Under the pieces are notes generated by a model. It saw only the letters and a list, made by a program, of their open reading frames with translations. It was not told the origin of the DNA and did not search any database. From the NCBI GenBank assembly GCA_964517845.1, contig CAZFCQ010000006.1, positions 13,817 through 77,816 of the forward strand: DNA of 64,000 nucleotides, given 5' to 3'. Source of the DNA: an uncultured Thermoprotei archaeon (GTDB lineage: Archaea > Thermoproteota > Thermoprotei > QMSL01 > B3-G16). This document shows, one piece after another, positions 1 through 64,000 of the stretch. How positions within the stretch are numbered: the stretch's first letter is position 1; the number at the start of each line of letters is the position of its first letter. Made by a program: the position numbers and the translations under genes.

Positions 1-17
1 TAAACTTCTTAATTCTC

Positions 18-749
18 TCATAGTCTTGCAACCTTTACAAATACCTCTTCTAAATTACTTGCCTGATATTTCTTCTTTAGCTCTGAAGGCGATCCTTTCA
101 CTAAAATTCTTCCCTTATTTAGAATGCAGACTCTATCACAAAGATACTCTACCTCAAGCATATTATGACTTGATACCACGATGGTAGTATTGTATTTCAA
201 AGAGTATTCCCTTATTGTCTTTCTTATGAAGAATGCATGGGAGACGTCTATGCCACTTGTAGGTTCATCAAGAAGCGCTAATTTTGGCTTAATCATGAGG
301 GTTCTCGCTATGAGTAGTCTTCTTAGCATCCCCTTACTATATGTCTTGATTTTATCGTGTAATCTTTCACCTAAGCCCGAAATTTCCATTCCCCTTTTAA
401 TAGTATCTTTTAAATCCTTTTCATCCTTAGCATAAAATGATGCATTAAATCTGAGATACTCAATACCAGTTAGATTCTTATAAGCTCCTGCCTCTTCAGG
501 CAAGTAACCTATAAGCTCTCTTATTTTTCGTGCCTCTTTGATTACATCATAACCGTATACTTTCACTATGCCACTAGTTGGCCTAAGAAGTGTTGCTAAT
601 ATTCTCAGTGTTGTAGTTTTTCCAGCACCATTAGGTCCTATAATCCCAAATATTTCTCCTCTTCTAACACTAAAACTTATCCCATCTAAAGCTCTTATTC
701 CTCCTTTGTAGATCTTAACTAATTTATGAACGTAGACAACTTCTCTCAT
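18..749 (-). CDS. ABC transporter ATP-binding protein (ABC-2 type)
   Basis: 243-aa ORF with Walker A GPNGAGKTTT, ABC signature-like region and Walker B LALLDEPTSGID. Confidence 0.85.
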   Translation of the reverse strand: MREVVYVHKLVKIYKGGIRALDGISFSVRRGEIFGIIGPNGAGKTTTLRILATLLRPTSGIVKVYGYDVIKEARKIRELIGYLPEEAGAYKNLTGIEYLRFNASFYAKDEKDLKDTIKRGMEISGLGERLHDKIKTYSKGMLRRLLIARTLMIKPKLALLDEPTSGIDVSHAFFIRKTIREYSLKYNTTIVVSSHNMLEVEYLCDRVCILNKGRILVKGSPSELKKKYQASNLEEVFVKVARL

Positions 750-869
750 ACTGCCTCCTCCAATATAGGTGTAAGATTAACATGTAAGTCTTAACTCAGC
801 TAGGTTACCTATTCCATTCGGCTTTATTCCCTATTTGGGCAAATATTTCTATGTATTATAGTAAACTTA

Positions 870-886
870 ATTAAATTAGCTAATAG
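870..886 (+). promoter_or_regulatory. Putative archaeal TATA box (agtttatttatagag) about 25 nt upstream of the 899 start; implies a leaderless transcript
   Basis: AT-rich TTTATA-like element at the spacing typical for Sulfolobales promoters; seen in sequence only. Confidence 0.3.
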
Positions 887-898
887 TTTATTTATAGA

Positions 899-2014
899 GT
901 GAACTATATGATACCGATAAATAAGCCAATAATAGGCGAAGAAGAGATCAGAGCAGTCATAGATGTCCTTAAATCAGGAAGATTAACAAATCCCAGTCCT
1001 GAAGGAGGACAGAAGGTTAGGGAATTCGAACAAGAATTCAGTAAGTTTATAGGCGTTAAACATGCTATTGCTGTAAATTCAGGTACTTCAGCACTTTATG
1101 CAGCTCTTTTAGCTGGAGGAGTAGGGCCTGGAGATGAAGTCATAGTGCCAGCGTTTACTTTTGTAGCTACAGCTAATGTAGTGCTTATGGTAGGAGCTAA
1201 ACCTGTCTTCGCAGATATAGATTTGGCAACATATAATATAAGCATAGAAGATATCAAGAGGAAAATAACTAACAGGACAAAAGCGATAATACCAGTACAT
1301 CTCTATGGACTCACAGCAGATATGGATCCTATAATGGAGATAGCTGAAGAGCATAATCTCCTAGTAATTGAAGATGCATGTCAAGCACATGGAGCAGAAT
1401 ATAAGGGAAAGAAGGCAGGTTCTTTAGGACATATGGCGGCATTTAGTTTTTATCCAAGTAAGATAATAACGACAGGTGAAGGAGGAATTATCACTACGAA
1501 TGATGAGGAATTAGCAGAAAAATTAAGAATGATAAGAACTCATGGTCAGGTTAAAGGGTACGACAGTATAATTCTTGGTGCTAACTTAAGGATGACAGAG
1601 ATCTCAGCTGCTATAGGAGTAGTGCAGATGAAGCGCATTAGAGAGTTCTTAAGGATAAGGAGAAGAAATGCTAAGATATTAACTCAGGAGCTTAATGAAG
1701 TCGAAGGATTATCCCTTCCTATTGAACCTGAGGGATATCTACATAATTGGTATTTGTACACGGTAAGAATAGAGAAAAAGAATAGAGATCAAGTTTTAAT
1801 GGCTTTAAGGAAAAATGGGATAGGAACGGTAGCTTATTATCCAACACCTTTACACAAGCTACCCCTATACAGTAATTTAGGATATGGTCATGAAAGATTA
1901 GTAAATTCAGAGTACGCTGCTAAGACTGTACTTTCCCTACCAGTACATCCGTTAGTTACAGAAGAGCAAATAACGTACGTAGCTTCTACATTAAAGAAAA
2001 TATTGAAAGATTAA
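899..2014 (+). CDS. DegT/DnrJ/EryC1/StrS family PLP-dependent sugar aminotransferase
   Basis: 371 aa; N-terminal INKPIIGEEEI, SGTSALYAALLA, and a PLP-lysine region FSFYPSKIITTGEGG typical of the family. Confidence 0.85.
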   Translation: MNYMIPINKPIIGEEEIRAVIDVLKSGRLTNPSPEGGQKVREFEQEFSKFIGVKHAIAVNSGTSALYAALLAGGVGPGDEVIVPAFTFVATANVVLMVGAKPVFADIDLATYNISIEDIKRKITNRTKAIIPVHLYGLTADMDPIMEIAEEHNLLVIEDACQAHGAEYKGKKAGSLGHMAAFSFYPSKIITTGEGGIITTNDEELAEKLRMIRTHGQVKGYDSIILGANLRMTEISAAIGVVQMKRIREFLRIRRRNAKILTQELNEVEGLSLPIEPEGYLHNWYLYTVRIEKKNRDQVLMALRKNGIGTVAYYPTPLHKLPLYSNLGYGHERLVNSEYAAKTVLSLPVHPLVTEEQITYVASTLKKILKD

Positions 2015-2021
2015 AATTCCT

Positions 2022-2870
2022 TTAAGAGATAGAAGTCAACAATTTAAGTGAGGAAGCGGTGTCTCTTAGCATCTTTTCTGGAAAGAGCCTATAAGGTGTA
2101 AGTTCAGCTGTCAGATAATCATTGTAGCCTATTTCCTTCAGGGCTTTTATAACCTCAATCCAATTTACATCGCCTTGAAAGAGATGGACTACGGAGCGTA
2201 ACCTTTCACTATAATCTTTTACATGAACTTTAACTATACGCTTACCGAGAATCCTAATCCAGTCTTGAGGATATCCTTGCCTTAAAATGAGGACGTTACC
2301 TACGTCAAAATATGCCTTTACATAATCACTATTGAATGAATCTACAAAATCACGCATCTCAAGAGGGCTTAATAGGAATCTATTGCCTACATTCTCTATC
2401 GCTAAAATGACATTCATTTCTTCTGCAAGCTTAACTACCCTACTTAATGACTCTTTCGATCTCTCTAGGGCTTCTATATAACTCACATTTTCAGTAACTA
2501 CACCAGGGACTACTAATAATGCGCTTGCACCTAATATCGATGCAGCTTTAATGCCTTTTTCTAGCACCTTAATGCCTTTTTCTCTAACATTCTTCTCAGG
2601 ACTTGTTAAAGGATATTTCCAGAGCAATCCACCCATTATGCTATGAACTTCAATTCCTACAGATTTCACGATTGAGGAGATCTTTCTAGCATCTTCTTCG
2701 ATATTTTCTACTCGCAATATTCCTCGAGATGTAGGAAGAGAGGATACAGGTGACTCTTCAGATATTCTTATCTCAATACCATCAAAGCCAGCTTCCTTGT
2801 AGGCTTCAAATTGTTTTTCTAAATTAGAAGGAGACCAATAATAGAACACCATGCCGACCTTCATTCGCAA
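2022..2870 (-). CDS. Sugar phosphate isomerase/epimerase (xylose isomerase-like TIM barrel)
   Basis: 282 aa; AP-endonuclease-2/xylose-isomerase-like TIM-barrel pattern (EIRI, HSIMGG, LAIENV); first of three paralogs in the window. Confidence 0.65.
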   Translation of the reverse strand: MRMKVGMVFYYWSPSNLEKQFEAYKEAGFDGIEIRISEESPVSSLPTSRGILRVENIEEDARKISSIVKSVGIEVHSIMGGLLWKYPLTSPEKNVREKGIKVLEKGIKAASILGASALLVVPGVVTENVSYIEALERSKESLSRVVKLAEEMNVILAIENVGNRFLLSPLEMRDFVDSFNSDYVKAYFDVGNVLILRQGYPQDWIRILGKRIVKVHVKDYSERLRSVVHLFQGDVNWIEVIKALKEIGYNDYLTAELTPYRLFPEKMLRDTASSLKLLTSIS

Positions 2871-3005
2871 ACACCAGTATATAAATTCGAACTCCCAAAT
2901 TTATTTACTAATTACTATGAACTGGTCCTAACGATGGTCATACTCTAGCATGGATTAACTAATTCATGGCAAGCTACTAATGAAAGAAAGGTCTAGACTT
3001 ATTTA

Positions 3006-4199
3006 TTAATATACACTATTAGGCTCGTTATATTTGCTATAAGAAAGCATTATTATGAAAGGAAGAGCCATTACATTAGCTAAGCCCGCTAAGAAGAAGA
3101 CTCCTCTCTTATATCCTATCTGCCATAAATATCCCCCTATAAGAGGAGACGCTATTGATCCAAAGCCTACTAATGTATCTGCTAGACCATTTGTAGTAGC
3201 GACTAAATCCTCCGATGCATAAATTGATAGTAATGCTCTTCTAGAAGGCATATCAAGCGAAAATGTAAAACCAAATAACACCATCAGTATCATAACATCT
3301 ACAATTCCTCTTGAATAGCTATATGCTATATATAATAGGCATATTAGCGCAATATGAAGGGCTAAGAGCTTACTTCCTCCTATACGATCTGCTAGTCTAC
3401 CACTTATAACTTGGGAAATCATCTGAGATATATTCCTTAACCCAAGCAAAGAGCTTATAACGCTTTCCTTAAGCAGAAGTATATCCTTAGCAAAAAGCAC
3501 TATAAATGGGACTGCTATAAAGCTAGCACAATCATGCAGTACCAGAGTTGCGATTAGCAATTTTAACTGCCTCCTCCTTCTTAGAAGTACTCTTAGTTTG
3601 TCAATACTCTTATTCAGGCTTCTCTCGCTATTAGATAATGGTATTAATGGTAAGAACAGCATAGCTACTATTGCTGAAATAATGTAAGAAGATGCGCCTA
3701 AAATATACACGCTTCCATATCCAAATTCCTCTACTAGGTGCCCTGATATGAATGTTCCTAATGTGCCTAATACTTGACTTGCAAGGTAGTACAGACTATA
3801 AGCCGTTGCCCTATGAGAAGTACTTGAGGAATAAGCCACTAAGGAAATTGCTGTCTGTCCGAAAAAGCTTATAGAGAAACCATAAAGTAATATGAGAGTT
3901 ATAAGAAGTATATGATGATCAACTAATGGAATTGTAAATACTATAAAGCTATTAATTATGAGTGAAATAATGATCAGCATTTTCTTATTAACAGAATCGC
4001 ATACTATGCCTGCTGGTAAAGCCAATATAGCGGGTATTATAAAAAATATGCTTGATGATAATCCTATAGTAATATAAGAGAGTCCCTTCTTCTCAAGATA
4101 GATTACAAATAATGTTTGCCAAAGAGCACTACCAAAGGAGCTTATGGCAGTTACTATGATCAATGTACTCATTATATTACTTTTTATTCTAGAGGGCAT
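3006..4199 (-). CDS. MFS transporter
   Basis: 397 aa, ~12 predicted TM helices, GRLADRIG loop motif between TM2 and TM3. Confidence 0.75.
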   Translation of the reverse strand: MPSRIKSNIMSTLIIVTAISSFGSALWQTLFVIYLEKKGLSYITIGLSSSIFFIIPAILALPAGIVCDSVNKKMLIIISLIINSFIVFTIPLVDHHILLITLILLYGFSISFFGQTAISLVAYSSSTSHRATAYSLYYLASQVLGTLGTFISGHLVEEFGYGSVYILGASSYIISAIVAMLFLPLIPLSNSERSLNKSIDKLRVLLRRRRQLKLLIATLVLHDCASFIAVPFIVLFAKDILLLKESVISSLLGLRNISQMISQVISGRLADRIGGSKLLALHIALICLLYIAYSYSRGIVDVMILMVLFGFTFSLDMPSRRALLSIYASEDLVATTNGLADTLVGFGSIASPLIGGYLWQIGYKRGVFFLAGLANVMALPFIIMLSYSKYNEPNSVY

Positions 4200-4399
4200 C
4201 GGGAATAGAAAATAGACTTTTACCCTTTGTAAAGTTTTCTATTATACGTTTATACTCACCCCGTTAACTATGCTCATCTAACAATACTTTAGAAGTTTAT
4301 ATGGTATGGAATTATACACACTTTGTTGATTGTACGAGTCTGTCCTTAATAATTAAACTTATAAGTACTTTGATAAATCTCTTCCAGTCGGTGAATTAA

Positions 4400-5494
4400 A
4401 TGCAATACTGTATCGGTAAGGAGGAACTTAATTTCTTTAAAGAACTAAGCGAGGCCTTTGGGCCTCCAGGCTTTGAGGATGAAGTAATGACGTTAGTAAA
4501 GGAATATGCTACATCATTTGCTGATGAAATAAGGAGGGATAATTTAGGTTCTTTAGTCTTAGTTAAGAAAGGAGCGTCTGAAACGCCTAAAGTAGTCATT
4601 GCTGGACATGCCGATGAAGTAGGTTTTATAGTTTCAGGGATAACAAAGGAGGGGTACATCAAATTCCTTCCATTAGGTGGTTGGTGGGATCAAGTTCTAT
4701 TAGCTCAAAGGGTTGTAATCCGAACTAATAAAGGATATGTCTATGGTGTTATATCATCTAAGCCACCACACTTACTTAAAGAGGAAGAAAGAGGAAAAGT
4801 TGTAAAGATAGATAGTATGTTCATAGATGTAGGTGCAACAAGTAAGGAAGATGTTGAAAGGTTAGGTGTACGCATTGGGGATCCTATAACTCCTTGGTCA
4901 CCATTTATGAAATCAAATACTGAAAATACAGTCTTTGGGAAAGCTTTCGATGATAGAGTTGGAGTTTTTATGGCAGTCGAAACTCTAAGAGTTCTCTCTG
5001 AAAATAACCTTAAACATCCTAATACTCTCATGGCTGTAATTACAGTTCAGGAAGAAGTAGGACTTAGAGGAGCTCAAACTTCAGCGTACGTAACGGAACC
5101 TGATGTAGCACTCATCGCTGAAGTAGATATAGCGGGTGATGTACCTGGAATCTCCCCTTATGAAGCTCCCTCAAAGCTTGGTAGAGGGCCATCAATAGTT
5201 ACGTATGATAGTACTATGATACCTAACCAAAGACTTAAAGAATTTATAATCAATGTAGCTGAAGAAACGGGAACGCCCTATCAATTATCAATAATTCCAA
5301 GGGGAGGAACTGATGCTGGACGTTTCCACTTATATAGGACTGGTAGACCTAGCATCGTCATAGGTGTTCCTACAAGGAATATACATTCTCATATAAGTGT
5401 ATTACATATAAAAGACTTAGAGAACGCTGTTAAATTACTAGCAGAAAGTGTGTTACGCTTAAACAAAGAGGTCTTAAAGAAACTTCTTCCATGA
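4400..5494 (+). CDS. M42 family metallo-aminopeptidase (TET/FrvX-like)
   Basis: 364 aa; G-EDEVMTLVKEY start, AGHADEVGF, FDDRVG and GGTDAG motifs characteristic of the M42 family. Confidence 0.8.
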   Translation: MQYCIGKEELNFFKELSEAFGPPGFEDEVMTLVKEYATSFADEIRRDNLGSLVLVKKGASETPKVVIAGHADEVGFIVSGITKEGYIKFLPLGGWWDQVLLAQRVVIRTNKGYVYGVISSKPPHLLKEEERGKVVKIDSMFIDVGATSKEDVERLGVRIGDPITPWSPFMKSNTENTVFGKAFDDRVGVFMAVETLRVLSENNLKHPNTLMAVITVQEEVGLRGAQTSAYVTEPDVALIAEVDIAGDVPGISPYEAPSKLGRGPSIVTYDSTMIPNQRLKEFIINVAEETGTPYQLSIIPRGGTDAGRFHLYRTGRPSIVIGVPTRNIHSHISVLHIKDLENAVKLLAESVLRLNKEVLKKLLP

Positions 5495-5496
5495 CC

Positions 5497-6180
5497 TCAT
5501 ATAGGTTCTAATTCTAAAGCACAAGCACCGTATAGTTTTTCTTTCTCCTTTCTGTAGAATTTACGATAAACTTTGATACCCTCTTCTAAATTCTGAATAC
5601 CTGGTAATACATTTGAAATCCCTTCCCTCATTAGTAAATCCTTGAAGGAGGAGTACACTCTTATGCCTTTAACTATGAAATATGCTTCTAATTTATTACT
5701 ACTTACCATTCTTATGTGATCTCTCTCACAGATTTTTCTCCTTTTTTCATCATAAAGCCTTCCCTCAATTATCTTCCTCCCCTCTATTAGGTCCCAAAAA
5801 TATTTCTCATCTATATGCATAGTGTGAATTCTTTTTACTTTGATATTGTTTGTTAGATCAAACCCTTCACCGACCTTTATTTTAGTGCTATTAATTAGGA
5901 TTTCATCACGTTTAGGATTAGGTTGTAAGATGAAATCCGCTTCTATAGCTCCTTTTCTGCCTATGAACATAGTCTTATCAGCTATAATCAGTAAACCGCC
6001 TGAGAGAAACTTTGCAGAGATCCTCTTAGTGGGCTCTATCTGATGTATAATCTGTTTGCTATAGAGATTAAACTCTATGTAGATATGAACTTTTGTAGTA
6101 CATGAAGTTATATTAATGCATATTGCTTCACTTCTATGATTTATATAGAATTTAAGACCACCATTGTAAATCAATATCAT
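5497..6180 (-). CDS. Hypothetical protein, possible ASCH/PUA-like fold
   Basis: 227-aa ORF; C-terminal half (EKYFWDLIEGRKIIEGRL...YFIVKGIRVY) resembles the ASCH domain; weak. Confidence 0.35.
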   Translation of the reverse strand: MILIYNGGLKFYINHRSEAICINITSCTTKVHIYIEFNLYSKQIIHQIEPTKRISAKFLSGGLLIIADKTMFIGRKGAIEADFILQPNPKRDEILINSTKIKVGEGFDLTNNIKVKRIHTMHIDEKYFWDLIEGRKIIEGRLYDEKRRKICERDHIRMVSSNKLEAYFIVKGIRVYSSFKDLLMREGISNVLPGIQNLEEGIKVYRKFYRKEKEKLYGACALELEPI

Positions 6181-6488
6181 GATCTCTACACTCGTTAATA
6201 TATCGTGCCTTATGGTACTTATCTACTCTGGCATTATTGCCAGTATACATTTACGTTATTATCTTTATGATAGTGTACAGTTACTTTTTGCGCTAACTTC
6301 ATGTCAAGAAGCTCTCTAAGGACTGTGTAATGAAGAGCGTTAAATTTAAGTACTTCCTTCTTCCTCTAGAAGAGAATGAGTCACATTAAGGGTGAGGTCT
6401 AATCGAGTCTAAAAGTGATATATTAAATTTAGTATACTTTCCAAAATTCGAAGAAATACCTTCGAATATAAAAGCCGCCCTTTCTAAT

Positions 6489-8615
6489 GTGTTATATAAA
6501 GAGGAGGAAATAGTAGCAATAGTAAGAAGCGACATAAAACATAATATAGCTTACGGTAATGAATACCTAGTATTAACGAATAAACGTCTATTAGTAATAT
6601 CTGAGGACACATTAGTCAAAGATATCCCTCTAAAGAAGATTAATATGGCTTCTATGAAAGGAAACCTTGGTATATGCGTCTTAGTAGTCGATACTTGTGA
6701 TGGCCCTAAGAACGTTTTATACTTCTCTAGAACACGAAAAGGCGACTTTAAGAAAGTAATAACCCTAATAAACGATCTAACACTTAACCAGATCCCTGTT
6801 TCTGAAATTAAAAAATATCTGGGTGAAATACTCCAGAAAAGGCAGTTAAGTAGAAATAAGAGGGCTATTCTCTTAAGATTACTAGGTTTTTTAAGGCCCT
6901 TTTTGCATTTAGTAATTCTCACTTTTACTATTGCAATAATATCAAGAGTCCTAAGCCTTCTTCCTCCTTATCTAATGGCCATTCTCATAGACAAAGTACT
7001 CATACCTCGAACTAACTTTGATTTACTCGTCAAGATTATCTTAGCTTTACTAGGCATTCATATAACTACTATGTTACTGAACATCCTCTCTGGTTACTTA
7101 GATCTAAAGTTACGCTTAGGACTTACTACAAGCTTAAGAGCTAAACTTTATGAGAAGCTTCAGATACTTTCTCTAAGCTTTTATGATAAATACTCTACTG
7201 GAAGAATTATCTCAAGAGTATCAAGTGATGTGAACCATATCAATAACTTCCTAGTAATGGGAGTAGGTGCTATGCTCTTAGACGTCATAGTCATAATTTC
7301 TATAGGTGTAATCCTAATTACATTGAATCCTTGGCTTACATTAATAGCGTTAACACCTCTACCTATCTCGTTATTAGGTACAGCTATTTACAAAAAGTAT
7401 GCTTCAAAGTATTATCATAGACTATGGAAACGCTGGTCAGATATAGTCTCATTACTTTCAGAGACTGTCTCAGCGTTTATTCTAGTTAAGTCCTTTGGTA
7501 AGGAACGTCATATGGTATACAAATTTAGAGAGAGATTAGGGAAGTTTATTGATGCAAATATGGATGTGTTTAAATATAATCAGAAGATTTGGCCAGCTAT
7601 AGGCCTCTCCTTTACCATCAGTAGTCTCCTTATATGGTGGCTTGGTGGCCTTCAAGTACTCCAAGGTACATTAACCTTGGGTGCACTAACAGCTTTTACT
7701 AGTTACATGTGGAGTTTCTATAGGCCAATAAACGATTTCTTCGCACAAGTTCGTAGTATACCTGGAGCTGTAGCTTCTGGTGAAAGGATATTTGAAGTTC
7801 TTGATCTAGAGCCTGATGTAAAGGAGAATCCAAAAGCTAAAGAGATCGATATTAAAGGTGCTATAGAATTTAAGGATGTCTGGTTTACGTATGATGGTAT
7901 ATATTATGCCCTCAGAGGAGTGAATTTAAAGATCAAGCCTGGTGAGCACATAGGTGTTGTAGGTCCTAGTGGCTCAGGTAAGACTACCTTAGTGAAGCTA
8001 ATTCTGAGACTATACGATCCCCAGAGAGGTAAAGTGCTTATTGATGGAATTGATATAAAGGACGTTAAACTTGAGTCACTTAAGAAACAGGTAGCTATAG
8101 TACTACAAAATCCTATACTCTTTGATACAACTATTGCTGAGAATATAGCCTTAGGTAAAGAGGATGCAACATTAGAAGAAATCATAGCAGCAGCAAAGGC
8201 AGCTAACGCTCATAGCTTTATAATGAAGCTTCCTGAAGCTTATGATACTAAAGTTGGTTCACGAGGAAAGCGGCTCTCAGGAGGAGAGAGGCAGAGAATA
8301 GCTATAGCCTCAGCTATTCTTAAGGATCCCAAAATACTAATACTTGATGAACCTACATCTTCTCTTGATGCCATAGCGGAGAAAGAGGTCTCTGAAGCTA
8401 TAGATAATCTAACAAGAGGCAAAACTACTATAATAATCGCTCATAGATTGTCTACATTAAGAAGTGTAAATAAAATAATAGTCCTAGATCGGGGCGCTAT
8501 AGTCGAAGAAGGAACCCATGAGGAGTTATTAAAGAGGCAGGGACTCTATAAGAAGCTCTTTGATGCTCAGTTTGAAGGATTCGTAAGGCCTACTCCTATG
8601 CCTATAAGGAGGTAG
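6489..8615 (+). CDS. ABC exporter, fused permease-ATPase (MsbA/type I exporter-like) with an N-terminal bPH/GRAM-like domain
   Basis: 708 aa; ~120 N-terminal aa (YLVLTNKRLLVISED) resemble a bacterial PH domain. They are followed by a 6-TM block, Walker A GPSGSGKTT, signature LSGGERQR and Walker B ILILDEPTSSLD. Confidence 0.85.
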   Translation: MLYKEEEIVAIVRSDIKHNIAYGNEYLVLTNKRLLVISEDTLVKDIPLKKINMASMKGNLGICVLVVDTCDGPKNVLYFSRTRKGDFKKVITLINDLTLNQIPVSEIKKYLGEILQKRQLSRNKRAILLRLLGFLRPFLHLVILTFTIAIISRVLSLLPPYLMAILIDKVLIPRTNFDLLVKIILALLGIHITTMLLNILSGYLDLKLRLGLTTSLRAKLYEKLQILSLSFYDKYSTGRIISRVSSDVNHINNFLVMGVGAMLLDVIVIISIGVILITLNPWLTLIALTPLPISLLGTAIYKKYASKYYHRLWKRWSDIVSLLSETVSAFILVKSFGKERHMVYKFRERLGKFIDANMDVFKYNQKIWPAIGLSFTISSLLIWWLGGLQVLQGTLTLGALTAFTSYMWSFYRPINDFFAQVRSIPGAVASGERIFEVLDLEPDVKENPKAKEIDIKGAIEFKDVWFTYDGIYYALRGVNLKIKPGEHIGVVGPSGSGKTTLVKLILRLYDPQRGKVLIDGIDIKDVKLESLKKQVAIVLQNPILFDTTIAENIALGKEDATLEEIIAAAKAANAHSFIMKLPEAYDTKVGSRGKRLSGGERQRIAIASAILKDPKILILDEPTSSLDAIAEKEVSEAIDNLTRGKTTIIIAHRLSTLRSVNKIIVLDRGAIVEEGTHEELLKRQGLYKKLFDAQFEGFVRPTPMPIRR

Positions 8616-8623
8616 TCCTGGTA

Positions 8624-9124
8624 ATGAAGAGCCTTAAGGACTGGATCAAATCTCTTAACATTATAGACCCTAAGGATATCAAAGTGATAGCTGTTAGCGG
8701 TGATACTATTGATATAAAAATAGGTAATAAGGTATATCAAAATGTCAAACCGAAGAGACCCTTTCCTTATACTCATCCTGAGTATATAATACTCACAGTA
8801 GGAGACGAAGAGGAAATAGGTATAATTAAGGACTACCGAAAATTAGATAAGAGGTCAAGAAAGCTCTTAGAGAGAGCGCTAGAAGTCCTATATTTCATGC
8901 CTAAAATAAAGAAAATATTAAGCATAAGAACTACTGGTTGGTTATACGAGTGGAATGTAGAGACAGACAAGGGAAGTACCTCGTTTAATACCTATAGCAG
9001 ATGTATACGTTTTATAACAGATAAGAAAGTGGTAATCTACGATATTCATGGTAATGTCTACTGTATTGAAGATATTCACAAACTTGATACTCGTAGTCTT
9101 ATGCTACTTAGCTTCATGATGTAG
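8624..9124 (+). CDS. Hypothetical protein, translationally coupled to the ABC exporter
   Basis: 166-aa ORF starting 8 nt after the exporter stop; no recognisable motif. Confidence 0.5.
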   Translation: MKSLKDWIKSLNIIDPKDIKVIAVSGDTIDIKIGNKVYQNVKPKRPFPYTHPEYIILTVGDEEEIGIIKDYRKLDKRSRKLLERALEVLYFMPKIKKILSIRTTGWLYEWNVETDKGSTSFNTYSRCIRFITDKKVVIYDIHGNVYCIEDIHKLDTRSLMLLSFMM

Positions 9125-9135
9125 AATCTTAGAAT

Positions 9136-10419
9136 TTAACCACTTTTTGTTAGCTCATCTAGTATTTCTTTAGCTCTATCTAGTCTTATCTTTCCTTCCT
9201 TTATCATTCTTTCAACTATTATGTCTATTAGCTTACCTTTGGCTCCTGCAGCTATCGCTATATTTCTAGCATGAAGCTTCATGTGGCCTTTTTGGATACC
9301 TTCAGTAGCAAGTGCCTTTAATGCTGCTAAGTTATTTGCTAACCCTACTGAGACCATTACCTCCGCTAATTCATTAGCAGTTTTAACACCTAATATCTTC
9401 AAGGCTACCTTCGCTAATGGATTTGATCTCGTAGCTCCACCTACTATGCCCACAGCAATAGGCATCTCTAGGCATCCTTTAAGATTGCCTTCCTTAGTTT
9501 TTTCCCATGTACTTAATGGTAAGTATTTACCTGAGAGAGCAGCATAGGCGTGTGCTCCTGCTTCTAGAGCTCGTGTATCATTCCCAGTAGCTAGAGCCAC
9601 AGCTATCACTCCATTCATTATCCCTTTATTATGAGTCGCTGCTCTATAAGGATCTGCGGCTGCAAATGCATATGCATAAAGTATAGCATCGACAACTTCC
9701 TCTCCTCCTAGAACTTCCTTAGGCACTATGCACTCAGCTCGTGCAAGCCTTTTAACAGCTAAATTGGACACGATTCTGAGGTATACTCTACCCCCTGTTA
9801 TTTTCTCAATATACGGTGCTACAGCCTCCGCCATTGTATTAACTATATTAGCACCCATAGCGTCTCTTACATCTACAAGTAAATGTACTATTAACATAGA
9901 TCCTTTAATGCTATTAATAGTCCTAACTTCTAAATCCTTAGCTCCTCCACCCAGTTTTACTAATAAAGGATCTTTTTCATTTGCTATCTCTAATATCTTA
10001 TCTTTCTCACCTATTATGGTTTCTTTAGCTTCCTCAAGATCTTTAACGCCTACAAGCTGTATTTGCCCTATCATAATAGGTGGAGTTGTACTAGCCTTAA
10101 ATCCTCCCCCTTGTCTAACCATCTTTGCTGCGTTGCTCGCGGCAGCTACTACAGATGGTTCCTCTATTACCATAGGTACTAAGTAGTCTTTTTCATTTAT
10201 CAAAAAGTTCGTTGCAATAGCAAAGGGTAAATGGAAGACGCCTATAACGTTTTCTATCATTCTGTCTGCTAGGTCTATAGGTAAGCTACCCGTGTTTAGT
10301 AATAGCCCAACTTCTTCATCCGTCAACTCAGCAAGCTCTTTTAGTATTTTAAGCCGCTCAATTATTGGGAGCTTATAGAAGCCTGGAAGTCGCGAGGTCT
10401 TATTCATACTTCTAATCAC
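9136..10419 (-). CDS. hmgA: 3-hydroxy-3-methylglutaryl-CoA reductase (class I, archaeal)
   Basis: 427 aa; conserved EEPSVVAAASN, DAMGANIVN, GTVGG-like (IVGGATR) and HMKLHARN regions of HMG-CoA reductases. Confidence 0.9.
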   Translation of the reverse strand: MIRSMNKTSRLPGFYKLPIIERLKILKELAELTDEEVGLLLNTGSLPIDLADRMIENVIGVFHLPFAIATNFLINEKDYLVPMVIEEPSVVAAASNAAKMVRQGGGFKASTTPPIMIGQIQLVGVKDLEEAKETIIGEKDKILEIANEKDPLLVKLGGGAKDLEVRTINSIKGSMLIVHLLVDVRDAMGANIVNTMAEAVAPYIEKITGGRVYLRIVSNLAVKRLARAECIVPKEVLGGEEVVDAILYAYAFAAADPYRAATHNKGIMNGVIAVALATGNDTRALEAGAHAYAALSGKYLPLSTWEKTKEGNLKGCLEMPIAVGIVGGATRSNPLAKVALKILGVKTANELAEVMVSVGLANNLAALKALATEGIQKGHMKLHARNIAIAAGAKGKLIDIIVERMIKEGKIRLDRAKEILDELTKSG

Positions 10420-10528
10420 CTTTTTATTCCTATCCTTCTTTTTGCTTTAAAGTATTAAGAATGAGCTTAATAATGGTGGAAATAGGTTTGATTATAGAAA
10501 AGAAAAAAGGGGAATTGTCTTTAGAATT

Positions 10529-11392
10529 TCAAATCTTTGAAAGAAGTTTAAGTATATTCTTCATGCAAATCTCAGAAGCCTCTTCTCCCATAGCTGAGAA
10601 TGCTGCACCACCAGGTTTAACTATTTGTTCCTCTGTAAGCCTAATCTTAGGTCTCCAGTGGGTCTCTAGTGAAAGATATCCTATGTATCCATCCTCCTTC
10701 AAGGCTTTAAATTGCCCTAGATAATCAACATCTCCCTCTCCTACTGGTGTTGGTTCATGTTTCCCAGGTCCAAGTCTTTTACCATCCTTAATGTGAACAT
10801 GCACTATCCTTCCACGTACATATTTATATCCATCAGGATAAGGTATCTCTCCTTCTGGATCAAAAATATCATTTCCTGGATCCCATAATGCTTTTACATA
10901 TTTGTTCTCTTTTAAAGCATCAAGGAATTGAGCTAGTCTTAGTCCATTATTAACGTGAGTGCTCGGTTCATTCTCTATAGCCAGTATAACACCTTCACTC
11001 TTGATTATGTCTAGTGGTTCCCCGAATTTCTCTAGTATCTTGTCTAAATATTGCTCTAGAGGTCCTTTCCTCCAGAAGGTGAATCCGCGGATTAAATTAG
11101 TGTCAAGGCTTTTCGCTAACTCTATTACTTTCTTTAATATATCAATATGCTTCTTGTATTCCTCCTCGCTATCGAGATTCGCTTTAAAAAACGGTGATGC
11201 TATGCAACATACTTCTAAGTTGTACTTAGATAATACCTCCTTTATCTTAGGAATATCCTCTACTAAGTCTTGAGGACTTTTATTCCAAATAGTTCTTATC
11301 TCTATACCATCTAGGTTAAAGCGCTTAGCAAACTTAGCTACTCTCTCTAAGTCTTGAGAAACCTCATCGCTTATTACAGAAAGCTTAAACAT
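10529..11392 (-). CDS. Sugar phosphate isomerase/epimerase (xylose isomerase-like TIM barrel)
   Basis: 287 aa; GIEIR, AIENEP, HVHIKD motifs; second paralog in the window. Confidence 0.7.
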   Translation of the reverse strand: MFKLSVISDEVSQDLERVAKFAKRFNLDGIEIRTIWNKSPQDLVEDIPKIKEVLSKYNLEVCCIASPFFKANLDSEEEYKKHIDILKKVIELAKSLDTNLIRGFTFWRKGPLEQYLDKILEKFGEPLDIIKSEGVILAIENEPSTHVNNGLRLAQFLDALKENKYVKALWDPGNDIFDPEGEIPYPDGYKYVRGRIVHVHIKDGKRLGPGKHEPTPVGEGDVDYLGQFKALKEDGYIGYLSLETHWRPKIRLTEEQIVKPGGAAFSAMGEEASEICMKNILKLLSKI

Positions 11393-11414
11393 AAGCTAAC
11401 ACCTGCAGATATTA

Positions 11415-11912
11415 TTGTTCGATAAATTAATTAGATTTACTCATCTTGACTCTTTAATAGCTAGGTTAGTTTCTAATGGGATAACTATGAGAGTAGATGG
11501 ACGTGTACTCGTTAAAAAGCTTCTTAAAGACAAGAAGGCTTCATTAATTGTAGTTAAAGAGGGGAACATACTTTATGTTGGCTACAATCATGGATTACGC
11601 GACTTAGCATTTCTAATAAGAAGCTCACCTCGAATGTTAAATAGAGCTTATATAGCAGACAAAGTAGTAGGCAAAGCAGCTGCTATAATATTGACATATC
11701 ATAAGGTAAGCTATGTTTATGCTCTCGTATTGAGTAAATATGGCTTAAAGGTTCTTGCGCAAGAAGGAATCCCTTATGAATATGAAGAGCTAGTATCAAG
11801 CATTAGGAATCCTAAAGGAGATCTATGTCCCTTTGAAAGATTAGTTCTTGATATCGATGACTTAGAAGAAGCTTATAACATCCTCATTAAAGAATTAATG
11901 AAATTTAACTAA
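11415..11912 (+). CDS. Small conserved protein, possibly DUF1893/TM1506-like
   Basis: 165 aa; ADKVVGKAAA motif recalled from the TM1506 family; recognition from memory, so weak. Confidence 0.35.
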   Translation: MFDKLIRFTHLDSLIARLVSNGITMRVDGRVLVKKLLKDKKASLIVVKEGNILYVGYNHGLRDLAFLIRSSPRMLNRAYIADKVVGKAAAIILTYHKVSYVYALVLSKYGLKVLAQEGIPYEYEELVSSIRNPKGDLCPFERLVLDIDDLEEAYNILIKELMKFN

Positions 11913-11948
11913 GATTGTGTTGTTAATTAATTTCTATCTCCTTCCCTC

Positions 11949-13826
11949 CTAGTATAGTTCTACACCCAATTCATCACATTTCCTCTTAACGAGTTCATAG
12001 ATTCCTAGTTCCTCTAGCTTCTCTTTTGTAGGTATTCCTCTCTCGTTCCAACCTCTATATTCATAGTACTCTTTTAACATTACTTTAAGTTCAACTATTT
12101 GGCCCTTAGCGCCACCATCTTCTAACGGCTCCTTAAGGAATCGTTCAGGTAATGTATCGTCTTCTTTCACTATTCCAGCTAAGACGTTGAATATCCTTTT
12201 TAGGTTGAATATTCTCTCTCCGTCTCTCTGAAGATCCATCACTCTCTTTACGATGCCTGAAGCTAGTGAATAAAATCCAGCTACATGTCCTGGATATATT
12301 TGCACAAACTTACATAATCCTAGAGATTCTAAAACTTCATGCCAATCTTCCATAACAGCAACCATCCATCCTTTATCCTTAGTTTCAAATCTGTAAACTC
12401 TACGATAAATCTTAAGATCGGGTATTCTTTCACCTTGCTCTATTCTAAAGAATGTGCCTTGAAGGTGACAAGCTCCTCTATTTGAAGTTGCGTACTGGAG
12501 TCCCATGCCTTTAAAAGCACGGGGATCATGCATAGGTACTTCAAGTCCTTTAACGTGCATTGCATACTTTTCAGTTCCCTTTCCTATTATGGACGAAGCT
12601 AGCCTACAACCCTCTCCTAAAATTGCTCCGAATCCTTCTTTCTTGGCTATCATCTCAATAAGTCTTATTATTAACTCTGGATCACCCCAACGAAGTTCTA
12701 TTCCGTTAGTATCCTCCTTACTTATTAAACCTCTTTCATAAGATTCTATAGCCCATGCAATTGTTACACCAACTGATATAGTATCAATACCGTAATCATT
12801 ACATAGTCTCTCTAGATATATCAAAGACTCTGGATCATCATTGAGAAGTAAGGCACCTAATGAAGCGGCAGTTTCGTATTCTGGAGCCCTTCCTTCAACT
12901 CCTGCATATTTACCACTGCTTATTTTAACCACTTTCCAGCATCCTACAGGACATGCAAAACATGCCTTGTGTTCTTTTAGGTAATTACCTATTATCTTTC
13001 TTCCCTCTATTTTATGTATACCATCCCATGTACCTTTCGTGAAGTTTTTTATGGGAACATCGCCGTATTCATAGAATGATAACATTTCACCGTTAGTCCC
13101 ATATGATGCTAAGATTTGATTAGGAGGATACGACATTATCATAGGGTAAAGCCTTGCTATATTCCTTCTTAATAACTGCAAGTTCTTAATTTTAATAGTA
13201 TTTGTACCTCTTACTGCAATAGCTTTGAGATTTTTAGAACCCATTACTGCACCCATTCCTGTCCTTCCAGCTACCCTTTCATCACTTAAAATGGCTGCGA
13301 ATCTAACGAGATTCTCCCCCGCTGGACCGATACATGCGATTCGTACCTTTTCGTCATTAACCTCCTTTCTAATAGCTTCCTCTGTTTCTCTAGTAGTAAG
13401 TCCCCATAGTTTACCTGCATCTCTAATCTCTATATTATCGTTATTAATGAATATATAGACGGGTGTCTTAGCTTGTCCTTCTATTATTATACCATCATAT
13501 CCTGCTTTTTTAAGCTCAGGTCCCCAAAATCCTCCAAAATGTGCTTCTCCCCAGGCTAAAGTTAGGGGAGACTTTGCAGCAACAATAGACCTTGAAGCTC
13601 CTGGTATAGGCGTTCCGGTTAAGGCTCCTGTCATGAAGACTAATTTATTATTTTCATCAAAAGGATCTATGCGTGGATCTACTTCCTCGAATATTATCTT
13701 AGTAGCTAGTCCTATACCTCCTAAGAATGCTCTGATGTCTTCTTCGTTTAACTCTTCAATTGAAAACTTTTCTTTAGAAAGATTTATTCTTAACAATTTA
13801 CCAGCATAAGCAAACCATTCCTTCAT
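11949..13826 (-). CDS. aor: Tungsten-type aldehyde:ferredoxin oxidoreductase (AOR family)
   Basis: 625 aa; AOR N-terminal domain (LRINLS...LGGIGL), conserved pterin/4Fe-4S region CFACPVGC and the AOR C-terminal domain. Confidence 0.9.
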   Translation of the reverse strand: MKEWFAYAGKLLRINLSKEKFSIEELNEEDIRAFLGGIGLATKIIFEEVDPRIDPFDENNKLVFMTGALTGTPIPGASRSIVAAKSPLTLAWGEAHFGGFWGPELKKAGYDGIIIEGQAKTPVYIFINNDNIEIRDAGKLWGLTTRETEEAIRKEVNDEKVRIACIGPAGENLVRFAAILSDERVAGRTGMGAVMGSKNLKAIAVRGTNTIKIKNLQLLRRNIARLYPMIMSYPPNQILASYGTNGEMLSFYEYGDVPIKNFTKGTWDGIHKIEGRKIIGNYLKEHKACFACPVGCWKVVKISSGKYAGVEGRAPEYETAASLGALLLNDDPESLIYLERLCNDYGIDTISVGVTIAWAIESYERGLISKEDTNGIELRWGDPELIIRLIEMIAKKEGFGAILGEGCRLASSIIGKGTEKYAMHVKGLEVPMHDPRAFKGMGLQYATSNRGACHLQGTFFRIEQGERIPDLKIYRRVYRFETKDKGWMVAVMEDWHEVLESLGLCKFVQIYPGHVAGFYSLASGIVKRVMDLQRDGERIFNLKRIFNVLAGIVKEDDTLPERFLKEPLEDGGAKGQIVELKVMLKEYYEYRGWNERGIPTKEKLEELGIYELVKRKCDELGVELY

Positions 13827-13846
13827 GGTGAGTCAGCTCTTTCTAT

Positions 13847-14512
13847 TTATTTTAATCCATAAAGTCTAGTAATAAGCTCTCTATCTTTCTCAGGTATGAG
13901 AGGTAGCTCTTTCTTACCGCTTGTAAGTATTGCTACTAATTGAGTAAGCGCTACTTCCTCTAGAGTTTCAACTACGGCCTCAGCCTCTACTAAGTTATAT
14001 CCTACTGCTACAACACCATGATTTTGAAGGACTAATGCTCTAACTCCTTCTATGTGGTCGGCAACAAGCTTTGCTAACTCATCAGTACCCGGATATGCAA
14101 AGGGTACTATTGGTACACGCCTTAAAGTTACAACAGCTTCTACTGTTATTGGTTTTAACTCTATTCCAGCTAAGGCTAAGCCTGTAGTTATTGGATTATG
14201 TGCATGTATAACAGCATTAACGTCTGGTCTTTTCTTGTATATAGCGATGTGTAGTGGCCATTCGACAGATGGTCTAAGATAGCCCTCGAGTATATTGCCT
14301 TCTAGATCTATCTTTATTAAGTCCTCTGAATGGAGATCGCCTTTAAACACACCACTAGGTGTAATCCATACTTCTTTAGAGCCTGGAAGTCTAGCACTTA
14401 CGTTACCGCCTAGTGCTGAGACAAGTCCTCTATCATATAATGTTTTCATGACTCTTATTATCTCCGTTTTTACTTCATCTTCACTAAAAAGAGCTTCAGA
14501 CATACGGATCAC
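13847..14512 (-). CDS. Class II aldolase/adducin family protein (L-fuculose-phosphate aldolase-like)
   Basis: 221 aa; GNVSAR, IHAHNP/QNHGVVAVG metal-binding His motifs of class II aldolases. Confidence 0.8.
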   Translation of the reverse strand: MIRMSEALFSEDEVKTEIIRVMKTLYDRGLVSALGGNVSARLPGSKEVWITPSGVFKGDLHSEDLIKIDLEGNILEGYLRPSVEWPLHIAIYKKRPDVNAVIHAHNPITTGLALAGIELKPITVEAVVTLRRVPIVPFAYPGTDELAKLVADHIEGVRALVLQNHGVVAVGYNLVEAEAVVETLEEVALTQLVAILTSGKKELPLIPEKDRELITRLYGLK

Positions 14513-14629
14513 CGAGAAGAATAATACATTCCAGTCTACAAAAGTCTTTATAACGTCTCTTGATTACGTCATTTCCTTTTAGTTCATATAAGGATAAAAA
14601 GAAATTCTTACTGAATCCACTTTTGGTGA

Positions 14630-15067
14630 GTGTTAATGAAATTAGTAAGTAAAAAACTCTATGTGAGATCAAAGAAAAGAATGGAGCTAATAAACATAAC
14701 TCATATGGTAAGAGAGATAGTCAAGCATAGCAATATTAAAGATGGTTTATGCCTTATATTCAGCCTCCATACTACCTCAGCTCTTCTAATGAACGAAGAT
14801 GAATCTGGCTTAAAGCAAGATATAATAGACTTCCTTAGATTAATAGTCCCTGAAAATAGAGAATATCATCACCATCATTACCTATACAAAGATGGTAGAA
14901 TGGCAGTTAATGCATGGGCTCATCTAAGGAGTATACTTCTAGGCCTATTTTTAGTAATACCTGTGAAAGATGGTGACCTGCTACTAGGAGGTAGAGAAAG
15001 CATATACTTTGTAGAGCTCGATGGACCTCAGGAAAGGAATATAGTAGTGCAGGTATGGGGTGTTTAA
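14630..15067 (+). CDS. YjbQ/UPF0047 family protein (secondary thiamine-phosphate synthase-like)
   Basis: 145 aa; HTTSALLMNE and GDLLLGGRESIYFVELDGP fit the YjbQ signature. Confidence 0.65.
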   Translation: MLMKLVSKKLYVRSKKRMELINITHMVREIVKHSNIKDGLCLIFSLHTTSALLMNEDESGLKQDIIDFLRLIVPENREYHHHHYLYKDGRMAVNAWAHLRSILLGLFLVIPVKDGDLLLGGRESIYFVELDGPQERNIVVQVWGV

Positions 15068-15107
15068 TCTAGCTCGTTTGCTTAAAGATAAAGAATTTTA
15101 AATTATG

Positions 15108-16280
15108 TTACTTTTTAAGACTAAAGAACTTTGCAAAGGGCGAAAGATTCTTTACCCCTTTCTTAAGAACTATTACATCATCCTCTAGTCTAATTCCAAA
15201 GTTCTTAGTATAAAGACCCGGTTCAACTGTATGAACCATATTCTCCTTAAGTATATCCTTAGATGCTGGATGTAATGCTGGAAGCTCATGTATCCGTAAT
15301 CCAATGCCATGCCCTAATCTGTGAGGATAATAGCTACTGTATCCCTTATTAGATATATACTCTCTTACAACCCTATCCGCTTCCTTAGCTGAGATTCCAT
15401 CTTTTATGTTTTTAAAAGCTACCTCTTGGGCCTCTACTATTGTACTATACATTTCTTCCTGCTCTTTAGTTGGTGTTCCTAAAACCCAAGTTCTGGTGAT
15501 ATCCGTCCAATAACCATCAGCACAAACATTGAATTCAAGTAAAATTACATCCCCCTTTCTTATCCGTCTTCCACTAGAGATATTGAAAGGATACCATGCC
15601 TTAGAGGAATTTTCTCCACTCATAACGAAAGCAAAACCACGTGCTCTCTCGACCTCCCCTTTGAATCCTACTCCTTCTGCATATATAGCCCGCTCAGCTT
15701 CTGCTGCTAGTTCACTCTCTTTTACTCCTTCTTCAATTTTTTCAAGAAGTGCTTCAATTCCTATTTCAGCTAGTTCATTAGCTAATCTTATTTTACGTAA
15801 TTCATATTCGCTTTTCACCATTCTAAGCTTAAGTAGCATATCCGTTATGTCTACCATCTCTACATTCCAAGCTTTCCTTATAGTCTCGAAGGTAAGGGAG
15901 CTCGGATAATTCAACTCTCCTACTACGCTATTAGTGGACATAGTCTCCCAATTAAGCTCACAACCTGCTCTAGTACCCTTTGGTATTTCAATATCCTTGA
16001 GTATATTGTAGATCTCATTAAGAGGATGCCATATCTCACTTAGAGTCTCCGTCCCATAAACTCTTATATCTCTTACCCATCCTTTTTCTGCATACTCCTC
16101 CTCTGATTTAGGTACTATTAATATAGGTTCTCCTTCACGTGGGAAGAGTAATAGTGAAAGCCCCATTACAGGCCAATAACCCGATAGGTAAAGGACATTC
16201 TCAGGGAGCCGAAGTATCATTATGTCTATATTTCGTTTTTCCATTTCCTTTTTGATATGGTATATTTTCTCTTGGTACAT
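15108..16280 (-). CDS. M24 family Xaa-Pro aminopeptidase/prolidase
   Basis: 390 aa; creatinase-like N-domain plus pita-bread metal ligands (DGYWTDITRT, HGIGL, VEPGLY, IRLEDD). Confidence 0.85.
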   Translation of the reverse strand: MYQEKIYHIKKEMEKRNIDIMILRLPENVLYLSGYWPVMGLSLLLFPREGEPILIVPKSEEEYAEKGWVRDIRVYGTETLSEIWHPLNEIYNILKDIEIPKGTRAGCELNWETMSTNSVVGELNYPSSLTFETIRKAWNVEMVDITDMLLKLRMVKSEYELRKIRLANELAEIGIEALLEKIEEGVKESELAAEAERAIYAEGVGFKGEVERARGFAFVMSGENSSKAWYPFNISSGRRIRKGDVILLEFNVCADGYWTDITRTWVLGTPTKEQEEMYSTIVEAQEVAFKNIKDGISAKEADRVVREYISNKGYSSYYPHRLGHGIGLRIHELPALHPASKDILKENMVHTVEPGLYTKNFGIRLEDDVIVLKKGVKNLSPFAKFFSLKK

Positions 16281-16362
16281 TCTCCCCCCTTGATCTTTTG
16301 TATCTTAACGTTTTATCCTTTCATGAAATGTCCTTCATGGAATCTTAAACCCTTAATTTAAA

Positions 16363-17481
16363 ATGAATGAATCTATAAGTAGGGATGTGTCTATGCCTCA
16401 AAGAAGAATGAAAGCTGCGGTCTTGGAAGCTCCAGGAAAGCTTATTCTAAAAGAAGTACCTATACCGAGGCTTAAACCTGATGAAGTGCTAATAAAAGTT
16501 GGCGCTTGTGGTATCTGTGGTAGTGATGTCAGATATTATTTGGGAGAAAATCCTTGGTCTCTTCATACACTAGGTATAGAGGAGAGTATGCCACCTAATA
16601 CCATATTAGGACATGAGGTTGCAGGAGAGATAATTGAAGTCGGTTCCTCATCTTTTAAGAGTAGGTTAGGTGAACGGGTAGGAATAATAGCATTCAAATC
16701 CTGTGGTAAATGTTACTACTGTCGAAGGGGACTTCATAATCTATGTAAGGAGATGTTACATATAGGGCATGATGGTAGATGGCATGATGTAGATTATATT
16801 CCTGGTGGTTATGCAGAATATATGCCTGTTTGGGAGGATAAAGCTCATCCAATCCCCCAAAATATAAGTTTTGAAGAAGCTACTCAACTAGATGGTCTTG
16901 CTGTAGCTGTTCATGCAGTCAATAGAGCTCGTATACTTCCTGGAGAATCTATCGCCATCATAGGCATGGGGCCAATAGGTTTAATGGTATTGCAAGTCGC
17001 GAAAAATGTTGGTGCAACAGATACTATCGCTATTGATATTCGGGAAAAACCCTTAGAAGTAGCATCCAAGCTAGGTGCTGATATAACGCTTAATGGAAAA
17101 GAGAAAGATATCGTCAAAGATATTCTCAAAGAAACTGATGGTGAGGGTGTAAACGTAGTGTTTGATACTGTAGGGAATGAAAATACTGTAATGCAAGGCT
17201 TAAGCATGTTAGCTCGAGGAGGGCGTCTCATATTAGTAGCTCTTTCGAAGAGAAAAATAACCTTAGATCTAACGTTATTTAGTGGAGAACGACTAATGAC
17301 CTCATCAGCTAACAATCTTTATCATGAGTACACAATTGCTGTTGAACTTCTTTCTCATAACAGAGTAAGGGTACGCCCCTTTATTACTCATATATTTTCG
17401 CTTGATGAGATAGAAGAAGCGTTCAAAATAGCACTTAACAAAGAAGCCTATGATGCTATTAAAGTAGTGATCAAACCTTAA
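16363..17481 (+). CDS. Zinc-dependent alcohol dehydrogenase (MDR family, threonine/sorbitol dehydrogenase-like)
   Basis: 372 aa; catalytic Zn site GICGSD, structural Zn CGKCYYC, Rossmann GMGPIGL. The true start is probably ATG 16390 or 16405 (MKAAVLE): a TATA-like ttaatttaaa sits at 16353-16362. Confidence 0.85.
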   Translation: MNESISRDVSMPQRRMKAAVLEAPGKLILKEVPIPRLKPDEVLIKVGACGICGSDVRYYLGENPWSLHTLGIEESMPPNTILGHEVAGEIIEVGSSSFKSRLGERVGIIAFKSCGKCYYCRRGLHNLCKEMLHIGHDGRWHDVDYIPGGYAEYMPVWEDKAHPIPQNISFEEATQLDGLAVAVHAVNRARILPGESIAIIGMGPIGLMVLQVAKNVGATDTIAIDIREKPLEVASKLGADITLNGKEKDIVKDILKETDGEGVNVVFDTVGNENTVMQGLSMLARGGRLILVALSKRKITLDLTLFSGERLMTSSANNLYHEYTIAVELLSHNRVRVRPFITHIFSLDEIEEAFKIALNKEAYDAIKVVIKP

Positions 17482-18430
17482 TCTTCTTCTTTCTAGTATT
17501 TTTCATAAATTGTATAACTTCCTCTATGCTCTTTGGTCCCTCCATAGGACCAAAATTAGTAACCTTTATAGCTCCTACTGCATTAGCGAACTCTAAGCTC
17601 TGCCTTATGCTCCATCCCTTTATAAGACCCACGATAAAGCCTCCATCGAATACGTCTCCTGCACCAGTGGGATCCACTTCATTTACGTTATATGCAGGTT
17701 CATATATTACCTCATTTTCAGTAATAACAAGAGACCCCTTCTCTCCTCTTTTAATTACTACCATTTCGACTCCTCGTTTAAGAAGATCATTACCTGCCTC
17801 TATTAGATTCTCTTTACCTGTGAGTGCCTGTATCTCTTTTTCACTAGGCATGATAATGTCGCATAACGCTATTACTGGAGCACAGATTTTACGTATTATT
17901 TTAATATCAAGAAGTTCAGGTCGTAAATTCGGATCAAAAGTTACAGTTATACCTCTCTTCTTAGCCTCTCTAGCGGCTTTATAGCATGCTTCACGGCTAC
18001 TATCGCTTACAGAAAGAGAAGATCCCATTATATGAACAAATTTAGCAGTGGCTATGTAATCTGGATCTACATCGCTTGGAGATAATTGTCCCGCTGCAGA
18101 ATGTCTCAGGTGAAAAACAAATCTTCTATCACCACTACTATAATACATGACAAAAGCTGTACCAGTAGTATACCCCTTTAGTACTCTTAAGTACCTTATA
18201 TCAACTTTATCCTTCCTAAGCCTATTAATTAACATTTTACCAAAATCATCCTCACCAACAACTCCTATAAATCCTGAGCTAATTCCTAGCCTAGCAACAG
18301 CATCTATGAAGATAGCAGGAGCCCCGCTAGGATAAGGACCTAAATATACTCCCGATGTATAATGAGGTACATCTTTTTCTTTACGCATTATTTCAACAAG
18401 TATCTCACCCAATGCTATGACATCAGGCAC
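17471..18430 (-). CDS. PfkB family carbohydrate kinase (ribokinase-like; possibly 2-keto-3-deoxygluconate kinase)
   Basis: 319 aa; GGAP N-terminal motif and PfkB C-terminal signature DPTGAGDVFDGGF. Confidence 0.8.
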   Translation of the reverse strand: MPDVIALGEILVEIMRKEKDVPHYTSGVYLGPYPSGAPAIFIDAVARLGISSGFIGVVGEDDFGKMLINRLRKDKVDIRYLRVLKGYTTGTAFVMYYSSGDRRFVFHLRHSAAGQLSPSDVDPDYIATAKFVHIMGSSLSVSDSSREACYKAAREAKKRGITVTFDPNLRPELLDIKIIRKICAPVIALCDIIMPSEKEIQALTGKENLIEAGNDLLKRGVEMVVIKRGEKGSLVITENEVIYEPAYNVNEVDPTGAGDVFDGGFIVGLIKGWSIRQSLEFANAVGAIKVTNFGPMEGPKSIEEVIQFMKNTRKKKIKV

Positions 18431-18519
18431 CCTTCTCCCCAGTTAATATAACTATCCCAAAATGAAGCTTTAAGTTATACCTTTAAGACATTCTTCCCTA
18501 ATCCTTTAATCCTTAAATC

Positions 18520-19407
18520 TTGAGCTACATAATAAAAAGTGGGTTACCGGGGATGAAGGGTATTATTGATATCCACTTCCATCCTGTATTGGTAAAAGAG
18601 GCTATTGAAAAAGATAAGAATCTGCTTTATGCAGCTAGAAATATCTTCAATATAGGAATAGGTGTACAGCCTCTAGAAGTACTACTATCTGCTATGGATT
18701 CTGCTGGAGTAAATAAGGTAGTACTTCTTGCACTAGATTGTAGCTCAAAGAGTGGATATAAAATTCCATCTAATGATATAGTAGCTTGGCTTGTAGATCA
18801 AGCTAGTGATAGGCTTATAGGCTTTGCTAGCGTAGATCCTAATAAGCCTGAAAGTGCTGTTAAAGAGCTCGAAAGGGCAGTTAATGAGCTGGGCCTTAGA
18901 GGTTTAAAGCTATCTCCTCCACTTCAAGGCTTTATACCTAATGATAAGAAAGTTTATCCAATATATGCCAAGGCACAAGAATTAGGCATTCCTGTTCTCA
19001 TACATACTGGATTCTCTTACGTTAAGGGCATAAGTCTTAACACTTGTAATCCTTTGTTGTTAGAGGATATCATTATTCAGTTTCCTAAATTAAAGATAAT
19101 CTTAGCCCATATGGGTTGGCCTTGGGTATGGGAAGCAGTACTCCTAGCAATGAAATATCCTAATGTTTACATAGATACCGCGAACATCTTTACTGGTACA
19201 CCTACTGAACATTTTGATTTCGTCTTCTCTAAGATGGTTCCCTTACGCATGGTTGAAAGATTCATTGCAGAGAAAGTAATATTCGGATCTGATTATCCTA
19301 GAATAGAAATCGATAAAATGATTAACGCAATTATGAAACTGCCTTTGAGTGAGAGAGCGAAAGAACTCATATTTTGTTCTAATGCTATGCGGCTTCTAAG
19401 TCTATGA
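18520..19407 (+). CDS. Amidohydrolase-2 family metal-dependent hydrolase (TIM barrel)
   Basis: 295 aa; IDIHFH metal-binding start, HTGF and ILAHMGWPW motifs typical of amidohydrolase_2/ACMSD-like enzymes. Confidence 0.7.
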   Translation: MSYIIKSGLPGMKGIIDIHFHPVLVKEAIEKDKNLLYAARNIFNIGIGVQPLEVLLSAMDSAGVNKVVLLALDCSSKSGYKIPSNDIVAWLVDQASDRLIGFASVDPNKPESAVKELERAVNELGLRGLKLSPPLQGFIPNDKKVYPIYAKAQELGIPVLIHTGFSYVKGISLNTCNPLLLEDIIIQFPKLKIILAHMGWPWVWEAVLLAMKYPNVYIDTANIFTGTPTEHFDFVFSKMVPLRMVERFIAEKVIFGSDYPRIEIDKMINAIMKLPLSERAKELIFCSNAMRLLSL

Positions 19408-19441
19408 CTCGCTTTATTTAAAAGCCCTCTGGAGATGGTCC

Positions 19442-19993
19442 ATGACCAAACGACTCTCAGAACGAATTGCTATGACCTCCTTAATGGCAGCTATATCTAT
19501 CATATGTGAGTTCTTACCTTTAGATATACCTTTCCCTCTTATGCCTAGACTAACATTTGATCCTACAGGAATACCTTTAGCTTTACTTACTTTATTATAT
19601 GGTCTTAAAGAGGGCACTATAGCTACAGTAATAACAGCTTTCATAATTTCTATGCCTCGTCCTCCATTTAGAGGTCCAAATCCCTTTGGTGGTTTAATGA
19701 AAGGGATAGCTGAATTATCAACAATAGCTGGCATTCCTCTTTCTAAATCTCTATTTAGGAGACATAGACGTTTATTTCTTCCTTCTCTTCTTTTAGTTTG
19801 TTCTACCATGCGTGTTCTAAGTATGAGTATTGCTAATTATCTCCTACTCCCTCTCTTCCTTAAATTACCTGTCAATATAGTAGTGAGTCTAATGATACCT
19901 ATAGCGATATTCAATCTTATACAGGCTCTGATAAACATCACGGTTGCAATCTCTCTTCAGTACAAAGTTCTTTACTTCATACAAAGAAGATAA
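19442..19993 (+). CDS. Small integral membrane protein (ECF S-component/QueT-like?)
   Basis: 183 aa, ~5 TM helices; preferred over the overlapping antisense ORF 19414..19809, which has low-complexity basic composition. Confidence 0.45.
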   Translation: MTKRLSERIAMTSLMAAISIICEFLPLDIPFPLMPRLTFDPTGIPLALLTLLYGLKEGTIATVITAFIISMPRPPFRGPNPFGGLMKGIAELSTIAGIPLSKSLFRRHRRLFLPSLLLVCSTMRVLSMSIANYLLLPLFLKLPVNIVVSLMIPIAIFNLIQALINITVAISLQYKVLYFIQRR

Positions 19994-20074
19994 TACAAAC
20001 GTTAAAGCATTTATCTCATAGTCCATAAAACATGACAATCGTCCTAAATGGTATAAAAGAGAAAAATTAGACTA

Positions 20075-20839
20075 TTATCTAAAGAGCCATTTTTCCTTAC
20101 GCATGTTAAGCTCTTTTGCAGTAGCATCTTCATCTTTCTCATAGCTTAATCCCTTCACTATCACAACAGGTATCCCTTCAGCTCCATTTCCCATTACCAG
20201 CTCAGCTGCGGCTGCTATCTCGTCAGCAATTGCTATTCTCTTTATCCTTAACGTATATCCGAATAGATCTTGTTTCCCTCTATAATCCTTAAAGGGTCTT
20301 ATTCCTGAAAGCCCAATAGCAAAGTCTACATGTCCTTCTCTTAAAGGTCTACCATAAGTATCGGTTATAATTACTGCAACATCCTTTCCAGTAAGTATTT
20401 TTATTCGCTTCCTTATTCTTTTAGCTGCTTCATCAGGATTCTCTGGTAGTAAGAGTACTATATCCCTACTTCCTGCTACATTTGATCTATCTATACCAGC
20501 ATTAGCGCAGGCAACACCGTGTTTTGTTAGAACTATGATATGCCTAGGAGTAAGTTTCAATACTTCCTTTGTCTCTCTCAATATTAGCTCTATGAGTCTA
20601 GGATCTTTATTAGCTATTTTAGAAATTTCAATAGTTCTAGGAGAAGGTACAACATCCTTTAACTTAATGACTCTACCTAAGGCTTTAGCTATTATCTTAG
20701 AGGCGATGACTATGATATCGCCCTCTTCTATCCTTATTCCTTCTTTCTTAGCGGCCTCTACTATTACCTTAGCTACATCATCACCTTCCTTTATAACACC
20801 TATAGACTCAAGTCCTATTAAGGTCACCTTACGTGCCAT
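20075..20839 (-). CDS. cofE: Coenzyme F420-0:L-glutamate ligase (CofE) family protein
   Basis: 254 aa; CofE-like pattern ASKIIAKA, ACANAGID-SN, ITDTYGRP. Confidence 0.7.
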   Translation of the reverse strand: MARKVTLIGLESIGVIKEGDDVAKVIVEAAKKEGIRIEEGDIIVIASKIIAKALGRVIKLKDVVPSPRTIEISKIANKDPRLIELILRETKEVLKLTPRHIIVLTKHGVACANAGIDRSNVAGSRDIVLLLPENPDEAAKRIRKRIKILTGKDVAVIITDTYGRPLREGHVDFAIGLSGIRPFKDYRGKQDLFGYTLRIKRIAIADEIAAAAELVMGNGAEGIPVVIVKGLSYEKDEDATAKELNMRKEKWLFR

Positions 20840-21031
20840 CTCACAATACCTCTTCGTATCGCTTTTTGAAGTATTTATAGACTAATTGGTACTCTTCGTC
20901 TAAAAAAGGAATAGGCTTTCTAGTCTTGTTCATAAAAACTTTTATAGGTCTCTTTCTCTGTAGTGCTTTTAGATGGCTATTTTATTCTTTTCACGAAATA
21001 CTTATATCTAAAGTAGAGTAACTATCAATAT

Positions 21032-21829
21032 ATGATGAAAATTGAAACAGAGTTGGAAGTATTATTAAATGAATTCAGAAGTTTTTCAAACGAATTTCAA
21101 GAATGTATGCGTAGTATTCGTAATGTAATTGATGGTATGAAAGAGATTGATGGAATGCTTTCAAGAGGAGAAATAGACAAAACTACGTATGCTACTCTTA
21201 AAAGAGAGTATAAATTAAAGATCATTCCATACGTTGAGATGTACTTCGATCTAAAAGACAGAGTTAAAGAGTATAGGGATAAGCTCAATTTAATACTAAC
21301 AAAGGTTAGGTTAGATCTACGAGATTTAAGGCGCGAAGCTCTACTCATGGATGAAAAACGTACACGCTTTGAAATCCGTAGGAAACAAGAAAGGATACTT
21401 AATGAATTAATGAGGGAACTAGACACTCTTGAGAATGGATTAGATATGCGTACTGAATTAGATATTTTAGAAATATACTTAACGTCAATCAGAGATAAAA
21501 ATAGAAGCATCCCTCATGAGAGATTAGCCAAATATAGACAGCATTTTAATAAACTTATGAATAGGTGGTCCAATGAGAAGATTTCCCTTACTGAACGCTT
21601 AGAAGGCTTAGAAGAAAGAATTAGTGAAGTAAATGACTCGCTCCGTCTTAACGAAATACGTTTTTCATTAGGAGAGTATGATCATAGCACTTATAATGAA
21701 AAACGTATAGCGCTAGAGTCTAAGCTAAATGAGATCCAGAACGAAATCCGACGAATTCAAAGTACTATAGAGGAAATGGATTCGCGAATTCTGAGATGTT
21801 CAAGTCTCTTAGAGGAATTAGGAGCTTAG
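21032..21829 (+). CDS. Coiled-coil protein with two SHOCT-like motifs (locus A, gene 1)
   Basis: 265 aa, almost entirely heptad-rich; two copies of a G-E-[IY]-D-x3-Y-x3-[KR] motif (SRGEIDKTTYATLKREYKLKI at 21161-21223; SLGEYDHSTYNEKRIALESKL at ~21665-21727). Confidence 0.6.
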   Translation: MMKIETELEVLLNEFRSFSNEFQECMRSIRNVIDGMKEIDGMLSRGEIDKTTYATLKREYKLKIIPYVEMYFDLKDRVKEYRDKLNLILTKVRLDLRDLRREALLMDEKRTRFEIRRKQERILNELMRELDTLENGLDMRTELDILEIYLTSIRDKNRSIPHERLAKYRQHFNKLMNRWSNEKISLTERLEGLEERISEVNDSLRLNEIRFSLGEYDHSTYNEKRIALESKLNEIQNEIRRIQSTIEEMDSRILRCSSLLEELGA

Positions 21830-21840
21830 GTGCTTTAGGT

Positions 21841-24555
21841 ATGAAATGTAAATTTCACATAATAATCAATATTATTATATTATCCGTTTTAATTACTTCT
21901 CTTGCTATAGGAGAGGGTATAAAAGCCTCTCCTACTCTTAGCTCTCGTAAAGTAATAATCGTGAATCCCTCTCCCTTCAACAAATTAACCTATGCTTATG
22001 TTAACGTTTCCTTTGTGCCAGGAGAAGCTTATAACTCCAGTATTTACGTATATAACTCCTTTGGAGAAGAACTTCCATTTCAAGTAATTAACGCTTGCTT
22101 CTATCCTTCCTCACCTTATTATAAATACTGTATCCTTAAACTACTTCTACCACTTAAAGCATGGTCCCATGAGAACATTACAGTGACTTTTACAAGTGAA
22201 CCTCGCACTCCTACATTTTTTAATACTGATTTAGTAGTGTATACTGACAATGTCACAGGGAATCTCATAGTTAAGAATGACTTCTATAAAGTAGTATTCG
22301 GTAACGTATCATTGCAAGGAGTTCAGGAATTTTTGATAAAGTCTAATAAGGGATACGTAAGCGTACTCATACGTTGGCCTTTCATAGGATTTTCAGTTCT
22401 TTTAAAGAATGGTACTATCATTACTCCACTAAGCTATGCTAATTTGACATATAGGGTTGTAAGGAAAGGCCCTCTAGAGGTTGTTATAAGACTTAATGCA
22501 ACTAGTTATTTCATGAATATAACACAAACTTACACATTCTCTGCATATTCACCGGTCATTTATGTCCATTCTAAATTATTCTTAAGAGACTACTCTGAAG
22601 TCCTAACTGCATACCTACCCGTCTTCCACATACCAACGGGTATTTTCGACATTATATGGACATCTCTTAATACATCTGAAAACCTGGTTAAAGTTAGTAT
22701 GAAAAGCTTTAGGCCCGCTCCAACATGGTTCCTTCTCTTTTCTAGTAAAGGTAATTATGGTATGGCATACTATTATAACCAAACACTTATGAACTTCAAA
22801 AGCGCGCTCGCTAAGATACTTTACAACTTGACATATACGAAAAAACGTTCACTTATATTTGAAATCTATCGTAAACGTTCGCTATCAATATTAGGTAATG
22901 TTAGTTTCTTAATGAATCCCTCATATTACATAGGGAAAGGTATAAAAGAGGTAAAGGATGTTATCTGGTCTCTAGGGTACTTAGCCAATAATACTGAATA
23001 CTATGAGGATATCCTCTTTGCTAATATAACTCAAAAGATGTCCTCTATCTATTCTAATGTCTCAAAGAGGCTCGTCTTCTTTAAGGAAGAGGGTTACCTT
23101 AACTTAGCTTATCAGTTAAATGAAACGCAACTACGTAGTAATGTTATTCAGCTTGATTCCAGCTTAATAGTATATCCGTATCTTAACTTAACAAAGAATT
23201 TCACGAGGAATATATGGAAGGATGTCATTAAGGAGATGATAACTCCAGTAAGTATACTTACTCCCTTAGCTATCTCTATTAATGCTCCTAACCAAGTCTT
23301 TACTGATGAAATCTTTAACGTAACTGCAAGGATAATAGTTTTAGAGGATTTAGCGAAGCTTAATGTAAGCCTTATGCTCCCAAAAGGTGTCAGGATATTT
23401 AGTGATATTAATACATATAACTTCACTAATGTTAGACAGGGTAGCGAGGTAGACGTCTCTTGGAGTTTAGTCCCCTTTTATGAAGGAAATTATACTCTAA
23501 ATCTTCTTGCCTCATCTGAGAGGGGTGACATCGTCATTAGTAAACCAATAAGCATAATATTTTATCCTGTATTCCCTAAGGTCTCTCTTCTTTATAACCT
23601 TACTGTACTTTGCAAGGATCAAGAAGGTAGACCCATCCCACATATAATGGTTAAAGTCTATGACAATAGGACGGGGGCGTTGGTAGGTTATAATGTGACA
23701 GATATAAACGGTACAGCTACCTTTTATAACTTAAAGTTAGGAACATATAAGGTAGTAGCTTCTGACGGAATAATATCTAATAAGACTATAGTCCTTCTTT
23801 ATAGAAATACCGTATCCTTGATAGTACTTGGTAAGGCGTCCTTCGCTTTAAGCGTATTTTCCTCAGGCGGGTACCCAATGGAAGGAGTAGCCGTATACAT
23901 TTATGATGTTAATGGTACGCTAGTATTTATGGGATATACCGATAAGCATGGTTATTTTGAGAAGCGAGGGCTCCCTCTAGGTAATTATACGATATCTCTG
24001 AGATGGTTTGATGTTACTCTCGATTACTTTAGTCTTAATTTAACAAGAGATATCAACATGAGTTTAACACTTCATGTTCATAAGCTAGTAATTAATGTTA
24101 TGCTATCTGATGGACGTGTATTACCTGGAGCTAAAGTGTCTATAAGCCTAGAGATGGAACGTAGAGGTACTCCCAGAGTGATAGCTTATACTGATGAGTA
24201 TGGTAGAGTGACATTACTTTTGCCTCGTTCTCGATATATAATTGAAGTGGAGAAAGGTCAATATAGGGGTAGAGCTTCAGTATTTCTGGATAGAGATACT
24301 GTAATAGATATCGTATGTTCTACGATAAACACTCTCTGGATCCTTGTCGGCTCTGCGGGAGGTCTTTGGGCCTTTACTGCTCTCTACTGGCAACGAGTTA
24401 CTCGTGTAACATATAGGGAAGAAAGAAAATATCAGCAACTACTTAGGCGACTTGAAGAGTTTTATAGAAAAGGTTTGATAGAGGAGAAGTACTATTTAAG
24501 ATTGAAGAGTGAATATGAGGAGAAATTAAAGAAATTAAGAGGTGAAAGATCATGA
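21841..24555 (+). CDS. Large N-glycosylated surface protein with 3x transthyretin-like (CarbopepD_reg-like) repeats, C-terminal TM anchor and cytoplasmic SHOCT-like tail (locus A, gene 2)
   Basis: Signal/TM MKCKFHIIINIIILSVLITSLAIG and more than 30 N-x-S/T sequons. Three ~60-aa beta-sandwich repeats (VKVYDNRTGALVGYNVTDINGTATF...), a C-terminal TM helix, then RKGLIEEKYYLRLKSEYEEKL. ORF track start 21796 overlaps the upstream gene; ATG 21841 preferred. Confidence 0.65.
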   Translation: MKCKFHIIINIIILSVLITSLAIGEGIKASPTLSSRKVIIVNPSPFNKLTYAYVNVSFVPGEAYNSSIYVYNSFGEELPFQVINACFYPSSPYYKYCILKLLLPLKAWSHENITVTFTSEPRTPTFFNTDLVVYTDNVTGNLIVKNDFYKVVFGNVSLQGVQEFLIKSNKGYVSVLIRWPFIGFSVLLKNGTIITPLSYANLTYRVVRKGPLEVVIRLNATSYFMNITQTYTFSAYSPVIYVHSKLFLRDYSEVLTAYLPVFHIPTGIFDIIWTSLNTSENLVKVSMKSFRPAPTWFLLFSSKGNYGMAYYYNQTLMNFKSALAKILYNLTYTKKRSLIFEIYRKRSLSILGNVSFLMNPSYYIGKGIKEVKDVIWSLGYLANNTEYYEDILFANITQKMSSIYSNVSKRLVFFKEEGYLNLAYQLNETQLRSNVIQLDSSLIVYPYLNLTKNFTRNIWKDVIKEMITPVSILTPLAISINAPNQVFTDEIFNVTARIIVLEDLAKLNVSLMLPKGVRIFSDINTYNFTNVRQGSEVDVSWSLVPFYEGNYTLNLLASSERGDIVISKPISIIFYPVFPKVSLLYNLTVLCKDQEGRPIPHIMVKVYDNRTGALVGYNVTDINGTATFYNLKLGTYKVVASDGIISNKTIVLLYRNTVSLIVLGKASFALSVFSSGGYPMEGVAVYIYDVNGTLVFMGYTDKHGYFEKRGLPLGNYTISLRWFDVTLDYFSLNLTRDINMSLTLHVHKLVINVMLSDGRVLPGAKVSISLEMERRGTPRVIAYTDEYGRVTLLLPRSRYIIEVEKGQYRGRASVFLDRDTVIDIVCSTINTLWILVGSAGGLWAFTALYWQRVTRVTYREERKYQQLLRRLEEFYRKGLIEEKYYLRLKSEYEEKLKKLRGERS

Positions 24556-27500
24556 GGAGGCTTTTATATATACTTACCATTTTATATATCATCACGATCA
24601 GTATATCGCTACCTATTATATCATCTTCTAGCTCTTCATCAAGCGCTATTTATATAACTTTTACTCTTCGGGATTACTATACGGATGAACCGCTTTATAA
24701 CGTTACAGCAGAGGTGACGCTTTCTGCTTCTGGATTAGGTACACGTACATTCAAGCTAGCTACGAATATAACAGGTTTAGCTACTGTTGTATGGAAGGGC
24801 GGTTCAATATCTCCTGGTACTATACCCAGGTTAACATCATTAAGGCTTTCCATAGTTAATGTAACTAAAGAGAAAAAGGTCTATCCCTTACTTGTAATGA
24901 AAATCTGTAAGTCCTTACTAGAATTTGAAGAGTATGTAACTGCATACTTTGATACTACTATGAATATGTCAGTATATGAAGATCTAGATATCCCCTTAGA
25001 TATAATGACTGAAGGTAATATGAGTATAATTAGATGTGATGTATGGGTCCTAAGAGGGAAAGTAGTTAATATTTCCGCTTATGATCCTCTAGAAAATGAC
25101 ATCGCTGAACTTTACGTTAAGCCTGGTTTACCTATATCAGGTATTTCTGCTCAAGGATTTGAGATACCTTATGTATTACCGCTTAACTATCCAGTTCTAA
25201 TTAAGAAAAGTAGAAGAGTATCGGAGCTATATCCTGTACTACAAGTCTGGATAACTAATGAGACTGATGTAGTACCTTGGACGTATCATGTTGCTAAGGC
25301 TTTAGTTGAAAGAAAGCTAGGTGATTTGAAAGCCTCTTTACGTTGGTTTATAGCATTAGGCTATCCAATATCTGAAGAAGTAGCTTCATTAGATTTAATA
25401 AATGCCCTTTCAGACCAAGCACTCTTCCTCTTTGAAAAGAGGAATTATACTGCAGCAGTAGGCGTTATGATAAACTTAATAAGAGTTATGAATGAAAGCA
25501 CAGATAGATTAGAGTCCTTTAAGTCGTCAGCATTCCTATCCTCGTTCTTAATGTTTACTTTATTATTTGGTTTCTCAATAGTCATTACAACATTGTTCCT
25601 TCCTACTAGTAAATTTAAGAATATAGTAGGGGTAGCAATCTTCTTAGGCTTCTTAGGCACGCTTATATTATTGCAACCCTCAGCTAGAGTAGCATCTGCT
25701 GTTCTCTTAAGTTCCTTAGGTGTTAGTATAGCTGCTTTTGATTACTTTGTTTTAGCCGCTGCGACTATTGTTTTCGGGAGCATAATATATTGCATCTACC
25801 TACTCTTTGTATTAGTAACACGTCCAGCAAAGAAGCTTACTCTAAGCTTAGCTTTACAATACCTCAGGGCTAGAAAGTGGAGAAGCTTACTTCTAATAAT
25901 TACCCTAGCCCTAGTAATAGCTTCGTCTATTGCGATCATGCGTGTTTCATTAAGTACTATGCTTTATACTAGCGAGTTAAAGAGTGACTTGAATATCTAT
26001 GGGCTTGATATACGTGTTAATACCTTCTTTAAACGCGAAGGATTAACAGAGTACGAACTATATTGGATTAAGGGGCAAGTTAACTATATTGATGAGGGGA
26101 TAATCAGAGCTCCAAGTACCTTAGACTATGCTGGTGTTCTACTCATATTACCTGGTACAAGGGGAGGTGGCATTTTACTACGTGGAGTAGCGTTATCTCC
26201 TTCCTTTATGTCAAAGTATTTCCACTTAAATGTACATGTACCTATAGGACGCCTTCCATTAGACAAAGAATATGGTATTTTACTTCCATCCACGTATTTA
26301 GGAATTTTCAGACTAGGTAGCGAGGTTAAGGTCTATCTAGCTAAAGTAAGCGAGACTACGGGCAATCTTATTCCTGTAAGACCTATTACTCCTAGAACTT
26401 TAAGAGTGGTGGGATTTTTTGATCCTGTAGGATTAAAAAGCGTCAAGGGACCTGATGGAGAACCATTATTTGAGGATCCAGAAACTACGGTTATTATACC
26501 AGTTAATATAGATCTAGATAAAGACCTTGTAATAACTAGAGTATTCCTCTTAACTAATAGTGATATAGGCTTAGATTACTTAGCTTCACAGCTAGTTAAG
26601 ATATTTCCCGCTAGGATAACTGTAATGTCTGGAATAAGCTCAAGGGTCTATGAATATGTACGCATGTTAACTCTACGTGGACTTAACACTACTCTCATAC
26701 TAGTAATCATGGCTTCTCTCTTAATCTCAAGTGTAATGTTCGATACTGTTGAGGAAAGGAAGCGTGATTATTCCACTTTAGCTATATTAGGGGGTAATCC
26801 ATCTGACCTCTTCTCTATAATCTTGGTAGAGACATTGATTGTAGGGTTCATTTCTTCGTTCCTAGGATGGATTCTTGGAGTACCTGTTGCTGTATTATCT
26901 CAATATGGTATAGCCTTTCTTGGAGAGTATGTAGGTGCTTTGAAGAGTGCTACACTACTCCCTATACAGTCTGCCTTAGTCGCTCTCTTCTTAGGAGTCG
27001 TTGTGACATTCTTCTCGGGAGTTATTCCTGCTGCTAAGGCGCAAAGATTCTCCTTAATGGGACGTAAGAAGCGAAAAATAATAACGTCTGCTGACTTAAG
27101 AATAGAAGGTGATATTGCTAAGTATACCTTGCCACTTCGTGTTTCAATCTTCGAGACAAACTTACTTTACAGGTTCCTTAAGATGGAGATAGTCCCAAAG
27201 AAAGATTTCTTAGGAGAAGAAGTCTATTTAGATGGTACCTTCTCGATATCATTTGCTATGTCAGTAAAATACAAAGGTACATCAGTATCTTGTAGACTTA
27301 AGACAATCCGCAGAGGAGATATTCTACTTCTTGAACTACAGGTGCCTAAGGAGTATAAAGACTACATATACTTTAGTGATGTAGTCTATAATATTGAAAC
27401 TAAGATACTACACTATCCTGAATGGAAGTCTCAACAATTACGTTATCTCATTTTAAGGAAAGCACCATCAGAGGAGGTTATAACATTAGACAGTCTCTTA

Positions 27501-27884
27501 GAAAGGGCATTAAAGCTACTTCAGGATATAGAGGATATGAGAAATAAGTTAGACAAATTGGAAAGCATGAAACATAAGATATCCTCACAGCTCTACATGG
27601 AATATCAGGAGAGATATAAGAGAAACCTTAATAGCCTTTACCGTTCCTTAAGAGCTATTGGCATGAGGCTTGAACCCTTCTATAAGCAGTTAAGAGATGA
27701 GATTTCTAAGCTAAACTCAGAATTAGAACGTATAAATGTTGCTTATGAACTAGGTGAACTCAAACAAGAAGAGTATGAGAAGAAGGCTAATCCATTGAAA
27801 GAAGCTCTTCAGTCTTACATGGAGAAAGCAAACCAGGTAGAACGAGTATTTAGAGCATTAAAGACTCCACTTAGAACTTCTTGA
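24552..27884 (+). CDS. FtsX/MacB-like ABC-permease-domain fusion protein with extra N-terminal exodomain, 4-TM block, cytoplasmic domain and SHOCT-like coiled-coil tail (locus A, gene 3)
   Basis: 1110 aa; ATGA overlap with the upstream stop. Signal peptide and Ser8 run; MacB-type TM1 LSLALQYLRARKWRSLLLIITLALVIASSIAIM; ~230-aa periplasmic-type loop; FtsX TM2-4 (LILVIMASLLISSVMFD...); C-terminal ELGELKQEEYEKKANPLKEAL. Confidence 0.7.
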   Translation: MRRLLYILTILYIITISISLPIISSSSSSSSAIYITFTLRDYYTDEPLYNVTAEVTLSASGLGTRTFKLATNITGLATVVWKGGSISPGTIPRLTSLRLSIVNVTKEKKVYPLLVMKICKSLLEFEEYVTAYFDTTMNMSVYEDLDIPLDIMTEGNMSIIRCDVWVLRGKVVNISAYDPLENDIAELYVKPGLPISGISAQGFEIPYVLPLNYPVLIKKSRRVSELYPVLQVWITNETDVVPWTYHVAKALVERKLGDLKASLRWFIALGYPISEEVASLDLINALSDQALFLFEKRNYTAAVGVMINLIRVMNESTDRLESFKSSAFLSSFLMFTLLFGFSIVITTLFLPTSKFKNIVGVAIFLGFLGTLILLQPSARVASAVLLSSLGVSIAAFDYFVLAAATIVFGSIIYCIYLLFVLVTRPAKKLTLSLALQYLRARKWRSLLLIITLALVIASSIAIMRVSLSTMLYTSELKSDLNIYGLDIRVNTFFKREGLTEYELYWIKGQVNYIDEGIIRAPSTLDYAGVLLILPGTRGGGILLRGVALSPSFMSKYFHLNVHVPIGRLPLDKEYGILLPSTYLGIFRLGSEVKVYLAKVSETTGNLIPVRPITPRTLRVVGFFDPVGLKSVKGPDGEPLFEDPETTVIIPVNIDLDKDLVITRVFLLTNSDIGLDYLASQLVKIFPARITVMSGISSRVYEYVRMLTLRGLNTTLILVIMASLLISSVMFDTVEERKRDYSTLAILGGNPSDLFSIILVETLIVGFISSFLGWILGVPVAVLSQYGIAFLGEYVGALKSATLLPIQSALVALFLGVVVTFFSGVIPAAKAQRFSLMGRKKRKIITSADLRIEGDIAKYTLPLRVSIFETNLLYRFLKMEIVPKKDFLGEEVYLDGTFSISFAMSVKYKGTSVSCRLKTIRRGDILLLELQVPKEYKDYIYFSDVVYNIETKILHYPEWKSQQLRYLILRKAPSEEVITLDSLLERALKLLQDIEDMRNKLDKLESMKHKISSQLYMEYQERYKRNLNSLYRSLRAIGMRLEPFYKQLRDEISKLNSELERINVAYELGELKQEEYEKKANPLKEALQSYMEKANQVERVFRALKTPLRTS

Positions 27885-27919
27885 AACTATGTAAATTATT
27901 TACCTTTTCTTAAGAAATT

Positions 27920-28576
27920 CTAAATTCTGCGTATAGCTATTGCTTGTACTAAATCTGCTGTATCTTCTGCACGGTCTGCTATATTCTCTAATGCATGAAG
28001 AAGATCATCTAACAAAGTTAAGTACCCTAAAGGTATTCTGTAAGCATTCTTTACCATAAGCGATCTACATTTTAAATCAATTCTATCAACTTCCTCTTCT
28101 ATTTCTTCAACTTTACGTGTTTTCTCTAATGCTTCACGTGGATTGTATAGAAGTGCCTTTATACATTCTGAAAGTGCTTTTACGCATTCGTAGTCTTTTT
28201 GTAATATCTCATTTATGCCTTCTCTAAGCTCTTCAGGTAATATGACATAAGGAATTATTTCTAGTATACGTACTGCCTCTTTTCCCCAATCGGCTACAAG
28301 GTCGAGTTTAGATAGTAGCATCATTAAGTCTCCTCTATCGTCAGAAGGCATTTCTCCTTTCTCAAGTTCCGCTACTATCCGTCTTCTGATATAATCTGCT
28401 TCTTCCTCTTTCTTAATACATATTTCGAGCATCTTTTCTCCTTTTTCAAATTGTTTCTTATTCAAAAGGTCTATACCCTTCATTAATTTTTCTATAACAT
28501 CTTGGACTATTAGCATATGATGCATTAGCATTTCAATGATTTTCTTATTTCTACGTTCACGTAACCAGTTAAGCAC
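27920..28576 (-). CDS. DUF47/PhoU-like (putative phosphate transport regulator-related) protein
   Basis: 218-aa all-helical protein with the DUF47 (TIGR00153-like) pattern; no adjacent Pit permease. Confidence 0.55.
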   Translation of the reverse strand: MLNWLRERRNKKIIEMLMHHMLIVQDVIEKLMKGIDLLNKKQFEKGEKMLEICIKKEEEADYIRRRIVAELEKGEMPSDDRGDLMMLLSKLDLVADWGKEAVRILEIIPYVILPEELREGINEILQKDYECVKALSECIKALLYNPREALEKTRKVEEIEEEVDRIDLKCRSLMVKNAYRIPLGYLTLLDDLLHALENIADRAEDTADLVQAIAIRRI

Positions 28577-28702
28577 ACTATCAGCCTATATTATTCTTTT
28601 TATAATGTCTGTTAAACATTTCTAAATCTCCTTGGGGTTCAAATACCTTTAAGTATTCCTCTTGCTATAGTGATTCTATCTGAACAAAGGTGTTATTAAA
28701 CT

Positions 28703-29074
28703 ATGAGAGTTCCTTTAAGGAAAGCGTTAGAGGATTTCCTTAAACAACAAGGCCTAACATTAGATGATGTATTAGATGCTATGGATGAGACAAAGGAGGG
28801 AGCTATCGAGTCATTGCAAAAAAGAGTTCACCTTACAGAGAGGGATCTCAAATTCATAGAGAGATATCTATCTGCAAGAGATATTAATTTATTAGTTCTA
28901 GCGTTACAGGTATTTTATCTCTCTTATCCAGGTGGTCTTTATAGAGGATTACTAATTACACCTACTAGAGAAGAAGTAATAGGTCCTGATGGGAAGGTCA
29001 CACGAGAAGGCTTATTAAAGGTAATGCGTGCTTTAGGTATCAGACCTAAAGGCCTTCCCATTAAGACATTTTAG
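28703..29074 (+). CDS. Hypothetical protein
   Basis: 123-aa ORF with normal codon usage in a clean intergenic slot. Confidence 0.45.
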   Translation: MRVPLRKALEDFLKQQGLTLDDVLDAMDETKEGAIESLQKRVHLTERDLKFIERYLSARDINLLVLALQVFYLSYPGGLYRGLLITPTREEVIGPDGKVTREGLLKVMRALGIRPKGLPIKTF

Positions 29075-29118
29075 TTTAAATACTTTTATTTTATCTTATT
29101 TTGAAGAAATGTTTTTAA

Positions 29119-31311
<2,193 letters not shown>

Positions 31312-31510
31312 CCTCGGTTAAGGGTGAGTTCATCATACTTTATTTCAAGCCGCCGAAGGCTCATCATCGGTGAGTATTTTTCTAGTTAATTGTATTATAG
31401 GTTAAATCTTCTATTAATGTTTTACAACACTATAAAGAAGGCATTCCTTAACAGGCAGAGTGATAAAATTTAAGTTAGGTGCTCTCATTTTTACGTTCTG
31501 GTGATATGCA

Positions 31511-32899
31511 TTGCCTTCCTCAAAAGTAGTTCAACAATTGGAGTATATGTTCAAGCCTAGGTCTGTAGCAGTTATAGGAGCTTCTAGGACTCCTAAGAAA
31601 ATAGGATACGAGATAGTACGTAACCTAATAGAATACAAATATCCTGGAAAGATTTATCCTGTAAATCCTCGTGCCACAGAGATTCTTGGTCTTAAGTGTT
31701 ATAGGTCTGTTCTAGATATACCTGATGAAGTAGATTTAGCGATAATATCAGTACCTGCTAAAATAGTACCACAGGTACTTAGAGAATGTGGAGCTAAAGG
31801 AGTCAAAGCTGTTGCAGTAATAAGTGCAGGTTTCGGAGAAATAGGTAATATTGATCTTGAAAGAGAGATTGTAGATATTGCTAAGAAGAATAATATGCGC
31901 CTCCTAGGTCCAAATATCTTCGGTTTAGTGTATACGCCTACCAGGCTTAATGCATCATTCGGTCCAAGGGATGTACTTCCTGGGAACATTGCATTTATTT
32001 CACAAAGTGGAGCGTTAGGTATAGCATTAATGGGTTGGACTATTCTTGAAGAAATAGGCCTCTCAGCTGTAGTTAGTGTTGGGAATAAGGCAGATGTAGA
32101 CGATGCTGATCTGTTAGAGTTCTTTGCAGAAGATCCCAATACTAAAGTCATATTAATATACATGGAAGGTGTCAAACATGGAAGGCGCTTCATGGAGATA
32201 GCAAGGAAGGTTTCTAAAAAGAAGCCTATCGTTGTTATAAAAGCTGGTAGAAGTGAAAAAGGTGCTAAAGCTGTAGCCTCACATACAGGCTCATTAGCAG
32301 GCTCTGATGTTATATATTCAGTAGCATTTAGACAATCAGGAGTGCTTAGAGCTATAAACTTCGAGGAAGCGTTCGATTGGGCTAGATCTTTGTCAAAGCT
32401 ACCTCCACCTAAGGGTGAAAGTACTATTATAATAACTAATGGAGGAGGGGTAGGAGTTCTCGCTACAGATGCATGTGAAGAATACGGAGTAAAACTTATG
32501 GATATGTCAGATGATCTAATGGATGCATTCAGGAAGTATATGCCTCCTTTCGGTAGCCCTAAGAATCCTATTGACTTAACTGGCCAAGCAAGTGAGAAAG
32601 ATTATAGAGGAGCATTTGAAGAAGCTCTTAGGGACCCTAGAATTCATAGCATAGTTCTCTTATATTGTGAAACGATAATCACAGATCCTATACTACTAGC
32701 TAATGAACTTATAGACGCTTACAACTCGGTTAAAGAGAAAAAACCTGTTGTTATCAACTTTGTAGGCGGCGAGGCGAGCGATAAGGCTATGAAGAAACTT
32801 GAGCAAGCAGGTATACCAACATATCCCACTCCTGAACGTGCTGTATCCGCTTTAGCTGCACTTTACCGATGGGCACGTTTTGCAGGTTATTTAGACTGA
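31511..32899 (+). CDS. Acetyl-CoA synthetase (ADP-forming)/NDP-forming acyl-CoA synthetase alpha subunit (CoA-binding plus ligase-CoA domains)
   Basis: 462 aa; CoA-binding Rossmann N-terminus (SVAVIGASRTPKKIGY), succinyl-CoA-ligase-like GPNIFG and catalytic His region (ASHTGSLAG); no beta/ATP-grasp subunit adjacent. Confidence 0.8.
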   Translation: MPSSKVVQQLEYMFKPRSVAVIGASRTPKKIGYEIVRNLIEYKYPGKIYPVNPRATEILGLKCYRSVLDIPDEVDLAIISVPAKIVPQVLRECGAKGVKAVAVISAGFGEIGNIDLEREIVDIAKKNNMRLLGPNIFGLVYTPTRLNASFGPRDVLPGNIAFISQSGALGIALMGWTILEEIGLSAVVSVGNKADVDDADLLEFFAEDPNTKVILIYMEGVKHGRRFMEIARKVSKKKPIVVIKAGRSEKGAKAVASHTGSLAGSDVIYSVAFRQSGVLRAINFEEAFDWARSLSKLPPPKGESTIIITNGGGVGVLATDACEEYGVKLMDMSDDLMDAFRKYMPPFGSPKNPIDLTGQASEKDYRGAFEEALRDPRIHSIVLLYCETIITDPILLANELIDAYNSVKEKKPVVINFVGGEASDKAMKKLEQAGIPTYPTPERAVSALAALYRWARFAGYLD

Positions 32900-33000
32900 T
32901 ATATTCATCAGCATACCTTTTTATCTTTAACTTTCTTCTCAGAGTCAGATTAATAAATCCCTTCTTCTAATCAGAAATAGATTAAACTGAGGTAAGCTAA

Positions 33001-36000
33001 ATGGTACATGCGATATTCCTCAATGCATGCCCGAATTGCGGGGGCGAGATTACTGATGATAGGCTCCTTCTAGCACTTCCTTGTCATAATTGTCTACCTG
33101 AAGATATAGCACAGAGACTTATTAAAGAATATGCAAGCTCTCCTCCTCTTATTTTTAAATCAAAAATACTTGAAGTACTTAAAGAGCTAAATAACGCTAA
33201 GAATTATGAAGAGGTAATTAAGCTTGATGAAGAGCTTAAAGAATTAGAACAATTGTTTAATAAGATAACAGGTAGCCGTTTATGGAGCGCTCAGAGGACT
33301 TGGGCAAAGAGAGTTCTTAAAGGTAAGAGTTTCGCTATTATAGCTCCTACAGGAGTTGGTAAGACAATGTTCGGCTCGATAATGTCAATATACTTAGCTT
33401 CAAAGAACAAAAAGTGCTATATCCTTTTACCCACTACTGTGCTTGTAAAACAGGTCTTTGAGAGAGTAAAAGAATTCATCAAACGTGCAGAAATTAACAT
33501 AGGAGTATTAGCATATCACCCTAAGATCCTTAGGGAGGAAGGTAAATCTATCTTTTTTGAAAAATTAGAATCTGGTGATTTTGATATATTAATTACTACT
33601 TCTCAATTTTTAGCACGAAATTTTGAACGATTAAAAAATCTACGCTTTGATTTCATATTTGTTGATGATGTTGATGCATTGTTAAAATCCTCAAGAAATA
33701 TTGATAGAGTCCTTATTCTCTTAGGAATACCTGAAAATTTAATAGAGAAAGGGTTAGAATTGATACGTTTGAGAAGAAGGATCCCTATCTTTATAGCATT
33801 AACCAAGCAGAATGAATCGTATAGGGAGCAATTAGATGAAATTGTTAGGAAAGTTAAGGAAATAGGAGAAGAAATCAGACAAAGTATAAGCAGGTATAAA
33901 GTAGGAGTATTAGTGGTTTCTAGTGCTACTGGAAGGGCTAAAGGCCTAAGGGTGCGACTCTTTAGAGAGCTACTAGGTTTTGAAGCAGGTGCACGTTCTG
34001 AGTTTATAAGGAATATACAAGACATATATTATAGTCCTAAAGAGGATCTAATGAATGCTACCCTAAAGATAATAAAGAGATTCGGTACAGGTGGAGTGGT
34101 CTTCATTCCTATTGATAAAGGAAGTGAATATGCAAAGGAATTATGTGAGTTTCTTAAGAAACATGAAATAAATGCAGAAGTACTTCTTGCTAGTAAAAAG
34201 GGAGATCAAATCGAACGCTTTCTTGCAGGTGAATTAGATGTGCTCATAGGCATAGCTACTTACTATGGCCTACTAGTACGAGGACTTGATCTACCTCAAA
34301 GAATTCGTTATGCTGTATTTGTGGGTGTACCTAAGCTCAGATTTAGTTTAGAAACTAAAGAAGCTCATCCATTTAGAATAGCTTCTCTCCTCTTTGACTT
34401 GAGAGAATACTTAGAGGGTAAGGAACGTGAAGATGTCGATAGGCTTTTTGTACGTATGATGCGCTACTTAAGGGAATTATCTCCCTCACGGATAGCTGAG
34501 ATAAGACGAGCTATAGAAGAGGGAAAGAAGCTTGAAGGAACTTTAGGAAAAATACAACAACTATTTGAAGAAGGCTATAAGAAGGTACGAGAATTACTTG
34601 AACGTGAAGACATACGAAGAAAACTAAGTGCAAGTCCATATATATTATTAGAGGAAGTTAATGGTACTTTGAGAGTAATCGTTCCTGACACTATGACTTA
34701 TATTCAAGCTAGTGGACGGACTTCAAGAATGTTTGCTGGTGGCATTTCTAAAGGAGCATCTATTGTAATAATTGATAATGAGAAGGTGTTTGAAGGGTTA
34801 GTCAGAAAAACCCGTTGGTTCATAGAGGACATCTCATGGAGGCCTTTAGAGGAGATTGATATAGACTCTTTAATAAAAGAGATAGATAGAGATAGAGAGA
34901 CTATCAGAAGTCTAATGGAGGGGAAACTTAGAGTTCAATTTAAGGATCCTGTTAAAAGTGCATTACTAATCGTTGAGTCACCTAGCAAAGCCAGAACTAT
35001 AGCTAATTTCTTTGGTAGACCTTCAATAAGAAGAATAGGAAGATATGTAGTCTATGAGACGAGTACTGGCGCTTACATGCTTTCTATAATTGCAAGTGGA
35101 GGCCATATATTCGATCTAGTTCTTACATCTGAAGATTTCTATGGTACTAGAATTATTGAAGACCGTTTCATACCTGTTTATTCAACCATAAGGCGCTGTC
35201 TAAAATGTGGAGAACAATTTGTAGGCCTTGATAAATGCCCCCTGTGTAAATCAGAAGAATTCTATGATAAGGTTGAAGTAGTCGATATACTAAAGGATCT
35301 AGCAAGAGAGGTAGACATAGTTCTTATAGGTACAGATCCCGATACTGAGGGAGAGAAGATCGGCTGGGATATAGCTACTGTAATAAGACCTTATACAAAC
35401 TATATAAAGCGTATAGAGTTTCATGAGATAACTAAGCGAGCAATACTTGAAGCCCTTGAACATCCTAGGGATATAAATGAAAAATTAGTAGAAGCTCAAA
35501 TAGTTAGAAGACTTGAAGATAGATGGATAGGCTTTGCTTTAAGTGAAGAACTATGGGAAGCTTTTGAGAATAGACGTCTTTCAGCAGGAAGAGTTCAAAC
35601 ACCCGTACTTGGGTGGATCATTAAACGTTATGAAGAGCATAAGAAAAGTGTAAAAGATTTCATATATCTAACATTAGAGAATGGTTTAAGATTAGTACTT
35701 GAAAATCCGCCAATAGAGGGTAATGTTAGAGCATTTCTAGATGAGCTAAAAGAAAAAGAATGCACAGTAGTGAATACTGAAACCTATGAAGATAGAATAA
35801 ACCCTCCCCCTCCATTTACGACAGATGCACTACTAAGAGAAGCAAGCTTTAGACTCGGCATTGACGTTATGAAGACAATGAGCATAGCTCAAGATCTGTT
35901 TGAGTTCGGTTTAATAACATATCATAGAACTGATAGTACTCGTGTATCCTCTGTAGGGAAAGCTATAGCAAAAGAATACATAAGCGAAAACATAGCTCCT

Positions 36001-36723
36001 GAATACTATCAAAGTAGAGACTGGGGAGTTGGAGGAGCACATGAGTGTATCAGACCTACCAGACCATTAGATACTGATAAGCTAAGCCAGCTAGTACGTG
36101 ATGGAATAATAAGAACCCCAAGGCCACTTACGTGGCTTCATTATAGAGTTTATGATATGATTTTTAGGCGCTTTCTGGCCAGTCAGATGAAACCAGCAAA
36201 AGTCATTAAACTTAAAGCTATTTTGGATATTGCTGGAATTAGGAAAGAGATCGAAGGTATTGTTGATATAACCTATGACGGATTTACTAAGGTATATCCT
36301 ATAGAAGAAAGTATCTTTATACCTAAGATGAAGACGGGAGATAGTTATCGTATAATTGAAGCCTCACATGCTAAACGACCTAGCATTATACTATTTAGTC
36401 AAGGTGATATAGTACAGCTTATGAAACAAAGAGGTATTGGTAGACCATCTACTTATGCTAAGATTGTACAAACACTACTCGAACGACGATATGTAATCGA
36501 GTCACAGAAAAGACGTAGGCTTATCCCTACGAAGCTTGGAATTCAGGTCTACAAGTACCTTTCAAGTAATTATAAAGATCTAGTTTCTGAGGAGCGTACA
36601 CGCAAATTAGAAAAGCTTATGGACATAGTGGAGTTAGGTAAAGCAGATTATCAGAAAATAATCAAGGAGCTTTACTATGAAGTAAAGACTGCAGTAAAGA
36701 TTCAGAGAAGAAATAATGCTTAA
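33001..36723 (+). CDS. rgy: Reverse gyrase
   Basis: 1240 aa; N-terminal zinc finger CPNCGG...CHNC, SF2 helicase Walker A APTGVGKT and DDVD box, Toprim ESPSKART, topo IA catalytic Tyr region ITYHRTDSTRVS. Confidence 0.95.
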   Translation: MVHAIFLNACPNCGGEITDDRLLLALPCHNCLPEDIAQRLIKEYASSPPLIFKSKILEVLKELNNAKNYEEVIKLDEELKELEQLFNKITGSRLWSAQRTWAKRVLKGKSFAIIAPTGVGKTMFGSIMSIYLASKNKKCYILLPTTVLVKQVFERVKEFIKRAEINIGVLAYHPKILREEGKSIFFEKLESGDFDILITTSQFLARNFERLKNLRFDFIFVDDVDALLKSSRNIDRVLILLGIPENLIEKGLELIRLRRRIPIFIALTKQNESYREQLDEIVRKVKEIGEEIRQSISRYKVGVLVVSSATGRAKGLRVRLFRELLGFEAGARSEFIRNIQDIYYSPKEDLMNATLKIIKRFGTGGVVFIPIDKGSEYAKELCEFLKKHEINAEVLLASKKGDQIERFLAGELDVLIGIATYYGLLVRGLDLPQRIRYAVFVGVPKLRFSLETKEAHPFRIASLLFDLREYLEGKEREDVDRLFVRMMRYLRELSPSRIAEIRRAIEEGKKLEGTLGKIQQLFEEGYKKVRELLEREDIRRKLSASPYILLEEVNGTLRVIVPDTMTYIQASGRTSRMFAGGISKGASIVIIDNEKVFEGLVRKTRWFIEDISWRPLEEIDIDSLIKEIDRDRETIRSLMEGKLRVQFKDPVKSALLIVESPSKARTIANFFGRPSIRRIGRYVVYETSTGAYMLSIIASGGHIFDLVLTSEDFYGTRIIEDRFIPVYSTIRRCLKCGEQFVGLDKCPLCKSEEFYDKVEVVDILKDLAREVDIVLIGTDPDTEGEKIGWDIATVIRPYTNYIKRIEFHEITKRAILEALEHPRDINEKLVEAQIVRRLEDRWIGFALSEELWEAFENRRLSAGRVQTPVLGWIIKRYEEHKKSVKDFIYLTLENGLRLVLENPPIEGNVRAFLDELKEKECTVVNTETYEDRINPPPPFTTDALLREASFRLGIDVMKTMSIAQDLFEFGLITYHRTDSTRVSSVGKAIAKEYISENIAPEYYQSRDWGVGGAHECIRPTRPLDTDKLSQLVRDGIIRTPRPLTWLHYRVYDMIFRRFLASQMKPAKVIKLKAILDIAGIRKEIEGIVDITYDGFTKVYPIEESIFIPKMKTGDSYRIIEASHAKRPSIILFSQGDIVQLMKQRGIGRPSTYAKIVQTLLERRYVIESQKRRRLIPTKLGIQVYKYLSSNYKDLVSEERTRKLEKLMDIVELGKADYQKIIKELYYEVKTAVKIQRRNNA

Positions 36724-36758
36724 TTATCTAGACTCTTAAGTACTACATGGTGTGAAAC

Positions 36759-37217
36759 ATGTTCGACTTTTCTGAAGAATTTAGAAGACTACAACGAGAT
36801 ATTTCACGATTAATGAGTGATTTAGAGAGATTATTTGAAACCCTTGGTTCCCGTACCATATTCCGTCTCCCACCAAGGGTAAGTATAGTAAGAGGTGTTA
36901 GAGAGCCTTTAGCTGATGTCTATGAGACAGAGGATAAATACGTAGTTGTAATGGAAATTCCCGGTGTTCCCAAAGACAAGATAGAATTAAATGTCACTAA
37001 TAATACTGTTGAAGTAAAGGGAAAAGTTAAAGAGATTAGCATAAAGGAAGGACGTTTTATAGTTAAAGAGCGTGACTATACTGCATTCAGCAGAATAATA
37101 CACTTACCAGAAAGAGTGAATCCTAAAGAAGCTAAAGCTAAGTACGAAGATGGACTTCTAGTAATCGAACTACCTAAAGCAGAAGTCCCAAAGAAAGTTT
37201 CTATTGAAATAGAATAA
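36759..37217 (+). CDS. Hsp20/alpha-crystallin family small heat shock protein
   Basis: 152 aa; alpha-crystallin domain (ADVYETEDKYVVVMEIPGV...) and C-terminal I-E-I motif. Confidence 0.85.
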   Translation: MFDFSEEFRRLQRDISRLMSDLERLFETLGSRTIFRLPPRVSIVRGVREPLADVYETEDKYVVVMEIPGVPKDKIELNVTNNTVEVKGKVKEISIKEGRFIVKERDYTAFSRIIHLPERVNPKEAKAKYEDGLLVIELPKAEVPKKVSIEIE

Positions 37218-37237
37218 GAATAGGGAGCTGATGAAAT

Positions 37238-38080
37238 ATGTTCGTCGCAGTAAGAGATCATCCTATAGTAGTAGCTTATGATGGACTATTAAGAGGTTTA
37301 AAAGATTTAAGCGTAAGTAGCTTTGAGCTCTTCTTAAGTAGAGATCTAAGAACCCTTTTAGGATTTGATCTTTCTTCTGATGACTATATAAAAGAGTTAA
37401 AGAATTTCCTTGAGGATAACAACCTCTCAATTTGTGCTATCTTACTTGAAAATGACTTCTCAAGATTTCCTCTTGCTAAGGAGATAAAATATATTCTCAA
37501 TGCAGCTAAAATAGCTGAAAAGTTGGATGTCCTAGTATTAAGAATAAACCCTCCTATGAGAGAGATTCCTGGCTATACCCTTAGGGACTACATTGAACTC
37601 TCCTCCAAGGGTATACTGGAAGTCCTAAAGGAAAACTCGTATATTCACTTAGCTATTGAAAATCATGGCTTAATAGGTAATAATAAGGAATATGTAAGTA
37701 AATTACTAAGTGAAATCACAGATGAACGCTTCGGGGTAACATTGGATACTGGAAATTACTATTGGTATGGTTATCCTCTAGAGGAGCTTTATAGAATTTA
37801 TGAAATGGTAGCTCCTCGTGTTAAACATACGCACATTAAAGACGCTACTACAGATAAAAAGCATAGCCTACGTAGACCTAGAGAAGTAAGAATGACCCCC
37901 ATAGGTAAGGGTGATATAGATTTTAAACAAGTTCTTAGAATACTATCTAAGGCTGGCTATAAGGGTGATTTAACTTTAGAGGATGAATCTGTAAGTCCTA
38001 GAAAGGAGAAAGAACTTTGTAGAAAATTATTTAAGGAGGATATAGAATTCCTTAAAAGAATCATAAGGGAGCTCAGCTGA
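37238..38080 (+). CDS. Sugar phosphate isomerase/epimerase (xylose isomerase-like TIM barrel)
   Basis: 280 aa; LAIENHG, HTHIKD motifs; third paralog in the window. Confidence 0.65.
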   Translation: MFVAVRDHPIVVAYDGLLRGLKDLSVSSFELFLSRDLRTLLGFDLSSDDYIKELKNFLEDNNLSICAILLENDFSRFPLAKEIKYILNAAKIAEKLDVLVLRINPPMREIPGYTLRDYIELSSKGILEVLKENSYIHLAIENHGLIGNNKEYVSKLLSEITDERFGVTLDTGNYYWYGYPLEELYRIYEMVAPRVKHTHIKDATTDKKHSLRRPREVRMTPIGKGDIDFKQVLRILSKAGYKGDLTLEDESVSPRKEKELCRKLFKEDIEFLKRIIRELS

Positions 38081-38258
38081 GAGAAGGTTGCATCATCAGA
38101 TCAGCCAGTATGCCCTCTCTTCATAGCACTAATATTCAATACACAATTTTTTTAAATAAACATAATTCCTTGAGTTGTTACAATAAAGACCTAACGACTT
38201 TTATAAATGTAGGAGTTTCATATAGGCTTTCATTCTTTACTCCTTAGACTGCACAATT

Positions 38259-38780
38259 TTAGCGATCTTCTTGCTCTTTCTGAACACCTAACTCTCTGTT
38301 AATTACTTCAATATTAGCCTTTAACTTAGAATAAGTTTCTTTAAGAGCTTCAGGTATTACTTTCGTATTACCCAATACAGGCATGAAGTTCGTATCACCA
38401 TGCCACCTAGGTACTATGTGCATGTGAACATGCTCTTCAATACCAGCACCTGCTGCTCTTCCTATATTAAATCCTACATTAAATCCATCTGGATTTAATG
38501 TCTTTCTGAGTAGTTTTATCGAAGCCCTAGTTAATAGTCCCATCTCAAAAATTTCATTATTATTCATATCTTCAATACTAGAAACATGCCTGTAAGGCGC
38601 TATCATTAAATGACCATTATTATAAGGGAAGAGGTTTAGTATTATGAAGCAATATCTACCACGATATAGTATTAGGTTTCTCTCATCATTATTCTCCCTA
38701 GGCTTTACACAGAAGATACACTCTTTAGGTTTCTCCATAAGTATGTACTCTATTCTCCAAGGTGCCCAAAGTTGCTTCAT
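38259..38780 (-). CDS. HIT family nucleotide hydrolase/transferase (GalT-like HIT with N-terminal CxxC)
   Basis: 173 aa; CIFC zinc motif and histidine triad HVHMHIVPR. Confidence 0.75.
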   Translation of the reverse strand: MKQLWAPWRIEYILMEKPKECIFCVKPRENNDERNLILYRGRYCFIILNLFPYNNGHLMIAPYRHVSSIEDMNNNEIFEMGLLTRASIKLLRKTLNPDGFNVGFNIGRAAGAGIEEHVHMHIVPRWHGDTNFMPVLGNTKVIPEALKETYSKLKANIEVINRELGVQKEQEDR

Positions 38781-38967
38781 TCAATCACCGTAATTCATTA
38801 ACTGTATTGCTATACGAGTTGATATAATTAATTCTCTTTTTCTTATTGTCCATCTAAGCTAGGGTACCTCTTTTCGTATTATAAATCTCTATGCTCTTTA
38901 CTACGCTTGTTATAAAATATAAAAGCTCTTCAAGGAGTTAGTTCAATAGAACAGTCAAATAGAACTG

Positions 38968-40059
38968 GTGCTTTACATGCTTAAAGCAGATATTCTTGTA
39001 AAAACTCCTAAGGGCTTAGAAGAAGTGGCATCCAAACGTATTATGGAAATACCCGGACTTAAAGCTATAAGTAAGCCTTACGGTTTTTCTGGTATAGTTC
39101 TCGTTCAATGTCATAATATTAAAAAGGAAGAGGCGCTCAACAGAATACTGAAGGAAGTTCCTGAGGCTGAAAAGGCGCTCCCAATCTATGCTATAGCTAG
39201 ATCTGAATTAAACGAAATAATTACTACATGTGCTAAGGTGGCATGTGGTGTAGTATCTAGTAATGAGACATTTGCTGTAAGAACAACACGACGTGGGTCA
39301 CACACTTTTACAAGTATAGATGTCAATGTTCAGGCAGGTGCCCAGATACAAAAGGTTACAGGAGCTGGTGTTGACTTAGAAGTCCCAGACAAGATAGTAT
39401 GGATTGAGATTCTACAGGATACTGCTTTCATAAGTATAACTGGTAGAGAAGTCCAATGGAAGAAATTATGGCCAGGAAAGCCTTATGTACTTCCTATAAT
39501 GAGAGCTATCTCTATAGTTCAAATGCCTTATTTAGGCCCTTTTGAAGCTGCTAAATCTATCGGTGCACGTATAGGACGTGCTATTCAGACCTTCGAAATA
39601 AGCGAATTGATAATAGCACCAAAAGAGAAGATTTCTGCTATAGAATTCTATGCTTTCCTGAGCGGAATTTTCGAAGGTATCTCTTCACGATACGAAATCC
39701 AAAAGAGAAGTTATGGACGTGAAGTTCGCAAAGTTCCTGTGTACATACAGGATTTATATCAACTAGTCAGAGAAAGAGCAGGAGAGAACCTCATTGTAAC
39801 CTCTACGAGAGGGATACCTATTTCTCAGGCAATTGGAAAGATAGTTGAAATGATTAATGAGGGACAGGTCACAATATTGGTAGGAGCTAGAGAAGGTATA
39901 CCTACAGGAATATTCAGATTTGCAGATCTAGTACTTGATCTAGCTCCAGGAATCACTCTTCCGACGGATTATGCTGCTTCATCAGCTTTAATAGCTTTAA
40001 TAACTATCTTAGATCAGGCTAAGGTATTCCCTAAGTGGAAGAAAAGAAGGAGAGCATAA
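38968..40059 (+). CDS. THUMP-domain/SPOUT-class RNA methyltransferase fusion (probable tRNA modification enzyme)
   Basis: 363 aa; N-terminal ferredoxin-like plus THUMP region (FAVRTTRRGSHTFTS), C-terminal SPOUT knot motifs (LIVTSTRGIP ... ILVGAREGIP). Confidence 0.6.
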   Translation: MLYMLKADILVKTPKGLEEVASKRIMEIPGLKAISKPYGFSGIVLVQCHNIKKEEALNRILKEVPEAEKALPIYAIARSELNEIITTCAKVACGVVSSNETFAVRTTRRGSHTFTSIDVNVQAGAQIQKVTGAGVDLEVPDKIVWIEILQDTAFISITGREVQWKKLWPGKPYVLPIMRAISIVQMPYLGPFEAAKSIGARIGRAIQTFEISELIIAPKEKISAIEFYAFLSGIFEGISSRYEIQKRSYGREVRKVPVYIQDLYQLVRERAGENLIVTSTRGIPISQAIGKIVEMINEGQVTILVGAREGIPTGIFRFADLVLDLAPGITLPTDYAASSALIALITILDQAKVFPKWKKRRRA

Positions 40060-40562
40060 AAATGAGAAGTTAAGTTCAATATATCTTGGGATGATGAGGG
40101 AGGTTTCATATGACTTAATGAAGATGCATGGCTTTACTGACCATCCGACAAAAAGCCTTATCAATGAAAATCCATAATATAGCCTTTAGTCTCCTTTAAT
40201 CCCTTTGAGGGTTATTAAAGGATTTAAAAGACTATACTTAAGGAGCTACTGATTACGACAATAACATATAACTGGCTTTATTAAGTTAAATGCAAGTACT
40301 CATGGATACTACATGATGATATAGGAAAGCTTATTCTTAGGAGAATAAACCCTGAATATTCGGTGTTTTTCTCTTGGATGGTTTATGTAATGTTAAGCTA
40401 ATAGTATATATCGTCAATAAGACTCTATTTAGACCACTCATATCCCTTTCACTAACAGATATCATGATATCCATCGAAGAAAATTCAAAGCACTTCCTTA
40501 TATAAGAATTCTACAGGCTTCATTTAGAGCATAGAGGTTAATTAATATCAGAAATACTTAAT

Positions 40563-41540
40563 ATGACGAACTTGCCTTCAATTAAAGAATCCTTAAGGGA
40601 GGTGTGTCTTTGTCTTGAATATAGGAAGTTTGTTAAGCTAGATTGGTACGTCTCTGTATTTGGATTTGGTGCTATGCGATTACCGGTGATTGGAGAAGAC
40701 AGAAGTAAAATCAATGAGCCTGAAGCTATCAGAATGATAAGATTTGCGATAGATCATGGTGTGAACTATATAGATACCGCTTATACGTATCATGGTGGAA
40801 ATAGCGAGATTCTGGTAGGAAAAGCTTTAAAGGATGGTTATCGTGAGAAGGTAAGAATTGCAACTAAGATGCCTGTTGGCTTGGTCAAAACTAAGGAAGA
40901 CCTTGATAGGATCTTCGAGGAGCAGTTAAGAAGATTACAGGTAGATTATATAGATTTCTATCTCATGCATGCTCTTAATAGGGAGAGGTAGCATAAGACT
41001 CTAGATCTAAATATACTTGACTGGGCTGAGAAGCAAGTGGATGAGGGGAGAATAGGATACATCAGTTTCAGCTTTCATGATGAGTTCGAAGTCTTTAAGG
41101 AGGTAATCGATGGCTATAAGGGATGGACCTTCTGTCAGATTCAATATAATTTCATGGATATAGAGAGTAGTAAGAGAACTCCTGGAGTAATGGGGCTTAA
41201 ATACGCAGCATCAAAGGGTCTCGCTATCGTGATCATGGAACCCCTGAAAGGAGGTTTACTCGCCCTTCCGCCTCCACCCAAGGTTAAAGCTATATGGGAA
41301 GAAGCAGAAGTTGAAAGATCGCAAGTAGAATGGGCTTTACTATGGGTTTGGAATCATCCTGAGGTGTCAGTCGCATTAAGTGGCATGAGTACCATGGAAC
41401 AAGTAGTTGAGAACGTAAAGATTGCTGAATATTCGTGTCCTAATATACTTACTGAAGAAGAACTGAAAATACCACAAGGCTTACCGATTCGTACTCTTCT
41501 TGCAAGAGCATCAAATGCCTTTAAGAGATGGGCTACTTAA
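40563..41540 (+). pseudogene. Aldo/keto reductase interrupted by a single in-frame TAG (40989-40991)
   Basis: ORFs 40563..40991 and 41037..41540 are in the same frame. Joined translation ...DFYLMHALNRER*HKTLDLNILDWAEKQVDEGRIGYISFSFHD is a continuous AKR sequence (N-terminal GFGAMRL, DTAYTYHGG; C-terminal IGvSnf-like). Confidence 0.7.
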
Positions 41541-41757
41541 ATCTCTTCATCTAGGGAGATTCTCGTTTCAATAACTTAGGATCACTGATTAGCTCCTTTA
41601 TTAACTTTAGCTTAATGAATTAAAAAGTAAGTGAAACCTATAATGCTAGATGTGATCATCTAAGACTGTAGAAGTAAGAGGGAAAATATGATAAATAGAT
41701 AAAGGGATAAATTAGTAGCCTACAAAAACTGCAGTATGATGATTTACTGGGGATTTC

Positions 41758-42834
41758 ATGAATTCCCGTGAAAGATGTTTAAGGTCCATAAAGCATGAGG
41801 AAGTAGACAGAGTACCGCTTATATTAAGAATTAGACCAGAACCTTGGCTTAAACTTAAGCGTTATCTGGGTGTGGTGGATAACGAAAGGGTTTATCGATG
41901 GCTCGGAATAGACGTTCGGGGAACTGGAATAGGGCTGAAGGGAGGTTATGAAGTGAAAGGAGCAAAGTATGGAGAACGAGGATGGATCGTTAAAGAAGAA
42001 TCTGAGTTCCAGATTGAACAGAATATATTTGGATACCGCTTGGTATTCCATAGGCCACATACTCATACGTTTACTTACATTTATCATCCGTTACAGCATA
42101 TGGATCTCGATGAGTACGAGTGGCCTGAAGTACGAGAAGAGGACTTTGATAAGGTGGTAAGGCTCAGGAGGAAATACGAGGATTTCTGCTTATATGGTGG
42201 AGTCACTCACATGTGGGAAATCGCCTGGAAGCTTACTGGCTTCAACGAGATGATGAAGATGCTGTTCACTAGACCTAAGGAGGTAGAGGTTATACTAGAT
42301 AATTTACATCGAATACGTATGCAACAGGCGAAGCTCTTATGCGAAGCTGGTGTAGATGTAATTTACGATGGTGATGATGTAGGAATGCAGAAAGGTATGA
42401 TGATATCACCTACCATGTGGAGGCGTTTCCTGAAACCGCGATATGCAGAGTTGGTGTCGTTATGTCATAGTCATGGTGTCTTTTTCCTTTTTCATAGTGA
42501 TGGGTGGATCGAGCCTATAATTCAAGACTTAATCGAAATAGGAGTTGATATTCTTAATCCTGTCCAACCTGAGTGTATGAATCCAGCCAAGATACATGCA
42601 AAGTATGGTGATGAGTTATGTTTTGATGGTACCTTATCAGTGCAAAAAACCATTCCCTTTGGAAGTGTTGAGGATGTGATAAGGGAGGTTAAGGAGAGAA
42701 TAGAGACTATAGGCTATACAGGACTTATTCTAGGTCCAAGCCATGCTATACAACCAGAAGCTCCGGTTGAGAACATAATAGCCATATATGTCGCCGCTAA
42801 GAAGTATGGTAGAAATCCAAGCTTTAGGCATTGA
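41758..42834 (+). CDS. Uroporphyrinogen decarboxylase (URO-D) family protein (MtaA/CmuA-like)
   Basis: 358 aa; URO-D-like N-terminus (RERCLRSIKHEEVDRVPL) and conserved DD-G region. Confidence 0.65.
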   Translation: MNSRERCLRSIKHEEVDRVPLILRIRPEPWLKLKRYLGVVDNERVYRWLGIDVRGTGIGLKGGYEVKGAKYGERGWIVKEESEFQIEQNIFGYRLVFHRPHTHTFTYIYHPLQHMDLDEYEWPEVREEDFDKVVRLRRKYEDFCLYGGVTHMWEIAWKLTGFNEMMKMLFTRPKEVEVILDNLHRIRMQQAKLLCEAGVDVIYDGDDVGMQKGMMISPTMWRRFLKPRYAELVSLCHSHGVFFLFHSDGWIEPIIQDLIEIGVDILNPVQPECMNPAKIHAKYGDELCFDGTLSVQKTIPFGSVEDVIREVKERIETIGYTGLILGPSHAIQPEAPVENIIAIYVAAKKYGRNPSFRH

Positions 42835-43059
42835 GAAAGAACAAGTAAAAAGCAAACCTTTTGCTGATGAAATCATATGCTAATTCCTAGCTTTATGCTT
42901 AATGATACTTTAAAATACACCATGATTCTAGGGCGGAAGAAGGCACCTATGATGTTCATATAAATGGTATTCATAAGGCGCTAAATTTTGGGATCTTTAT
43001 AAAAAGGTTTGCTTACGGATATATGGAGTAACATGGCCTTTCTGGCCTCTCTATCGTGA

Positions 43060-44358
43060 TCACTCTGAAATTTCCTCTAGTATCCTGCCCTTTGTCTCTT
43101 CTCCCAATAATGCTACTGTAACCGCTGAGATTATGTGTACTATTGAAAATACAAGGAATATCAGATATGTATTTCCTCTTGTTAGTTCTAATAATGCTCC
43201 AACTAGATATGGTCCTACTATACCACCTACTCTTCCTACACTATTTGCTGAACCAGCTCCTGTACCTCTTATTCTAGTTGGATATAGCTCAGGAGTATAT
43301 GCATATGTAGCTCCCCATGCTCCTAGGTTGAAGAAGGAGACTATTATTGCCCATATAAGTACTTCTATCTCAGATCTAGAGATAGCAAAAAGATAGCTTC
43401 CAATTCCTGCTAATGTCATGTACGAAGCTAATATAGACTTTCGACCAATTTTGTCTATCAATAATGCTCCGCTCCAATATCCCGGTATTTGTGCTAATGT
43501 TATGATGATCGCATAATCTAAGGATCTAACAAAGGAAATTCCATAGCCATATAGTATTCTAGGTAACCATAGGAATATTCCCCAATAAGCTAACACTATA
43601 CAGAACCAATGAATCCAAAGCATAAATGTTCGCTTTCTATATTTGGATGAAAACAGCTCACTTATTTTAGATTTCTCTTTTCTTATAGCCCTCTGTGTCC
43701 TTGTCTCTAGCTTTAGATTTAGTAAGGATAATACTCTTTTCATCTCGGTAAATCTTCCTTTTTCCTCTAAATATCTCAGTGATTCAGGAACCTTTAACAT
43801 TATTAAGGGTAATACTATTAGAGGCAGAAATCCTGCAAAGAATACTGCTCTCCATCCTTTCTCTGGCGCTAGTATTCTTCCAAAGTACATTGCTAGGAGC
43901 CATCCAAAAGCCCATGAACTCTCTAAAAAGGCTACAAAGCTTCCCCTACGCCTAGCAGGTATGTATTCTGAAAGTAACGTACTTGCTACTACCATGTATC
44001 CTGAAGAACCTATGCCTGCTAGTAATCTTAATATTGCTACATCAAAAGGACCTCGGGAGGTAGCTACTAGTCCAGTAGGCACGGAGAAGAGAAGTAATGC
44101 GGTTATTGAAGCTTTTTTCCTGCCTATTAAATCGGCTAAGCGTCCTATGCTTATTCCGCCTAAAAGCATGCCTACAAGCCAACAACTTAATAAAAGTCCC
44201 ATCATAGTCGGGCTAAGATTCCATTCTTTCTCTAAAGGTGCTGTCACCGTAGAAATAAGTCCTGCACACATTGCATCAAATGCCCATCCTAGTGCTAATG
44301 AAATTAGTAATGTATAATGAAATGTACTTATACTGACTTTTTCAAGGTACTCGCTCAT
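43060..44358 (-). CDS. MFS transporter
   Basis: 432 aa; 12 TM helices, GRLADLIGRKK TM2-3 loop motif. Confidence 0.8.
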   Translation of the reverse strand: MSEYLEKVSISTFHYTLLISLALGWAFDAMCAGLISTVTAPLEKEWNLSPTMMGLLLSCWLVGMLLGGISIGRLADLIGRKKASITALLLFSVPTGLVATSRGPFDVAILRLLAGIGSSGYMVVASTLLSEYIPARRRGSFVAFLESSWAFGWLLAMYFGRILAPEKGWRAVFFAGFLPLIVLPLIMLKVPESLRYLEEKGRFTEMKRVLSLLNLKLETRTQRAIRKEKSKISELFSSKYRKRTFMLWIHWFCIVLAYWGIFLWLPRILYGYGISFVRSLDYAIIITLAQIPGYWSGALLIDKIGRKSILASYMTLAGIGSYLFAISRSEIEVLIWAIIVSFFNLGAWGATYAYTPELYPTRIRGTGAGSANSVGRVGGIVGPYLVGALLELTRGNTYLIFLVFSIVHIISAVTVALLGEETKGRILEEISE

Positions 44359-44551
44359 GTTTTATCCCGGCACAGAAATTACAATATCACAACGTTAAAA
44401 CCCACTGATGAAGGCATTCATTGAATAAGCATATGGTAGTTAATGCAATATTTGCCTTGATGTTGTAAATACACTCGATTCCAAAATACCTTTATATCTT
44501 AAATATGATAAGCTCTTACAATATTATCTAAGATATAAGTGCAAAGTATAA

Positions 44552-45574
44552 GTGATGATCATGAGAACTCTCATTTATATGAAAGCATCACTAAGGAACA
44601 GAGCGGGCGCAATAATAAAGAAAATCTCTACCTTAGGAATCAGGGTAAAAGTATTATTTCCTGGAAAAATTGATGGGAAGGAAACTTTAAAGGATGATTA
44701 TGATTTATTTTTGATTATAGGTGATGATAAAACAGTTCTAAGAGCATTTCATGAATTATCCCTCTTTGAGGTTCCGTTTTTAGGGATTAACTATACCAAC
44801 AACATAGGGTTCTTAACTGAGATATCCTTTAATGACTTAGATTGGGCAATGGATAGACTATTGTCAGATGACTATACGGTCGAAGAGTGTAACACTCTTA
44901 CAAGCTTAATTGACTATGAAATAGAAGCCTTCGCTATTAACGATATATGCATTTTCCCCTCGAAAAGTGCAACTATAATGAAATACGACTTATGGGTTGA
45001 TGGAGAGTATATTTGGTGTGATATGGCAGATGGTATCATAATTGCTACACCTATAGGATCTACAGCTTACTCTATGTCAGCAGGTGGACCTATGTTGCTT
45101 ACAAAAGTTAGAGCTCTCGTAGTAACTCCAGTTAATTCTATAGATCTAACGAGGAGATCTTTAATAATACCTAGTGAGTCTAAAGTAGAGATAAACGAAT
45201 TAGAGTGCTCTCGAGACATAGAAGCAATTGCTGATGGTATTGAGCGATATAAAGTTAGGGAGACGATTATCCTTAGTGGGAATGGGAGAAAGCTCAAGTT
45301 AATACGTCTGAAAAGAAGTTCTCATGCCTACGATAGACTCTATAAAAAAGTAGAATTAGCCAAAGCATTAATAGAAATGCCACCAAGTGCAAAATTAGTA
45401 CTAAAAGTACTTGAATATGAAGGCCCTATGACACAAAAGGATATAGTTCAAAGAACTCTACTTCCACCACGAACTGTACGTTATGCCCTTTCATTACTTC
45501 TTAGAAAGGGCTTAGTCATGAAGACACCTAATCTTAGAGACGCTAGGCAAAGCATGTACTATGCAAGAATATGA
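44552..45574 (+). CDS. NAD kinase-like protein with C-terminal winged-helix domain
   Basis: 340 aa; NAD-kinase core (NNIGFLTE; DGIIIATPIGSTAYSMSAGGPML) but GGDGT replaced by GDDKT. An extra ~70-aa C-terminal wHTH-like region follows (KLVLKVLEYEGPMTQKDIVQRTLLPPRTVRYALSLL). Confidence 0.65.
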   Translation: MMIMRTLIYMKASLRNRAGAIIKKISTLGIRVKVLFPGKIDGKETLKDDYDLFLIIGDDKTVLRAFHELSLFEVPFLGINYTNNIGFLTEISFNDLDWAMDRLLSDDYTVEECNTLTSLIDYEIEAFAINDICIFPSKSATIMKYDLWVDGEYIWCDMADGIIIATPIGSTAYSMSAGGPMLLTKVRALVVTPVNSIDLTRRSLIIPSESKVEINELECSRDIEAIADGIERYKVRETIILSGNGRKLKLIRLKRSSHAYDRLYKKVELAKALIEMPPSAKLVLKVLEYEGPMTQKDIVQRTLLPPRTVRYALSLLLRKGLVMKTPNLRDARQSMYYARI

Positions 45575-45930
45575 GTTTCTTTACCTACTAGTAACTTGAT
45601 GAGCTCATTCTTATCCTTAATTAAGACCCTAAGGGGTTTTACTAATAATACATCGTCATCGTTACTAATGAATAGCCTCTTTAAGATAAGCCTTGTATGA
45701 TTCCAACCTATTTTCTCTGGTAAATCTTTAATTAGGTACTCAGTGTAGCCCATCTTACTGAAGAACTTTCTGGATACCACGTTTTCCTTTACAGTTGAAG
45801 CTAGTGCAAATTTAGCTTTATTTCTAACAAAGTATTCTTCACTATATGATAGCAATTTCCTTCCTATACCACATCCTCTGACTTTACGATGCACTCCAAT
45901 ATAGTAAACTACTCCACATAAATTACTCAT
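45559..45930 (-). CDS. GNAT family N-acetyltransferase (start codon uncertain; ORF may extend to ~46101)
   Basis: Acetyl-CoA binding motif RKVRGCGIGRKLL. The same frame stays open upstream for 57 more codons (LIRRLNIEDIDKVIKL...) with no ATG/GTG/TTG. Confidence 0.55.
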   Translation of the reverse strand: MSNLCGVVYYIGVHRKVRGCGIGRKLLSYSEEYFVRNKAKFALASTVKENVVSRKFFSKMGYTEYLIKDLPEKIGWNHTRLILKRLFISNDDDVLLVKPLRVLIKDKNELIKLLVGKETHILA

Positions 45931-46201
45931 AATATGGGTTAGATATGTCTCAACGAAGCCTAGTATCTGACCAGAACTTTCTACTACAAAGGTTCTAGTA
46001 AACCATAGTCCCTCTATAGCACATATCTGATTATATGGATCGAAGGTATCTCTAATGAGTTTGATTACTTTGTCTATATCCTCTATGTTTAATCTTCTAA
46101 TTAGTTATCCCGTATAGACTGTCATCCTCCAATCCTCCGCATTATCAATAGAGGATATGAGATAAGGGGTTAATAATGTTATTCCTCATCTTTATGAACG
46201 C

Positions 46202-46939
46202 TTAGATGTAGGTTAACACCTTTACCTTATTGGATAATTCCTCCTCTACATTTTTCATCCATTTCTTACCTACTGCTATCATAATGAAAATACCTACTAT
46301 TTCACTATGACCCTTCCTAGCTAAGTTAATTAGGACTTTTAATGTCCTTCCACTTCTAACTAAATCGTCAACAATGAGTATTCTATCCTCCTTAGTGAGA
46401 GTACGTTTTGGTACATAATATGTTTCTTGAATAGGTGAACTCTCAGGAATGAATGCTTCTTCGAGGAACTCCATAACTCCTACATCTTTTGATCTTTTAG
46501 CTATAACTAAGGGTACTCCAAAGGTGTACGCTACCATGGTGGCTAACGGAATTCCGTTAACGGCTGCTGTTAGAATTCTTGTAACTCCACTATCCTTATA
46601 AGTCATGTAAGCTTCATCAGCAACCATCTTAAGGATATAGGGATCGCATATCAAATCTGTTAAATCAATATATCCTTCTTCATCTACCCTTACCCTACTC
46701 CTTATTAGTAGTCCTATATCCTGAACTTTCTTTATATCCTCAAGTAGCTTCTTTGCTAGCGTATAACTAGGAAGAAGATTTCCTCTTACATATCGACAGA
46801 GGATTGCTTCCGAGATACTAAGTCTTCTAGAAAGCTCTCTATATGAGTACAGCCTCTTCAGAGCTCTTAATCTTTCTATGACCATAAGTTGTGTCTTAAC
46901 TTTTTCTATTCTTAACACCTTTTTCATTCTCTCTGCCAT
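46202..46939 (-). CDS. HTH-fused phosphoribosyltransferase-type transcription regulator (GfcR/PyrE-like PRTase regulator)
   Basis: 245 aa; N-terminal HTH (YSYRELSRRLSISEAILCRYV), C-terminal PRTase PRPP-binding motif ILIVDDLVRSGRT. Confidence 0.6.
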   Translation of the reverse strand: MAERMKKVLRIEKVKTQLMVIERLRALKRLYSYRELSRRLSISEAILCRYVRGNLLPSYTLAKKLLEDIKKVQDIGLLIRSRVRVDEEGYIDLTDLICDPYILKMVADEAYMTYKDSGVTRILTAAVNGIPLATMVAYTFGVPLVIAKRSKDVGVMEFLEEAFIPESSPIQETYYVPKRTLTKEDRILIVDDLVRSGRTLKVLINLARKGHSEIVGIFIMIAVGKKWMKNVEEELSNKVKVLTYI

Positions 46940-47166
46940 TAATTATGCTCTATTTCATTAAGTGAGTATACATACATATTTAAGCGTTAAGTACAGTAAA
47001 GTCTTCATGTTTTTTCTTCAGGGTTTTTAATGAAGAACTTACTTAATTCTATAGTACCTCCAATATTACCTTGATAATACTTAGGTATCATGCATTCTTA
47101 CTGATAGTTTACTTCTTTTAAACCATGTCATAGATTTTGTCATTGAGACTATGGAGGTGGACTCAC

Positions 47167-50055
47167 ATGAAGAATATCTGGAATACAATATTATGCATCA
47201 TGATCATGCTCCTCGCCTTCCTTACACCTCTCTCTTTTAATTTAATTAAAGCTAGTAATGTACATAAAATATACTTACTGTACCTTGCCAATGATGCCGA
47301 TTTTATAGATATAACTCCATCCATTAAAGATATGCTTATTCAAAGATTCGAGAACAATGATCTAGTTACTGTAATAACGGATATGGATTCCTACAGAGAG
47401 GTATTAACGAATGCTTCTCAAGGTGATATTATAGTTAATCTTCATGGTTCTGTAATCCCTCTACCACCTCCATATACAAGCTTAGGTTCATCAGGAGCTT
47501 TTAAGTTCATTAAAGATTTAGCATTAAATATTAGTAGAAGAGGGTTTGCGTTTATTAACATTGCTGGTTTACCTTTTAAGTATGCTTCTAATAAACGTGA
47601 ACATATATTTATAGAACTTAATGAAGAAGGAATAATTCAATTTTTCAAGGTTCTTAATTATACTGTTAAAGTAGATGGCTTTATAAAATCTGCAGGAGGC
47701 TTAGACTATGCTTCCATAACTGTTGATGGTATAAATGCCTCTAAACTTTCAGATATTTCTCTTCCTACAAGAGTTTCAGCAATATATAGCATTTCAACTA
47801 ATCTAGCGCCGCTATTTACACTTTATGCAACAGATGTAGTTGGATACCTAAGACCTTTTGAAACAGTTGCTGCTTATCCCCTTGGAAAAGGATTCTATAT
47901 ACATGTGGGTATGTGGTACGAGTCCGATAATATAAAGATAGATGTGGTCATTGCTTCATTAGTTTACCTTACTAAACTCGCAGAGCTTACTCCTGAAGTA
48001 TACATAATTGCACTTAATGATACTGCATGGTACGGTGTAAATCCATATGTTTCTCTCCAATACCTTAAAGAGAGACTTAATATGCTAAATATAAGCTACT
48101 ATATAGTCGACTCTAACAAAGCTCTATACGAGTTAATAATGTCTGATATGCGGAATGTAGTAGTAATTAACCTTCATGGTTCTGTAATCCCGATTCCAGA
48201 GGAATACCTCACATCTTCAGAGAATACTAAGACCTCTGTTTATGAATACATAGTTGACCTTGCTAGATGTGTAAGAGATAAGGGATGGATATACGTGAAT
48301 GTCGCTGGGTATCCTTTCTCTATAGTAGCGTGTGGAAAATCTCAGTTCTGGTATGTTACTAATACTGCTGGTTTATCGACTTTCTTAGCAGCAGCAAGTA
48401 ACTTCACCGTAGGTGGTTATTGCTGGGATGGTCTCTCTGATAGACCATTAGGTGCTATTTTAACAGATGATGGAATAATGACCGTGAGAGAGCTTAACCT
48501 AAAGCCTTGGGAAGTTTGGGGAGCTATCATAGCACAATATAGCCTCAATACCTCTGCTCCATGCCTCACCTCACTCTACGATACGTTCTTACTAATAAGC
48601 GATAGGAAATATAGAGCAGTAGCTAGCTTAAGATATGGTCAAGGGATCTTTGCTTTCATAGGCTTAGGACAGCAAGTTCCCGATTCTGTAAAAGCATCAC
48701 TAGGCTTTTTACTAATTTCAATAGTTAAGCCTAAGAAATTAACAATTTGCGTATCTGATTCAGAACTAAAGCCTATAGGAACTGTTGAAGTGTCTATTAC
48801 TGTAGGTAATACGGAAATAGAAAAAGGCTATACTAATGAGAGTGGTATCTTTAGTACATTTCTAAGCGGTGGTATCTATACTATTGCCTTATTCCACGAG
48901 GGTTTCTCTCCCCTTACTTTACAATACAGACTACTAACTCTTCCAGGGAATCTTAATGTAACTTTAGAACCCATACAACTCAAGATACGTGCTATAGATA
49001 TACTTACACAAGATCCTGTAGTAAATGCTACCGTAACTATAGTTGATGCCTATGGCAACAATGTATCTTCTATGTTAACGGATTCACAAGGATATGCTAT
49101 TTTCAATTTACCATCAGGTTCTTATTACGTGGTAATACAGGCAACTGGATATACTCAGTATAAGAGCTCGCTCATAGAACTATCTAGCACTACGTACTTA
49201 GAGGTTCCTTTAAGGAGATCTTTCAAAGGCCTTTACATCCGTGTAATAGATGCCAATTCAAGGAGGCCTCTTTCTTCAATGAGCGTAAAAGTATTTGAAG
49301 ATGAGTCACTAATTTATGAAGGTATCACTAATGAGGATGGCCTTATAACGGTCAACTTAGCAAACTCCTCGACTCTACGAGTTGAAGTCTATGATGGTAA
49401 TATGCTAGTTGGAATGAGCGCATTTACAGCTTCTAACCTTATGAGTTCCATGATAGTAGAGATCCCAGTCTTCAAGGACGTTAAGTACAAGAGTCTCTAT
49501 CAAAAGGAAGTCCAGCTTTATAAGAGTTTAAAAAGAGAATACGAATCTCTGCTTTCTAAGTATAACTCTTTACATAAGAAATACAATTCTTTAAGTGATA
49601 AGTATTCGGAACTTAGTAAGAGCTATTCGAAGCTTAAAGAATCATTCCTTGAGCTAGAAGATAGATATTTAGAGATTAACAAAGCATACTTCATTCTAAA
49701 TAGGACCTTTAATGAGCTAATGGTTAATTATACTGAGATGTTAGAAAGCTTCGAGAATTTAAATAATGAATATAAGAGCCTCGAGGTAAACTTTACTAAG
49801 CTTAACGATATGTATATACAATTAGCAAGTAATTATACAGTACTTGAAGATCAATTTAATGAACTAAAGGCTTGGAACGCAACACTAACTACAAAATATA
49901 ATGAACTATTAGAAGTAAAGAATAAGTATGAGAGTTTAAAGAGGACTTGGCCCCTAGTATCCTTGGCAATAGCTATCTTAAGTATGGTAATTGGGACGGC
50001 ATTAGGCTATGCATATGGTAAACGTAGAGGTGAGTACTTAGTTATAAATCCTTAG
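47167..50055 (+). CDS. Large surface protein: signal peptide, internally duplicated N-terminal domains, 3x transthyretin-like repeats, extracellular coiled-coil stalk, C-terminal TM anchor (locus B, gene 1)
   Basis: Signal peptide MKNIWNTILCIMIMLLAFL (ORF opens at 47137); duplicated ~230-aa modules (IVNLHGSVIPLPPPY / VINLHGSVIPIPEEY); three CarbopepD_reg-like repeats; heptad YxSL coiled coil; terminal TM WPLVSLAIAILSMVIGTALGYAY then KRRGE. Confidence 0.65.
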   Translation: MKNIWNTILCIMIMLLAFLTPLSFNLIKASNVHKIYLLYLANDADFIDITPSIKDMLIQRFENNDLVTVITDMDSYREVLTNASQGDIIVNLHGSVIPLPPPYTSLGSSGAFKFIKDLALNISRRGFAFINIAGLPFKYASNKREHIFIELNEEGIIQFFKVLNYTVKVDGFIKSAGGLDYASITVDGINASKLSDISLPTRVSAIYSISTNLAPLFTLYATDVVGYLRPFETVAAYPLGKGFYIHVGMWYESDNIKIDVVIASLVYLTKLAELTPEVYIIALNDTAWYGVNPYVSLQYLKERLNMLNISYYIVDSNKALYELIMSDMRNVVVINLHGSVIPIPEEYLTSSENTKTSVYEYIVDLARCVRDKGWIYVNVAGYPFSIVACGKSQFWYVTNTAGLSTFLAAASNFTVGGYCWDGLSDRPLGAILTDDGIMTVRELNLKPWEVWGAIIAQYSLNTSAPCLTSLYDTFLLISDRKYRAVASLRYGQGIFAFIGLGQQVPDSVKASLGFLLISIVKPKKLTICVSDSELKPIGTVEVSITVGNTEIEKGYTNESGIFSTFLSGGIYTIALFHEGFSPLTLQYRLLTLPGNLNVTLEPIQLKIRAIDILTQDPVVNATVTIVDAYGNNVSSMLTDSQGYAIFNLPSGSYYVVIQATGYTQYKSSLIELSSTTYLEVPLRRSFKGLYIRVIDANSRRPLSSMSVKVFEDESLIYEGITNEDGLITVNLANSSTLRVEVYDGNMLVGMSAFTASNLMSSMIVEIPVFKDVKYKSLYQKEVQLYKSLKREYESLLSKYNSLHKKYNSLSDKYSELSKSYSKLKESFLELEDRYLEINKAYFILNRTFNELMVNYTEMLESFENLNNEYKSLEVNFTKLNDMYIQLASNYTVLEDQFNELKAWNATLTTKYNELLEVKNKYESLKRTWPLVSLAIAILSMVIGTALGYAYGKRRGEYLVINP

Positions 50056-50076
50056 CATTAAAGGGGTACCAACCCT

Positions 50077-52836
50077 ATGAATAATACTACCATAGTTATC
50101 GGTAGGCAGGAGAATGGAGAACCTTTTAATATTAATATAGACTCACTATTAAAGCATACTATAGTATTAGGTGCAACAGGATCAGGAAAGACTACACTAT
50201 GTAAAGCGATAATAGAGGAATTAGCGTTAAGGGGCTACCCTATAATTGCTATAGATCCTAAGGGAGACATAGGCGCTTTAGCAATTGCCTCTCCTAATCT
50301 AAATTTCCGTCCTTGGTCTGATATCGAAGCTAAGGAAAGTGGAATGGATCCAGAGCTATATGCTGAAAAGCTCAGAAAACTTTATTTAAATGAGCTAGCT
50401 AAATGGGGGATTACACTTAATAGAATTAGGAGTTATGTAGAAAATGTCCATGTCACTATATATACTCCTAGGAGTACTGTAGGAGTTCCTCTTTCTATAA
50501 AGCCTTCATTAAATCCATTACCTAATATCGAGCAGATAATTGCTGAAGATAAAAGCATACTGTATGATGCTATCGACAATACTGTTTCACTCTTACTTAA
50601 ACTAGCTGGATATAGCGATAAAAATACGCAAGAACATGCTCTACTCTCTCAGATAATAGAATTTCATTGGCTCCAGAAAGAGGAATTATCATTAGAAACC
50701 CTAATCCAGGAAGTAATAAATCCACCTTTTGATAGGATTGGTTCCTTAAGCGTAGAAGAATTTATTCCACAAAGAAGTAGGCTTAAGCTAGCTCGTAATC
50801 TTAACATTCTGCTCTCTCATCCTATGTACAAAAGCTGGTTAGAAGGTGAAACTATCGATTTTGACAAATACTTTAATCAACGAGGAACAATATCGGTAAT
50901 AGACCTTAGATTTATGAGTACTTTAGAAGAGAAACAGTTCTTCATAGGAGCTTTTTTGCAGGAGTTTTATAGATGGTTACTACGTAAGGGCGGCACTTCT
51001 AAGCTTAGGCTCGTACTCTACTTTGATGAGCTTGTCGGATTTATACCCCCTGTAGGTAAGCCACCTTCTAAGACAGGTTTATTACTTTTAATTAAACAAG
51101 GGAGAGCTTTTGGTTTAGGTTGCTTACTAGCTACTCAAAACCCTGCTGATATAGATTATAAAATACTATCAAATGCTGCGCATAGATTCATAGGACGCTT
51201 AGCAACTAAACAAGATATAGACAAAGTAAAAAGAGGTCTTAACATAGATGAAAACCTAGTAGAGACAATTCCTCGTCTAAAACCCCGTACATTCCTATAT
51301 CACAACTATGAAACAGGCAAAACTACGATAGTACGTTCTCGTTGGCTTATGACATACCATAGAGGGCCTCTCCAACCAGATGAAATAAGAAAACTCATGA
51401 AGAAAGAAAAAAAGGTCTATAAAAATGAACCCCCTCCTCTAAAAGACCTGATCCTAATTAAGCCACGAATAACAGCTGAGGAAGTAACCAGATTACTAGA
51501 AGATTTAGGCTTTCACGTTATTAACATATCAGAGACTGTCATTAGACACCCATACTACTTAGTCCGCCTCTCTACTGATTTCAAAGTAAAAGAGGGGAAA
51601 ACTATCAATTATAAGGAAAACCTAATTGTAGTAATGAATAGAAAAGAGCCTATGCTTATAGAGAGTTTAAGAGGAAGAGAACCCTCAGAAGTTCTAGTGC
51701 GCGGATTCGTTAATGGTAATAATATGTCTTTCTCCAAGGTAGGAAGGTTACTTCAAGATCACGAGGTAGTAAGGATTATACATAATAAACTCAAGCTTAA
51801 AGTCTTCTATATAGCTCCTCTTGATCGTATAGTATTTAATGAAAATGAGCTTGAGAAGCTCACCAAAGAGATCGAGAGAAAGATCAAGAGTGAATTAGTT
51901 AAAGTTGAAAATGAGCTTAAAGTAAAATTTGAATTACATAAAAAAGAGTTAGTAAGCTCCAAACCATTACTTGAAGCGGAGCTAAAACTTAGGCAGAGTT
52001 ATTACAATTCTTTAAGTTCTAGAATACGTCGTCTTGAACGTATAAGGAATGAGTTACGTTATAGGAAGAAAGAAACTGAGGAAATCTCTAAAGAGCTTAA
52101 GGAACTCAGACGCGAACTAAGATCTCTTAAAAAGAAAATTAACAAGCTTAAAGAGGAATTAGAGAATATCAATAAGGAGTTACTACTCATGGATTCTACT
52201 TTCAAACAAACACTTGAAGAAGTAAGGAGGAAATACTACTCATACCTTAAAGAGGCTATTCATGAAATTAAGATACATCCAAGAATTAAGATAGTAGAAA
52301 AGGGATATGCAGGTATCCTCAAGTATGAAATTAAGGTGAAGTATGCTAACGCTTTTCTAAATCTATCGCTCAATCCTTATTCTCTTTCTCTTAACTTTGG
52401 TAGGTGCTCCATATGTGGCTCTTTAGTCATCAAATATTTAAATGAACTTAATTCAAAAGACAAGATACCGCTATGTAACTACTGTGGTTCTGTATTATGT
52501 GATGTCCATGCTTTAAGATGTTCTTTTTGTCACACTACTGTATGCATAAGGCATGTTAATTTCTGTTCTGTATGTGGCAGGCCTCTGTGCCCTAATCATA
52601 CTCATAAATGTTCTGTATGTAATACCTATCTCTGCCCTGATCATACTGCTTTCTGCTCTATATGCAAGGCTGCCCTCTGTCCCTCTCATGTGGTATACTG
52701 CTCTTTATGTGGTAAACCGCTCTGTAGCCATTGTGTAATATATAAACGAAGGATCCTCTGGAAGAGGCCTATTTGCCCTAATTGTCTAGGGAGCTCTAAG
52801 GATGAGGACTCGTTTACACTACACGTTGGATATTAA
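50077..52836 (+). CDS. HerA/FtsK/VirB4-superfamily (DUF87-like) P-loop ATPase fused to a long coiled coil and a C-terminal array of tandem zinc knuckles (locus B, gene 2)
   Basis: 919 aa; Walker A LGATGSGKTT, Walker B LVLYFDELVGF, LLATQNPADIDYKILSNAAHRFIGRL arginine-finger region; ~180-aa coiled coil; six tandem 15-aa C-S-x-C-x4-C-x2-H units. Confidence 0.7.
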   Translation: MNNTTIVIGRQENGEPFNINIDSLLKHTIVLGATGSGKTTLCKAIIEELALRGYPIIAIDPKGDIGALAIASPNLNFRPWSDIEAKESGMDPELYAEKLRKLYLNELAKWGITLNRIRSYVENVHVTIYTPRSTVGVPLSIKPSLNPLPNIEQIIAEDKSILYDAIDNTVSLLLKLAGYSDKNTQEHALLSQIIEFHWLQKEELSLETLIQEVINPPFDRIGSLSVEEFIPQRSRLKLARNLNILLSHPMYKSWLEGETIDFDKYFNQRGTISVIDLRFMSTLEEKQFFIGAFLQEFYRWLLRKGGTSKLRLVLYFDELVGFIPPVGKPPSKTGLLLLIKQGRAFGLGCLLATQNPADIDYKILSNAAHRFIGRLATKQDIDKVKRGLNIDENLVETIPRLKPRTFLYHNYETGKTTIVRSRWLMTYHRGPLQPDEIRKLMKKEKKVYKNEPPPLKDLILIKPRITAEEVTRLLEDLGFHVINISETVIRHPYYLVRLSTDFKVKEGKTINYKENLIVVMNRKEPMLIESLRGREPSEVLVRGFVNGNNMSFSKVGRLLQDHEVVRIIHNKLKLKVFYIAPLDRIVFNENELEKLTKEIERKIKSELVKVENELKVKFELHKKELVSSKPLLEAELKLRQSYYNSLSSRIRRLERIRNELRYRKKETEEISKELKELRRELRSLKKKINKLKEELENINKELLLMDSTFKQTLEEVRRKYYSYLKEAIHEIKIHPRIKIVEKGYAGILKYEIKVKYANAFLNLSLNPYSLSLNFGRCSICGSLVIKYLNELNSKDKIPLCNYCGSVLCDVHALRCSFCHTTVCIRHVNFCSVCGRPLCPNHTHKCSVCNTYLCPDHTAFCSICKAALCPSHVVYCSLCGKPLCSHCVIYKRRILWKRPICPNCLGSSKDEDSFTLHVGY
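52474..52790 (+). repeat. Tandem 45-nt direct repeats (about six units) encoding the Cys/His zinc-knuckle array inside CDS 50077..52836
   Basis: Units such as tgttctgtatgtggcaggcctctgtgccctaatcatactcataaa, tgttctgtatgtaatacctatctctgccctgatcatactgctttc and tgctctatatgcaaggctgccctctgtccctctcatgtggtatac are visible in sequence. Confidence 0.8.
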
Positions 52837-52908
52837 TCCTTCTTACTATGTTTTGAAAAATTAGCTTAATATAAGTCGAGTGTTTTAGAACTCAATCGGG
52901 ACATTATA

Positions 52909-53715
52909 ATGCCTAGGTCGTTGATATTATTCCTCCTACCTAGGGGAAGAATCCCTGAGCCTGAGGAAATTTTAGACAAGCTTGAAGGAGCTTCTCTTAA
53001 GGAGCTTAGAGCTTATTTCGAGGAGAAAGATGATAAAGTGGGCTTAAGAAGGCTAGATAGCCTGTCTAAAATTATTGTAGGCTTAAATGGACGCTTTTCG
53101 AAGGTTAGAGCTACGTCTAAAGATGCAAGATTAATATTCAGCTATCTCTTTCGAGGAAGGTATTCTTACATATCTGGTGGAGAACGTAGAATAGGTGAAT
53201 ATGAAGTCTTAATGGAACATAATATATGGGTTAGGACATTATCTGGACTTATGGTGCTTTTTGATGTTCCTAAAAGGCGTATTGCCTATGCTCTGGCTCA
53301 ACTCATTTCATTAAGGCTATATGGTGATATAGTTTTAGTGAACCCCTTACATTTAGAACGTAGTCATTTAAGTTCTATTGAGCGATGGGTTACCTCTAAG
53401 GAACATGAGGTCACAGGGAATATTATTAGGGCTACATTTCGAAGGGCGCAAGTAAATGGAACAATACTAGACGAAGTTTCTATAAAGAAAGAAGGACTTG
53501 ATGTAACAGAAGCGTACTTTAAAGTTAAGTCTTCTGCTCATGAGATATCAGCACTTACATTCGTTACACCTTTACTTCCAGAAATAGGCAGAAGAGTAAC
53601 TTGTAAACTAGATAATAGGGGTGGACTTATGATATACACTCCTAATTTACGAGATGTGGATATTGAGGTTATAATTTCTAGGCTAGAGAGGGTACTCGGC
53701 TTAATCACTAGCTAA
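52909..53715 (+). CDS. Hypothetical protein (locus B, gene 3)
   Basis: 268-aa ORF, same strand, 72 nt after the ATPase; no recognisable motif. Confidence 0.5.
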   Translation: MPRSLILFLLPRGRIPEPEEILDKLEGASLKELRAYFEEKDDKVGLRRLDSLSKIIVGLNGRFSKVRATSKDARLIFSYLFRGRYSYISGGERRIGEYEVLMEHNIWVRTLSGLMVLFDVPKRRIAYALAQLISLRLYGDIVLVNPLHLERSHLSSIERWVTSKEHEVTGNIIRATFRRAQVNGTILDEVSIKKEGLDVTEAYFKVKSSAHEISALTFVTPLLPEIGRRVTCKLDNRGGLMIYTPNLRDVDIEVIISRLERVLGLITS

Positions 53716-53771
53716 AGTAAAGTTTATTAAGGAAGATACTTAACCTATTAAGGTTAGGGGCTATAGTTTTA

Positions 53772-54764
53772 ATGAGCCTTAGAAATTTTTCTATCTCTAA
53801 GCTAAAAATGGATCTATCTCAAGGCTCTACCATAGCGATATCTGAAGCTCTTGTTTTTCTTTCGGATGTTATTTCGAAAGCCACCGATATTAACTCACTA
53901 ATAAACAGATTATCCGATACGGCGTTAATGCTCTTCTCAGCAAGACCTGCTTCTGGGCTTCTTTTTAATGCTCTTCGCTCTTTATTACTTTCAGCTCTCA
54001 GGCTAATTAAAGAGATGCCTGATGTTCACTTTGTTAAGGAGTCCCTCACGAAGGAAATATATCAACTAGTTAGCACGTACAAGAACGCATTAAAATCTAT
54101 TGCAACAATTGGTGTTAAGAGACTTGAAGATGACGATATTATATTAACTGGAACTTATAGCTCCACGGTCTTTAGCATTCTAAAGCAAGCCGCAGAAGAA
54201 GGGAAGCACTTAACTATATATGTAACAGAGTCAAGGCCAGGATCTGAAGGCCTTCAGTTAGCTAAGGATTTAAGTAAAATGGGCTTTAAAGTAGTACTGT
54301 TTGTAGACTCCGCTGTTAGATATTTTATGAAGGAGGTAGATAAGGTCTTACTGGGAGCTGAAGCAATAGCTGCTAATGGTGCAGTAGTCAGTAAAGTGGG
54401 TACTTCTCTTATTGCTTTAGCTGCTCATGAAGCTAGAGTAAGAGTATTTATAGCTACAAGTATCTTTAAGTCTAATCCAAGGACTATGCTTGGTGAATTA
54501 GTGACGTTAGAGGAAGCTTCTCCAGCGCTAATTATGTCTAAGGAAAGACTAAGAGAACTTAATGTTAACGTTAGATGTCCTCTATTTGAAGTTATACCAC
54601 CTGAATACATTGACGCTCTAATAACTGAGAGAGGGCTTATAGCTCCTCAAGCAGTACCCCTTATAATGCGAAGTCTTTATGGTTGGCCACCTGAACATAT
54701 AGATCTTGAGAAGTTAGCTAAGAGTTTAAAGAGGTATGTTAAAGAAGAGGTGAATTCTACTTGA
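53772..54764 (+). CDS. eIF-2B alpha/beta/delta-like family protein (IF2B/MtnA/R15P-isomerase family), paralog 1
   Basis: 330 aa; family hallmark ANGAVVSKVGTSLIALAAHEARVRVF and C-terminal PPEYIDALITE. Confidence 0.75.
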   Translation: MSLRNFSISKLKMDLSQGSTIAISEALVFLSDVISKATDINSLINRLSDTALMLFSARPASGLLFNALRSLLLSALRLIKEMPDVHFVKESLTKEIYQLVSTYKNALKSIATIGVKRLEDDDIILTGTYSSTVFSILKQAAEEGKHLTIYVTESRPGSEGLQLAKDLSKMGFKVVLFVDSAVRYFMKEVDKVLLGAEAIAANGAVVSKVGTSLIALAAHEARVRVFIATSIFKSNPRTMLGELVTLEEASPALIMSKERLRELNVNVRCPLFEVIPPEYIDALITERGLIAPQAVPLIMRSLYGWPPEHIDLEKLAKSLKRYVKEEVNST

Positions 54765-55747
54765 AAATTCCTCATGAAGTTTTAAAGATAATCGAGGATA
54801 TAAGAACCATGAGGGTACGAGGAGCAGGAAAAATAGCTAGAACTGCTGCTAAAGCATTAATAATAGCAAGTGAAGAGTACCGAGGCACTTCACTTAAAGA
54901 ATACCTCACCTATATGGAGTTAATTGCTGAAAGACTTAAAAATGCTCGTCCTACAGCTGTATCTTTACCTAATGCTGTTAACTATGTATTATCTCGATTA
55001 AAGAAAGCCAGTATGGAACCTTCATCAACCTTAAATAAAGCTAAATTTATAGTGAGAGAGTCTGCTAATGACTTCATTAAACGTTCATTTGAAGCAATCA
55101 AGAAAATCGGAGAAATAGGTTCTAAAAGAATTTCTGATGGCGAAGTTATCTTAACACACTGCAATAGTACTGCAGCATTAAGTGTTATTATCACTGCTCA
55201 TCATCAAGGTAAGCATATAGAAGTTTTTGCTACTGAGACTCGTCCTAAATTTCAAGGTCATATTACAGCAAAGATACTTGCAAAAGAGGGAATACCCATT
55301 ACATTAATACCCGATTCTGCTGTTAGGTACTTCATGAAAGATATAGATAAGGTAATAGTAGGCGCTGATACAGTTACTGCTAATGGTGCAGTAGTTAATA
55401 AGGTAGGTACTTCTCTTATTGCTTTAGCTGCTCATGAAGCTAGAGTAAGAGTATTCGTGGCTGCTGAAACTTACAAATTTAGTCCTGCTACTGTACTAGG
55501 TGAATTAGTAATGATTGAAGAGCGTGATCCTACTGAGGTAGTACCCCCCGAGTACCTTTATGAAAATTCAGAGGTTATCGTACGTAATCCTGCGTTCGAT
55601 GTTACACCACCCGAATACATAGACGCTATAATAACCGAAAAAGGCATTATTCCCCCTCAAGCCGCAATATTGATACTCGAGGAAGAGTACGGCTGGGTTC
55701 TAAAGGATTATTTCATTAAGGAACTCAACTTTGCTGAAGAGAGTTAG
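54761..55747 (+). CDS. eIF-2B alpha/beta/delta-like family protein, paralog 2 (TTG start overlapping upstream stop)
   Basis: 328 aa; ANGAVVNKVGTSLIALAAHEARVRVF and PPEYIDAIITE; start codon TTG at 54761 inside a TTGA overlap. Confidence 0.75.
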   Translation: MKIPHEVLKIIEDIRTMRVRGAGKIARTAAKALIIASEEYRGTSLKEYLTYMELIAERLKNARPTAVSLPNAVNYVLSRLKKASMEPSSTLNKAKFIVRESANDFIKRSFEAIKKIGEIGSKRISDGEVILTHCNSTAALSVIITAHHQGKHIEVFATETRPKFQGHITAKILAKEGIPITLIPDSAVRYFMKDIDKVIVGADTVTANGAVVNKVGTSLIALAAHEARVRVFVAAETYKFSPATVLGELVMIEERDPTEVVPPEYLYENSEVIVRNPAFDVTPPEYIDAIITEKGIIPPQAAILILEEEYGWVLKDYFIKELNFAEES

Positions 55748-55754
55748 CTTCTTA

Positions 55755-56378
55755 TTAATTCTTTAGATAAGTCTTAGTTATTACTGATTTCATAATAGTA
55801 GTATTTGGTATTAGCACTTCTATGGATCTATCCTCACTAACTAGTATAGTGTACATTACGTGTATGTCCTTGACTATTCCTTTCTGACCAGCTACATTTA
55901 CAAAATCTCCAGGCTTAAATGGTCTTGTTAAAGCTATGAAAATTCCAGCAAGAGCTTGTCCTAAAATTGTCTGTGTGGCAAAACCTATTACCATACCTAT
56001 AAATGAACCTAGAGTAAGTGCTGCTGAAGGATTTACATTGAAAACTGAGGTTAATACTGCTAGTAAAATACCTATCCCTAAGATCCTAACTATGGTTCTT
56101 ATTAGTGAAGCCGTACCATACTCGGCCTTAGTCCTTAAGAGCCAATATGTAGCATCTGCAAATGAATTTACTACGAGATAACCCATTCCTAGAACTATTA
56201 ACCCGTCTATGTAGACCTTATAATTCATAATTTCTGGAGATGTAAATGAAGCTAAATTCGTTAAGATGATGTCATTCACAACAACCGTGATTATACAAGC
56301 AATAGAATACAATATAACTTTTATAAAGATTCTACTACCTCTACGAACGAATTCTTTTCTGGGCATGATTCCGCTCAT
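55755..56378 (-). CDS. Small-conductance mechanosensitive channel (MscS) family protein
   Basis: 207 aa; TM helices then MscS beta-domain GDFVNVAGQKGIVKDIHVMYTILVSEDRSIEVLIPNTTIM. Confidence 0.7.
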   Translation of the reverse strand: MSGIMPRKEFVRRGSRIFIKVILYSIACIITVVVNDIILTNLASFTSPEIMNYKVYIDGLIVLGMGYLVVNSFADATYWLLRTKAEYGTASLIRTIVRILGIGILLAVLTSVFNVNPSAALTLGSFIGMVIGFATQTILGQALAGIFIALTRPFKPGDFVNVAGQKGIVKDIHVMYTILVSEDRSIEVLIPNTTIMKSVITKTYLKN

Positions 56379-56454
56379 GATTACTTCTATTGTCCATCCT
56401 TAAATAAGAGTTTATCTTTTCTTCCTTAGAGCTTATAAAACTCCTTTACATTTC

Positions 56455-58239
56455 CTATGGTATCATATTGGCTAATGACCTTAAAGTGTGTGTAGTCAAT
56501 ACGAAAAATACGACTGTAGTTAAGACTTTTCCATAGCTCTTATTCCAAGTTAATTGATATAACCCTTTAGCTGCAAGAATATGAAGAGGTAAGTTAAGGA
56601 TTAATCTACTTTGTATTGTAGCATTTGAGAATAAAAAAGGAATGGAAGTTGTAATGAGCCAAGAATCTAAAAGCCTATCTAATGGATTTTCATAATTTAA
56701 TGCTAGGGCACCTATAACAGCAAGTGTATATAAAAGCCAATTAGCAGTATACCCACCAACTAGAATATTCAGAGCGAAAGAGAGATTCTGACCGAGAAGC
56801 ATTAAGTTGTCAAAACTTAAAGAACTACTTAAAGTTCTATAACCTATTGAAACTCCTGGTAAGCTTTTCACTGCTATCGATCTTGCTAAATCCACTAATA
56901 CTGAAGGTGCTGTAACTTGCAAAAATACTAATGTACCTCTCTTGAAGTTAACTTTATGCTTTATAACGCTTAGTACGAGGTATACCGCCATTACTGCTAT
57001 ACTCATCTGCCATGTCCAAGTATGCGAAAGTGCTACAACTATTAACAATATTGCTACTATCGTAGCTCTTCTAACACTCCTTTCTTCAAGAATTTCAATA
57101 AATAGACTTTGTCCAACATACGCTAGATTTAACGCTAAAAGGTTTGCGTGATATCCTGCATAAATACCGACTAAGGTGTATATAGATAAGGGGGCTATCA
57201 TTACTGCCATAGCCGTTATCTCAAATCTCCATTTTCTCACAAGGTAGTATGTAACTAAGGGGTAGGTGATTATTGCTAATGATAATAGTATATGTGTTAT
57301 AACTAGATAATTCGTATCGATCAACTTCTCAATAAGATAGAGTAAGAGTAGTACTATAGGTCTGCTTCCACTCGATAAAATGAACGCTTTCTGCCAGGGA
57401 TTATCCTTCATTTCACTTAGCCAACGACTATAGTAGATTATATCGACAGTTACAGGAGAGTTATTAGGATTTATTGCAGGAGAATAGGGGTATAGTGATA
57501 GAATCGAGGAGACGATTGTTGCTATTAACAAGCTTATCTTGTTTCTTTTGTATTCCTTATGAGCAAGAAGCCGCTCTTCAGATGTTCTCATTATTAGACT
57601 TATTCCTTTTTTAGTTATCTTTATTCCTCTTATCCTTGTCAGGGGTATTAAAATTTTCCTGAAAAGCCACATGTATATGAGTATGATTATTAGTGCTATG
57701 GATAATTTATGTAGTGTATAGAAGACTCCTGTCTCTAATGGTACTGGTCCTGATAAAGGATTCTTAACCTCTAACGGGACTATCGAAATTAAGATCCAAT
57801 GAGAAAGTGCTAAGACTTCAAGTCCTAAGTAAATTATCATAAAGTAGCATAAAAGCTCCTCTAATACATCAAACTTATGTGCCTGATATACAAATACTAG
57901 TATCGACAAAATTCCCGTTACTAGGGCATAAATTTTAGGCAACCACCATGTTAGAAGCGTCAAACAAATTAATGGAATAGTGTATTTTATTAGAGCCTTT
58001 AAGGCAGGTCTCGTTCTAAGGCTCATAATAGAAAACGTTGTAATTCCCGGCAATAGTAGTAGTACATCAAGTGATGGTGATATGATAAATGGACTAGCTC
58101 TTTGAAGTATAGTAACCCTATTAATAGTTATAAGATAGACTGGTTCCAATAAATGAACTATATGAAGTATCATAACGAAAAGGTAACCTGCTATAGCTAA
58201 AGATGATAAACATTTATGAATCTCATTTAATCTTTTCAT
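56455..58239 (-). CDS. Polytopic integral membrane protein (13+ TM), possible GT-C-fold glycosyltransferase
   Basis: 594 aa, highly hydrophobic with one larger loop; no diagnostic motif seen. Functional guess comes from glycan-related neighbours. Confidence 0.35.
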   Translation of the reverse strand: MKRLNEIHKCLSSLAIAGYLFVMILHIVHLLEPVYLITINRVTILQRASPFIISPSLDVLLLLPGITTFSIMSLRTRPALKALIKYTIPLICLTLLTWWLPKIYALVTGILSILVFVYQAHKFDVLEELLCYFMIIYLGLEVLALSHWILISIVPLEVKNPLSGPVPLETGVFYTLHKLSIALIIILIYMWLFRKILIPLTRIRGIKITKKGISLIMRTSEERLLAHKEYKRNKISLLIATIVSSILSLYPYSPAINPNNSPVTVDIIYYSRWLSEMKDNPWQKAFILSSGSRPIVLLLLYLIEKLIDTNYLVITHILLSLAIITYPLVTYYLVRKWRFEITAMAVMIAPLSIYTLVGIYAGYHANLLALNLAYVGQSLFIEILEERSVRRATIVAILLIVVALSHTWTWQMSIAVMAVYLVLSVIKHKVNFKRGTLVFLQVTAPSVLVDLARSIAVKSLPGVSIGYRTLSSSLSFDNLMLLGQNLSFALNILVGGYTANWLLYTLAVIGALALNYENPLDRLLDSWLITTSIPFLFSNATIQSRLILNLPLHILAAKGLYQLTWNKSYGKVLTTVVFFVLTTHTLRSLANMIP

Positions 58240-58445
58240 GCTCTTTCCTTGATCTTATTCTAGATATGAAATTTAAAGCCATTTATACTGTACACATGAT
58301 ATCTTCATTACAATTTTTAATGCATATGCATTAAAAATCAATAAAGGTTCCCTATTAGTAAGCAATCTAAAGGTCATCTGCTTTTGAGTTAGGTACTTAA
58401 TATTGAAAAAGGGTACTAATCTTTCTTTATGTAGGTGAGAGATCT

Positions 58446-59486
58446 GTGATATCTTCAAGCTTCACTCTTAACGAAATTAGAGATACCCCTAATGCATTAA
58501 AAAGAGTAATAGGAGAGTTACCTAGAATAAGAGAAATAGCGGATACCATCGTTAATAGAGGTATTAATAGACTATTTCTTAGTGGATGCGGATCATCATT
58601 TTATGCAGCTATGACAGGCCATTACGTATTAGTAGATACAAAAATCAATGCACTTGCCCTTCCTTCATCAGAGTTATTGTTTTACTATACTGATGCAATT
58701 AATAGCTCCTCTGCCGTTATAGCATTATCACGTTCTGGTAGAACATCTGAAACGTTAGCAGCATTAAGGAAAGCTAAAGAGAAAGGTGCATTAACTATTG
58801 GAATTACATGTTCTAAAGATAGCCCTCTAGAAAGAGAAGCGCACCATAGCCTACTTCTGAGTATAGGCGAAGAACAGAGCATAGTCATGACTAAGTCATT
58901 CTCATCTTTAGCTTTGAGTACGATACTACTCTGTGGAGAAGTTAAGAGATCCATAGGAAAAGAGTTAGAATCCAATTGGATACCAGAAAATCTTCCTCTT
59001 GCAGCTTCTAATATTCTTAAGCTAGAGAATAAGGTAAGAGAAATTGCCAGTGAGCTACTAGATAAAAGGACATTCATATTCCTAGGAACTGGATCAGCGT
59101 ATCCTATAGCCTTAGAAGGAGCCTTAAAGCTTATGGAAACTTCATATGTTGTGACTAAAGCTCTCCATTCTTTAGAGTTCCGTCATGGTCCAATAGCTGC
59201 TGTTGATAAAAATGTAGGGCTAATTATAATAGCTCATAAGGGTAAATCTTCTTCAGCTCTCATTAATCTAATAAGAGACCTAAAAGCACAAAAACTAGTT
59301 CCCATAGTTATCTCAAACATAGAGGAACTAGAGAAAGATATAGAGATACCCTTAGATGTGAATGAAGCCCTCCTTCCCCCTGTAGTCATTATACCATTAC
59401 AGCTTATGGCATATTATGTCAGCACTCTCAAAGGTTTAAATCCTGATAAGCCTAGAAGGCTTAGTAAATTCGTAGGGAGGTTTTAA
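58446..59486 (+). CDS. Double-SIS-domain sugar isomerase/deaminase (GlmS-C/AgaS-like, glucosamine-6-phosphate deaminase-type)
   Basis: 346 aa; two SIS modules (LSGCGSS... and LGTGSAYPIALEGALKLME). Confidence 0.75.
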   Translation: MISSSFTLNEIRDTPNALKRVIGELPRIREIADTIVNRGINRLFLSGCGSSFYAAMTGHYVLVDTKINALALPSSELLFYYTDAINSSSAVIALSRSGRTSETLAALRKAKEKGALTIGITCSKDSPLEREAHHSLLLSIGEEQSIVMTKSFSSLALSTILLCGEVKRSIGKELESNWIPENLPLAASNILKLENKVREIASELLDKRTFIFLGTGSAYPIALEGALKLMETSYVVTKALHSLEFRHGPIAAVDKNVGLIIIAHKGKSSSALINLIRDLKAQKLVPIVISNIEELEKDIEIPLDVNEALLPPVVIIPLQLMAYYVSTLKGLNPDKPRRLSKFVGRF

Positions 59487-59488
59487 TA

Positions 59489-60469
59489 TTGTTCCTTATG
59501 GCCCTAGATGGTGGAAAGACGAAGACTTCTTGTGTCTTATTTAATGAAAGGGGCAACATACTAGCTCTCTCCTCTTCAGGACCTAGCGGTCTTATATTAC
59601 CCTTAGACACTATCAAGAAGAATATTTTGAAAGCTATTACTGATTGTCTCCTAAAGGTAGGAATTAAGATAGAGGATGTAGATATTATAGTACTTGGACT
59701 AGCTGATCTAGATACTGAAAGAGACCGAGAGAGAGCCCAAGAAGTTGTAAAATCTCTATCTCTTCCCCCCTCCATAAGAATTATTGTCGAACATGATGCT
59801 GTAGTAGCTTACTATGCTGTCACATACGGTAAACCTGGTATAGCTGTAATAGCTGGGACAGGTAGTATAGCCTTTGGTATGAACGAATATGGAGAACGTG
59901 CTAGATCTAGTGGTTGGGGATGGCTCTTTGGCGATGAAGGAAGTGCATTCTGGATAGCTAGAGAGGCTCTAATGTTAGCAGCTAAAGCTTACGATGGTCG
60001 TGGTAGTAAGACTAAGTTAACAGATGCGTTAATCAGAGAATTTAAAATTAAGGACTTTCTCAGCATTATCGATGTAGTATATAAGGATTTAAAAGGAGAC
60101 CCTGGTAATATCGCTAAAATCGCAGAGTTAGTAGATAAGGTAGCTATAGAGGGGGATAAGATTGCATATGGTATCATGAAAAGAGCTGGCATAGAGTTAG
60201 CTCTCTCAGCATATGCAGTAGCTGAAAAGTTGGGAATGGTTAATAAGCGAATAGTTGTAGGAGGTGTAGGTAGTGTGTTTAACTCATCAATTGTTAAAGA
60301 GACATTTTACGATTGGCTTAAATCAAGGCTTAGAAATGCTATATTTAAACCCCCTCTAATTGGTTATCAACCAATAATAGGTTCAGTTGTACTTGCACTA
60401 AGAGCTTTAGGATTAAATTATAGAGAAGTAGCAGAGAGAATAGAACGTATTAAGTGTCAGCTTTCCTGA
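59489..60469 (+). CDS. BadF/BadG/BcrA/BcrD-type ATPase family sugar kinase (N-acetylglucosamine kinase-like)
   Basis: 326 aa; ASKHA-fold motifs LDGGKTKT, AGTGSIAFG, GWGWLFGDEGSAFWIA. Confidence 0.75.
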   Translation: MFLMALDGGKTKTSCVLFNERGNILALSSSGPSGLILPLDTIKKNILKAITDCLLKVGIKIEDVDIIVLGLADLDTERDRERAQEVVKSLSLPPSIRIIVEHDAVVAYYAVTYGKPGIAVIAGTGSIAFGMNEYGERARSSGWGWLFGDEGSAFWIAREALMLAAKAYDGRGSKTKLTDALIREFKIKDFLSIIDVVYKDLKGDPGNIAKIAELVDKVAIEGDKIAYGIMKRAGIELALSAYAVAEKLGMVNKRIVVGGVGSVFNSSIVKETFYDWLKSRLRNAIFKPPLIGYQPIIGSVVLALRALGLNYREVAERIERIKCQLS

Positions 60470-60614
60470 ATTGAAAGTCCATTTTTATGATGAACCTCTT
60501 AGCAATTTTTAAGATATTTTAACAATTTGTGTAAACTATTTCCAATCGTATATATTGTTAAAATATTAATTTAACATGCTAAAGTTTAAACTACACTTTT
60601 TCTATTTTTAAGTC

Positions 60615-61616
60615 TTGAAGGCTCCTAAGTTGTTAAGCTCTGATGGAGGCATGACAAGGCATATGATCTCAAGAGAAGTCCTCGAACTAAGGGAAGAAAC
60701 ACGTCATGTTAGACCAAAGGTAGTAGCCTGTATACCAGCGTATAACGAAGAGAGAAGCATAGCAAAGGTGATTCTCTTAGCTAAAAAGTACGCCGATGAG
60801 ATAATAGTCTGTGATGATGGCTCTACTGATATGACTAGCGAGATTGCAAGAGCGCTTGGCGCAATAGTGATAAAGCATCCTAGAAACATGGGTTATGGTG
60901 CTGCATTAATATCACTATTTAGAAAGGCATTAGAGCTTAAAGCTGACGTAATCATAACCCTTGATGCTGATGGACAACATAATCCAGAAGAGATACCAAG
61001 ATTAATTCAACCTATATTGAAAGGCGAAGCAGATATAGTAGTGGGGTCTCGTTTCATTAAAGAATGTTCAAATAGGATACCCTTCTATCGTAGATTAGGC
61101 ATAAAGTTAATCACACGAATTAGTAATTCATCAATGAAGTTCAATATAACGGATTCACAGTCAGGATATAGGGCTTATAGTATTAAAGCTCTCAAGCTTA
61201 TAGCTCCTTACCTAACCGAATATGGCATGGGCATTAGCCTTGAAGTACTAGAGCTAGCAAATAGTGCAAAACTTAGAGTAGTTGAAGTCCCAGTAGAGAT
61301 AACATACGATGTAGAAAAGCCTTCTAAGAAAAACCCTATAGCTCATGGTATTGAATTAATAATGAGCCTAGTAAAATTAATTTCATTAGAAAGGCCTATT
61401 ACGTGTCTAGGATTACCAAGTCTAGCGTTCATTGCAATAGGAATGTCTCTTGTAGCCTATCTGATATTACTTTTTAATGCAACACGCTACTTCAGTGTAC
61501 CCTTGGCTATTATAGCGTTAGGAGCAGTTCTTGTAGGCATGATATTGGCTATGAGTTCACTTACATTCTATGCCTTATCAACGATAATTAAGAAAATAGA
61601 TAGGCGTCAGAGTTAA
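60615..61616 (+). CDS. GT2 polyprenyl-phosphate glycosyltransferase (GtrB/dolichyl-phosphate mannosyltransferase-like) with two C-terminal TM helices
   Basis: 333 aa; GT2 motifs VVACIPAYNEE, VCDDGSTD, DADGQH, then two TM helices; real start may be ATG 60651. Confidence 0.8.
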   Translation: MKAPKLLSSDGGMTRHMISREVLELREETRHVRPKVVACIPAYNEERSIAKVILLAKKYADEIIVCDDGSTDMTSEIARALGAIVIKHPRNMGYGAALISLFRKALELKADVIITLDADGQHNPEEIPRLIQPILKGEADIVVGSRFIKECSNRIPFYRRLGIKLITRISNSSMKFNITDSQSGYRAYSIKALKLIAPYLTEYGMGISLEVLELANSAKLRVVEVPVEITYDVEKPSKKNPIAHGIELIMSLVKLISLERPITCLGLPSLAFIAIGMSLVAYLILLFNATRYFSVPLAIIALGAVLVGMILAMSSLTFYALSTIIKKIDRRQS

Positions 61617-61768
61617 TTAAGAATAACTAAATTAGTACACTTCAATCCTTAATCTAAGATAATATCCTATAGACTATTCTATTTTACACTTCTTTCTTAT
61701 ATTAAAGAAGGTTTTTATACCCTCTAACTTCTTAGATTAACTCGAACTACTCATCACGGGGATCGATA

Positions 61769-63667
61769 GTGTCCCAAGAGTTTAAACCTGGTCTTACTTG
61801 GAGAATAGTGCTAGTCTTACTAGTCGCTGCCTTGGTTTTCGTCCCAGTCGCTACATATTTACAACTTGTGAGCGGTGCAGGTATTGCCGCCTCAGCTACT
61901 TATATAACAATAATTCTCTTCTCTGAATTCTTTGGTTTAATGGGTTATAGGTTTACAAAACAAGAGTTAACGTTACTCTTCTTAGCGATACCTTCAGCCG
62001 CCTCTGTAGGTTGGCTTGGTATGGTTTATAGAATATACTTTATGCAATCACCAATTACTTGGTCTTTTAGGATAAACGGTATACCTCTTCCTAGGTTAGT
62101 TCCTTCATGGTGGGTACCACCTTTAGGTTCAAGAGCTTACTATATAAGGAATCTTATATGTACTCCTGAATGGATAGTGCCGTTATTGACATCAGAATTT
62201 ATGGTAACGATATTCCCCCTTATAGCCTCGATTTCTTTAACACTCATGTTATCTTATATGTATATAGAGATTGAAAAGTTGCCCTTCCCTATTGCTCCTG
62301 TTGCTGCTTCTTTAGTTACAACATTAACTGAAAGGAAGCCAGAGGAATTCCGCATTTTCACTCTAAGCTTATATCCCGGTATGGTATGGGCTGCTTTTCT
62401 CTACCTTTCACAAATGTTTTTAGGATTTCAAATAGTTCCTCTACCTTGGATAGATTTCACGCCATGGACTTATAGATTTTTACCAGGAGCCCTCATAGGA
62501 TTTGCAACAGATATAGTAACAGTTCTTTATGGCTTCATGATACCCTTTACTACTGCTGCGTATATGTTGATTGGTTCCATGGCTTGCTGGGTTATAGGTA
62601 ATTCACTAACCTTAACAGTGTTCAAAGACTATTTCCCAACATGGTACGAAGAGTATTTTCCAGGGATGAGCTTAGCAGCTTCATGGCAGCGGTCTATTCT
62701 TAGAGTATGGATAGTTCCACAGATAGGTCTAGGCTTTGCCTTAGCCTTATATACAATAATGCGTGGATGGAGAAATATAACGCGTGCCTTTAGCTCTCTT
62801 TTAAGGCATAGAACTACTAAAACAGCTTTAGGCGCTGAATATCCCTCATTAGCAATACTTCTACTTCTATTCATAGGTAGTACTTTGGCTTCAGCTATTC
62901 TATATCACATACTCGTTCCAGGTTTTCCACTATGGGTTTGTCTAATCTTAGTACCTACCCTTAGTTTCGCTACAGCTCTCATTTCTACAAGAGCTATAGG
63001 AGAGACTGGAAGTAGTATCTCAATACCTTATCTCTGGAATGTAGTAATATACATGAGCGGTTATAAAGGTGTGGATGCATGGCTATTAATGCCCAGTGTT
63101 GATTTAAGTGGTGTAGCAGGTAATGTACAGAATCTAAAGGTAGGATATCTTACAGGGACTAAACCGATGGATATAATAAAAGCAATGTTAATAGCGTGGG
63201 CTATAGGAGACACATTAACTTTCATTTATACTAACGTATTCTGGTCTATGGCACCTATACCTTCATCAGCATATCCCTTTGCTTTAATGCAGTGGCCAAT
63301 CACTATAGTGAGTCAATGCGTATGGATAACAGGACAAGTAGTAGCTCAAACTTCATTACTTTTAGGTTCTATTGGTACAGGTATAGCAATCCTTTTCTTA
63401 GGAGATGTTTTGACGAAGATTGTAGGTTTACCTTTTTCAGCAGCCGGATTAGTAACAGGATTTTTCACAATCCCTCCCTCAGTACTACCTCTATTCCTAG
63501 GCTCTTCATTAAACAGATACGTAATGCCCAAGCTCTTCGGAGCTGAACGCTGGAATAGAGTACGAGGAATAATTGTAGCTGGATTCGCTTGTGGAGAAGG
63601 TGTGATGGTAGGATTAGGCATTGCGTTCTCTTTAATTGGAAAGGCAGCATGGTTATGGCCGTGGTAG
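61769..63667 (+). CDS. OPT (oligopeptide transporter) superfamily-like polytopic membrane protein
   Basis: 632 aa, ~16 TM; OPT-like N-terminus (PGLTWRIVLVLLVAAL). Confidence 0.45.
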   Translation: MSQEFKPGLTWRIVLVLLVAALVFVPVATYLQLVSGAGIAASATYITIILFSEFFGLMGYRFTKQELTLLFLAIPSAASVGWLGMVYRIYFMQSPITWSFRINGIPLPRLVPSWWVPPLGSRAYYIRNLICTPEWIVPLLTSEFMVTIFPLIASISLTLMLSYMYIEIEKLPFPIAPVAASLVTTLTERKPEEFRIFTLSLYPGMVWAAFLYLSQMFLGFQIVPLPWIDFTPWTYRFLPGALIGFATDIVTVLYGFMIPFTTAAYMLIGSMACWVIGNSLTLTVFKDYFPTWYEEYFPGMSLAASWQRSILRVWIVPQIGLGFALALYTIMRGWRNITRAFSSLLRHRTTKTALGAEYPSLAILLLLFIGSTLASAILYHILVPGFPLWVCLILVPTLSFATALISTRAIGETGSSISIPYLWNVVIYMSGYKGVDAWLLMPSVDLSGVAGNVQNLKVGYLTGTKPMDIIKAMLIAWAIGDTLTFIYTNVFWSMAPIPSSAYPFALMQWPITIVSQCVWITGQVVAQTSLLLGSIGTGIAILFLGDVLTKIVGLPFSAAGLVTGFFTIPPSVLPLFLGSSLNRYVMPKLFGAERWNRVRGIIVAGFACGEGVMVGLGIAFSLIGKAAWLWPW

Positions 63668-63786
63668 TTTAACAAAAAGTTAAAAAAGAAATTTAAATTT
63701 TTCTATATTCTTTTAGAAATGTTTAAATTTTTTCCAAGATAACTATTAGTTAGAATATAATTTATAAAAATTATGAGGTTTTGAAT

Positions 63787-64000
63787 ATGTCTGTCGAAGA
63801 GAAAAAAGAAGTAGAAGAGTATAAAAGTGGACTAACACTTAGATCTTTATTATTAGGCTTAATAATATTCTTTCCAGCATACATCACTGTAGTCCTTATG
63901 TGCAACTGTACAGCACGCCCTGGGACATTTAGCGGCTTTATAATTCCAGTAGTATATTATTTATTAATAAACGAACTTGTTGGTAGAATAAAGTCTAATT
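63787..64000 (+). CDS. Second OPT-like membrane protein, 5' partial (runs off window end)
   Basis: ATG at 63787 opens an ORF (MSVEEKKEVEEYKSGLTLRSLLLGLIIFF...). Its N-terminus is paralogous to the upstream gene's, and it has no stop within the window. Confidence 0.4.
   Translation, partial: MSVEEKKEVEEYKSGLTLRSLLLGLIIFFPAYITVVLMCNCTARPGTFSGFIIPVVYYLLINELVGRIKSN

Follow-up and report, generated by a model that had tools for sequence, protein, structure and literature searches.

Three adjacent genes of an uncultured Thermoprotei archaeon form one operon, apparently leaderless, whose products may well build a single envelope-spanning complex, with sub-membrane helical hairpins of the CdvA type joining two surface proteins. 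The genes, here called g1, g2 and g3, lie in a 64,000-nucleotide stretch of contig CAZFCQ010000006.1 (the window), and the ORF list places all three on the + strand.

Gene order and operon structure

g1 occupies positions 21032-21829 (265 aa) and g3 positions 24552-27884 (1110 aa). The g2 ORF is open over 21796-24555 (919 aa), and the probable gene runs from 21841 to 24555 (~904 aa). The earlier note on this DNA considered the three genes translationally coupled, which holds for g2 and g3: they share an ATGA overlap, and a Shine-Dalgarno-like GAGGTGA box stands 8 nt upstream of the g3 start. The g1/g2 overlap in the window is probably an ORF-calling artefact, since the ATG at 21841 has an upstream GGTG box and agrees with the N-termini of the orthologues; with this start, an 11-nt gap separates the two genes. 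An ATGA overlap of g1 and g2 is present in three other lineages, and junctions inside the operon show ATGA or near overlaps accompanied by GGTG boxes. A TATA-like box (CTTATATC, 21001-21008, + strand), read from the sequence by the usual archaeal promoter geometry, sits ~25 nt upstream of the g1 ATG, which suggests that g1 is the leaderless first gene of the operon.

The proposal that the three genes are linked as one locus withstood the synteny check envisaged with it. Some 12 uncultured Thermoprotei lineages, with identities as low as 25-29%, have the genes in this order between varying flanking genes, which supports one conserved module (window, L001/L005, L002/L003, L006, L007, L008, L010, L013, L016, L017, L018 and L019; the cassettes of L013, L016 and L018 are partial, and the L006 contig begins inside g2, hence g1 is out of view there). 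Two branches (P0029/L011 and P0020/L015) possess the g3 tail without g1 and g2. The cassette is restricted to uncultured Thermoprotei, which are heat-loving archaea, and it is rare: a search of 1.84 billion representatives yields 24 clusters of g3 relatives at E<1e-10, almost all of them ~1100 aa long with the same tail. This rarity rules out a core role in the class.

Two surface proteins and the question of an ABC ATPase

g2 is a type-I surface protein that begins with a signal/TM segment, continues as a sequon-rich ectodomain and ends in a TM anchor followed by a cytosolic tail. Pfam CarboxypepD_reg matches it with 61.7 bits in three stretches, representing three transthyretin-like domains. 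The hydropathy scan places the C-terminal TM anchor at residues 836-860 of the ORF numbering (24301-24375, + strand), where a LWIL...W segment is conserved among orthologues. The 59-aa basic tail (24376-24552, + strand), conserved in 10 lineages, is a helical hairpin with the turn motif GLIEEKYYLRLK at 24472-24507. The earlier picture of a heavily N-glycosylated ~900-aa surface protein is right as to the abundance of N-x-S/T sequons (32 versus 8.2 +/- 2.6 in shuffles, all within the ectodomain) and goes too far as to glycosylation, the sequons of g2 and g3 being potential sites only.

The membrane domain of g3 is truly of the MacB/FtsX type (type VII ABC-like) and scores 41.1 bits with Pfam FtsX (cutoff 25.5), so the description of g3 as a 1110-aa FtsX/MacB-like permease fusion stands. 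Its AlphaFold2 model, built on an 18-sequence alignment, has a mean pLDDT of 83 and a pTM of 0.61. The core (residues 442-834, 25875-27053, + strand) matches the fold of YtrF, MacB, LolCE and FtsX: TM1 is followed by TM2, TM3 and TM4, with an extracytoplasmic domain at residues 464-709 and a short cytoplasmic coupling helix (737-745) between TM2 and TM3, the coupling-helix region being invariant at G747, P750, E760 and G765. Compared with these members of the “mechanotransmission” family, g3 adds an N-terminal ectodomain and a ~200-residue helical bundle before TM1, as well as a 270-residue cytosolic extension after TM4. The ectodomain (residues 31-240, 24642-25271, + strand) is beta-rich by predicted secondary structure, bears 7 of the 10 g3 sequons (9 fall within residues 50-314) and is a separate gene in L019. 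The helical/TM bundle (residues 243-440, 25278-25871, + strand) lies ahead of the core, within a match to the PADLOC model “CARF_LolE_TM” that begins at residue 269. The extension comprises an alpha/beta domain predicted from secondary structure (residues 845-969, 27084-27458, + strand) and a CdvA-like three-helix coiled-coil domain (helices 979-1005, 1012-1066 and 1072-1104; 27486-27863, + strand). No part of the family is better conserved than the alpha/beta domain, in which L860, P861, G895, F897, P932, E949, W958 and R969 are invariant; it has neither a Walker A motif nor a sequence relative in PDB.

As had been noticed before, the locus encodes no ATPase, and no ABC ATPase gene adjoins the cassette in any of the ~12 lineages examined, with their differing flanks. 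The nearest one was previously placed ~20 kb away; however, a fused ABC_membrane+ABC_tran gene at 6489-8615 is only 12.4 kb off. The standalone ATPase at 18-749, 20.3 kb away, is coupled to an ABC-2 permease of its own, encoded immediately beyond the window, and both ATPases have membrane partners of their own. It is unlikely, if well worth considering, that g3 is a type VII ABC machine of the usual kind, sharing an FtsE/MacB/LolD-type ATPase from another locus. ATP would then power the movement or extraction of something at the surface, with g2 as the substrate or adaptor and g1 as a regulator. This would accord with the fold of g3, which is that of ATP-driven relatives, with the retention and strong conservation of the TM2-TM3 region, the ATPase dock in known relatives, and with the visible genome portion being 64 kb. 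However, besides the lack of an adjoining ATPase and the pairing of the two in the window, a large conserved cytosolic domain follows TM4 near the place where the ATPase docks in relatives, and a sister family carries a sensor domain in place of an ATPase. An orphan FtsX-type permease is not unprecedented: ADOP, an NCBIfam family, takes its name from “duplicated orphan permease”. The occurrence of one TM core in both g3 and CARF_LolE_TM would fit a clade of FtsX-type domains under the control of cytosolic modules at their C-termini.

The shared motif

The pattern G-[EL]-[IYL]-[DEK]-x3-Y-x2-[LK]-[KR], attributed earlier to all three proteins, occurs twice in g1 (residues 46 and 214) and once in g2 (residue 893), with no other match among the six-frame ORFs of at least 100 aa in the window. 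In its literal form it misses g3, where GELKQEEYEKKA fails at the last position; the motif G of g3 varies as G/R/N among orthologues. A second g3 motif, at residues 1007-1022 (KHKISSQLYMEYQERY, 27570-27617, + strand), had been overlooked. Together with VAYELGELKQEEYEKK (27738-27785, + strand) it marks precisely the turns that connect the three helices of a confident model. The assignment of the motif to the cytoplasmic tails of g2 and g3 is upheld.

The motif is a turn or N-cap between helices of CdvA-like coiled-coil hairpins. It has two flavours, K-x-I-x4-Y-x2-[LY]-K-x-E-Y and [VI]-[RA]-[FY]-x-L-G-E-[ILY]-x4-[YF], and is conserved in orthologues of 25-68% identity; at 25-30% identity the turns are kept position for position while the surrounding heptads drift. 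In g1, which is helical and without a TM segment, as expected of the coiled-coil protein described earlier, both sites are regex matches. The “A-type” motif GEIDKTTYATLK (residues 46-57, 21167-21202, + strand) is kept as [GN]E[IL]xxxT[YF] in 5 lineages and aligns with motif A of the CdvA-like protein P0037 and with CdvA residues 79-141. The “B-type” motif GEYDHSTYNEKR (residues 214-225, 21671-21706, + strand), in which RFxLGEY is invariant across 5 lineages, aligns with motif B of CdvA-like proteins. Sequence comparison thus supports a homologous cytoplasmic-side helical element common to the three products.

The motif was initially likened to the SHOCT oligomerisation domain, and we find it rather improbable that the proteins join through SHOCT-SHOCT contacts. 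Neither the window's proteins nor their 46-aa motif peptides matched Pfam SHOCT (PF09851) at E<=10 in the suggested search. The g2 tail is indeed a short hairpin of two helices at the C-terminus, patterned as L-x2-L-x3-G-x-I-x4-[YF], and 5 of 10 orthologous g2 tails match SHOCT weakly (9.9-16.1 bits, cutoff 27, best E 0.0093), as two of the 10 do SHOCT_2 (12-15.5 bits, cutoff 24). A proposed role of SHOCT-like domains is the anchoring of proteins under the membrane (PMC11237479). Yet all these scores are far under threshold, the SHOCT matches span only profile positions 3-17 of 28, and g1 and g3 never match. The C-terminal hairpins of SHOCT, SHOCT_2 and GvpG resemble the cassette in having a short helix, a G-x-[IL]-x4-[YF] turn and a helix, and g3 tails match GvpG in 6/6 cases, again well below the curated cutoff; the g1 and g3 motifs, however, are embedded in a much larger, 130-residue three-helix domain colinear with CdvA and CdvA-like proteins.

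CdvA-like domains and the proposed complex

The C-terminal three-helix domain of g3 belongs to the CdvA-like class. Its top PDB sequence match is CdvA, in an alignment that keeps the two motifs in register and needs a single 2-residue gap, and the hhalign score (39.5, E 4.9e-5) is above 100/100 block shuffles (maximum 31.7). One g3 orthologue is annotated “CdvA-like protein” by NCBI, and among the proteins that the tail brings up in an exhaustive search are Zn-ribbon and FHA proteins (P0037, P0043 and P0040) carrying the same two motifs. Such proteins were termed CdvA-like by Makarova et al. 2024 (PMC10936438). The hhalign scores of g1 and g2 against an independent CdvA-like profile exceed all shuffles and the reversed control. 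g1, at 83% probability and a score of 41.3 against the CdvA/CdvA-like profile (null 18.7 +/- 3.2), is a cytoplasmic all-helical, elongated soluble version of the domain. The g2 tail (94% probability, score 41.4, null 19.7 +/- 4.9) aligns along helix 1 and motif A and just into helix 2, and is the first hairpin, or first half, of the domain only. The direct comparison of g1 with g3 barely passes its reversed control (30.7 versus 28.2), and an HMM from Sulfolobales CdvA alone gives E of about 0.01-8 only.

g1, g2 and g3 are not CdvA orthologues, because the window's proteins score only 20-23 bits with Pfam CdvA (PF18822; gathering threshold 30), their C-termini have no E3B-type PIPV peptide, and the Pfam PRC model (PRC-barrel) matches nowhere in the three. 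The g1 match (23.0 bits, E 8.8e-5) covers residues 154-250, and g3 tails match in 6/6 cases, all sub-threshold. The cassette also differs from Sulfolobales cell division CdvA (PDB 9s9g) in that no cdvB or cdvC occurs in any neighbourhood examined, and its CdvA-like domain is fused to membrane proteins, which is not reported in the CdvA literature consulted. g1 shares the layout of the Thermoproteales arCOG03733/03734 proteins (Zn ribbon, long coiled coil and CdvA-like domain) without the Zn ribbon. Unlike these and arCOG13166, an FHA-CdvA-like fusion (Makarova et al. 2024, PMC10936438), g1 orthologues are confined to sites beside g2/g3.

We infer co-assembly of the three products by analogy. 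CdvA polymerises via contacts between coiled-coil domains (bioRxiv 10.1101/2025.09.15.676241), while in ESCRT-I the steadiness-box hairpins join three subunits in one headpiece, and the CdvA hairpin is reported to be similar (PMC10936438). As in the Vps23/Vps28/Vps37 headpiece, each of three subunits would give a homologous hairpin to one joint; this likeness is meant only as an analogy of assembly mode. We suppose that g1 bridges or polymerises with the g2 and g3 tails and would therefore cluster the two ectodomains. The g3 coupling helix may pack against the cytosolic alpha/beta domain, and through the FtsX-type helices the cytoplasmic assembly and the surface could exchange information on conformation or position without a dedicated ABC ATPase.

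Perhaps, with a similarly low probability to SHOCT-mediated joining, the module acts as membrane anchor and envelope coupler in division or vesicle formation, serving a machinery of the Cdv/ESCRT type or a still-unknown one of Thermoproteales. Filaments of CdvA or of CdvA-like proteins would take up the CdvA-like tails by co-polymerisation and so be tied to the membrane and the surface layer, and the cassette would be an archaeal analogue of bacterial FtsEX. Apart from the tails themselves, this agrees with the published work on CdvA filaments, which notes no membrane binding of their own (bioRxiv 10.1101/2025.09.15.676241), and with the candidacy of CdvA-like proteins as parts of an unknown Thermoproteales division system (PMC10936438). 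FtsX is the transmembrane coupler of the bacterial divisome. However, the lack of the PIPV peptide, of a PRC match and of cdvB/cdvC neighbours speaks against it, and 24 clusters are too rare for a core division component.

Still more improbable is a signal-controlled membrane effector, possibly for defence, akin to CARF_m8 “CARF_LolE_TM”, in which ligand sensing by the alpha/beta domain would switch the membrane domain. PADLOC PDLC01991 matches g3 residues 269-871 with 109 bits (E 3.8e-32), sharing the TM core and extra helical bundle; it is named for its cytosolic domain and not for an ATPase, and the conserved alpha/beta domain of g3 has no other assignment. The match, however, ends 25 residues into that domain, leaving the last 224 model positions (presumably CARF) unmatched where g3 has its alpha/beta domain and CdvA-like bundle. 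Moreover, the strand order predicted by AlphaFold2 (beta-beta-alpha-beta-beta-beta-beta-alpha-alpha) is not Rossmann-like, and the cassette is flanked by housekeeping genes, with no CRISPR-cas or defence genes among them.

Finally, lysine/glutamate-rich coiled-coil noise between mere neighbours deserves hardly any credence: coiled coils do yield many spurious sub-threshold matches (DUF4200, DUF1664, SMC and others), but this reading is largely refuted by the shuffled and reversed controls, by the turn motifs conserved amid drifting heptads, by the synteny in ~12 lineages, and by the CdvA-like profile HMM, which among 1042 ORFs matches only the g1, g2 and g3 homologues.

Organisation and predicted topology of the cassette

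The FtsX-type protein encoded by g3 belongs to a small clade in which no ATPase gene lies nearby, a conserved cytosolic domain and a CdvA-like coiled coil being present in its place, and the two operon partners of g3 bear pieces of the same coiled coil. The analysis establishes the domain composition, the predicted topology and the conserved operon of this cassette. It consists of g1 (21032–21829, plus strand, a 265-aa ORF), g2 (21796–24555 as an open frame, plus strand, 919 aa) and g3 (24552–27884, plus strand, 1110 aa).

The earlier note described overlaps at both junctions. The g2/g3 junction is indeed an ATGA overlap, preceded by a GAGGTGA box at a distance of 8 nt, whereas the g1/g2 overlap depends on the first ATG of the g2 frame. 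Since ATG 21841 in this frame is preceded closely by a GGTG box and agrees with the N-termini of orthologues, a start at this codon, leaving an 11-nt gap between g1 and g2, is the likelier arrangement; an ATGA overlap of g1 and g2 is present in three other lineages. A TATA-like box, CTTATATC (21001–21008), is located ~25 nt before the g1 ATG, which would fit a leaderless g1 followed by Shine–Dalgarno-led internal genes. Nothing marks the region as a foreign or mobile element, because base composition is uniform across the window (35–39% GC), which contains neither tRNA genes nor Rfam matches. Two antisense ORFs, 21097–21510 (minus strand, 137 aa) inside g1 and 23148–23426 (minus strand, 92 aa) inside g2, were rejected as genes, as the opposite strand is conserved coding sequence; most likely, both are artefacts of coding-strand composition bias.

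The g1 protein lacks a hydrophobic segment, and for g2 the predicted topology includes an N-terminal signal/TM segment, a TM helix at 836–860 and a basic 59-residue tail. The N-x-S/T sequons of g2 number 32 against 8.2 ± 2.6 in shuffles, all within residues 70–754, so that the “heavily N-glycosylated” state attributed to this protein is a reasonable prediction. Ten sequons occur in g3, nine of them within residues 50–314.

Hydropathy of g3 indicates an N-terminal signal/TM segment, a hydrophobic cluster at 332–422 and TM segments at ~445–463, 715–733, 753–781 and 807–825. The AlphaFold2 model of g3 (18 homologues in the alignment; mean pLDDT 83, pTM 0.61) replaced an earlier three-sequence run with pLDDT 46, in which the tail alone was usable. 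In this model, a beta-rich ectodomain (31–240) and a helical bundle (243–440) precede the FtsX core, composed of TM1 (442–462), an extracytoplasmic domain (464–709), TM2 (711–735), a short helix (737–745), TM3 (750–790) and TM4 (807–834). The core is followed by a cytosolic alpha/beta domain (845–969), which has no sequence relative among the PDB sequences, and by three long helices (979–1005, 1012–1066 and 1072–1104). PRC-barrel, longin/roadblock-like and CARF-like folds were considered for the alpha/beta domain. An above-threshold match to PF02687 and the four-TM core fold identify g3 as an FtsX/MacB-type (type VII ABC) permease, with a MacB periplasmic-type domain between TM1 and TM2. It is not a member of the ADOP orphan duplicated permeases (TIGR03434), scoring 22.7 bits against a cutoff of 622 and having a single FtsX module. 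In the related locus L019 (3734–7234), two genes, one for the ectodomain (276 aa) and one for the core plus tail (731 aa), take the place of g3 and enclose an antisense ORF of 97 aa; since the N-terminal ectodomain is encoded there as its own gene, this split shows it to be a separable module.

A CdvA-like coiled coil in the three proteins

The domain in question is a three-helix coiled coil with two conserved turn motifs, homologous to residues ~65–200 of the archaeal cell-division protein CdvA. In the g3 model, each of the two motifs falls exactly on one of the inter-helix turns of the C-terminal bundle. When a profile of six g3 tails was compared with 177,635 PDB sequences, the best match was S. 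islandicus CdvA (9s9g_A; E 0.0098), tail positions 148–278 being aligned with CdvA 64–196 with one two-residue gap and both turns in register. In hhalign, the g3 tail matched three CdvA sequences with 68% probability (E 4.9e-5, score 39.5), compared with 18.3 ± 3.3 for 7-column block shuffles (max 31.7, n = 100) and 20.1 for the reversed profile; the alignment starts with ILHYPEWKSQQLRY in g3 and YVLPEWKADAIR in CdvA. The NCBI pipeline independently names the g3 orthologue MCD6369022.1 a “CdvA-like protein”.

Matches to the Pfam CdvA-like coiled-coil domain PF18822 (gathering threshold 30 bits) are below threshold in the window, at 23.0 bits on g1 residues 154–250 and 20.1–23.2 bits on g3 residues 1006–1104. 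At E ≤ 1 this domain is matched by 6/6 g3 tails and 3/5 g1 orthologues, and among 18 full-length homologues five reach E ≤ 0.01 (best E 4.8e-6). An HMM built from three Sulfolobales CdvA alone is weak and too narrow, the family ranking top at E 0.01–8.

Exhaustive searching with the g3 tail also retrieved small proteins of Zn-ribbon and FHA type in which both motifs are present, architectures that Makarova et al. 2024 (PMC10936438) describe for CdvA-related families in Thermoproteales and haloarchaea. P0034, P0035, P0037, P0040, P0042 and P0043 are small archaeal Zn-ribbon, FHA or stand-alone proteins with the two-motif CdvA-like domain. A second profile combined two CdvAs with six Zn-ribbon/FHA-type proteins retrieved with the g3 tail. 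Residues 107–253 of g1 matched it with 83% probability (score 41.3; null 18.7 ± 3.2, reversed 17.3), and the g2 tail with 94% (score 41.4; null 19.7 ± 4.9, reversed 8.9), the alignment of the latter covering helix 1 and motif A and extending into the first part of helix 2. The 99% obtained for g3 is circular because six of the eight profile sequences were chosen by similarity to g3. Among 1042 six-frame ORFs of at least 60 aa from the window and L001–L017 (loci of other genomes), the HMM of this profile matched homologues of g1, g2 and g3 only. The direct g1–g3 comparison scored barely above its own reversed control; against PDB sequences, the g1 profile gave coiled-coil noise only, with CdvA absent, and the g2 profile gave no match; no domain is assigned to the N-terminal 480 residues of g2.

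The three products are not CdvA orthologues, since g1 reaches 15.7 bits against a cutoff of 350 in the equivalog of CdvA proper (NCBIfam NF041007, cell_div_CdvA), the N-terminal PRC barrel of CdvA is undetected by Pfam in g1, g2 and g3, and the C-terminal E3B peptide PIPV[KR]V is absent from the C-termini of g1 and g3, which are themselves unconserved. A mixed alpha/beta structure is predicted for the domain that precedes the g3 bundle, a P-E-W-K junction motif being its sole likeness to that of CdvA.

Distribution and synteny

The family is visible by exhaustive search, while word-indexed searches found few members. Among 5.8 billion proteins, the latter yielded three clusters for g3 and three for g1; a CdvA segment returned two proteins, and a genome scan added four lineages, all uncultured Thermoprotei/Thermoproteota MAGs. 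Exhaustive HMMER with the g3 cytosolic tail against 1.84 billion representatives retrieved 37 proteins at E < 1e-3, of which 24 reach E < 1e-10; almost all are ~1100 aa long with the tail at the C-terminus. P0033, considered as a “tail-less” variant, was discarded because its gene is cut by the contig end.

The order g1 (~265 aa), g2 (460–920 aa), g3 recurs in the window, L001/L005, L002/L003, L007, L008, L010, L017 and L019, and the g2–g3 junction is preserved on the truncated contigs L006, L013, L016 and L018. As the surroundings vary (cofE/PhoU_div, znuABC/phosphoribosyltransferase, hypD, a squalene-synthase-like gene, radical SAM genes), the three genes are the conserved unit, and synteny, which the earlier note named as a check, holds across lineages. 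Two branches retain the g3 tail without g1 and g2. P0029 (L011 3229–8256/L012; 1675 aa) combines a GH15-like (glucoamylase-type) N-terminal ectodomain, an FtsX core and the CdvA-like tail, with a VTT-domain membrane protein upstream and neither g1 nor g2 adjoining. In P0020 (L015 6277–13091), g3 is flanked by three paralogous membrane-anchored ectoproteins of 227, 448 and 242 aa which replace g1 and g2 and in which the turn motif is absent.

PhoU_div and phosphoribosyltransferase neighbours are not kept across all lineages and were not accepted as module members. Three of the more distant lineages have a phosphoribosyltransferase gene beside the cassette (L002 13343–13915, L007 13262–13915, L008 5672–6388), convergent downstream in two and divergent upstream in one; in the window this gene is absent. 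PhoU_div (DUF47; window 27920–28576, minus strand) is convergent with g3, as it is in L001/L005, and in L017 the triad is preceded by a PhoU+TrkA_C gene; the recurrence of PhoU-type neighbours is possibly coincidental.

The permease and its missing ATPase gene

FtsX/MacB-type domains are understood to convert cytoplasmic ATP hydrolysis into movement outside the membrane, and in known relatives a cytoplasmic loop docks the ATPase. No Walker A motif or ABC signature is present in g3, and in the lineages examined neither the cassette nor the sequence around it encodes a fused or operon-linked ABC ATPase (the ZnuC gene of L002 is a member of a znuABC operon). Thus, the locus lacks an ATPase gene, as the earlier note had observed. 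Its distance of 20 kb to the nearest ABC ATPase was overestimated, as a fused ABC_membrane+ABC_tran gene (6489–8615) is only 12.4 kb away; a standalone ABC ATPase (18–749) has an ABC-2 permease of its own, whose start it overlaps and which lies just beyond the window.

One can suggest that g3 is partnered by an ATPase encoded in trans, since G747, P750, E760 and G765 of the docking loop are invariant in 18 homologues. However, no lineage examined has an ATPase gene adjoining the cassette, and we regard this partnership as unlikely, though worth keeping in mind.

The turn motif and the SHOCT domain

The earlier note ascribed one short motif to all three proteins. Its pattern occurs twice in g1 (residues 46 and 214) and once in g2 (residue 893), with no further match among the six-frame ORFs of at least 100 aa in the window, while GELKQEEYEKKA of g3 is not a literal match; g3 in fact carries two motifs, one of which had been missed. 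The rarity of the pattern proves little because it was derived from these same instances, and conservation is the real test. The turn residues are constant in orthologues down to 25–30% identity, while the neighbouring heptads drift. The conserved forms are [GN]-E-[IL]-x3-T-[YF] and R-F-x-L-G-E-Y in g1, L-[YW]-x2-G-x-[IV]-[ED]-x3-Y-x2-L-[KR]-x-[ED]-Y in g2, and K-x2-I-x4-Y-x-[ED]-Y and [YH]-x-[LM]-x-E-[ILM]-x4-[YF] in g3.

The motif had been taken for a SHOCT oligomerisation domain, and true SHOCT contacts were supposed to join the three proteins. Neither g1, g2 and g3 nor five 46-residue motif peptides gave a SHOCT match in Pfam at E ≤ 10. Five of ten orthologous g2 tails scored 9.9–16.1 bits against SHOCT (PF09851, gathering threshold 27 bits), covering profile positions 3–17 of 28 only, two of ten scored 12–15.5 bits against SHOCT_2 (PF20612, threshold 24 bits), and one of ten scored 21.8 bits against CdvA. 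Every SHOCT score being below the gathering threshold, membership was rejected; the resemblance, as far as profile scores indicate, is weak and confined to the g2 tail, and contacts of this type seem quite improbable. The G-E-[IL]-x4-[YF] turn also gives weak GvpG and SHOCT matches, so that one structural motif is distributed over several Pfam families. Since the G-E-I-x4-Y turn occurs in the unrelated-looking SHOCT, GvpG and CdvA-like families, it is not by itself a ground for annotating SHOCT.

Proposed assembly of the tails and its alternatives

CdvA polymerises by hydrophobic contacts between coiled-coil domains (bioRxiv 10.1101/2025.09.15.676241), and its hairpin is similar to the steadiness box of ESCRT-I, a joint to which each of three subunits gives one hairpin (PMC10936438). 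On these precedents, we propose that the products of the cassette co-assemble. A long coiled coil separates motif A (residue 46) from motif B (residue 214) in g1, which might bridge or co-polymerise with the g2 half-domain and the complete g3 domain. Such an assembly of the three tails would cluster the two ectodomains, and the FtsX helices together with the cytosolic alpha/beta domain would couple it to the surface. We give this scheme of bridging or co-polymerisation, coupled to the surface, a roughly even chance.

Each domain of the cassette is already of a known kind; it is their combination for which no literature precedent was found. The fusion of a CdvA-like domain to an FtsX-type core, the operon with soluble and surface proteins bearing matching CdvA-like pieces, and the consistent absence of an ATPase beside such a gene are mentioned neither in PMC10936438 nor in PMC5906684 (Kaur et al. 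2018), and none of the three was found in wider literature searches. If the tails do assemble, this would be the first CdvA-type helical module joining membrane proteins, and a concrete case of a scaffold, instead of a nucleotide, driving or just positioning an FtsX-type coupler. It would also provide a candidate membrane attachment for CdvA-like filaments, which do not bind membranes by themselves in vitro (bioRxiv 10.1101/2025.09.15.676241), in Thermoproteota with still unknown division machinery. That the family is rare lessens the significance, while a possible connection of an FtsX-type coupler with the CdvA scaffold family, in archaea with an unresolved division apparatus, adds to it.

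Going further, the cassette could be a division or vesicle anchor for CdvA-type filaments, a role to which we assign a low probability. Equally speculative is an archaeal counterpart of bacterial FtsEX with a cytoskeletal link in the place of the ATPase, where g3, wired via its own CdvA-like domain and g1 into CdvA or CdvA-like filaments, would anchor these to the membrane and relay their assembly state to the two glycoprotein ectodomains during division or vesicle release.

A signal-controlled effector similar to CARF proteins is a very unlikely role for g3. The PADLOC model PDLC01991 (“CARF_m8--CARF_LolE_TM”) matches g3 residues 269–871 with 109 bits (E 3.8e-32), but the match spans model positions 17–586 of 810, that is, the TM core, ends 25 residues into the cytosolic domain of g3 and leaves the CARF part unmatched; a weaker match is to “CARF_Beta-galactosidase_LolE_TM”. 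This match points to a sister family which has the extended TM core of g3 but takes its name from a cytosolic CARF sensor and not from an ATPase. The related TM core is catalogued by PADLOC among candidate defence sensors. Chance resemblance is the least credible explanation and can hardly be entertained.

Apart from the proposed co-assembly, two further arrangements may be mentioned. In L017 (GCA_003650675.1, QMRH01000021.1), a 993-aa FtsX-domain protein (10272–13253, minus strand) directly follows the triad in convergent orientation; its ~150-residue cytosolic tail aligns only weakly with the alpha/beta domain of g3, and the CdvA-like coiled coil is absent from it. In the window, at 47137–52836, a second large surface-type protein (972 aa, CarboxypepD_reg) is followed after 21 nt by a 919-aa HerA/FtsK-like P-loop ATPase (DUF87, HerA_C), which may be another pair of a surface protein and an ATPase.

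Follow-up and report, generated by a model that had tools for sequence, protein, structure and literature searches.

Two surface proteins, termed A and B, are encoded in the window (the whole 64-kb stretch of DNA that was analysed). Probably they are evolutionarily independent, N-glycosylated envelope proteins with a C-terminal anchor, built on chassis that recur among the S-layer anchors of Thermoproteota, B being a SlaB-type stalk and A lacking the stalk coil. Both are predicted to be glycosylated surface proteins of an uncultured, hyperthermophilic archaeon. To our knowledge, the cell envelopes of hyperthermophilic Thermoproteota outside the Sulfolobales and Pyrobaculum are almost unknown. 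The window yields two uncharacterized families of stalked surface proteins with a clear, testable anatomy. One is SlaB-like, with a new head-domain family and an unusual coiled coil. The second family is tied to an FtsX-like protein whose cassette contains no ATPase. The conserved cytoplasmic tails and the neighbouring genes hint at communication across the membrane, which, if true, would bear on archaeal S-layer assembly or on its coupling to the cytoplasm.

A sequence-only reading had described A and B as giant, paralogous surface proteins of one layout. Its reading frames are correct (Table 1). The start codons (ATG 21841 and ATG 47167) agree with the N-termini of orthologues and GGTG-like SD motifs are located 5' of both. 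The layout is real in both proteins: a hydrophobic, signal-like segment at the N-terminus is followed by a large head, by three CarboxypepD_reg/Ig-like repeats and, towards the C-terminus, by a single transmembrane (TM) helix. For chains of 904 and 962 residues, on the other hand, the term giant is overstated. Both proteins belong to the CarboxypepD_reg family (PF13620; 61.8 bits for A and 69.3 bits for B, Pfam gathering threshold 32.3). A repeat HMM finds three domains in A, three in B and none in any other ORF of the window. The TM helix is followed by basic residues in both chains (positive-inside flank). Furthermore, N-x-S/T sequons are enriched. In A, 32 are present where 8.5 are expected (0 of 1000 shuffles reach this number), and the head and Ig-like region of B contains 13 instead of 6.3. 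This enrichment is confined to the predicted outside parts of A and B; the cytoplasmic parts show none.

Table 1. Coordinates of proteins A and B, their segments and the neighbouring genes
Feature	Residues (aa)	Nucleotides	Strand	Remark
265-aa cytoplasmic coiled-coil protein		21032..21829	+	first gene of A cassette; TM-less
Protein A, ORF		21841..24555	+	904 aa
A, signal-like segment	1-27		+
A, head	28-477		+
A, MG/CARDB/BatD-like sandwich	478-583	23272-23589	+
A, three CarboxypepD_reg repeats	584-826	23590-24318	+
A, TM	831-850	24331-24390	+
A, SHOCT-like cytoplasmic tail	851-904	24391-24552	+	conserved
FtsX/LolE-like multi-pass membrane protein		24552..27884	+	1110 aa; PF02687
Protein B, ORF		47167..50055	+	962 aa
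B, signal-like segment	1-29		+
B, head, two homologous alpha/beta domains	30-275, 276-520	47254-48726	+
B, three CarboxypepD_reg repeats	523-766	48733-49464	+
B, 22-heptad coiled coil	772-927	49480-49947	+	Tyr/Phe at 'a' positions
B, TM	928-950		+
B, 12-aa tail GKRRGEYLVINP		50017-50052	+	conserved
HerA/FtsK-superfamily (DUF87) P-loop ATPase		50077..52836	+	919 aa; soluble; PF01935
268-aa cytoplasmic protein		52909..53715	+	third gene of B cassette

Over their full length, A and B are not paralogs. The earlier claim had been tied to profile similarity beyond generic Ig-like folds, to be sought by pairwise HMM-HMM alignment, and it fails on this point. In hhalign the two profiles share a single block (A 584-810 and B 523-750, Prob 98, E 1.5e-13, 23% identity) that comprises the three Ig-like/CarboxypepD_reg repeats only. 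The heads, coil and tails do not align, and there is no full-length colinear similarity outside the repeats. BLASTP of A against B gives no significant match (best E 0.04, matches not colinear). Scored repeat by repeat, A and B lack an R1-R1/R2-R2/R3-R3 pattern (diagonal scores 44, 54 and 33). Each A repeat scores highest against B_R2, and the B repeats score 50-67 among themselves, i.e. they are closer to each other than to any A repeat. A search with the B profile does not report the A of the window; it finds one A-family member with 58 bits, compared with 48 bits for a bacterial collagen adhesin at equal database size. The similarity of A and B is about as strong as the match of B to this adhesin. 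The heads are unrelated, and no B relative was found in the Thermofilum MAGs that carry the A cassette. Thermoproteota appear to use the chassis of signal peptide, variable head, about three Ig-like sandwiches and C-terminal TM helix repeatedly, and the layout shared by A and B is ordinary for the phylum. The proposal of two variants of one surface-device theme finds some support as convergence on one architecture, each protein with a membrane or cytoplasmic partner, and is wrong as common descent.

The coiled coil of B precedes the TM helix and is extracellular, as described before. It comprises 156 residues, and its Tyr/Phe core is unusual. The AlphaFold2 (AF2) model of the head is of high confidence (pLDDT 91.7, pTM 0.91) and its two domains represent a tandem duplication (E 4.5e-32). 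Foldseek gives no significant match for the head, the best ones (E 1.5e-3) being GH42 and ThuA-like proteins. The head domain is common to 115 representative proteins. No Pfam model covers it in a scan that included the ten best of the 115 matches. It co-occurs with Laminin_G_3, PA14, GH99 and CarboxypepD_reg, in most cases in chains that start with a hydrophobic segment. Because members of this domain family are joined to lectin and glycosidase modules in other proteins, the head of B probably binds glycan or S-layer material. The 22 heptads would form a parallel, oligomeric coiled coil of about 23 nm. Together with the three Ig-like domains, it would raise the double alpha/beta head to approximately 35-40 nm from the membrane, which is similar to the height of crenarchaeal S-layer canopies. 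The tail has an invariant R-G-E-Y-x-V motif, and both tail and aromatic coil are kept in a distant family member (P0010).

The nearest known counterparts are two proteins of the Sulfolobales, SlaB (three Ig-like domains, coiled coil and TM helix) and Saci_1846/M164_1049 (signal peptide, head, three Ig-like domains and C-terminal TM helix), both of which anchor SlaA at ~37 nm. B has the complete SlaB architecture, i.e. a signal peptide, Ig-like beta-sandwich domains (two to three expected, three in both proteins), a long coiled coil and one TM helix at the C-terminus. Unlike SlaB, it possesses an additional 490-aa head of two alpha/beta domains, Tyr/Phe instead of aliphatic residues at the 'a' positions of the coil and a conserved RGEYxV cytoplasmic tail, and it adjoins a gene for a HerA-like ATPase and not a slaA-like gene. 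The B profile matches SlaB of S. acidocaldarius (PDB 8QOX chain B, 8qox_B) with E 2.2e-6; of the two aligned stretches, which are colinear, one covers the Ig region and the other the coil plus TM. This weak match rests mostly on coil and TM and is dominated by coiled-coil composition. With the NCBIfam SlaB model (NF040788), for which the cut-off is 700 bits, B reaches 20.5 bits and is not a family member by sequence.

A resembles Saci_1846/M164_1049, the second S-layer anchor of Sulfolobus, in its signal peptide, globular head, three Ig-like domains and C-terminal TM helix and in the absence of a coiled coil. Moreover, Saci_1846/M164_1049 shares its cell with the coiled-coil protein SlaB, so that two proteins are built on one grammar as in A and B. 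Its head is thermopsin-like, whereas no Pfam family, thermopsin included, significantly matches that of A. The AF2 model of the A head is unreliable (pLDDT 44), and a thermopsin-like assignment was rejected. A third, word-indexed search with this head as query yielded no further homologues. A also differs by its 54-aa SHOCT-like tail and its translational coupling to an FtsX-like protein. Its head and four beta-sandwiches would reside directly on the membrane.

The notion of opposite stalk topologies is misleading. A helical segment does follow the TM helix of A, but it has merely 54 residues, ~30 of them heptad-like, and therefore is not a stalk; a true extracellular coiled coil is present in B only. 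The description of the tail as cytoplasmic and SHOCT-like stands as a resemblance at the level of motifs. The SHOCT family (PF09851) gives no Pfam hit at E<=10 for the A tail of the window, a sub-threshold score for the tail of an A orthologue (16 bits, cut-off 27, E 0.0099) and E 3.1 for the tail from L028. SHOCT-like modules have been predicted to act in complex assembly at the inner membrane face.

Tetrabrachion of Staphylothermus marinus and PySLP-like proteins are comparable in that membrane-anchored stalks keep material at a distance of tens of nm from the membrane. Their ectodomains are Ig-rich and are followed by a C-terminal TM helix and a basic tail. In contrast to A and B, tetrabrachion has a tetrameric stalk of ~70 nm and forms the lattice itself. 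PySLP-type proteins are far larger, with Ig stalks and a terminal Lys. A PySLP-like assignment (very large tandem-Ig chain, highly basic tail ending in Lys) was rejected for both proteins, which are not of such size and end with RGERS (A) and VINP (B).

A and B are each part of their own conserved three-gene operon. Signs of an operon are an ATGA overlap, SD-like motifs and short or overlapping junctions. The gene order of the cassettes is kept down to 28-31% identity. The A triad is strictly conserved in the order coiled-coil protein, A, FtsX-like protein, and the two partner genes are found 5' and 3' of A, respectively, in all loci reaching that far (~37% identity for the FtsX-like protein). 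The 265-aa protein is heptad-like across most of its length and lacks a hydrophobic segment. It has two conserved G-E-[IYF]-[DE]-x3-Y (SHOCT-like) motifs, which are kept in orthologues, and ranks second among the ORFs of the window in a search with the A-tail HMM (E 0.006). Its CdvA-like coiled-coil match is weak and under the cut-off (E 8.8e-5).

The start codon of the FtsX-like gene overlaps the stop codon of A (ATGA), so A would be co-translated with this FtsX/LolE-like multi-pass protein. The latter contains an FtsX permease domain (PF02687, 41.1 bits, cut-off 25.5), two ectodomains (aa 24-331, N-terminal and glycosylated, and aa 464-714) and a cytoplasmic C-terminal region of 284 residues that ends in a coiled coil. 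As in FtsX/MacB/LolCE-type permeases (e.g. FtsEX-EnvC), an FtsX-domain protein with large ectodomains is combined with an extracytoplasmic partner, here A. Unlike these, it has extra N-terminal TM helices, an extra ectodomain and a cytoplasmic C-terminal domain with a coiled coil instead of a cognate ABC ATPase. The A cassettes of the window and of three further loci (L001-L003) contain no such ATPase, the other A loci having been checked for the three cassette genes. The nearest ABC_tran genes of the window are located at 6489-8615 and 18-749. The SHOCT-like tail of A, the 265-aa protein and the C-terminal coiled coil of the FtsX-like protein may together form a sub-membrane scaffold.

The B triad is also strictly conserved (B, HerA-like ATPase, 268-aa protein), and its flanks vary between loci; in the window, B is adjoined by a PRTase-family gene and the HerA-like ATPase gene. 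The latter starts 21 nt 3' of B and is found 3' of B in every locus that is long enough (47-60% identity). In the ATPase (PF01935, 47.2 bits, cut-off 23.2), a coiled coil occupies the centre (~aa 590-730) and a Cys/His-rich cluster lies at the C-terminus; no TM candidate or known membrane-binding element was found in it. It matches HerA chains of the PDB (E ~1e-8) and reaches 23-47 bits with the HerA equivalog models (cut-offs 800). Membership in a HerA-NurA system was rejected on account of these low scores and of the 268-aa neighbour, which has no NurA match. The 268-aa protein has no match in Pfam, NCBIfam, PADLOC or PDB and, with 54-70% identity, is conserved better than the other two members of the triad. 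The neighbours of A and B had been regarded as membrane energizing or transmission components. Both genes do adjoin A and B as described, but this label is unsupported because the FtsX-like cassette contains no ABC ATPase and the HerA-like protein is soluble.

The tails are the top segments in conservation, with 65% in the A family (39-47% in other segments) and 63% in the B family (36-45%). The tail module of A is also found on an unrelated small surface protein. This suggests that they dock to cytoplasmic partners, a contact which we infer solely from conservation and synteny; synteny alone is moderate evidence because the relatives are few and come from related lineages.

Three other explanations have to be weighed against independent proteins on recurrent chassis. 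Descent of A and B from one ancestral surface device, with the coiled coil moved across the membrane, would explain the identical order of elements, the colinear three-repeat blocks, the position of both genes within one window and the conserved tails and partner genes of both. It is very improbable, as nothing aligns beyond the repeats, these show no positional correspondence, the adhesin scores nearly as well as the A-family member, the tail of A is no stalk and no B relative was found in the Thermofilum MAGs with the A cassette. About as improbable is that B is the S-layer protein of its lineage or its orthologous SlaB anchor, a tetrabrachion-like chain of lattice head and coiled-coil stalk with incidental neighbours. 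The architecture, the weak SlaB match and a stalk length comparable to known canopy heights are consistent with this. However, the score is far under the SlaB family cut-off, no slaA-like or PySLP-like lattice gene lies next to B, Thermofilales are predicted to have PySLP-like S-layers, and a passive anchor would need neither the conserved tail motif nor the gene triad.

A somewhat better, still unlikely explanation is that one or both triads (B, HerA-like ATPase and 268-aa protein; A, FtsX-like protein and coiled-coil protein) constitute envelope-spanning machines. Their cytoplasmic components would act via the tails on the extracellular stalk proteins, possible roles being S-layer or pseudo-periplasm assembly, remodelling or signalling. 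The strict conservation of the triads with their short or overlapping junctions, the conservation of the tails including the invariant motif of B and the SHOCT-like motifs common to the A tail and the 265-aa protein point in this direction. On the other hand, the ATPase has no TM helix and no known element for membrane binding, the A cassette (window, L001-L003) lacks an ABC ATPase, and the 12-aa tail of B offers a small interface. Furthermore, the HerA-like protein also matches defence-type HerA/mad8 models and might have a DNA-related role independent of B. There is a slim chance that the B triad represents a previously unrecognized apparatus, in which a soluble FtsK/HerA-superfamily ATPase docked on the RGEYxV tail of a SlaB-like aromatic-zipper stalk would link ATP hydrolysis to the process by which the S-layer or pseudo-periplasm is assembled, inserted or remodelled. 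The A triad would then be an analogous, sub-membrane-scaffolded device without ATPase.

Several database matches were not taken further. RNA polymerase II CTD heptads found with the B coil in a single-sequence PDB search are spurious and due to the 7-residue Tyr periodicity. The PADLOC matches of the ATPase (mad8, E 1.4e-22) and the FtsX-like protein (CARF_LolE_TM, E 3.8e-32, aa 269-871) reflect shared ATPase and FtsX cores and not a defence system. A tblastn search of plasmids with the HerA-like protein gave distant DUF87 matches only. Foldseek matches of the A model to Fusexin and complement proteins arise solely from the MG/CARDB-like sandwich and were not interpreted beyond it because only this domain of A was confidently modelled.

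Both ORFs are present as described in the sequence-only reading (Table), and proteins A and B have the same layout. Their N-termini combine a short basic stretch with a hydrophobic segment of ~20 residues. Three β-sandwich repeats are present in each (CarboxypepD_reg in Pfam, 61.8 bits for A and 69.3 bits for B, cut-off 32.3), and a single TM helix followed by basic residues lies at the end of each chain. An HMM of the pooled repeats finds exactly three domains each in A and B and returns nothing from the other ORFs of the window. N-glycosylation sequons are strongly enriched in the segments predicted to be outside. A contains 32 (8.5 expected; reached by 0 of 1000 shuffles), the head and Ig-like region of B 13 (6.3 expected), and the FtsX-like protein has 9 in its first ectodomain (2.2 expected). 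No enrichment is seen in the segments predicted to be cytoplasmic or in the cytoplasmic neighbours. This distribution lends good support to the topology predicted for A and B.

Positions of the features in the window
Feature	Window	Strand	Size or residues
AP_endonuc_2 paralog	2022-2870		
AP_endonuc_2 paralog	10529-11392		
Coiled-coil protein upstream of A	21032-21829		265 aa
Protein A	21841-24555	+	904 aa
FtsX/LolE-like protein	24552-27884		1110 aa
Reverse gyrase	33001-36723		
AP_endonuc_2 paralog	37238-38080		
Aldo/keto reductase	40563-41540		
In-frame stop codon in aldo/keto reductase	40989-40991		
NAD kinase with MarR-type domain	44552-45574		
Protein B	47167-50055	+	962 aa
B head	47254-48726		aa 30-520
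B coiled coil	49480-49947		aa 772-927
Cys/His array of HerA-like ATPase	52400-52800		aa ~775-905
Multi-pass membrane protein	56455-58239	-	594 aa
GT2 glycosyltransferase	60615-61616		

The domain grammar and the neighbours named in the sequence-only reading are real, but its paralogy and its "opposite stalk" are not. Paralogy fails every full-length test. BLASTP of A against B gives no match, and profile-profile alignment of the two families yields a single block made of the three repeats (A 584-810, B 523-750; Prob 98, E 1.5e-13, 23% identity) with no similarity elsewhere. When hhalign compares the repeats one by one, the diagonal of the score matrix (44, 54 and 33) is not favoured. The best partner of all A repeats is the second repeat of B, and the B repeats are closer to each other (50-67) than to any A repeat. 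At equal database size the B profile scores 58 bits with one A-family member and 48 bits with a Gram-positive collagen adhesin (6fwv); the A of this window is absent from its matches. Since the alignment is restricted to the repeats, no diagonal is seen and the adhesin scores near the A family, the common element is, as judged from sequence, a generic and widely used Ig-like domain. Similarity limited to such a fold is the outcome that had been named beforehand as refuting paralogy.

In B a coil of 22 uninterrupted heptads directly adjoins the TM helix on its N-terminal side, as proposed. Nothing in A is comparable: the part after the TM comprises 54 residues, of which ~30 are heptad-like. Tyr or Phe occupies 19 of the 22 "a" positions of the B coil and Leu, Ile or Met the "d" positions, a pattern kept in all members of the B family including the distant P0010. 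In natural coiled coils aromatic residues account for <10% of core positions, and the same study leaves open whether Tyr-rich sequences generally form coiled coils (bioRxiv 10.1101/2021.02.01.429152).

Against the PDB, the B profile matches 8qox_B (E 2.2e-6). The match consists of two colinear segments, one over the Ig region and one over the coil with the TM. Entry 8QOX is the S. acidocaldarius S-layer containing SlaB. In published descriptions SlaB has three Ig-like domains followed by an extended coiled coil and a TM; B resembles SlaB plus an added head. The second anchor of SlaA, Saci_1846/M164_1049, is described with a thermopsin-like head behind the signal peptide, followed by three Ig-like domains and a TM at the C-terminus. 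A resembles this type, but head and tail differ. Neither protein passes a sequence membership test, and the NCBIfam SlaB model matches B weakly, far under the cut-off. A coiled-coil and a coil-less protein built on this grammar in one crenarchaeon are already known, because Sulfolobus-type SlaB and Saci_1846/M164_1049 show this situation. A and B belong to a known kind of archaeal envelope protein and add new variants to it.

The B head is a tandem duplication of an α/β domain of ~245 residues (hhalign E 4.5e-32) with the conserved motifs D-[IL]-[LI]-[IV]-N-L-H-G and N-[IV]-A-G-x-P-F. No Pfam model matches the domain. The AF2 model of the head is confident (pLDDT 91.7, pTM 0.91), and Foldseek against the PDB returns weak matches only, the best being GH42 enzymes and a ThuA-like protein (E >= 1.5e-3); they give a hint of a flavodoxin/GATase1-like fold, but no proof. 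One exhaustive profile search recovered 115 representatives. The partner domains are Laminin_G_3 (lectin), PA14, GH99, CarboxypepD_reg and, once, a Ser/Thr kinase; most carriers have a hydrophobic segment at the N-terminus, and many have a TM at the C-terminus. The partners and the hydrophobic segments fit an extracellular binding or glycan-related module, and the domain is a candidate for a new extracellular family. The A head is modeled with low confidence (pLDDT 44). Only residues 478-583 are confident; they match macroglobulin/CARDB-type sandwiches (rmsd 2.4-4 Å over ~105 columns), in agreement with a weak BatD/DUF11 match.

The cytoplasmic tail is the best-conserved part of both families. 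Mean pairwise identity is 65% in the A tail (39-47% in the rest of A) and 63% in the 12 residues of the B tail (36-45% in the rest of B), whose motif G-[KR]-R-[KR]-G-E-Y-x-V is still present in P0010. The A tail follows the pattern …LLxRLEExYxxGx[IV]E[ED]x[YF]YxxLKxEYExKL…. It resembles SHOCT as proposed, but its score remains below the threshold of the model. With an HMM of the A tail, the 265-aa protein ranks second among the ORFs of the window (E 0.006), and two related motifs are retained in its orthologues. For SHOCT-like bihelical modules, comparative work in the literature predicts an intracellular location and a role in complex assembly at the inner membrane face. On the basis of the tail conservation, the shared motifs and these predictions, both tails may dock cytoplasmic partners, the operon neighbours being the obvious candidates. 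On a metagenomic contig (L028, 753-1766), a 337-aa surface protein otherwise unrelated to A (signal peptide, CarboxypepD_reg, second sandwich, TM) ends in the A-type TM and SHOCT-like tail, with 37% identity to A 831-901 over 82 aligned columns. The tail therefore resembles a portable module for anchoring.

In the triad of A, the gene of the cytoplasmic 265-aa protein comes first, A second and the FtsX-like gene third. An ATGA overlap joins the A stop and the FtsX-like start, and the two genes overlap in the same way in the related loci L001-L003. GGTG-type SD motifs precede the internal genes. The order of the A triad is found in every recovered locus of sufficient length. This covers Thermofilum-like contigs as well as 15 metagenomic loci and holds where the identity of A falls to 28-30%. 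The gene 21 nt downstream of B codes for a soluble 919-aa DUF87/HerA-like ATPase, which contains a coiled coil and has a C-terminus rich in Cys and His. The next gene codes for a 268-aa protein without detectable relatives in Pfam, NCBIfam, PADLOC or the PDB. This triad is kept at every B locus; the genes to either side of it vary. No ABC ATPase accompanies the FtsX-like gene in the window or in L001-L003, and no membrane segment was detected in the HerA-like ATPase. Its C-terminus carries densely repeated C-x2-C … C-x2-H motifs, without a Pfam match, which probably form several zinc-binding units. Among the PADLOC models, CARF_LolE_TM matches the FtsX-like protein (E 3.8e-32, aa 269-871); it represents a family of type III CRISPR-associated membrane effectors. 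No CARF domain is seen in it, and the match indicates a shared, extended LolE-like membrane core.

After export, B would be anchored in the membrane, the N-terminus lying outside and the C-terminus inside, and would oligomerise via a coil of ~23 nm (156 residues at ~0.15 nm each). Coil and Ig-like domains would hold the double head ~35-40 nm off the membrane, comparable with the canopy height of ~37 nm measured in Sulfolobus and Pyrobaculum. A would remain near the membrane and associate with the FtsX-like protein; the coiled-coil protein would hold this complex from the cytoplasmic side. Quite likely, A and B are independent anchors on a common chassis. Active coupling from the cytoplasm to the surface is conceivable but improbable.

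The window (GC ~36%) comes from the chromosome of a hyperthermophilic crenarchaeon and encodes reverse gyrase, CDC48, aldehyde:ferredoxin oxidoreductase and further housekeeping genes. The nearest relatives of A and B are found in MAGs of uncultured "Thermoprotei archaeon" from Pescadero and Guaymas hydrothermal sediments and of Thermofilum sp. The aldo/keto reductase gene is interrupted by one in-frame stop codon, its halves matching Pfam positions 3-112 and 129-275 of 291; either the gene is a pseudogene or the assembly contains an error. The NAD kinase carries a MarR-type winged-helix domain fused to its C-terminus, a fusion shared with the related contig L006. Three xylose-isomerase-like TIM-barrel (AP_endonuc_2) paralogs are present in the 64 kb. 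The 594-aa membrane protein, without a Pfam match, is encoded ~2.4 kb upstream of the GT2 gene and could be an enzyme of envelope glycosylation, of the GT-C type or another.

Follow-up and report, generated by a model that had tools for sequence, protein, structure and literature searches.

The HerA-like ATPase and its surroundings

The window (the whole stretch of DNA analyzed, 64,000 nucleotides from an uncultured Thermoprotei archaeon) includes a gene for a 919-aa HerA-like ATPase that ends in an array of cysteine-rich repeats. Its neighbors are genes for a surface protein and for an uncharacterized 268-aa protein, as well as IF-2B genes. Based on the reverse gyrase gene at 33001..36723, the organism is a hyperthermophile. 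The gene, and the parts of the protein that precede the repeats, are as follows.

50077..52836, + strand: whole gene, 919-aa HerA-like ATPase with coiled-coil hairpin and putative C-terminal zinc-repeat array (ORF list)
50077..51405, + strand: P-loop ATPase domain, aa 1-443, HerA/FtsK superfamily, without N-terminal HAS-barrel (Pfam, Foldseek, PADLOC)
50170..50193, + strand: Walker A motif GATGSGKT, aa 32-39 (read from the sequence)
51010..51030, + strand: Walker B stretch LVLYFDE, aa 312-318 (D317 and E318 invariant in alignment A3; AF2 beta strand 312-317)
51445..51837, + strand: middle beta-rich domain, aa 457-587 (AF2 secondary structure)
51841..52257, + strand: antiparallel coiled-coil hairpin, helices aa 589-662 and 668-727 (AF2 secondary structure)
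52258..52437, + strand: small beta domain carrying the N-cap, aa 728-787 (AF2 strands, pLDDT >85; alignable family-wide)

The host protein is a HerA/FtsK-superfamily P-loop ATPase. It is matched by Pfam DUF87 (47.2 bits, cut-off 23.2, E 3.9e-12) and its ATPase domain by HerA_C (1.8e-10). Foldseek places the full-length AF2 model (mean pLDDT 83) closest to the HerA of SIR2/HerA (8wld, 3.2e-14) and to Sulfolobus HerA (4d2i, 6e-12), and further matches (7es4, 4ag6) include DndH-C and VirB4. Thus, the translocase-type ATPase to which the initial annotation had attached the repeats is indeed there. The P-loop domain is the best-conserved part of a family for which we found 1862 homologs (E<=1e-3); among 23 members, G32, A33, T34, G35, G37, K38, and T39 of the Walker A motif are invariant and S36 is nearly so. 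PADLOC matched the ATPase to mad8 (1.4e-22), with generic HerA/mad8 matches only. The protein is presumed to form a ring. No family match was obtained for the middle beta-rich domain (aa 457-587), and the coiled-coil region gave weak matches to SMC, Rad50, and LmuB coiled coils.

The P-loop core fold and motifs are common to this protein and to the HerA, SIR2-HerA, DndH, and VirB4 ATPases. Unlike HerA-type ATPases, however, it adds the coiled-coil hairpin and the array, and neither NurA nor SIR2 nor any further known partner is encoded near it. Identification as a bona fide HerA (the HerA-NurA repair helicase) was rejected because it lacks both the HAS-barrel and an adjoining NurA gene. The absence of the HAS-barrel follows from the position of the P-loop, which begins at residue 32 with only 31 residues ahead of it. 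The protein reaches only 23.6 of the 800 bits required by the NCBIfam model HerA_Thermprot.

The two closest relatives retain the ATPase together with the surface protein and the 268-aa protein, and they share wider synteny as well. In distant lineages, the ATPase gene lies among unrelated housekeeping genes, and a conserved operon was rejected because the neighborhoods differ between lineages. PADLOC matched none of the neighboring genes.

Units, caps, and the 45-nt period

The array comprises six in-frame 15-aa units of pattern C-x2-C-x4-C-x2-[H/C]-x3 (52474..52743), preceded and followed by lone CxxC pairs that we refer to as caps.

52405..52416, + strand: N-cap CxxC, C777 and C780 (predicted to complete the first zinc site with C808/H811)
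52474..52518, + strand: unit 1, CNYCGSVLCDVHALR, C800, C803 / C808, H811
52519..52563, + strand: unit 2, CSFCHTTVCIRHVNF, C815, C818 / C823, H826
52564..52608, + strand: unit 3, CSVCGRPLCPNHTHK, C830, C833 / C838, H841
52609..52653, + strand: unit 4, CSVCNTYLCPDHTAF, C845, C848 / C853, H856
52654..52698, + strand: unit 5, CSICKAALCPSHVVY, C860, C863 / C868, H871
52699..52743, + strand: unit 6, CSLCGKPLCSHCVIY, C875, C878 / C883, C886; second pair Cys-Cys
52744..52785, + strand: basic C-cap hairpin KRRILWKRPI and terminal CxxC, C900 and C903 (AF2 strands 888-892 and 895-899)
52786..52833, + strand: C-terminal tail, aa 904-919, probably disordered (pLDDT <50 for aa 907-919; unconserved)
52553..52738, + strand: 61-aa out-of-frame ORF within the array, probably spurious (wholly inside a frame-conserved gene)
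52513..52689, - strand: 58-aa antisense ORF within the array, probably spurious (wholly inside a frame-conserved gene)

The six tandem 45-nt units start at nt 52474, 52519, 52564, 52609, 52654, and 52699 (aa 800, 815, 830, 845, 860, and 875), exactly where the initial annotation had put them. Its extent for the array, 52474-52790, takes in the units and the C-cap but leaves out the N-cap CxxC at 52405, so the array is longer than was proposed. The final 143 residues hold 23 of the 25 Cys of the ATPase. The caps stand 20 (N-cap) and 14 (C-cap) residues away from the units, ~120 residues from each other. In the family alignment, the N-cap motif G-R-C-x2-C has an invariant C777 and nearly invariant G775 and C780. 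The terminal CxxC (starting at aa 900, nt 52774) is predicted to complete the last zinc site together with C875/C878, and its C900 is also nearly invariant. Ending the final unit with C-x2-C, as unit 6 does, is usual in the family. The C-cap hairpin carries a net charge of +5 over 20 aa. The array itself has a net charge of about +1 per unit, which approximately offsets the formal negative charge of a Cys3His-Zn site; therefore, the array charge says nothing for or against nucleic-acid binding.

The 45-nt period, described initially as clear, is a real but weak signal that arises at the protein level. Mean pairwise identity of the unit DNA is 0.49, versus 0.285 +/- 0.018 (maximum 0.34) for segments taken from this ORF at the same spacing, and autocorrelation is 0.43 at lag 45 and ~0.27 at other lags. 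Units 3 and 4 are the closest pair (69% nt identity), and identity between units peaks at codon position 2. Tandem Repeats Finder (TRF) reported no repeat in 51500..53500, even at a score of 30. Given the weak signal and the empty TRF result, we attribute the period to conserved Cys/His codons rather than to recent tandem repetition of the DNA. The suggestion that the repeat is prone to slippage did not hold up: with 49% unit DNA identity and nothing reported by TRF, it is old and selected, and close relatives have the same copy number (P0001, which is nearly identical, and P0002, at 58% identity, have six units each), copy number being fixed within clades. The frame of the gene is conserved from Thermoprotei to Nitrososphaeria; the out-of-frame ORF that had been noted does exist and, like the antisense one, is probably spurious.

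Pairing of the ligands

For each unit, we designated the CxxC as pair "a" and the C-x2-H/C four residues later as pair "b," and counted losses of these pairs over 264 array-bearing proteins. There were 30 distinct cases, in 22 proteins, in which a unit that lost a but kept b was followed by a unit that kept a but lost b. The reverse order, as a two-unit gap, was never found (0 cases among the 264), and whole-unit loss was seen six times. Within the ATPase family, joint losses include a2 with b3 (P0032, P0042, P0046), a3 with b4 (P0060, P0077), the N-cap with pair b of unit 1, i.e., a0 with b1 (P0046), and pair a of the final unit with the terminal CxxC (P0003, P0004, P0006, P0007, P0008). There were also 52 single half-site losses in which the presumed partner was kept, and in many of these Asp, His, or Glu takes the place of a ligand. 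Some sites thus have three ligands or alternative ones, and pairing does not follow the rule everywhere. An exception at the C-terminal end is P0011, which keeps the terminal CxxC while its last a pair is down to one Cys.

The 30-to-0 asymmetry is the pattern that cross-brace use of successive ligand pairs leaves, and it supports, by covariation of residues, the earlier proposal that neighboring units share metal sites in an interleaved way. Site i would take its ligands from pair a of unit i and pair b of unit i+1, such that successive sites overlap in chain-link fashion. The array would then be a continuous run of cross-brace (RING/B-box-like) half-fingers, not a series of separate fingers. 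Such a chain needs a lone pair at each end, which is just what the flanking CxxC pairs offer, and C777/C780 and C900/C903 would close the array. The 14 ligand pairs would give seven tetrahedral sites:

Predicted site: C777, C780 with C808, H811
Predicted site: C800, C803 with C823, H826
Predicted site: C815, C818 with C838, H841
Predicted site: C830, C833 with C853, H856
Predicted site: C845, C848 with C868, H871
Predicted site: C860, C863 with C883, C886
Predicted site: C875, C878 with C900, C903

Hence five Cys3His and two Cys4 sites are predicted from the residues, in agreement with the C2CH/C4 site types initially suggested. It is most likely that the six units share seven zinc ions between neighbors.

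A simpler arrangement would be beads on a string, in which each unit is an independent CCCH knuckle with its own metal, and the CxxC pairs at the flanks either make up a ribbon of their own or have no connection with the units. Every unit does have four potential ligands within 12 residues, and the six whole-unit losses fall between intact neighbors. However, each of the 30 a(i)/b(i+1) co-losses would then leave two crippled knuckles. Further, the distant lone caps are conserved with the array and each is lost along with the adjoining half-unit, and the best sequence matches (B-box1 and p44, see below) are cross-brace fingers. We therefore regard independent knuckles as improbable. The retroviral-type CCHC knuckle has the pattern C-x2-C-x4-H-x4-C and binds its own zinc. 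It was rejected for the array on the basis of spacing (here C-x2-C-x4-C-x2-H) and because co-loss contradicts self-contained units.

Structure prediction, proposed initially as a check, gave a confident fold for the array, with pLDDT of 97-98 in a tail-only AF2 model and ~90-94 in the full-length model, and with short paired beta bridges immediately ahead of each ligand pair. Foldseek found no global match for the array model in the PDB (best E 0.025). The local matches were to binuclear fingers of the cross-brace kind, namely Rim2 (2a20), rabphilin (1zbd), 2cjs, PHD entries, LIM, 2rgt, the TRIM28 B-box, and the Pirh2 CHY domain (2dkt). FYVE-type, rabphilin/Rim2, PHD, and LIM domains are two-zinc modules with knuckles on short hairpins, and are the best local matches, but these span 45-70 residues at a query-normalized TM of no more than 0.22 and do not reproduce the extended array.

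When a three-unit profile was searched against the PDB, the top matches were MID1 B-box1 (2ffw, 0.021) and the TFIIH p44 finger (1z60, 0.027), followed by the piggyBac CRD (0.064) and, also, FYVE domains. In the p44 and B-box1 alignments, C-x2-C-x4-C-x2-[C/H] falls on equal spacing in the match. In the cross-brace of B-box1 and p44, one zinc ion is bound by pairs 1+3 and another by pairs 2+4, as in the a(i)+b(i+1) pairing proposed for the array. MID1 B-box1 and the C-terminal finger of p44 share this local motif with the array, with further pairs on either side, but they are closed domains of ~40 residues with eight ligands and two zincs, whereas the array is open-ended with a strict 15-residue period and has seven sites here and >20 in other proteins. 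As the matches are nonsignificant (E 0.02-2.4), homology to B-box, p44, and FYVE is unproven.

Searches with the tail sequence gave a best E of only 0.37 against the PDB and no match above threshold in Pfam or NCBIfam, where long arrays also had none; neither a Pfam B-box nor a RING model matched the tail at E<=10. Of the Pfam models, only the double zinc ribbon (DZR, PF12773) reaches into the tail, and it was rejected at 14.5 bits (cut-off 27.3, E 0.041). The Pirh2 CHY domain was reportedly described by Sheng et al. in 2008 as a beta-spiral in which the zinc ions are aligned and interleaved. Like the array, this N-terminal domain of Pirh2/RCHY1 packs many zinc sites contiguously in a small domain, six in all (PMC10148881). 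However, the match to 2dkt is weak (E 0.78), the spacing differs, there is no regular 15-residue repeat, and the context is a eukaryotic E3 ligase.

These structural zinc fingers bear also on the identity of the metal, which we infer to be zinc. Iron as well as zinc can occupy Cys4 and Cys3His sites. The interleaved fold could thus hold iron, in rubredoxin-like fashion, or act as a redox or metal sensor in which oxidation, or loss of metal when hot, switches the ATPase. The organism is hyperthermophilic, and the metals are indistinguishable from sequence alone. Against this, all of the nearest sequence and fold matches are structural zinc fingers, the His at position 12 is retained in 76% of units, as zinc sites would have it, and nothing among the neighboring genes points to redox, which together leave an iron or sensor version with little to recommend it.

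Co-loss is silent on whether paired ligands belong to one chain or two. The a and b pairs of different chains might share metals and so glue protomers or rings together, much as in the Rad50 zinc hook, and the protein does have a long coiled coil with weak Rad50/SMC matches. However, the monomer AF2 model folds the array on its own at a pLDDT of 97-98, the 14 pairs of one chain form a closed set once the N- and C-caps are included, and in the model the array comes after the base of the hairpin rather than its tip. An intermolecular zipper is accordingly very improbable, and sharing between neighboring units within one chain is the reading that we retain.

Spread of the array and its possible role

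The fusion of array and ATPase, which had been thought unusual, is carried by 94 of the 120 best homologs of the ATPase. The array-bearing proteins are from Thermoprotei, Nitrososphaeria, and Woesearchaeota, and the array is the rule in the archaeal branch of the family. It is absent from the bacterial relatives examined (36-42% identity). Unit number in the 94 tails ranges from two to six and is exactly five in 77 of them. The alignment of the tails has no stretch of sufficient conservation to serve as a query for genome scans, and a scan with the single protein found no relative.

A degenerating or slippage-made low-complexity tail with no selected function is hardly credible: unit number does vary among lineages and recent duplication does expand arrays elsewhere (P0128), but 77 of the 94 tails have exactly five units, frame and ligands are intact in the 94 tails across distant archaeal classes, unit DNA identity is only 49% with nothing reported by TRF, and a frameshift-like end was seen only once (P0071). 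The comparison of copy number among relatives, which had been recommended as a check, thus speaks against it.

Beyond this family, an exhaustive profile search (E<=1e-3) placed the repeat in hundreds of microbial proteins, with 735 cluster representatives. In these, the array also follows Mrr-type nuclease, VWA, and uncharacterized domains, usually after a coiled coil, and the longest uninterrupted run has 23 units. The top profile match (P0121) was rejected as a false positive in which only the C-cap aligned. In P0128 there are 11 near-identical double units, indicative of recent duplication.

Overall, we consider it likely that a HerA-like ATPase with a coiled-coil hairpin gained a metal-stitched interleaved repeat domain at its C-terminus in ancient times and has kept it under selection. 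The array would be a rigid rod, with length set by unit number. By analogy, its role may be to dock, or to space, a partner protein or nucleic acid relative to the ATPase rather than to catalyze; a rigid docking rod is the likeliest role. This functional reading is one of analogy, given that neighborhoods vary by lineage and that we found no description of the array or of the ATPase family in the literature, although an earlier one may exist.

More tentatively, and with rather less confidence than we have in the domain itself, the repeat could be an undescribed, open-ended "polymerized cross-brace," i.e., a zinc-stitched solenoid that serves as a length-tunable rod behind interchangeable N-terminal modules. 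One metal site would be gained per added unit, and the layout would fit a shared role in sensing or scaffolding, perhaps within conflict systems. The five-unit form would then be the one fixed in a conserved, uncharacterized ATPase of ammonia-oxidizing Nitrososphaeria.

If the interleaved model is right, the array has an unusual repeat architecture, in which a chain of overlapping zinc sites takes the place of a row of separate fingers. The repeat is without a solved structure or family model despite its many representatives, and the model predicts seven Zn per chain with defined partners. For protein design, a thermostable metal-stitched rod that grows in 15-residue increments could be a rigid spacer. 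In the archaea themselves, the array marks a large conserved ATPase family in Thermoprotei and soil ammonia oxidizers, and so offers a way to find the partners of this motor.

The repeat array and its host ATPase

The reading frame at 50077..52836 (+) encodes a HerA-like ATPase of 919 aa with the array at its 3' end. In translation, six consecutive 15-residue units follow the pattern C-x2-C-x4-C-x2-H-x3 (the sixth ends in C-x2-C instead of C-x2-H), and 23 of the 25 cysteines of the protein fall within its last 143 residues. The six unit starts are exactly those of the initial annotation, although its range, 52474-52790, missed the N-cap, one of two lone CxxC pairs that flank the units.

52405, +: N-cap CxxC (aa 777-780), 20 residues upstream of the units
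52474, 52519, 52564, 52609, 52654 and 52699, +: starts of units 1 to 6 (aa 800, 815, 830, 845, 860 and 875)
52774, +: terminal CxxC (aa 900-903), downstream of the units
52553..52738, +: embedded ORF
52513..52689, -: embedded ORF

The clear 45-nt period reported initially is real, but it is old. Mean pairwise identity among the six units is 0.49, compared with 0.285 +/- 0.018 (maximum 0.34) for pieces taken at equal spacing from the rest of the ORF, and the lag-45 autocorrelation of the array DNA is 0.43. Given this low identity between units, its peak at codon position 2, and the failure of Tandem Repeats Finder to report a repeat in the region even at score 30, the array is a conserved protein repeat and not the slippage-prone DNA repeat that had been suspected. 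The two embedded ORFs, the first of which had already been called spurious, most likely are so, because they lie inside a frame conserved across archaeal classes. The nearest database copy (P0001, 919 aa) is listed as 100% identical to the window protein; in unit 1, at aa 810, it has CDAH for the CDVH of the window, a substitution at a position that is variable and not a ligand.

Residues 1-443 form a P-loop ATPase of the HerA/FtsK superfamily, with Walker A at aa 32-39 (GATGSGKT) and a Walker B that takes in D317/E318; the Walker residues are invariant across the family except S36. Pfam DUF87 scores 47 bits (cut-off 23), PDB sequence matches are HerA proteins and YjgR, and the top PADLOC match is mad8 (1.4e-22). 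The full-length AF2 model (mean pLDDT 83) has five parts:

aa 1-443: ATPase
aa 457-587: beta-rich domain
aa 589-662 and 668-727: antiparallel coiled-coil hairpin
aa 728-787: small beta domain
aa 788-905: array

Foldseek places this model closest to the HerA of SIR2/HerA (8wld, 3e-14), followed by Sulfolobus HerA, DndH-C and VirB4. Together with DUF87, these matches bear out the proposed joining of the array to the C-terminus of a translocase-type ATPase. The protein is not, however, a bona fide HerA, which has a HAS-barrel and a NurA gene: only 31 residues precede the P-loop, leaving no room for the barrel, there is no NurA gene nearby, and the NCBIfam HerA models score far below cut-off.

Ligand pairing and predicted fold

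We read natural ligand loss among relatives as a mutagenesis screen, naming the N-cap a0, the CxxC of each unit a1-a6, the C-x2-H/C of each unit b1-b6, and the terminal CxxC b7. In five database relatives (P0003, P0004, P0006, P0007 and P0008) the last unit keeps its b pair but has lost its a pair, and the terminal CxxC is gone as well. Joint losses were also seen for a2 and b3 (P0032, P0042, P0046), a0 and b1 (P0046), and a3 and b4 (P0060, P0077). The survey was widened to 264 array proteins, taking degenerate stretches with intact, in-register units on both sides. There, two-unit gaps in which the first unit lost a and kept b and the second kept a and lost b occurred in 30 distinct cases (22 proteins), versus none with the reverse pattern. 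Whole-unit loss accounted for six cases and loss of a single half-site for 52, in many of which Asp, His or Glu takes the place of the lost ligand.

These co-loss patterns support the site sharing between neighboring units that the initial annotation proposed, and argue that site i would consist of a(i) and b(i+1), with sites interleaved along the array. The lone caps are exactly what the two ends of such a chain would require. By this rule, the window protein has seven predicted sites, five Cys3His and two Cys4. Exceptions (P0011 and the single half-site losses) suggest that three ligands, or alternative ones, probably suffice at some sites.

In an AF2 model of the tail, the C-terminal part carrying the array (aa 725-919, 26 aligned tails), the array reaches pLDDT 97-98, with short paired beta bridges directly before each ligand pair; the full-length model agrees (about 90-94). 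Foldseek of the array model against the PDB turned up nothing significant (best E 0.025, query-normalised TM <=0.22). Its local matches are two-zinc cross-brace modules, including Rim2/rabphilin FYVE-type fingers, PHD, LIM, TRIM28 B-box, Pirh2 CHY and RBR. A profile of 63 three-unit segments gave a similar set.

Top matches of the three-unit profile to PDB sequences
MID1 B-box1 (first): E 0.021
TFIIH p44 C-terminal finger: E 0.027
piggyBac cysteine-rich domain: E 0.064
FYVE domains: among the top ranks

The C-x2-C-x4-C-x2-C of p44 and B-box1 aligns with the C-x2-C-x4-C-x2-[C/H] of the array. In the structures of both, the two pairs of that stretch serve two different zinc ions, in line with the co-loss rule. 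Because none of these E-values is significant, the sequence comparison points to a likeness in mechanism and not to demonstrated membership. Cross-brace zinc ligation is well known as a principle; the open-ended chain with a 15-residue period has no match among the solved structures or family models searched, and no Pfam or NCBIfam model reached threshold on the tail. We found no description of the array in the literature, although an earlier one may exist.

The array in archaeal ATPases and in other proteins

A homologue search of 5.8 billion proteins returned 1862 matches, and 94 of the best 120 carry the same C-terminal array with its frame intact. The fusion, initially thought unusual, is thus the norm in the archaeal branch. 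The common layout is an N-cap (G-R-C-x2-C), two to six units in strict 15-residue register, a basic hairpin, and the terminal CxxC. In Nitrososphaera-type proteins, the dominant group, the unit number is exactly five, and the first unit has C-x-C (n=77 tails). Close Thermoprotei relatives have six units, other Thermoprotei two or three, and Woesearchaeota five, with some sites degenerate. Across the array tails of these best 120 matches, unit number differs between clades and is constant inside each, and only P0071 looks frameshifted, so the degenerating tail considered at the outset does not describe this array.

When one genome per GTDB species was scanned, many bacterial proteins about 820-850 aa long (loci L010-L088) matched the ATPase core (aa 24-445) at 36-42% identity; they are common in Verrucomicrobiota, Planctomycetota, Acidobacteriota, Chloroflexota and Nitrospirota, among others. 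These relatives have no units and essentially no CxxC. The array therefore belongs to the archaeal branch as an add-on, neither a one-off fusion nor family-wide. The bacterial family appears uncharacterised; in most members the C-terminus is a short, conserved beta segment (...K.DI.V..V.L.W.P...).

An exhaustive HMMER search of 1.84 billion cluster representatives with the tail profile yielded 735 proteins at E<=1e-3, of which 291 reached E<=1e-10 (the top match, P0121, was rejected as a false positive). Many are non-ATPases. One architecture joins an N-terminal domain of about 330 aa, without known family, to a coiled coil and 10-29 units, up to 23 of them in one unbroken run; in others the array is fused to an Mrr-type restriction nuclease domain (P0224, P0187) or to VWA (P0127). 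Further HerA-like clades, 1000-1280 aa long, also bear the array, and one such protein comes from an Anaerolineae bacterium. In none of these proteins is the array covered by a Pfam or NCBIfam model, and all array proteins whose names were looked up are called "hypothetical" or "ATP-binding".

The longest uninterrupted runs have 23 units. One is in P0128 (aa 372-795), where a 30-residue double unit, with Asp replacing the His ligand (CNSCKKQFCQTDRTR CAECDLEFCRNDAGE), recurs in eleven near-identical copies. Arrays can thus grow by recent duplication in two-unit steps, whereas the window array is old. In P0224, P0187, P0195, P0127, P0122-P0125 and P0143, the repeat stands behind Mrr-type nuclease or VWA domains, or behind unknown domains of about 330 aa, in most cases with a coiled coil in between. 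Such a pairing of a variable head with a constant tail recalls conflict systems. PADLOC matched neither P0123 nor P0143, and its match for P0195 was a weak coiled-coil one.

Gene neighborhood and proposed role

Neighborhoods of the ATPase gene vary by lineage: in Nitrososphaera they include riboflavin genes, in a woesearchaeon TFIIB and a gene whose domain content marks it as a putative ABCE1, and in other lineages a mixture of metabolic genes. The local trio of surface protein, ATPase and 268-aa protein persists only in the two closest relatives, where the wider synteny is preserved as well. In the database, the nearest relatives of the ATPase carry the label Thermoprotei archaeon.

33001..36723, +: reverse gyrase, 1240 aa (Pfam zf_Rg, DEAD, Toprim, Topoisom_bac)
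47137..50055, +: 972-aa surface protein (hydrophobic N-terminus, CarboxypepD_reg domains, long coiled coil, C-terminal membrane anchor)
52909..53715, +: 268-aa protein, directly downstream of the ATPase
53772..54764, +: IF-2B-family gene (Pfam 3e-67)
54761..55747, +: IF-2B-family gene (Pfam 3e-96)
56455..58239, -: 594-aa ORF, no Pfam match at E<=1e-5

The 972-aa protein ends 21 nt upstream of the ATPase gene and also adjoins it in the P0002 and P0003 contigs; its topology resembles SlaB, but the NCBIfam SlaB match is weak (2e-4). The 268-aa protein has no match in Pfam, NCBIfam or PADLOC, and a gene of similar size (266-270 aa) occupies its place in the two closest relatives. The two IF-2B-family genes are paralogues, and the 4-nt overlap of their ORFs suggests translational coupling. 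Reverse gyrase marks the window as the chromosome of a hyperthermophile.

Each unit contributes about +1 to the charge of the array, and the C-cap is strongly basic; the array charge is roughly balanced by the formal charge of the metal sites and favors neither protein nor nucleic-acid binding. The rod-like form of the repeat, a length fixed within each clade, and the variety of N-terminal modules with which it is combined suggest that the array may act as a rigid, thermostable element for docking or spacing, joined to a presumably ring-forming ATPase close to the base of its coiled-coil hairpin. The structural part of this reading is likely; the functional part is speculative. What the array offers is a clear, testable structural hypothesis for a large, uncharacterised family.
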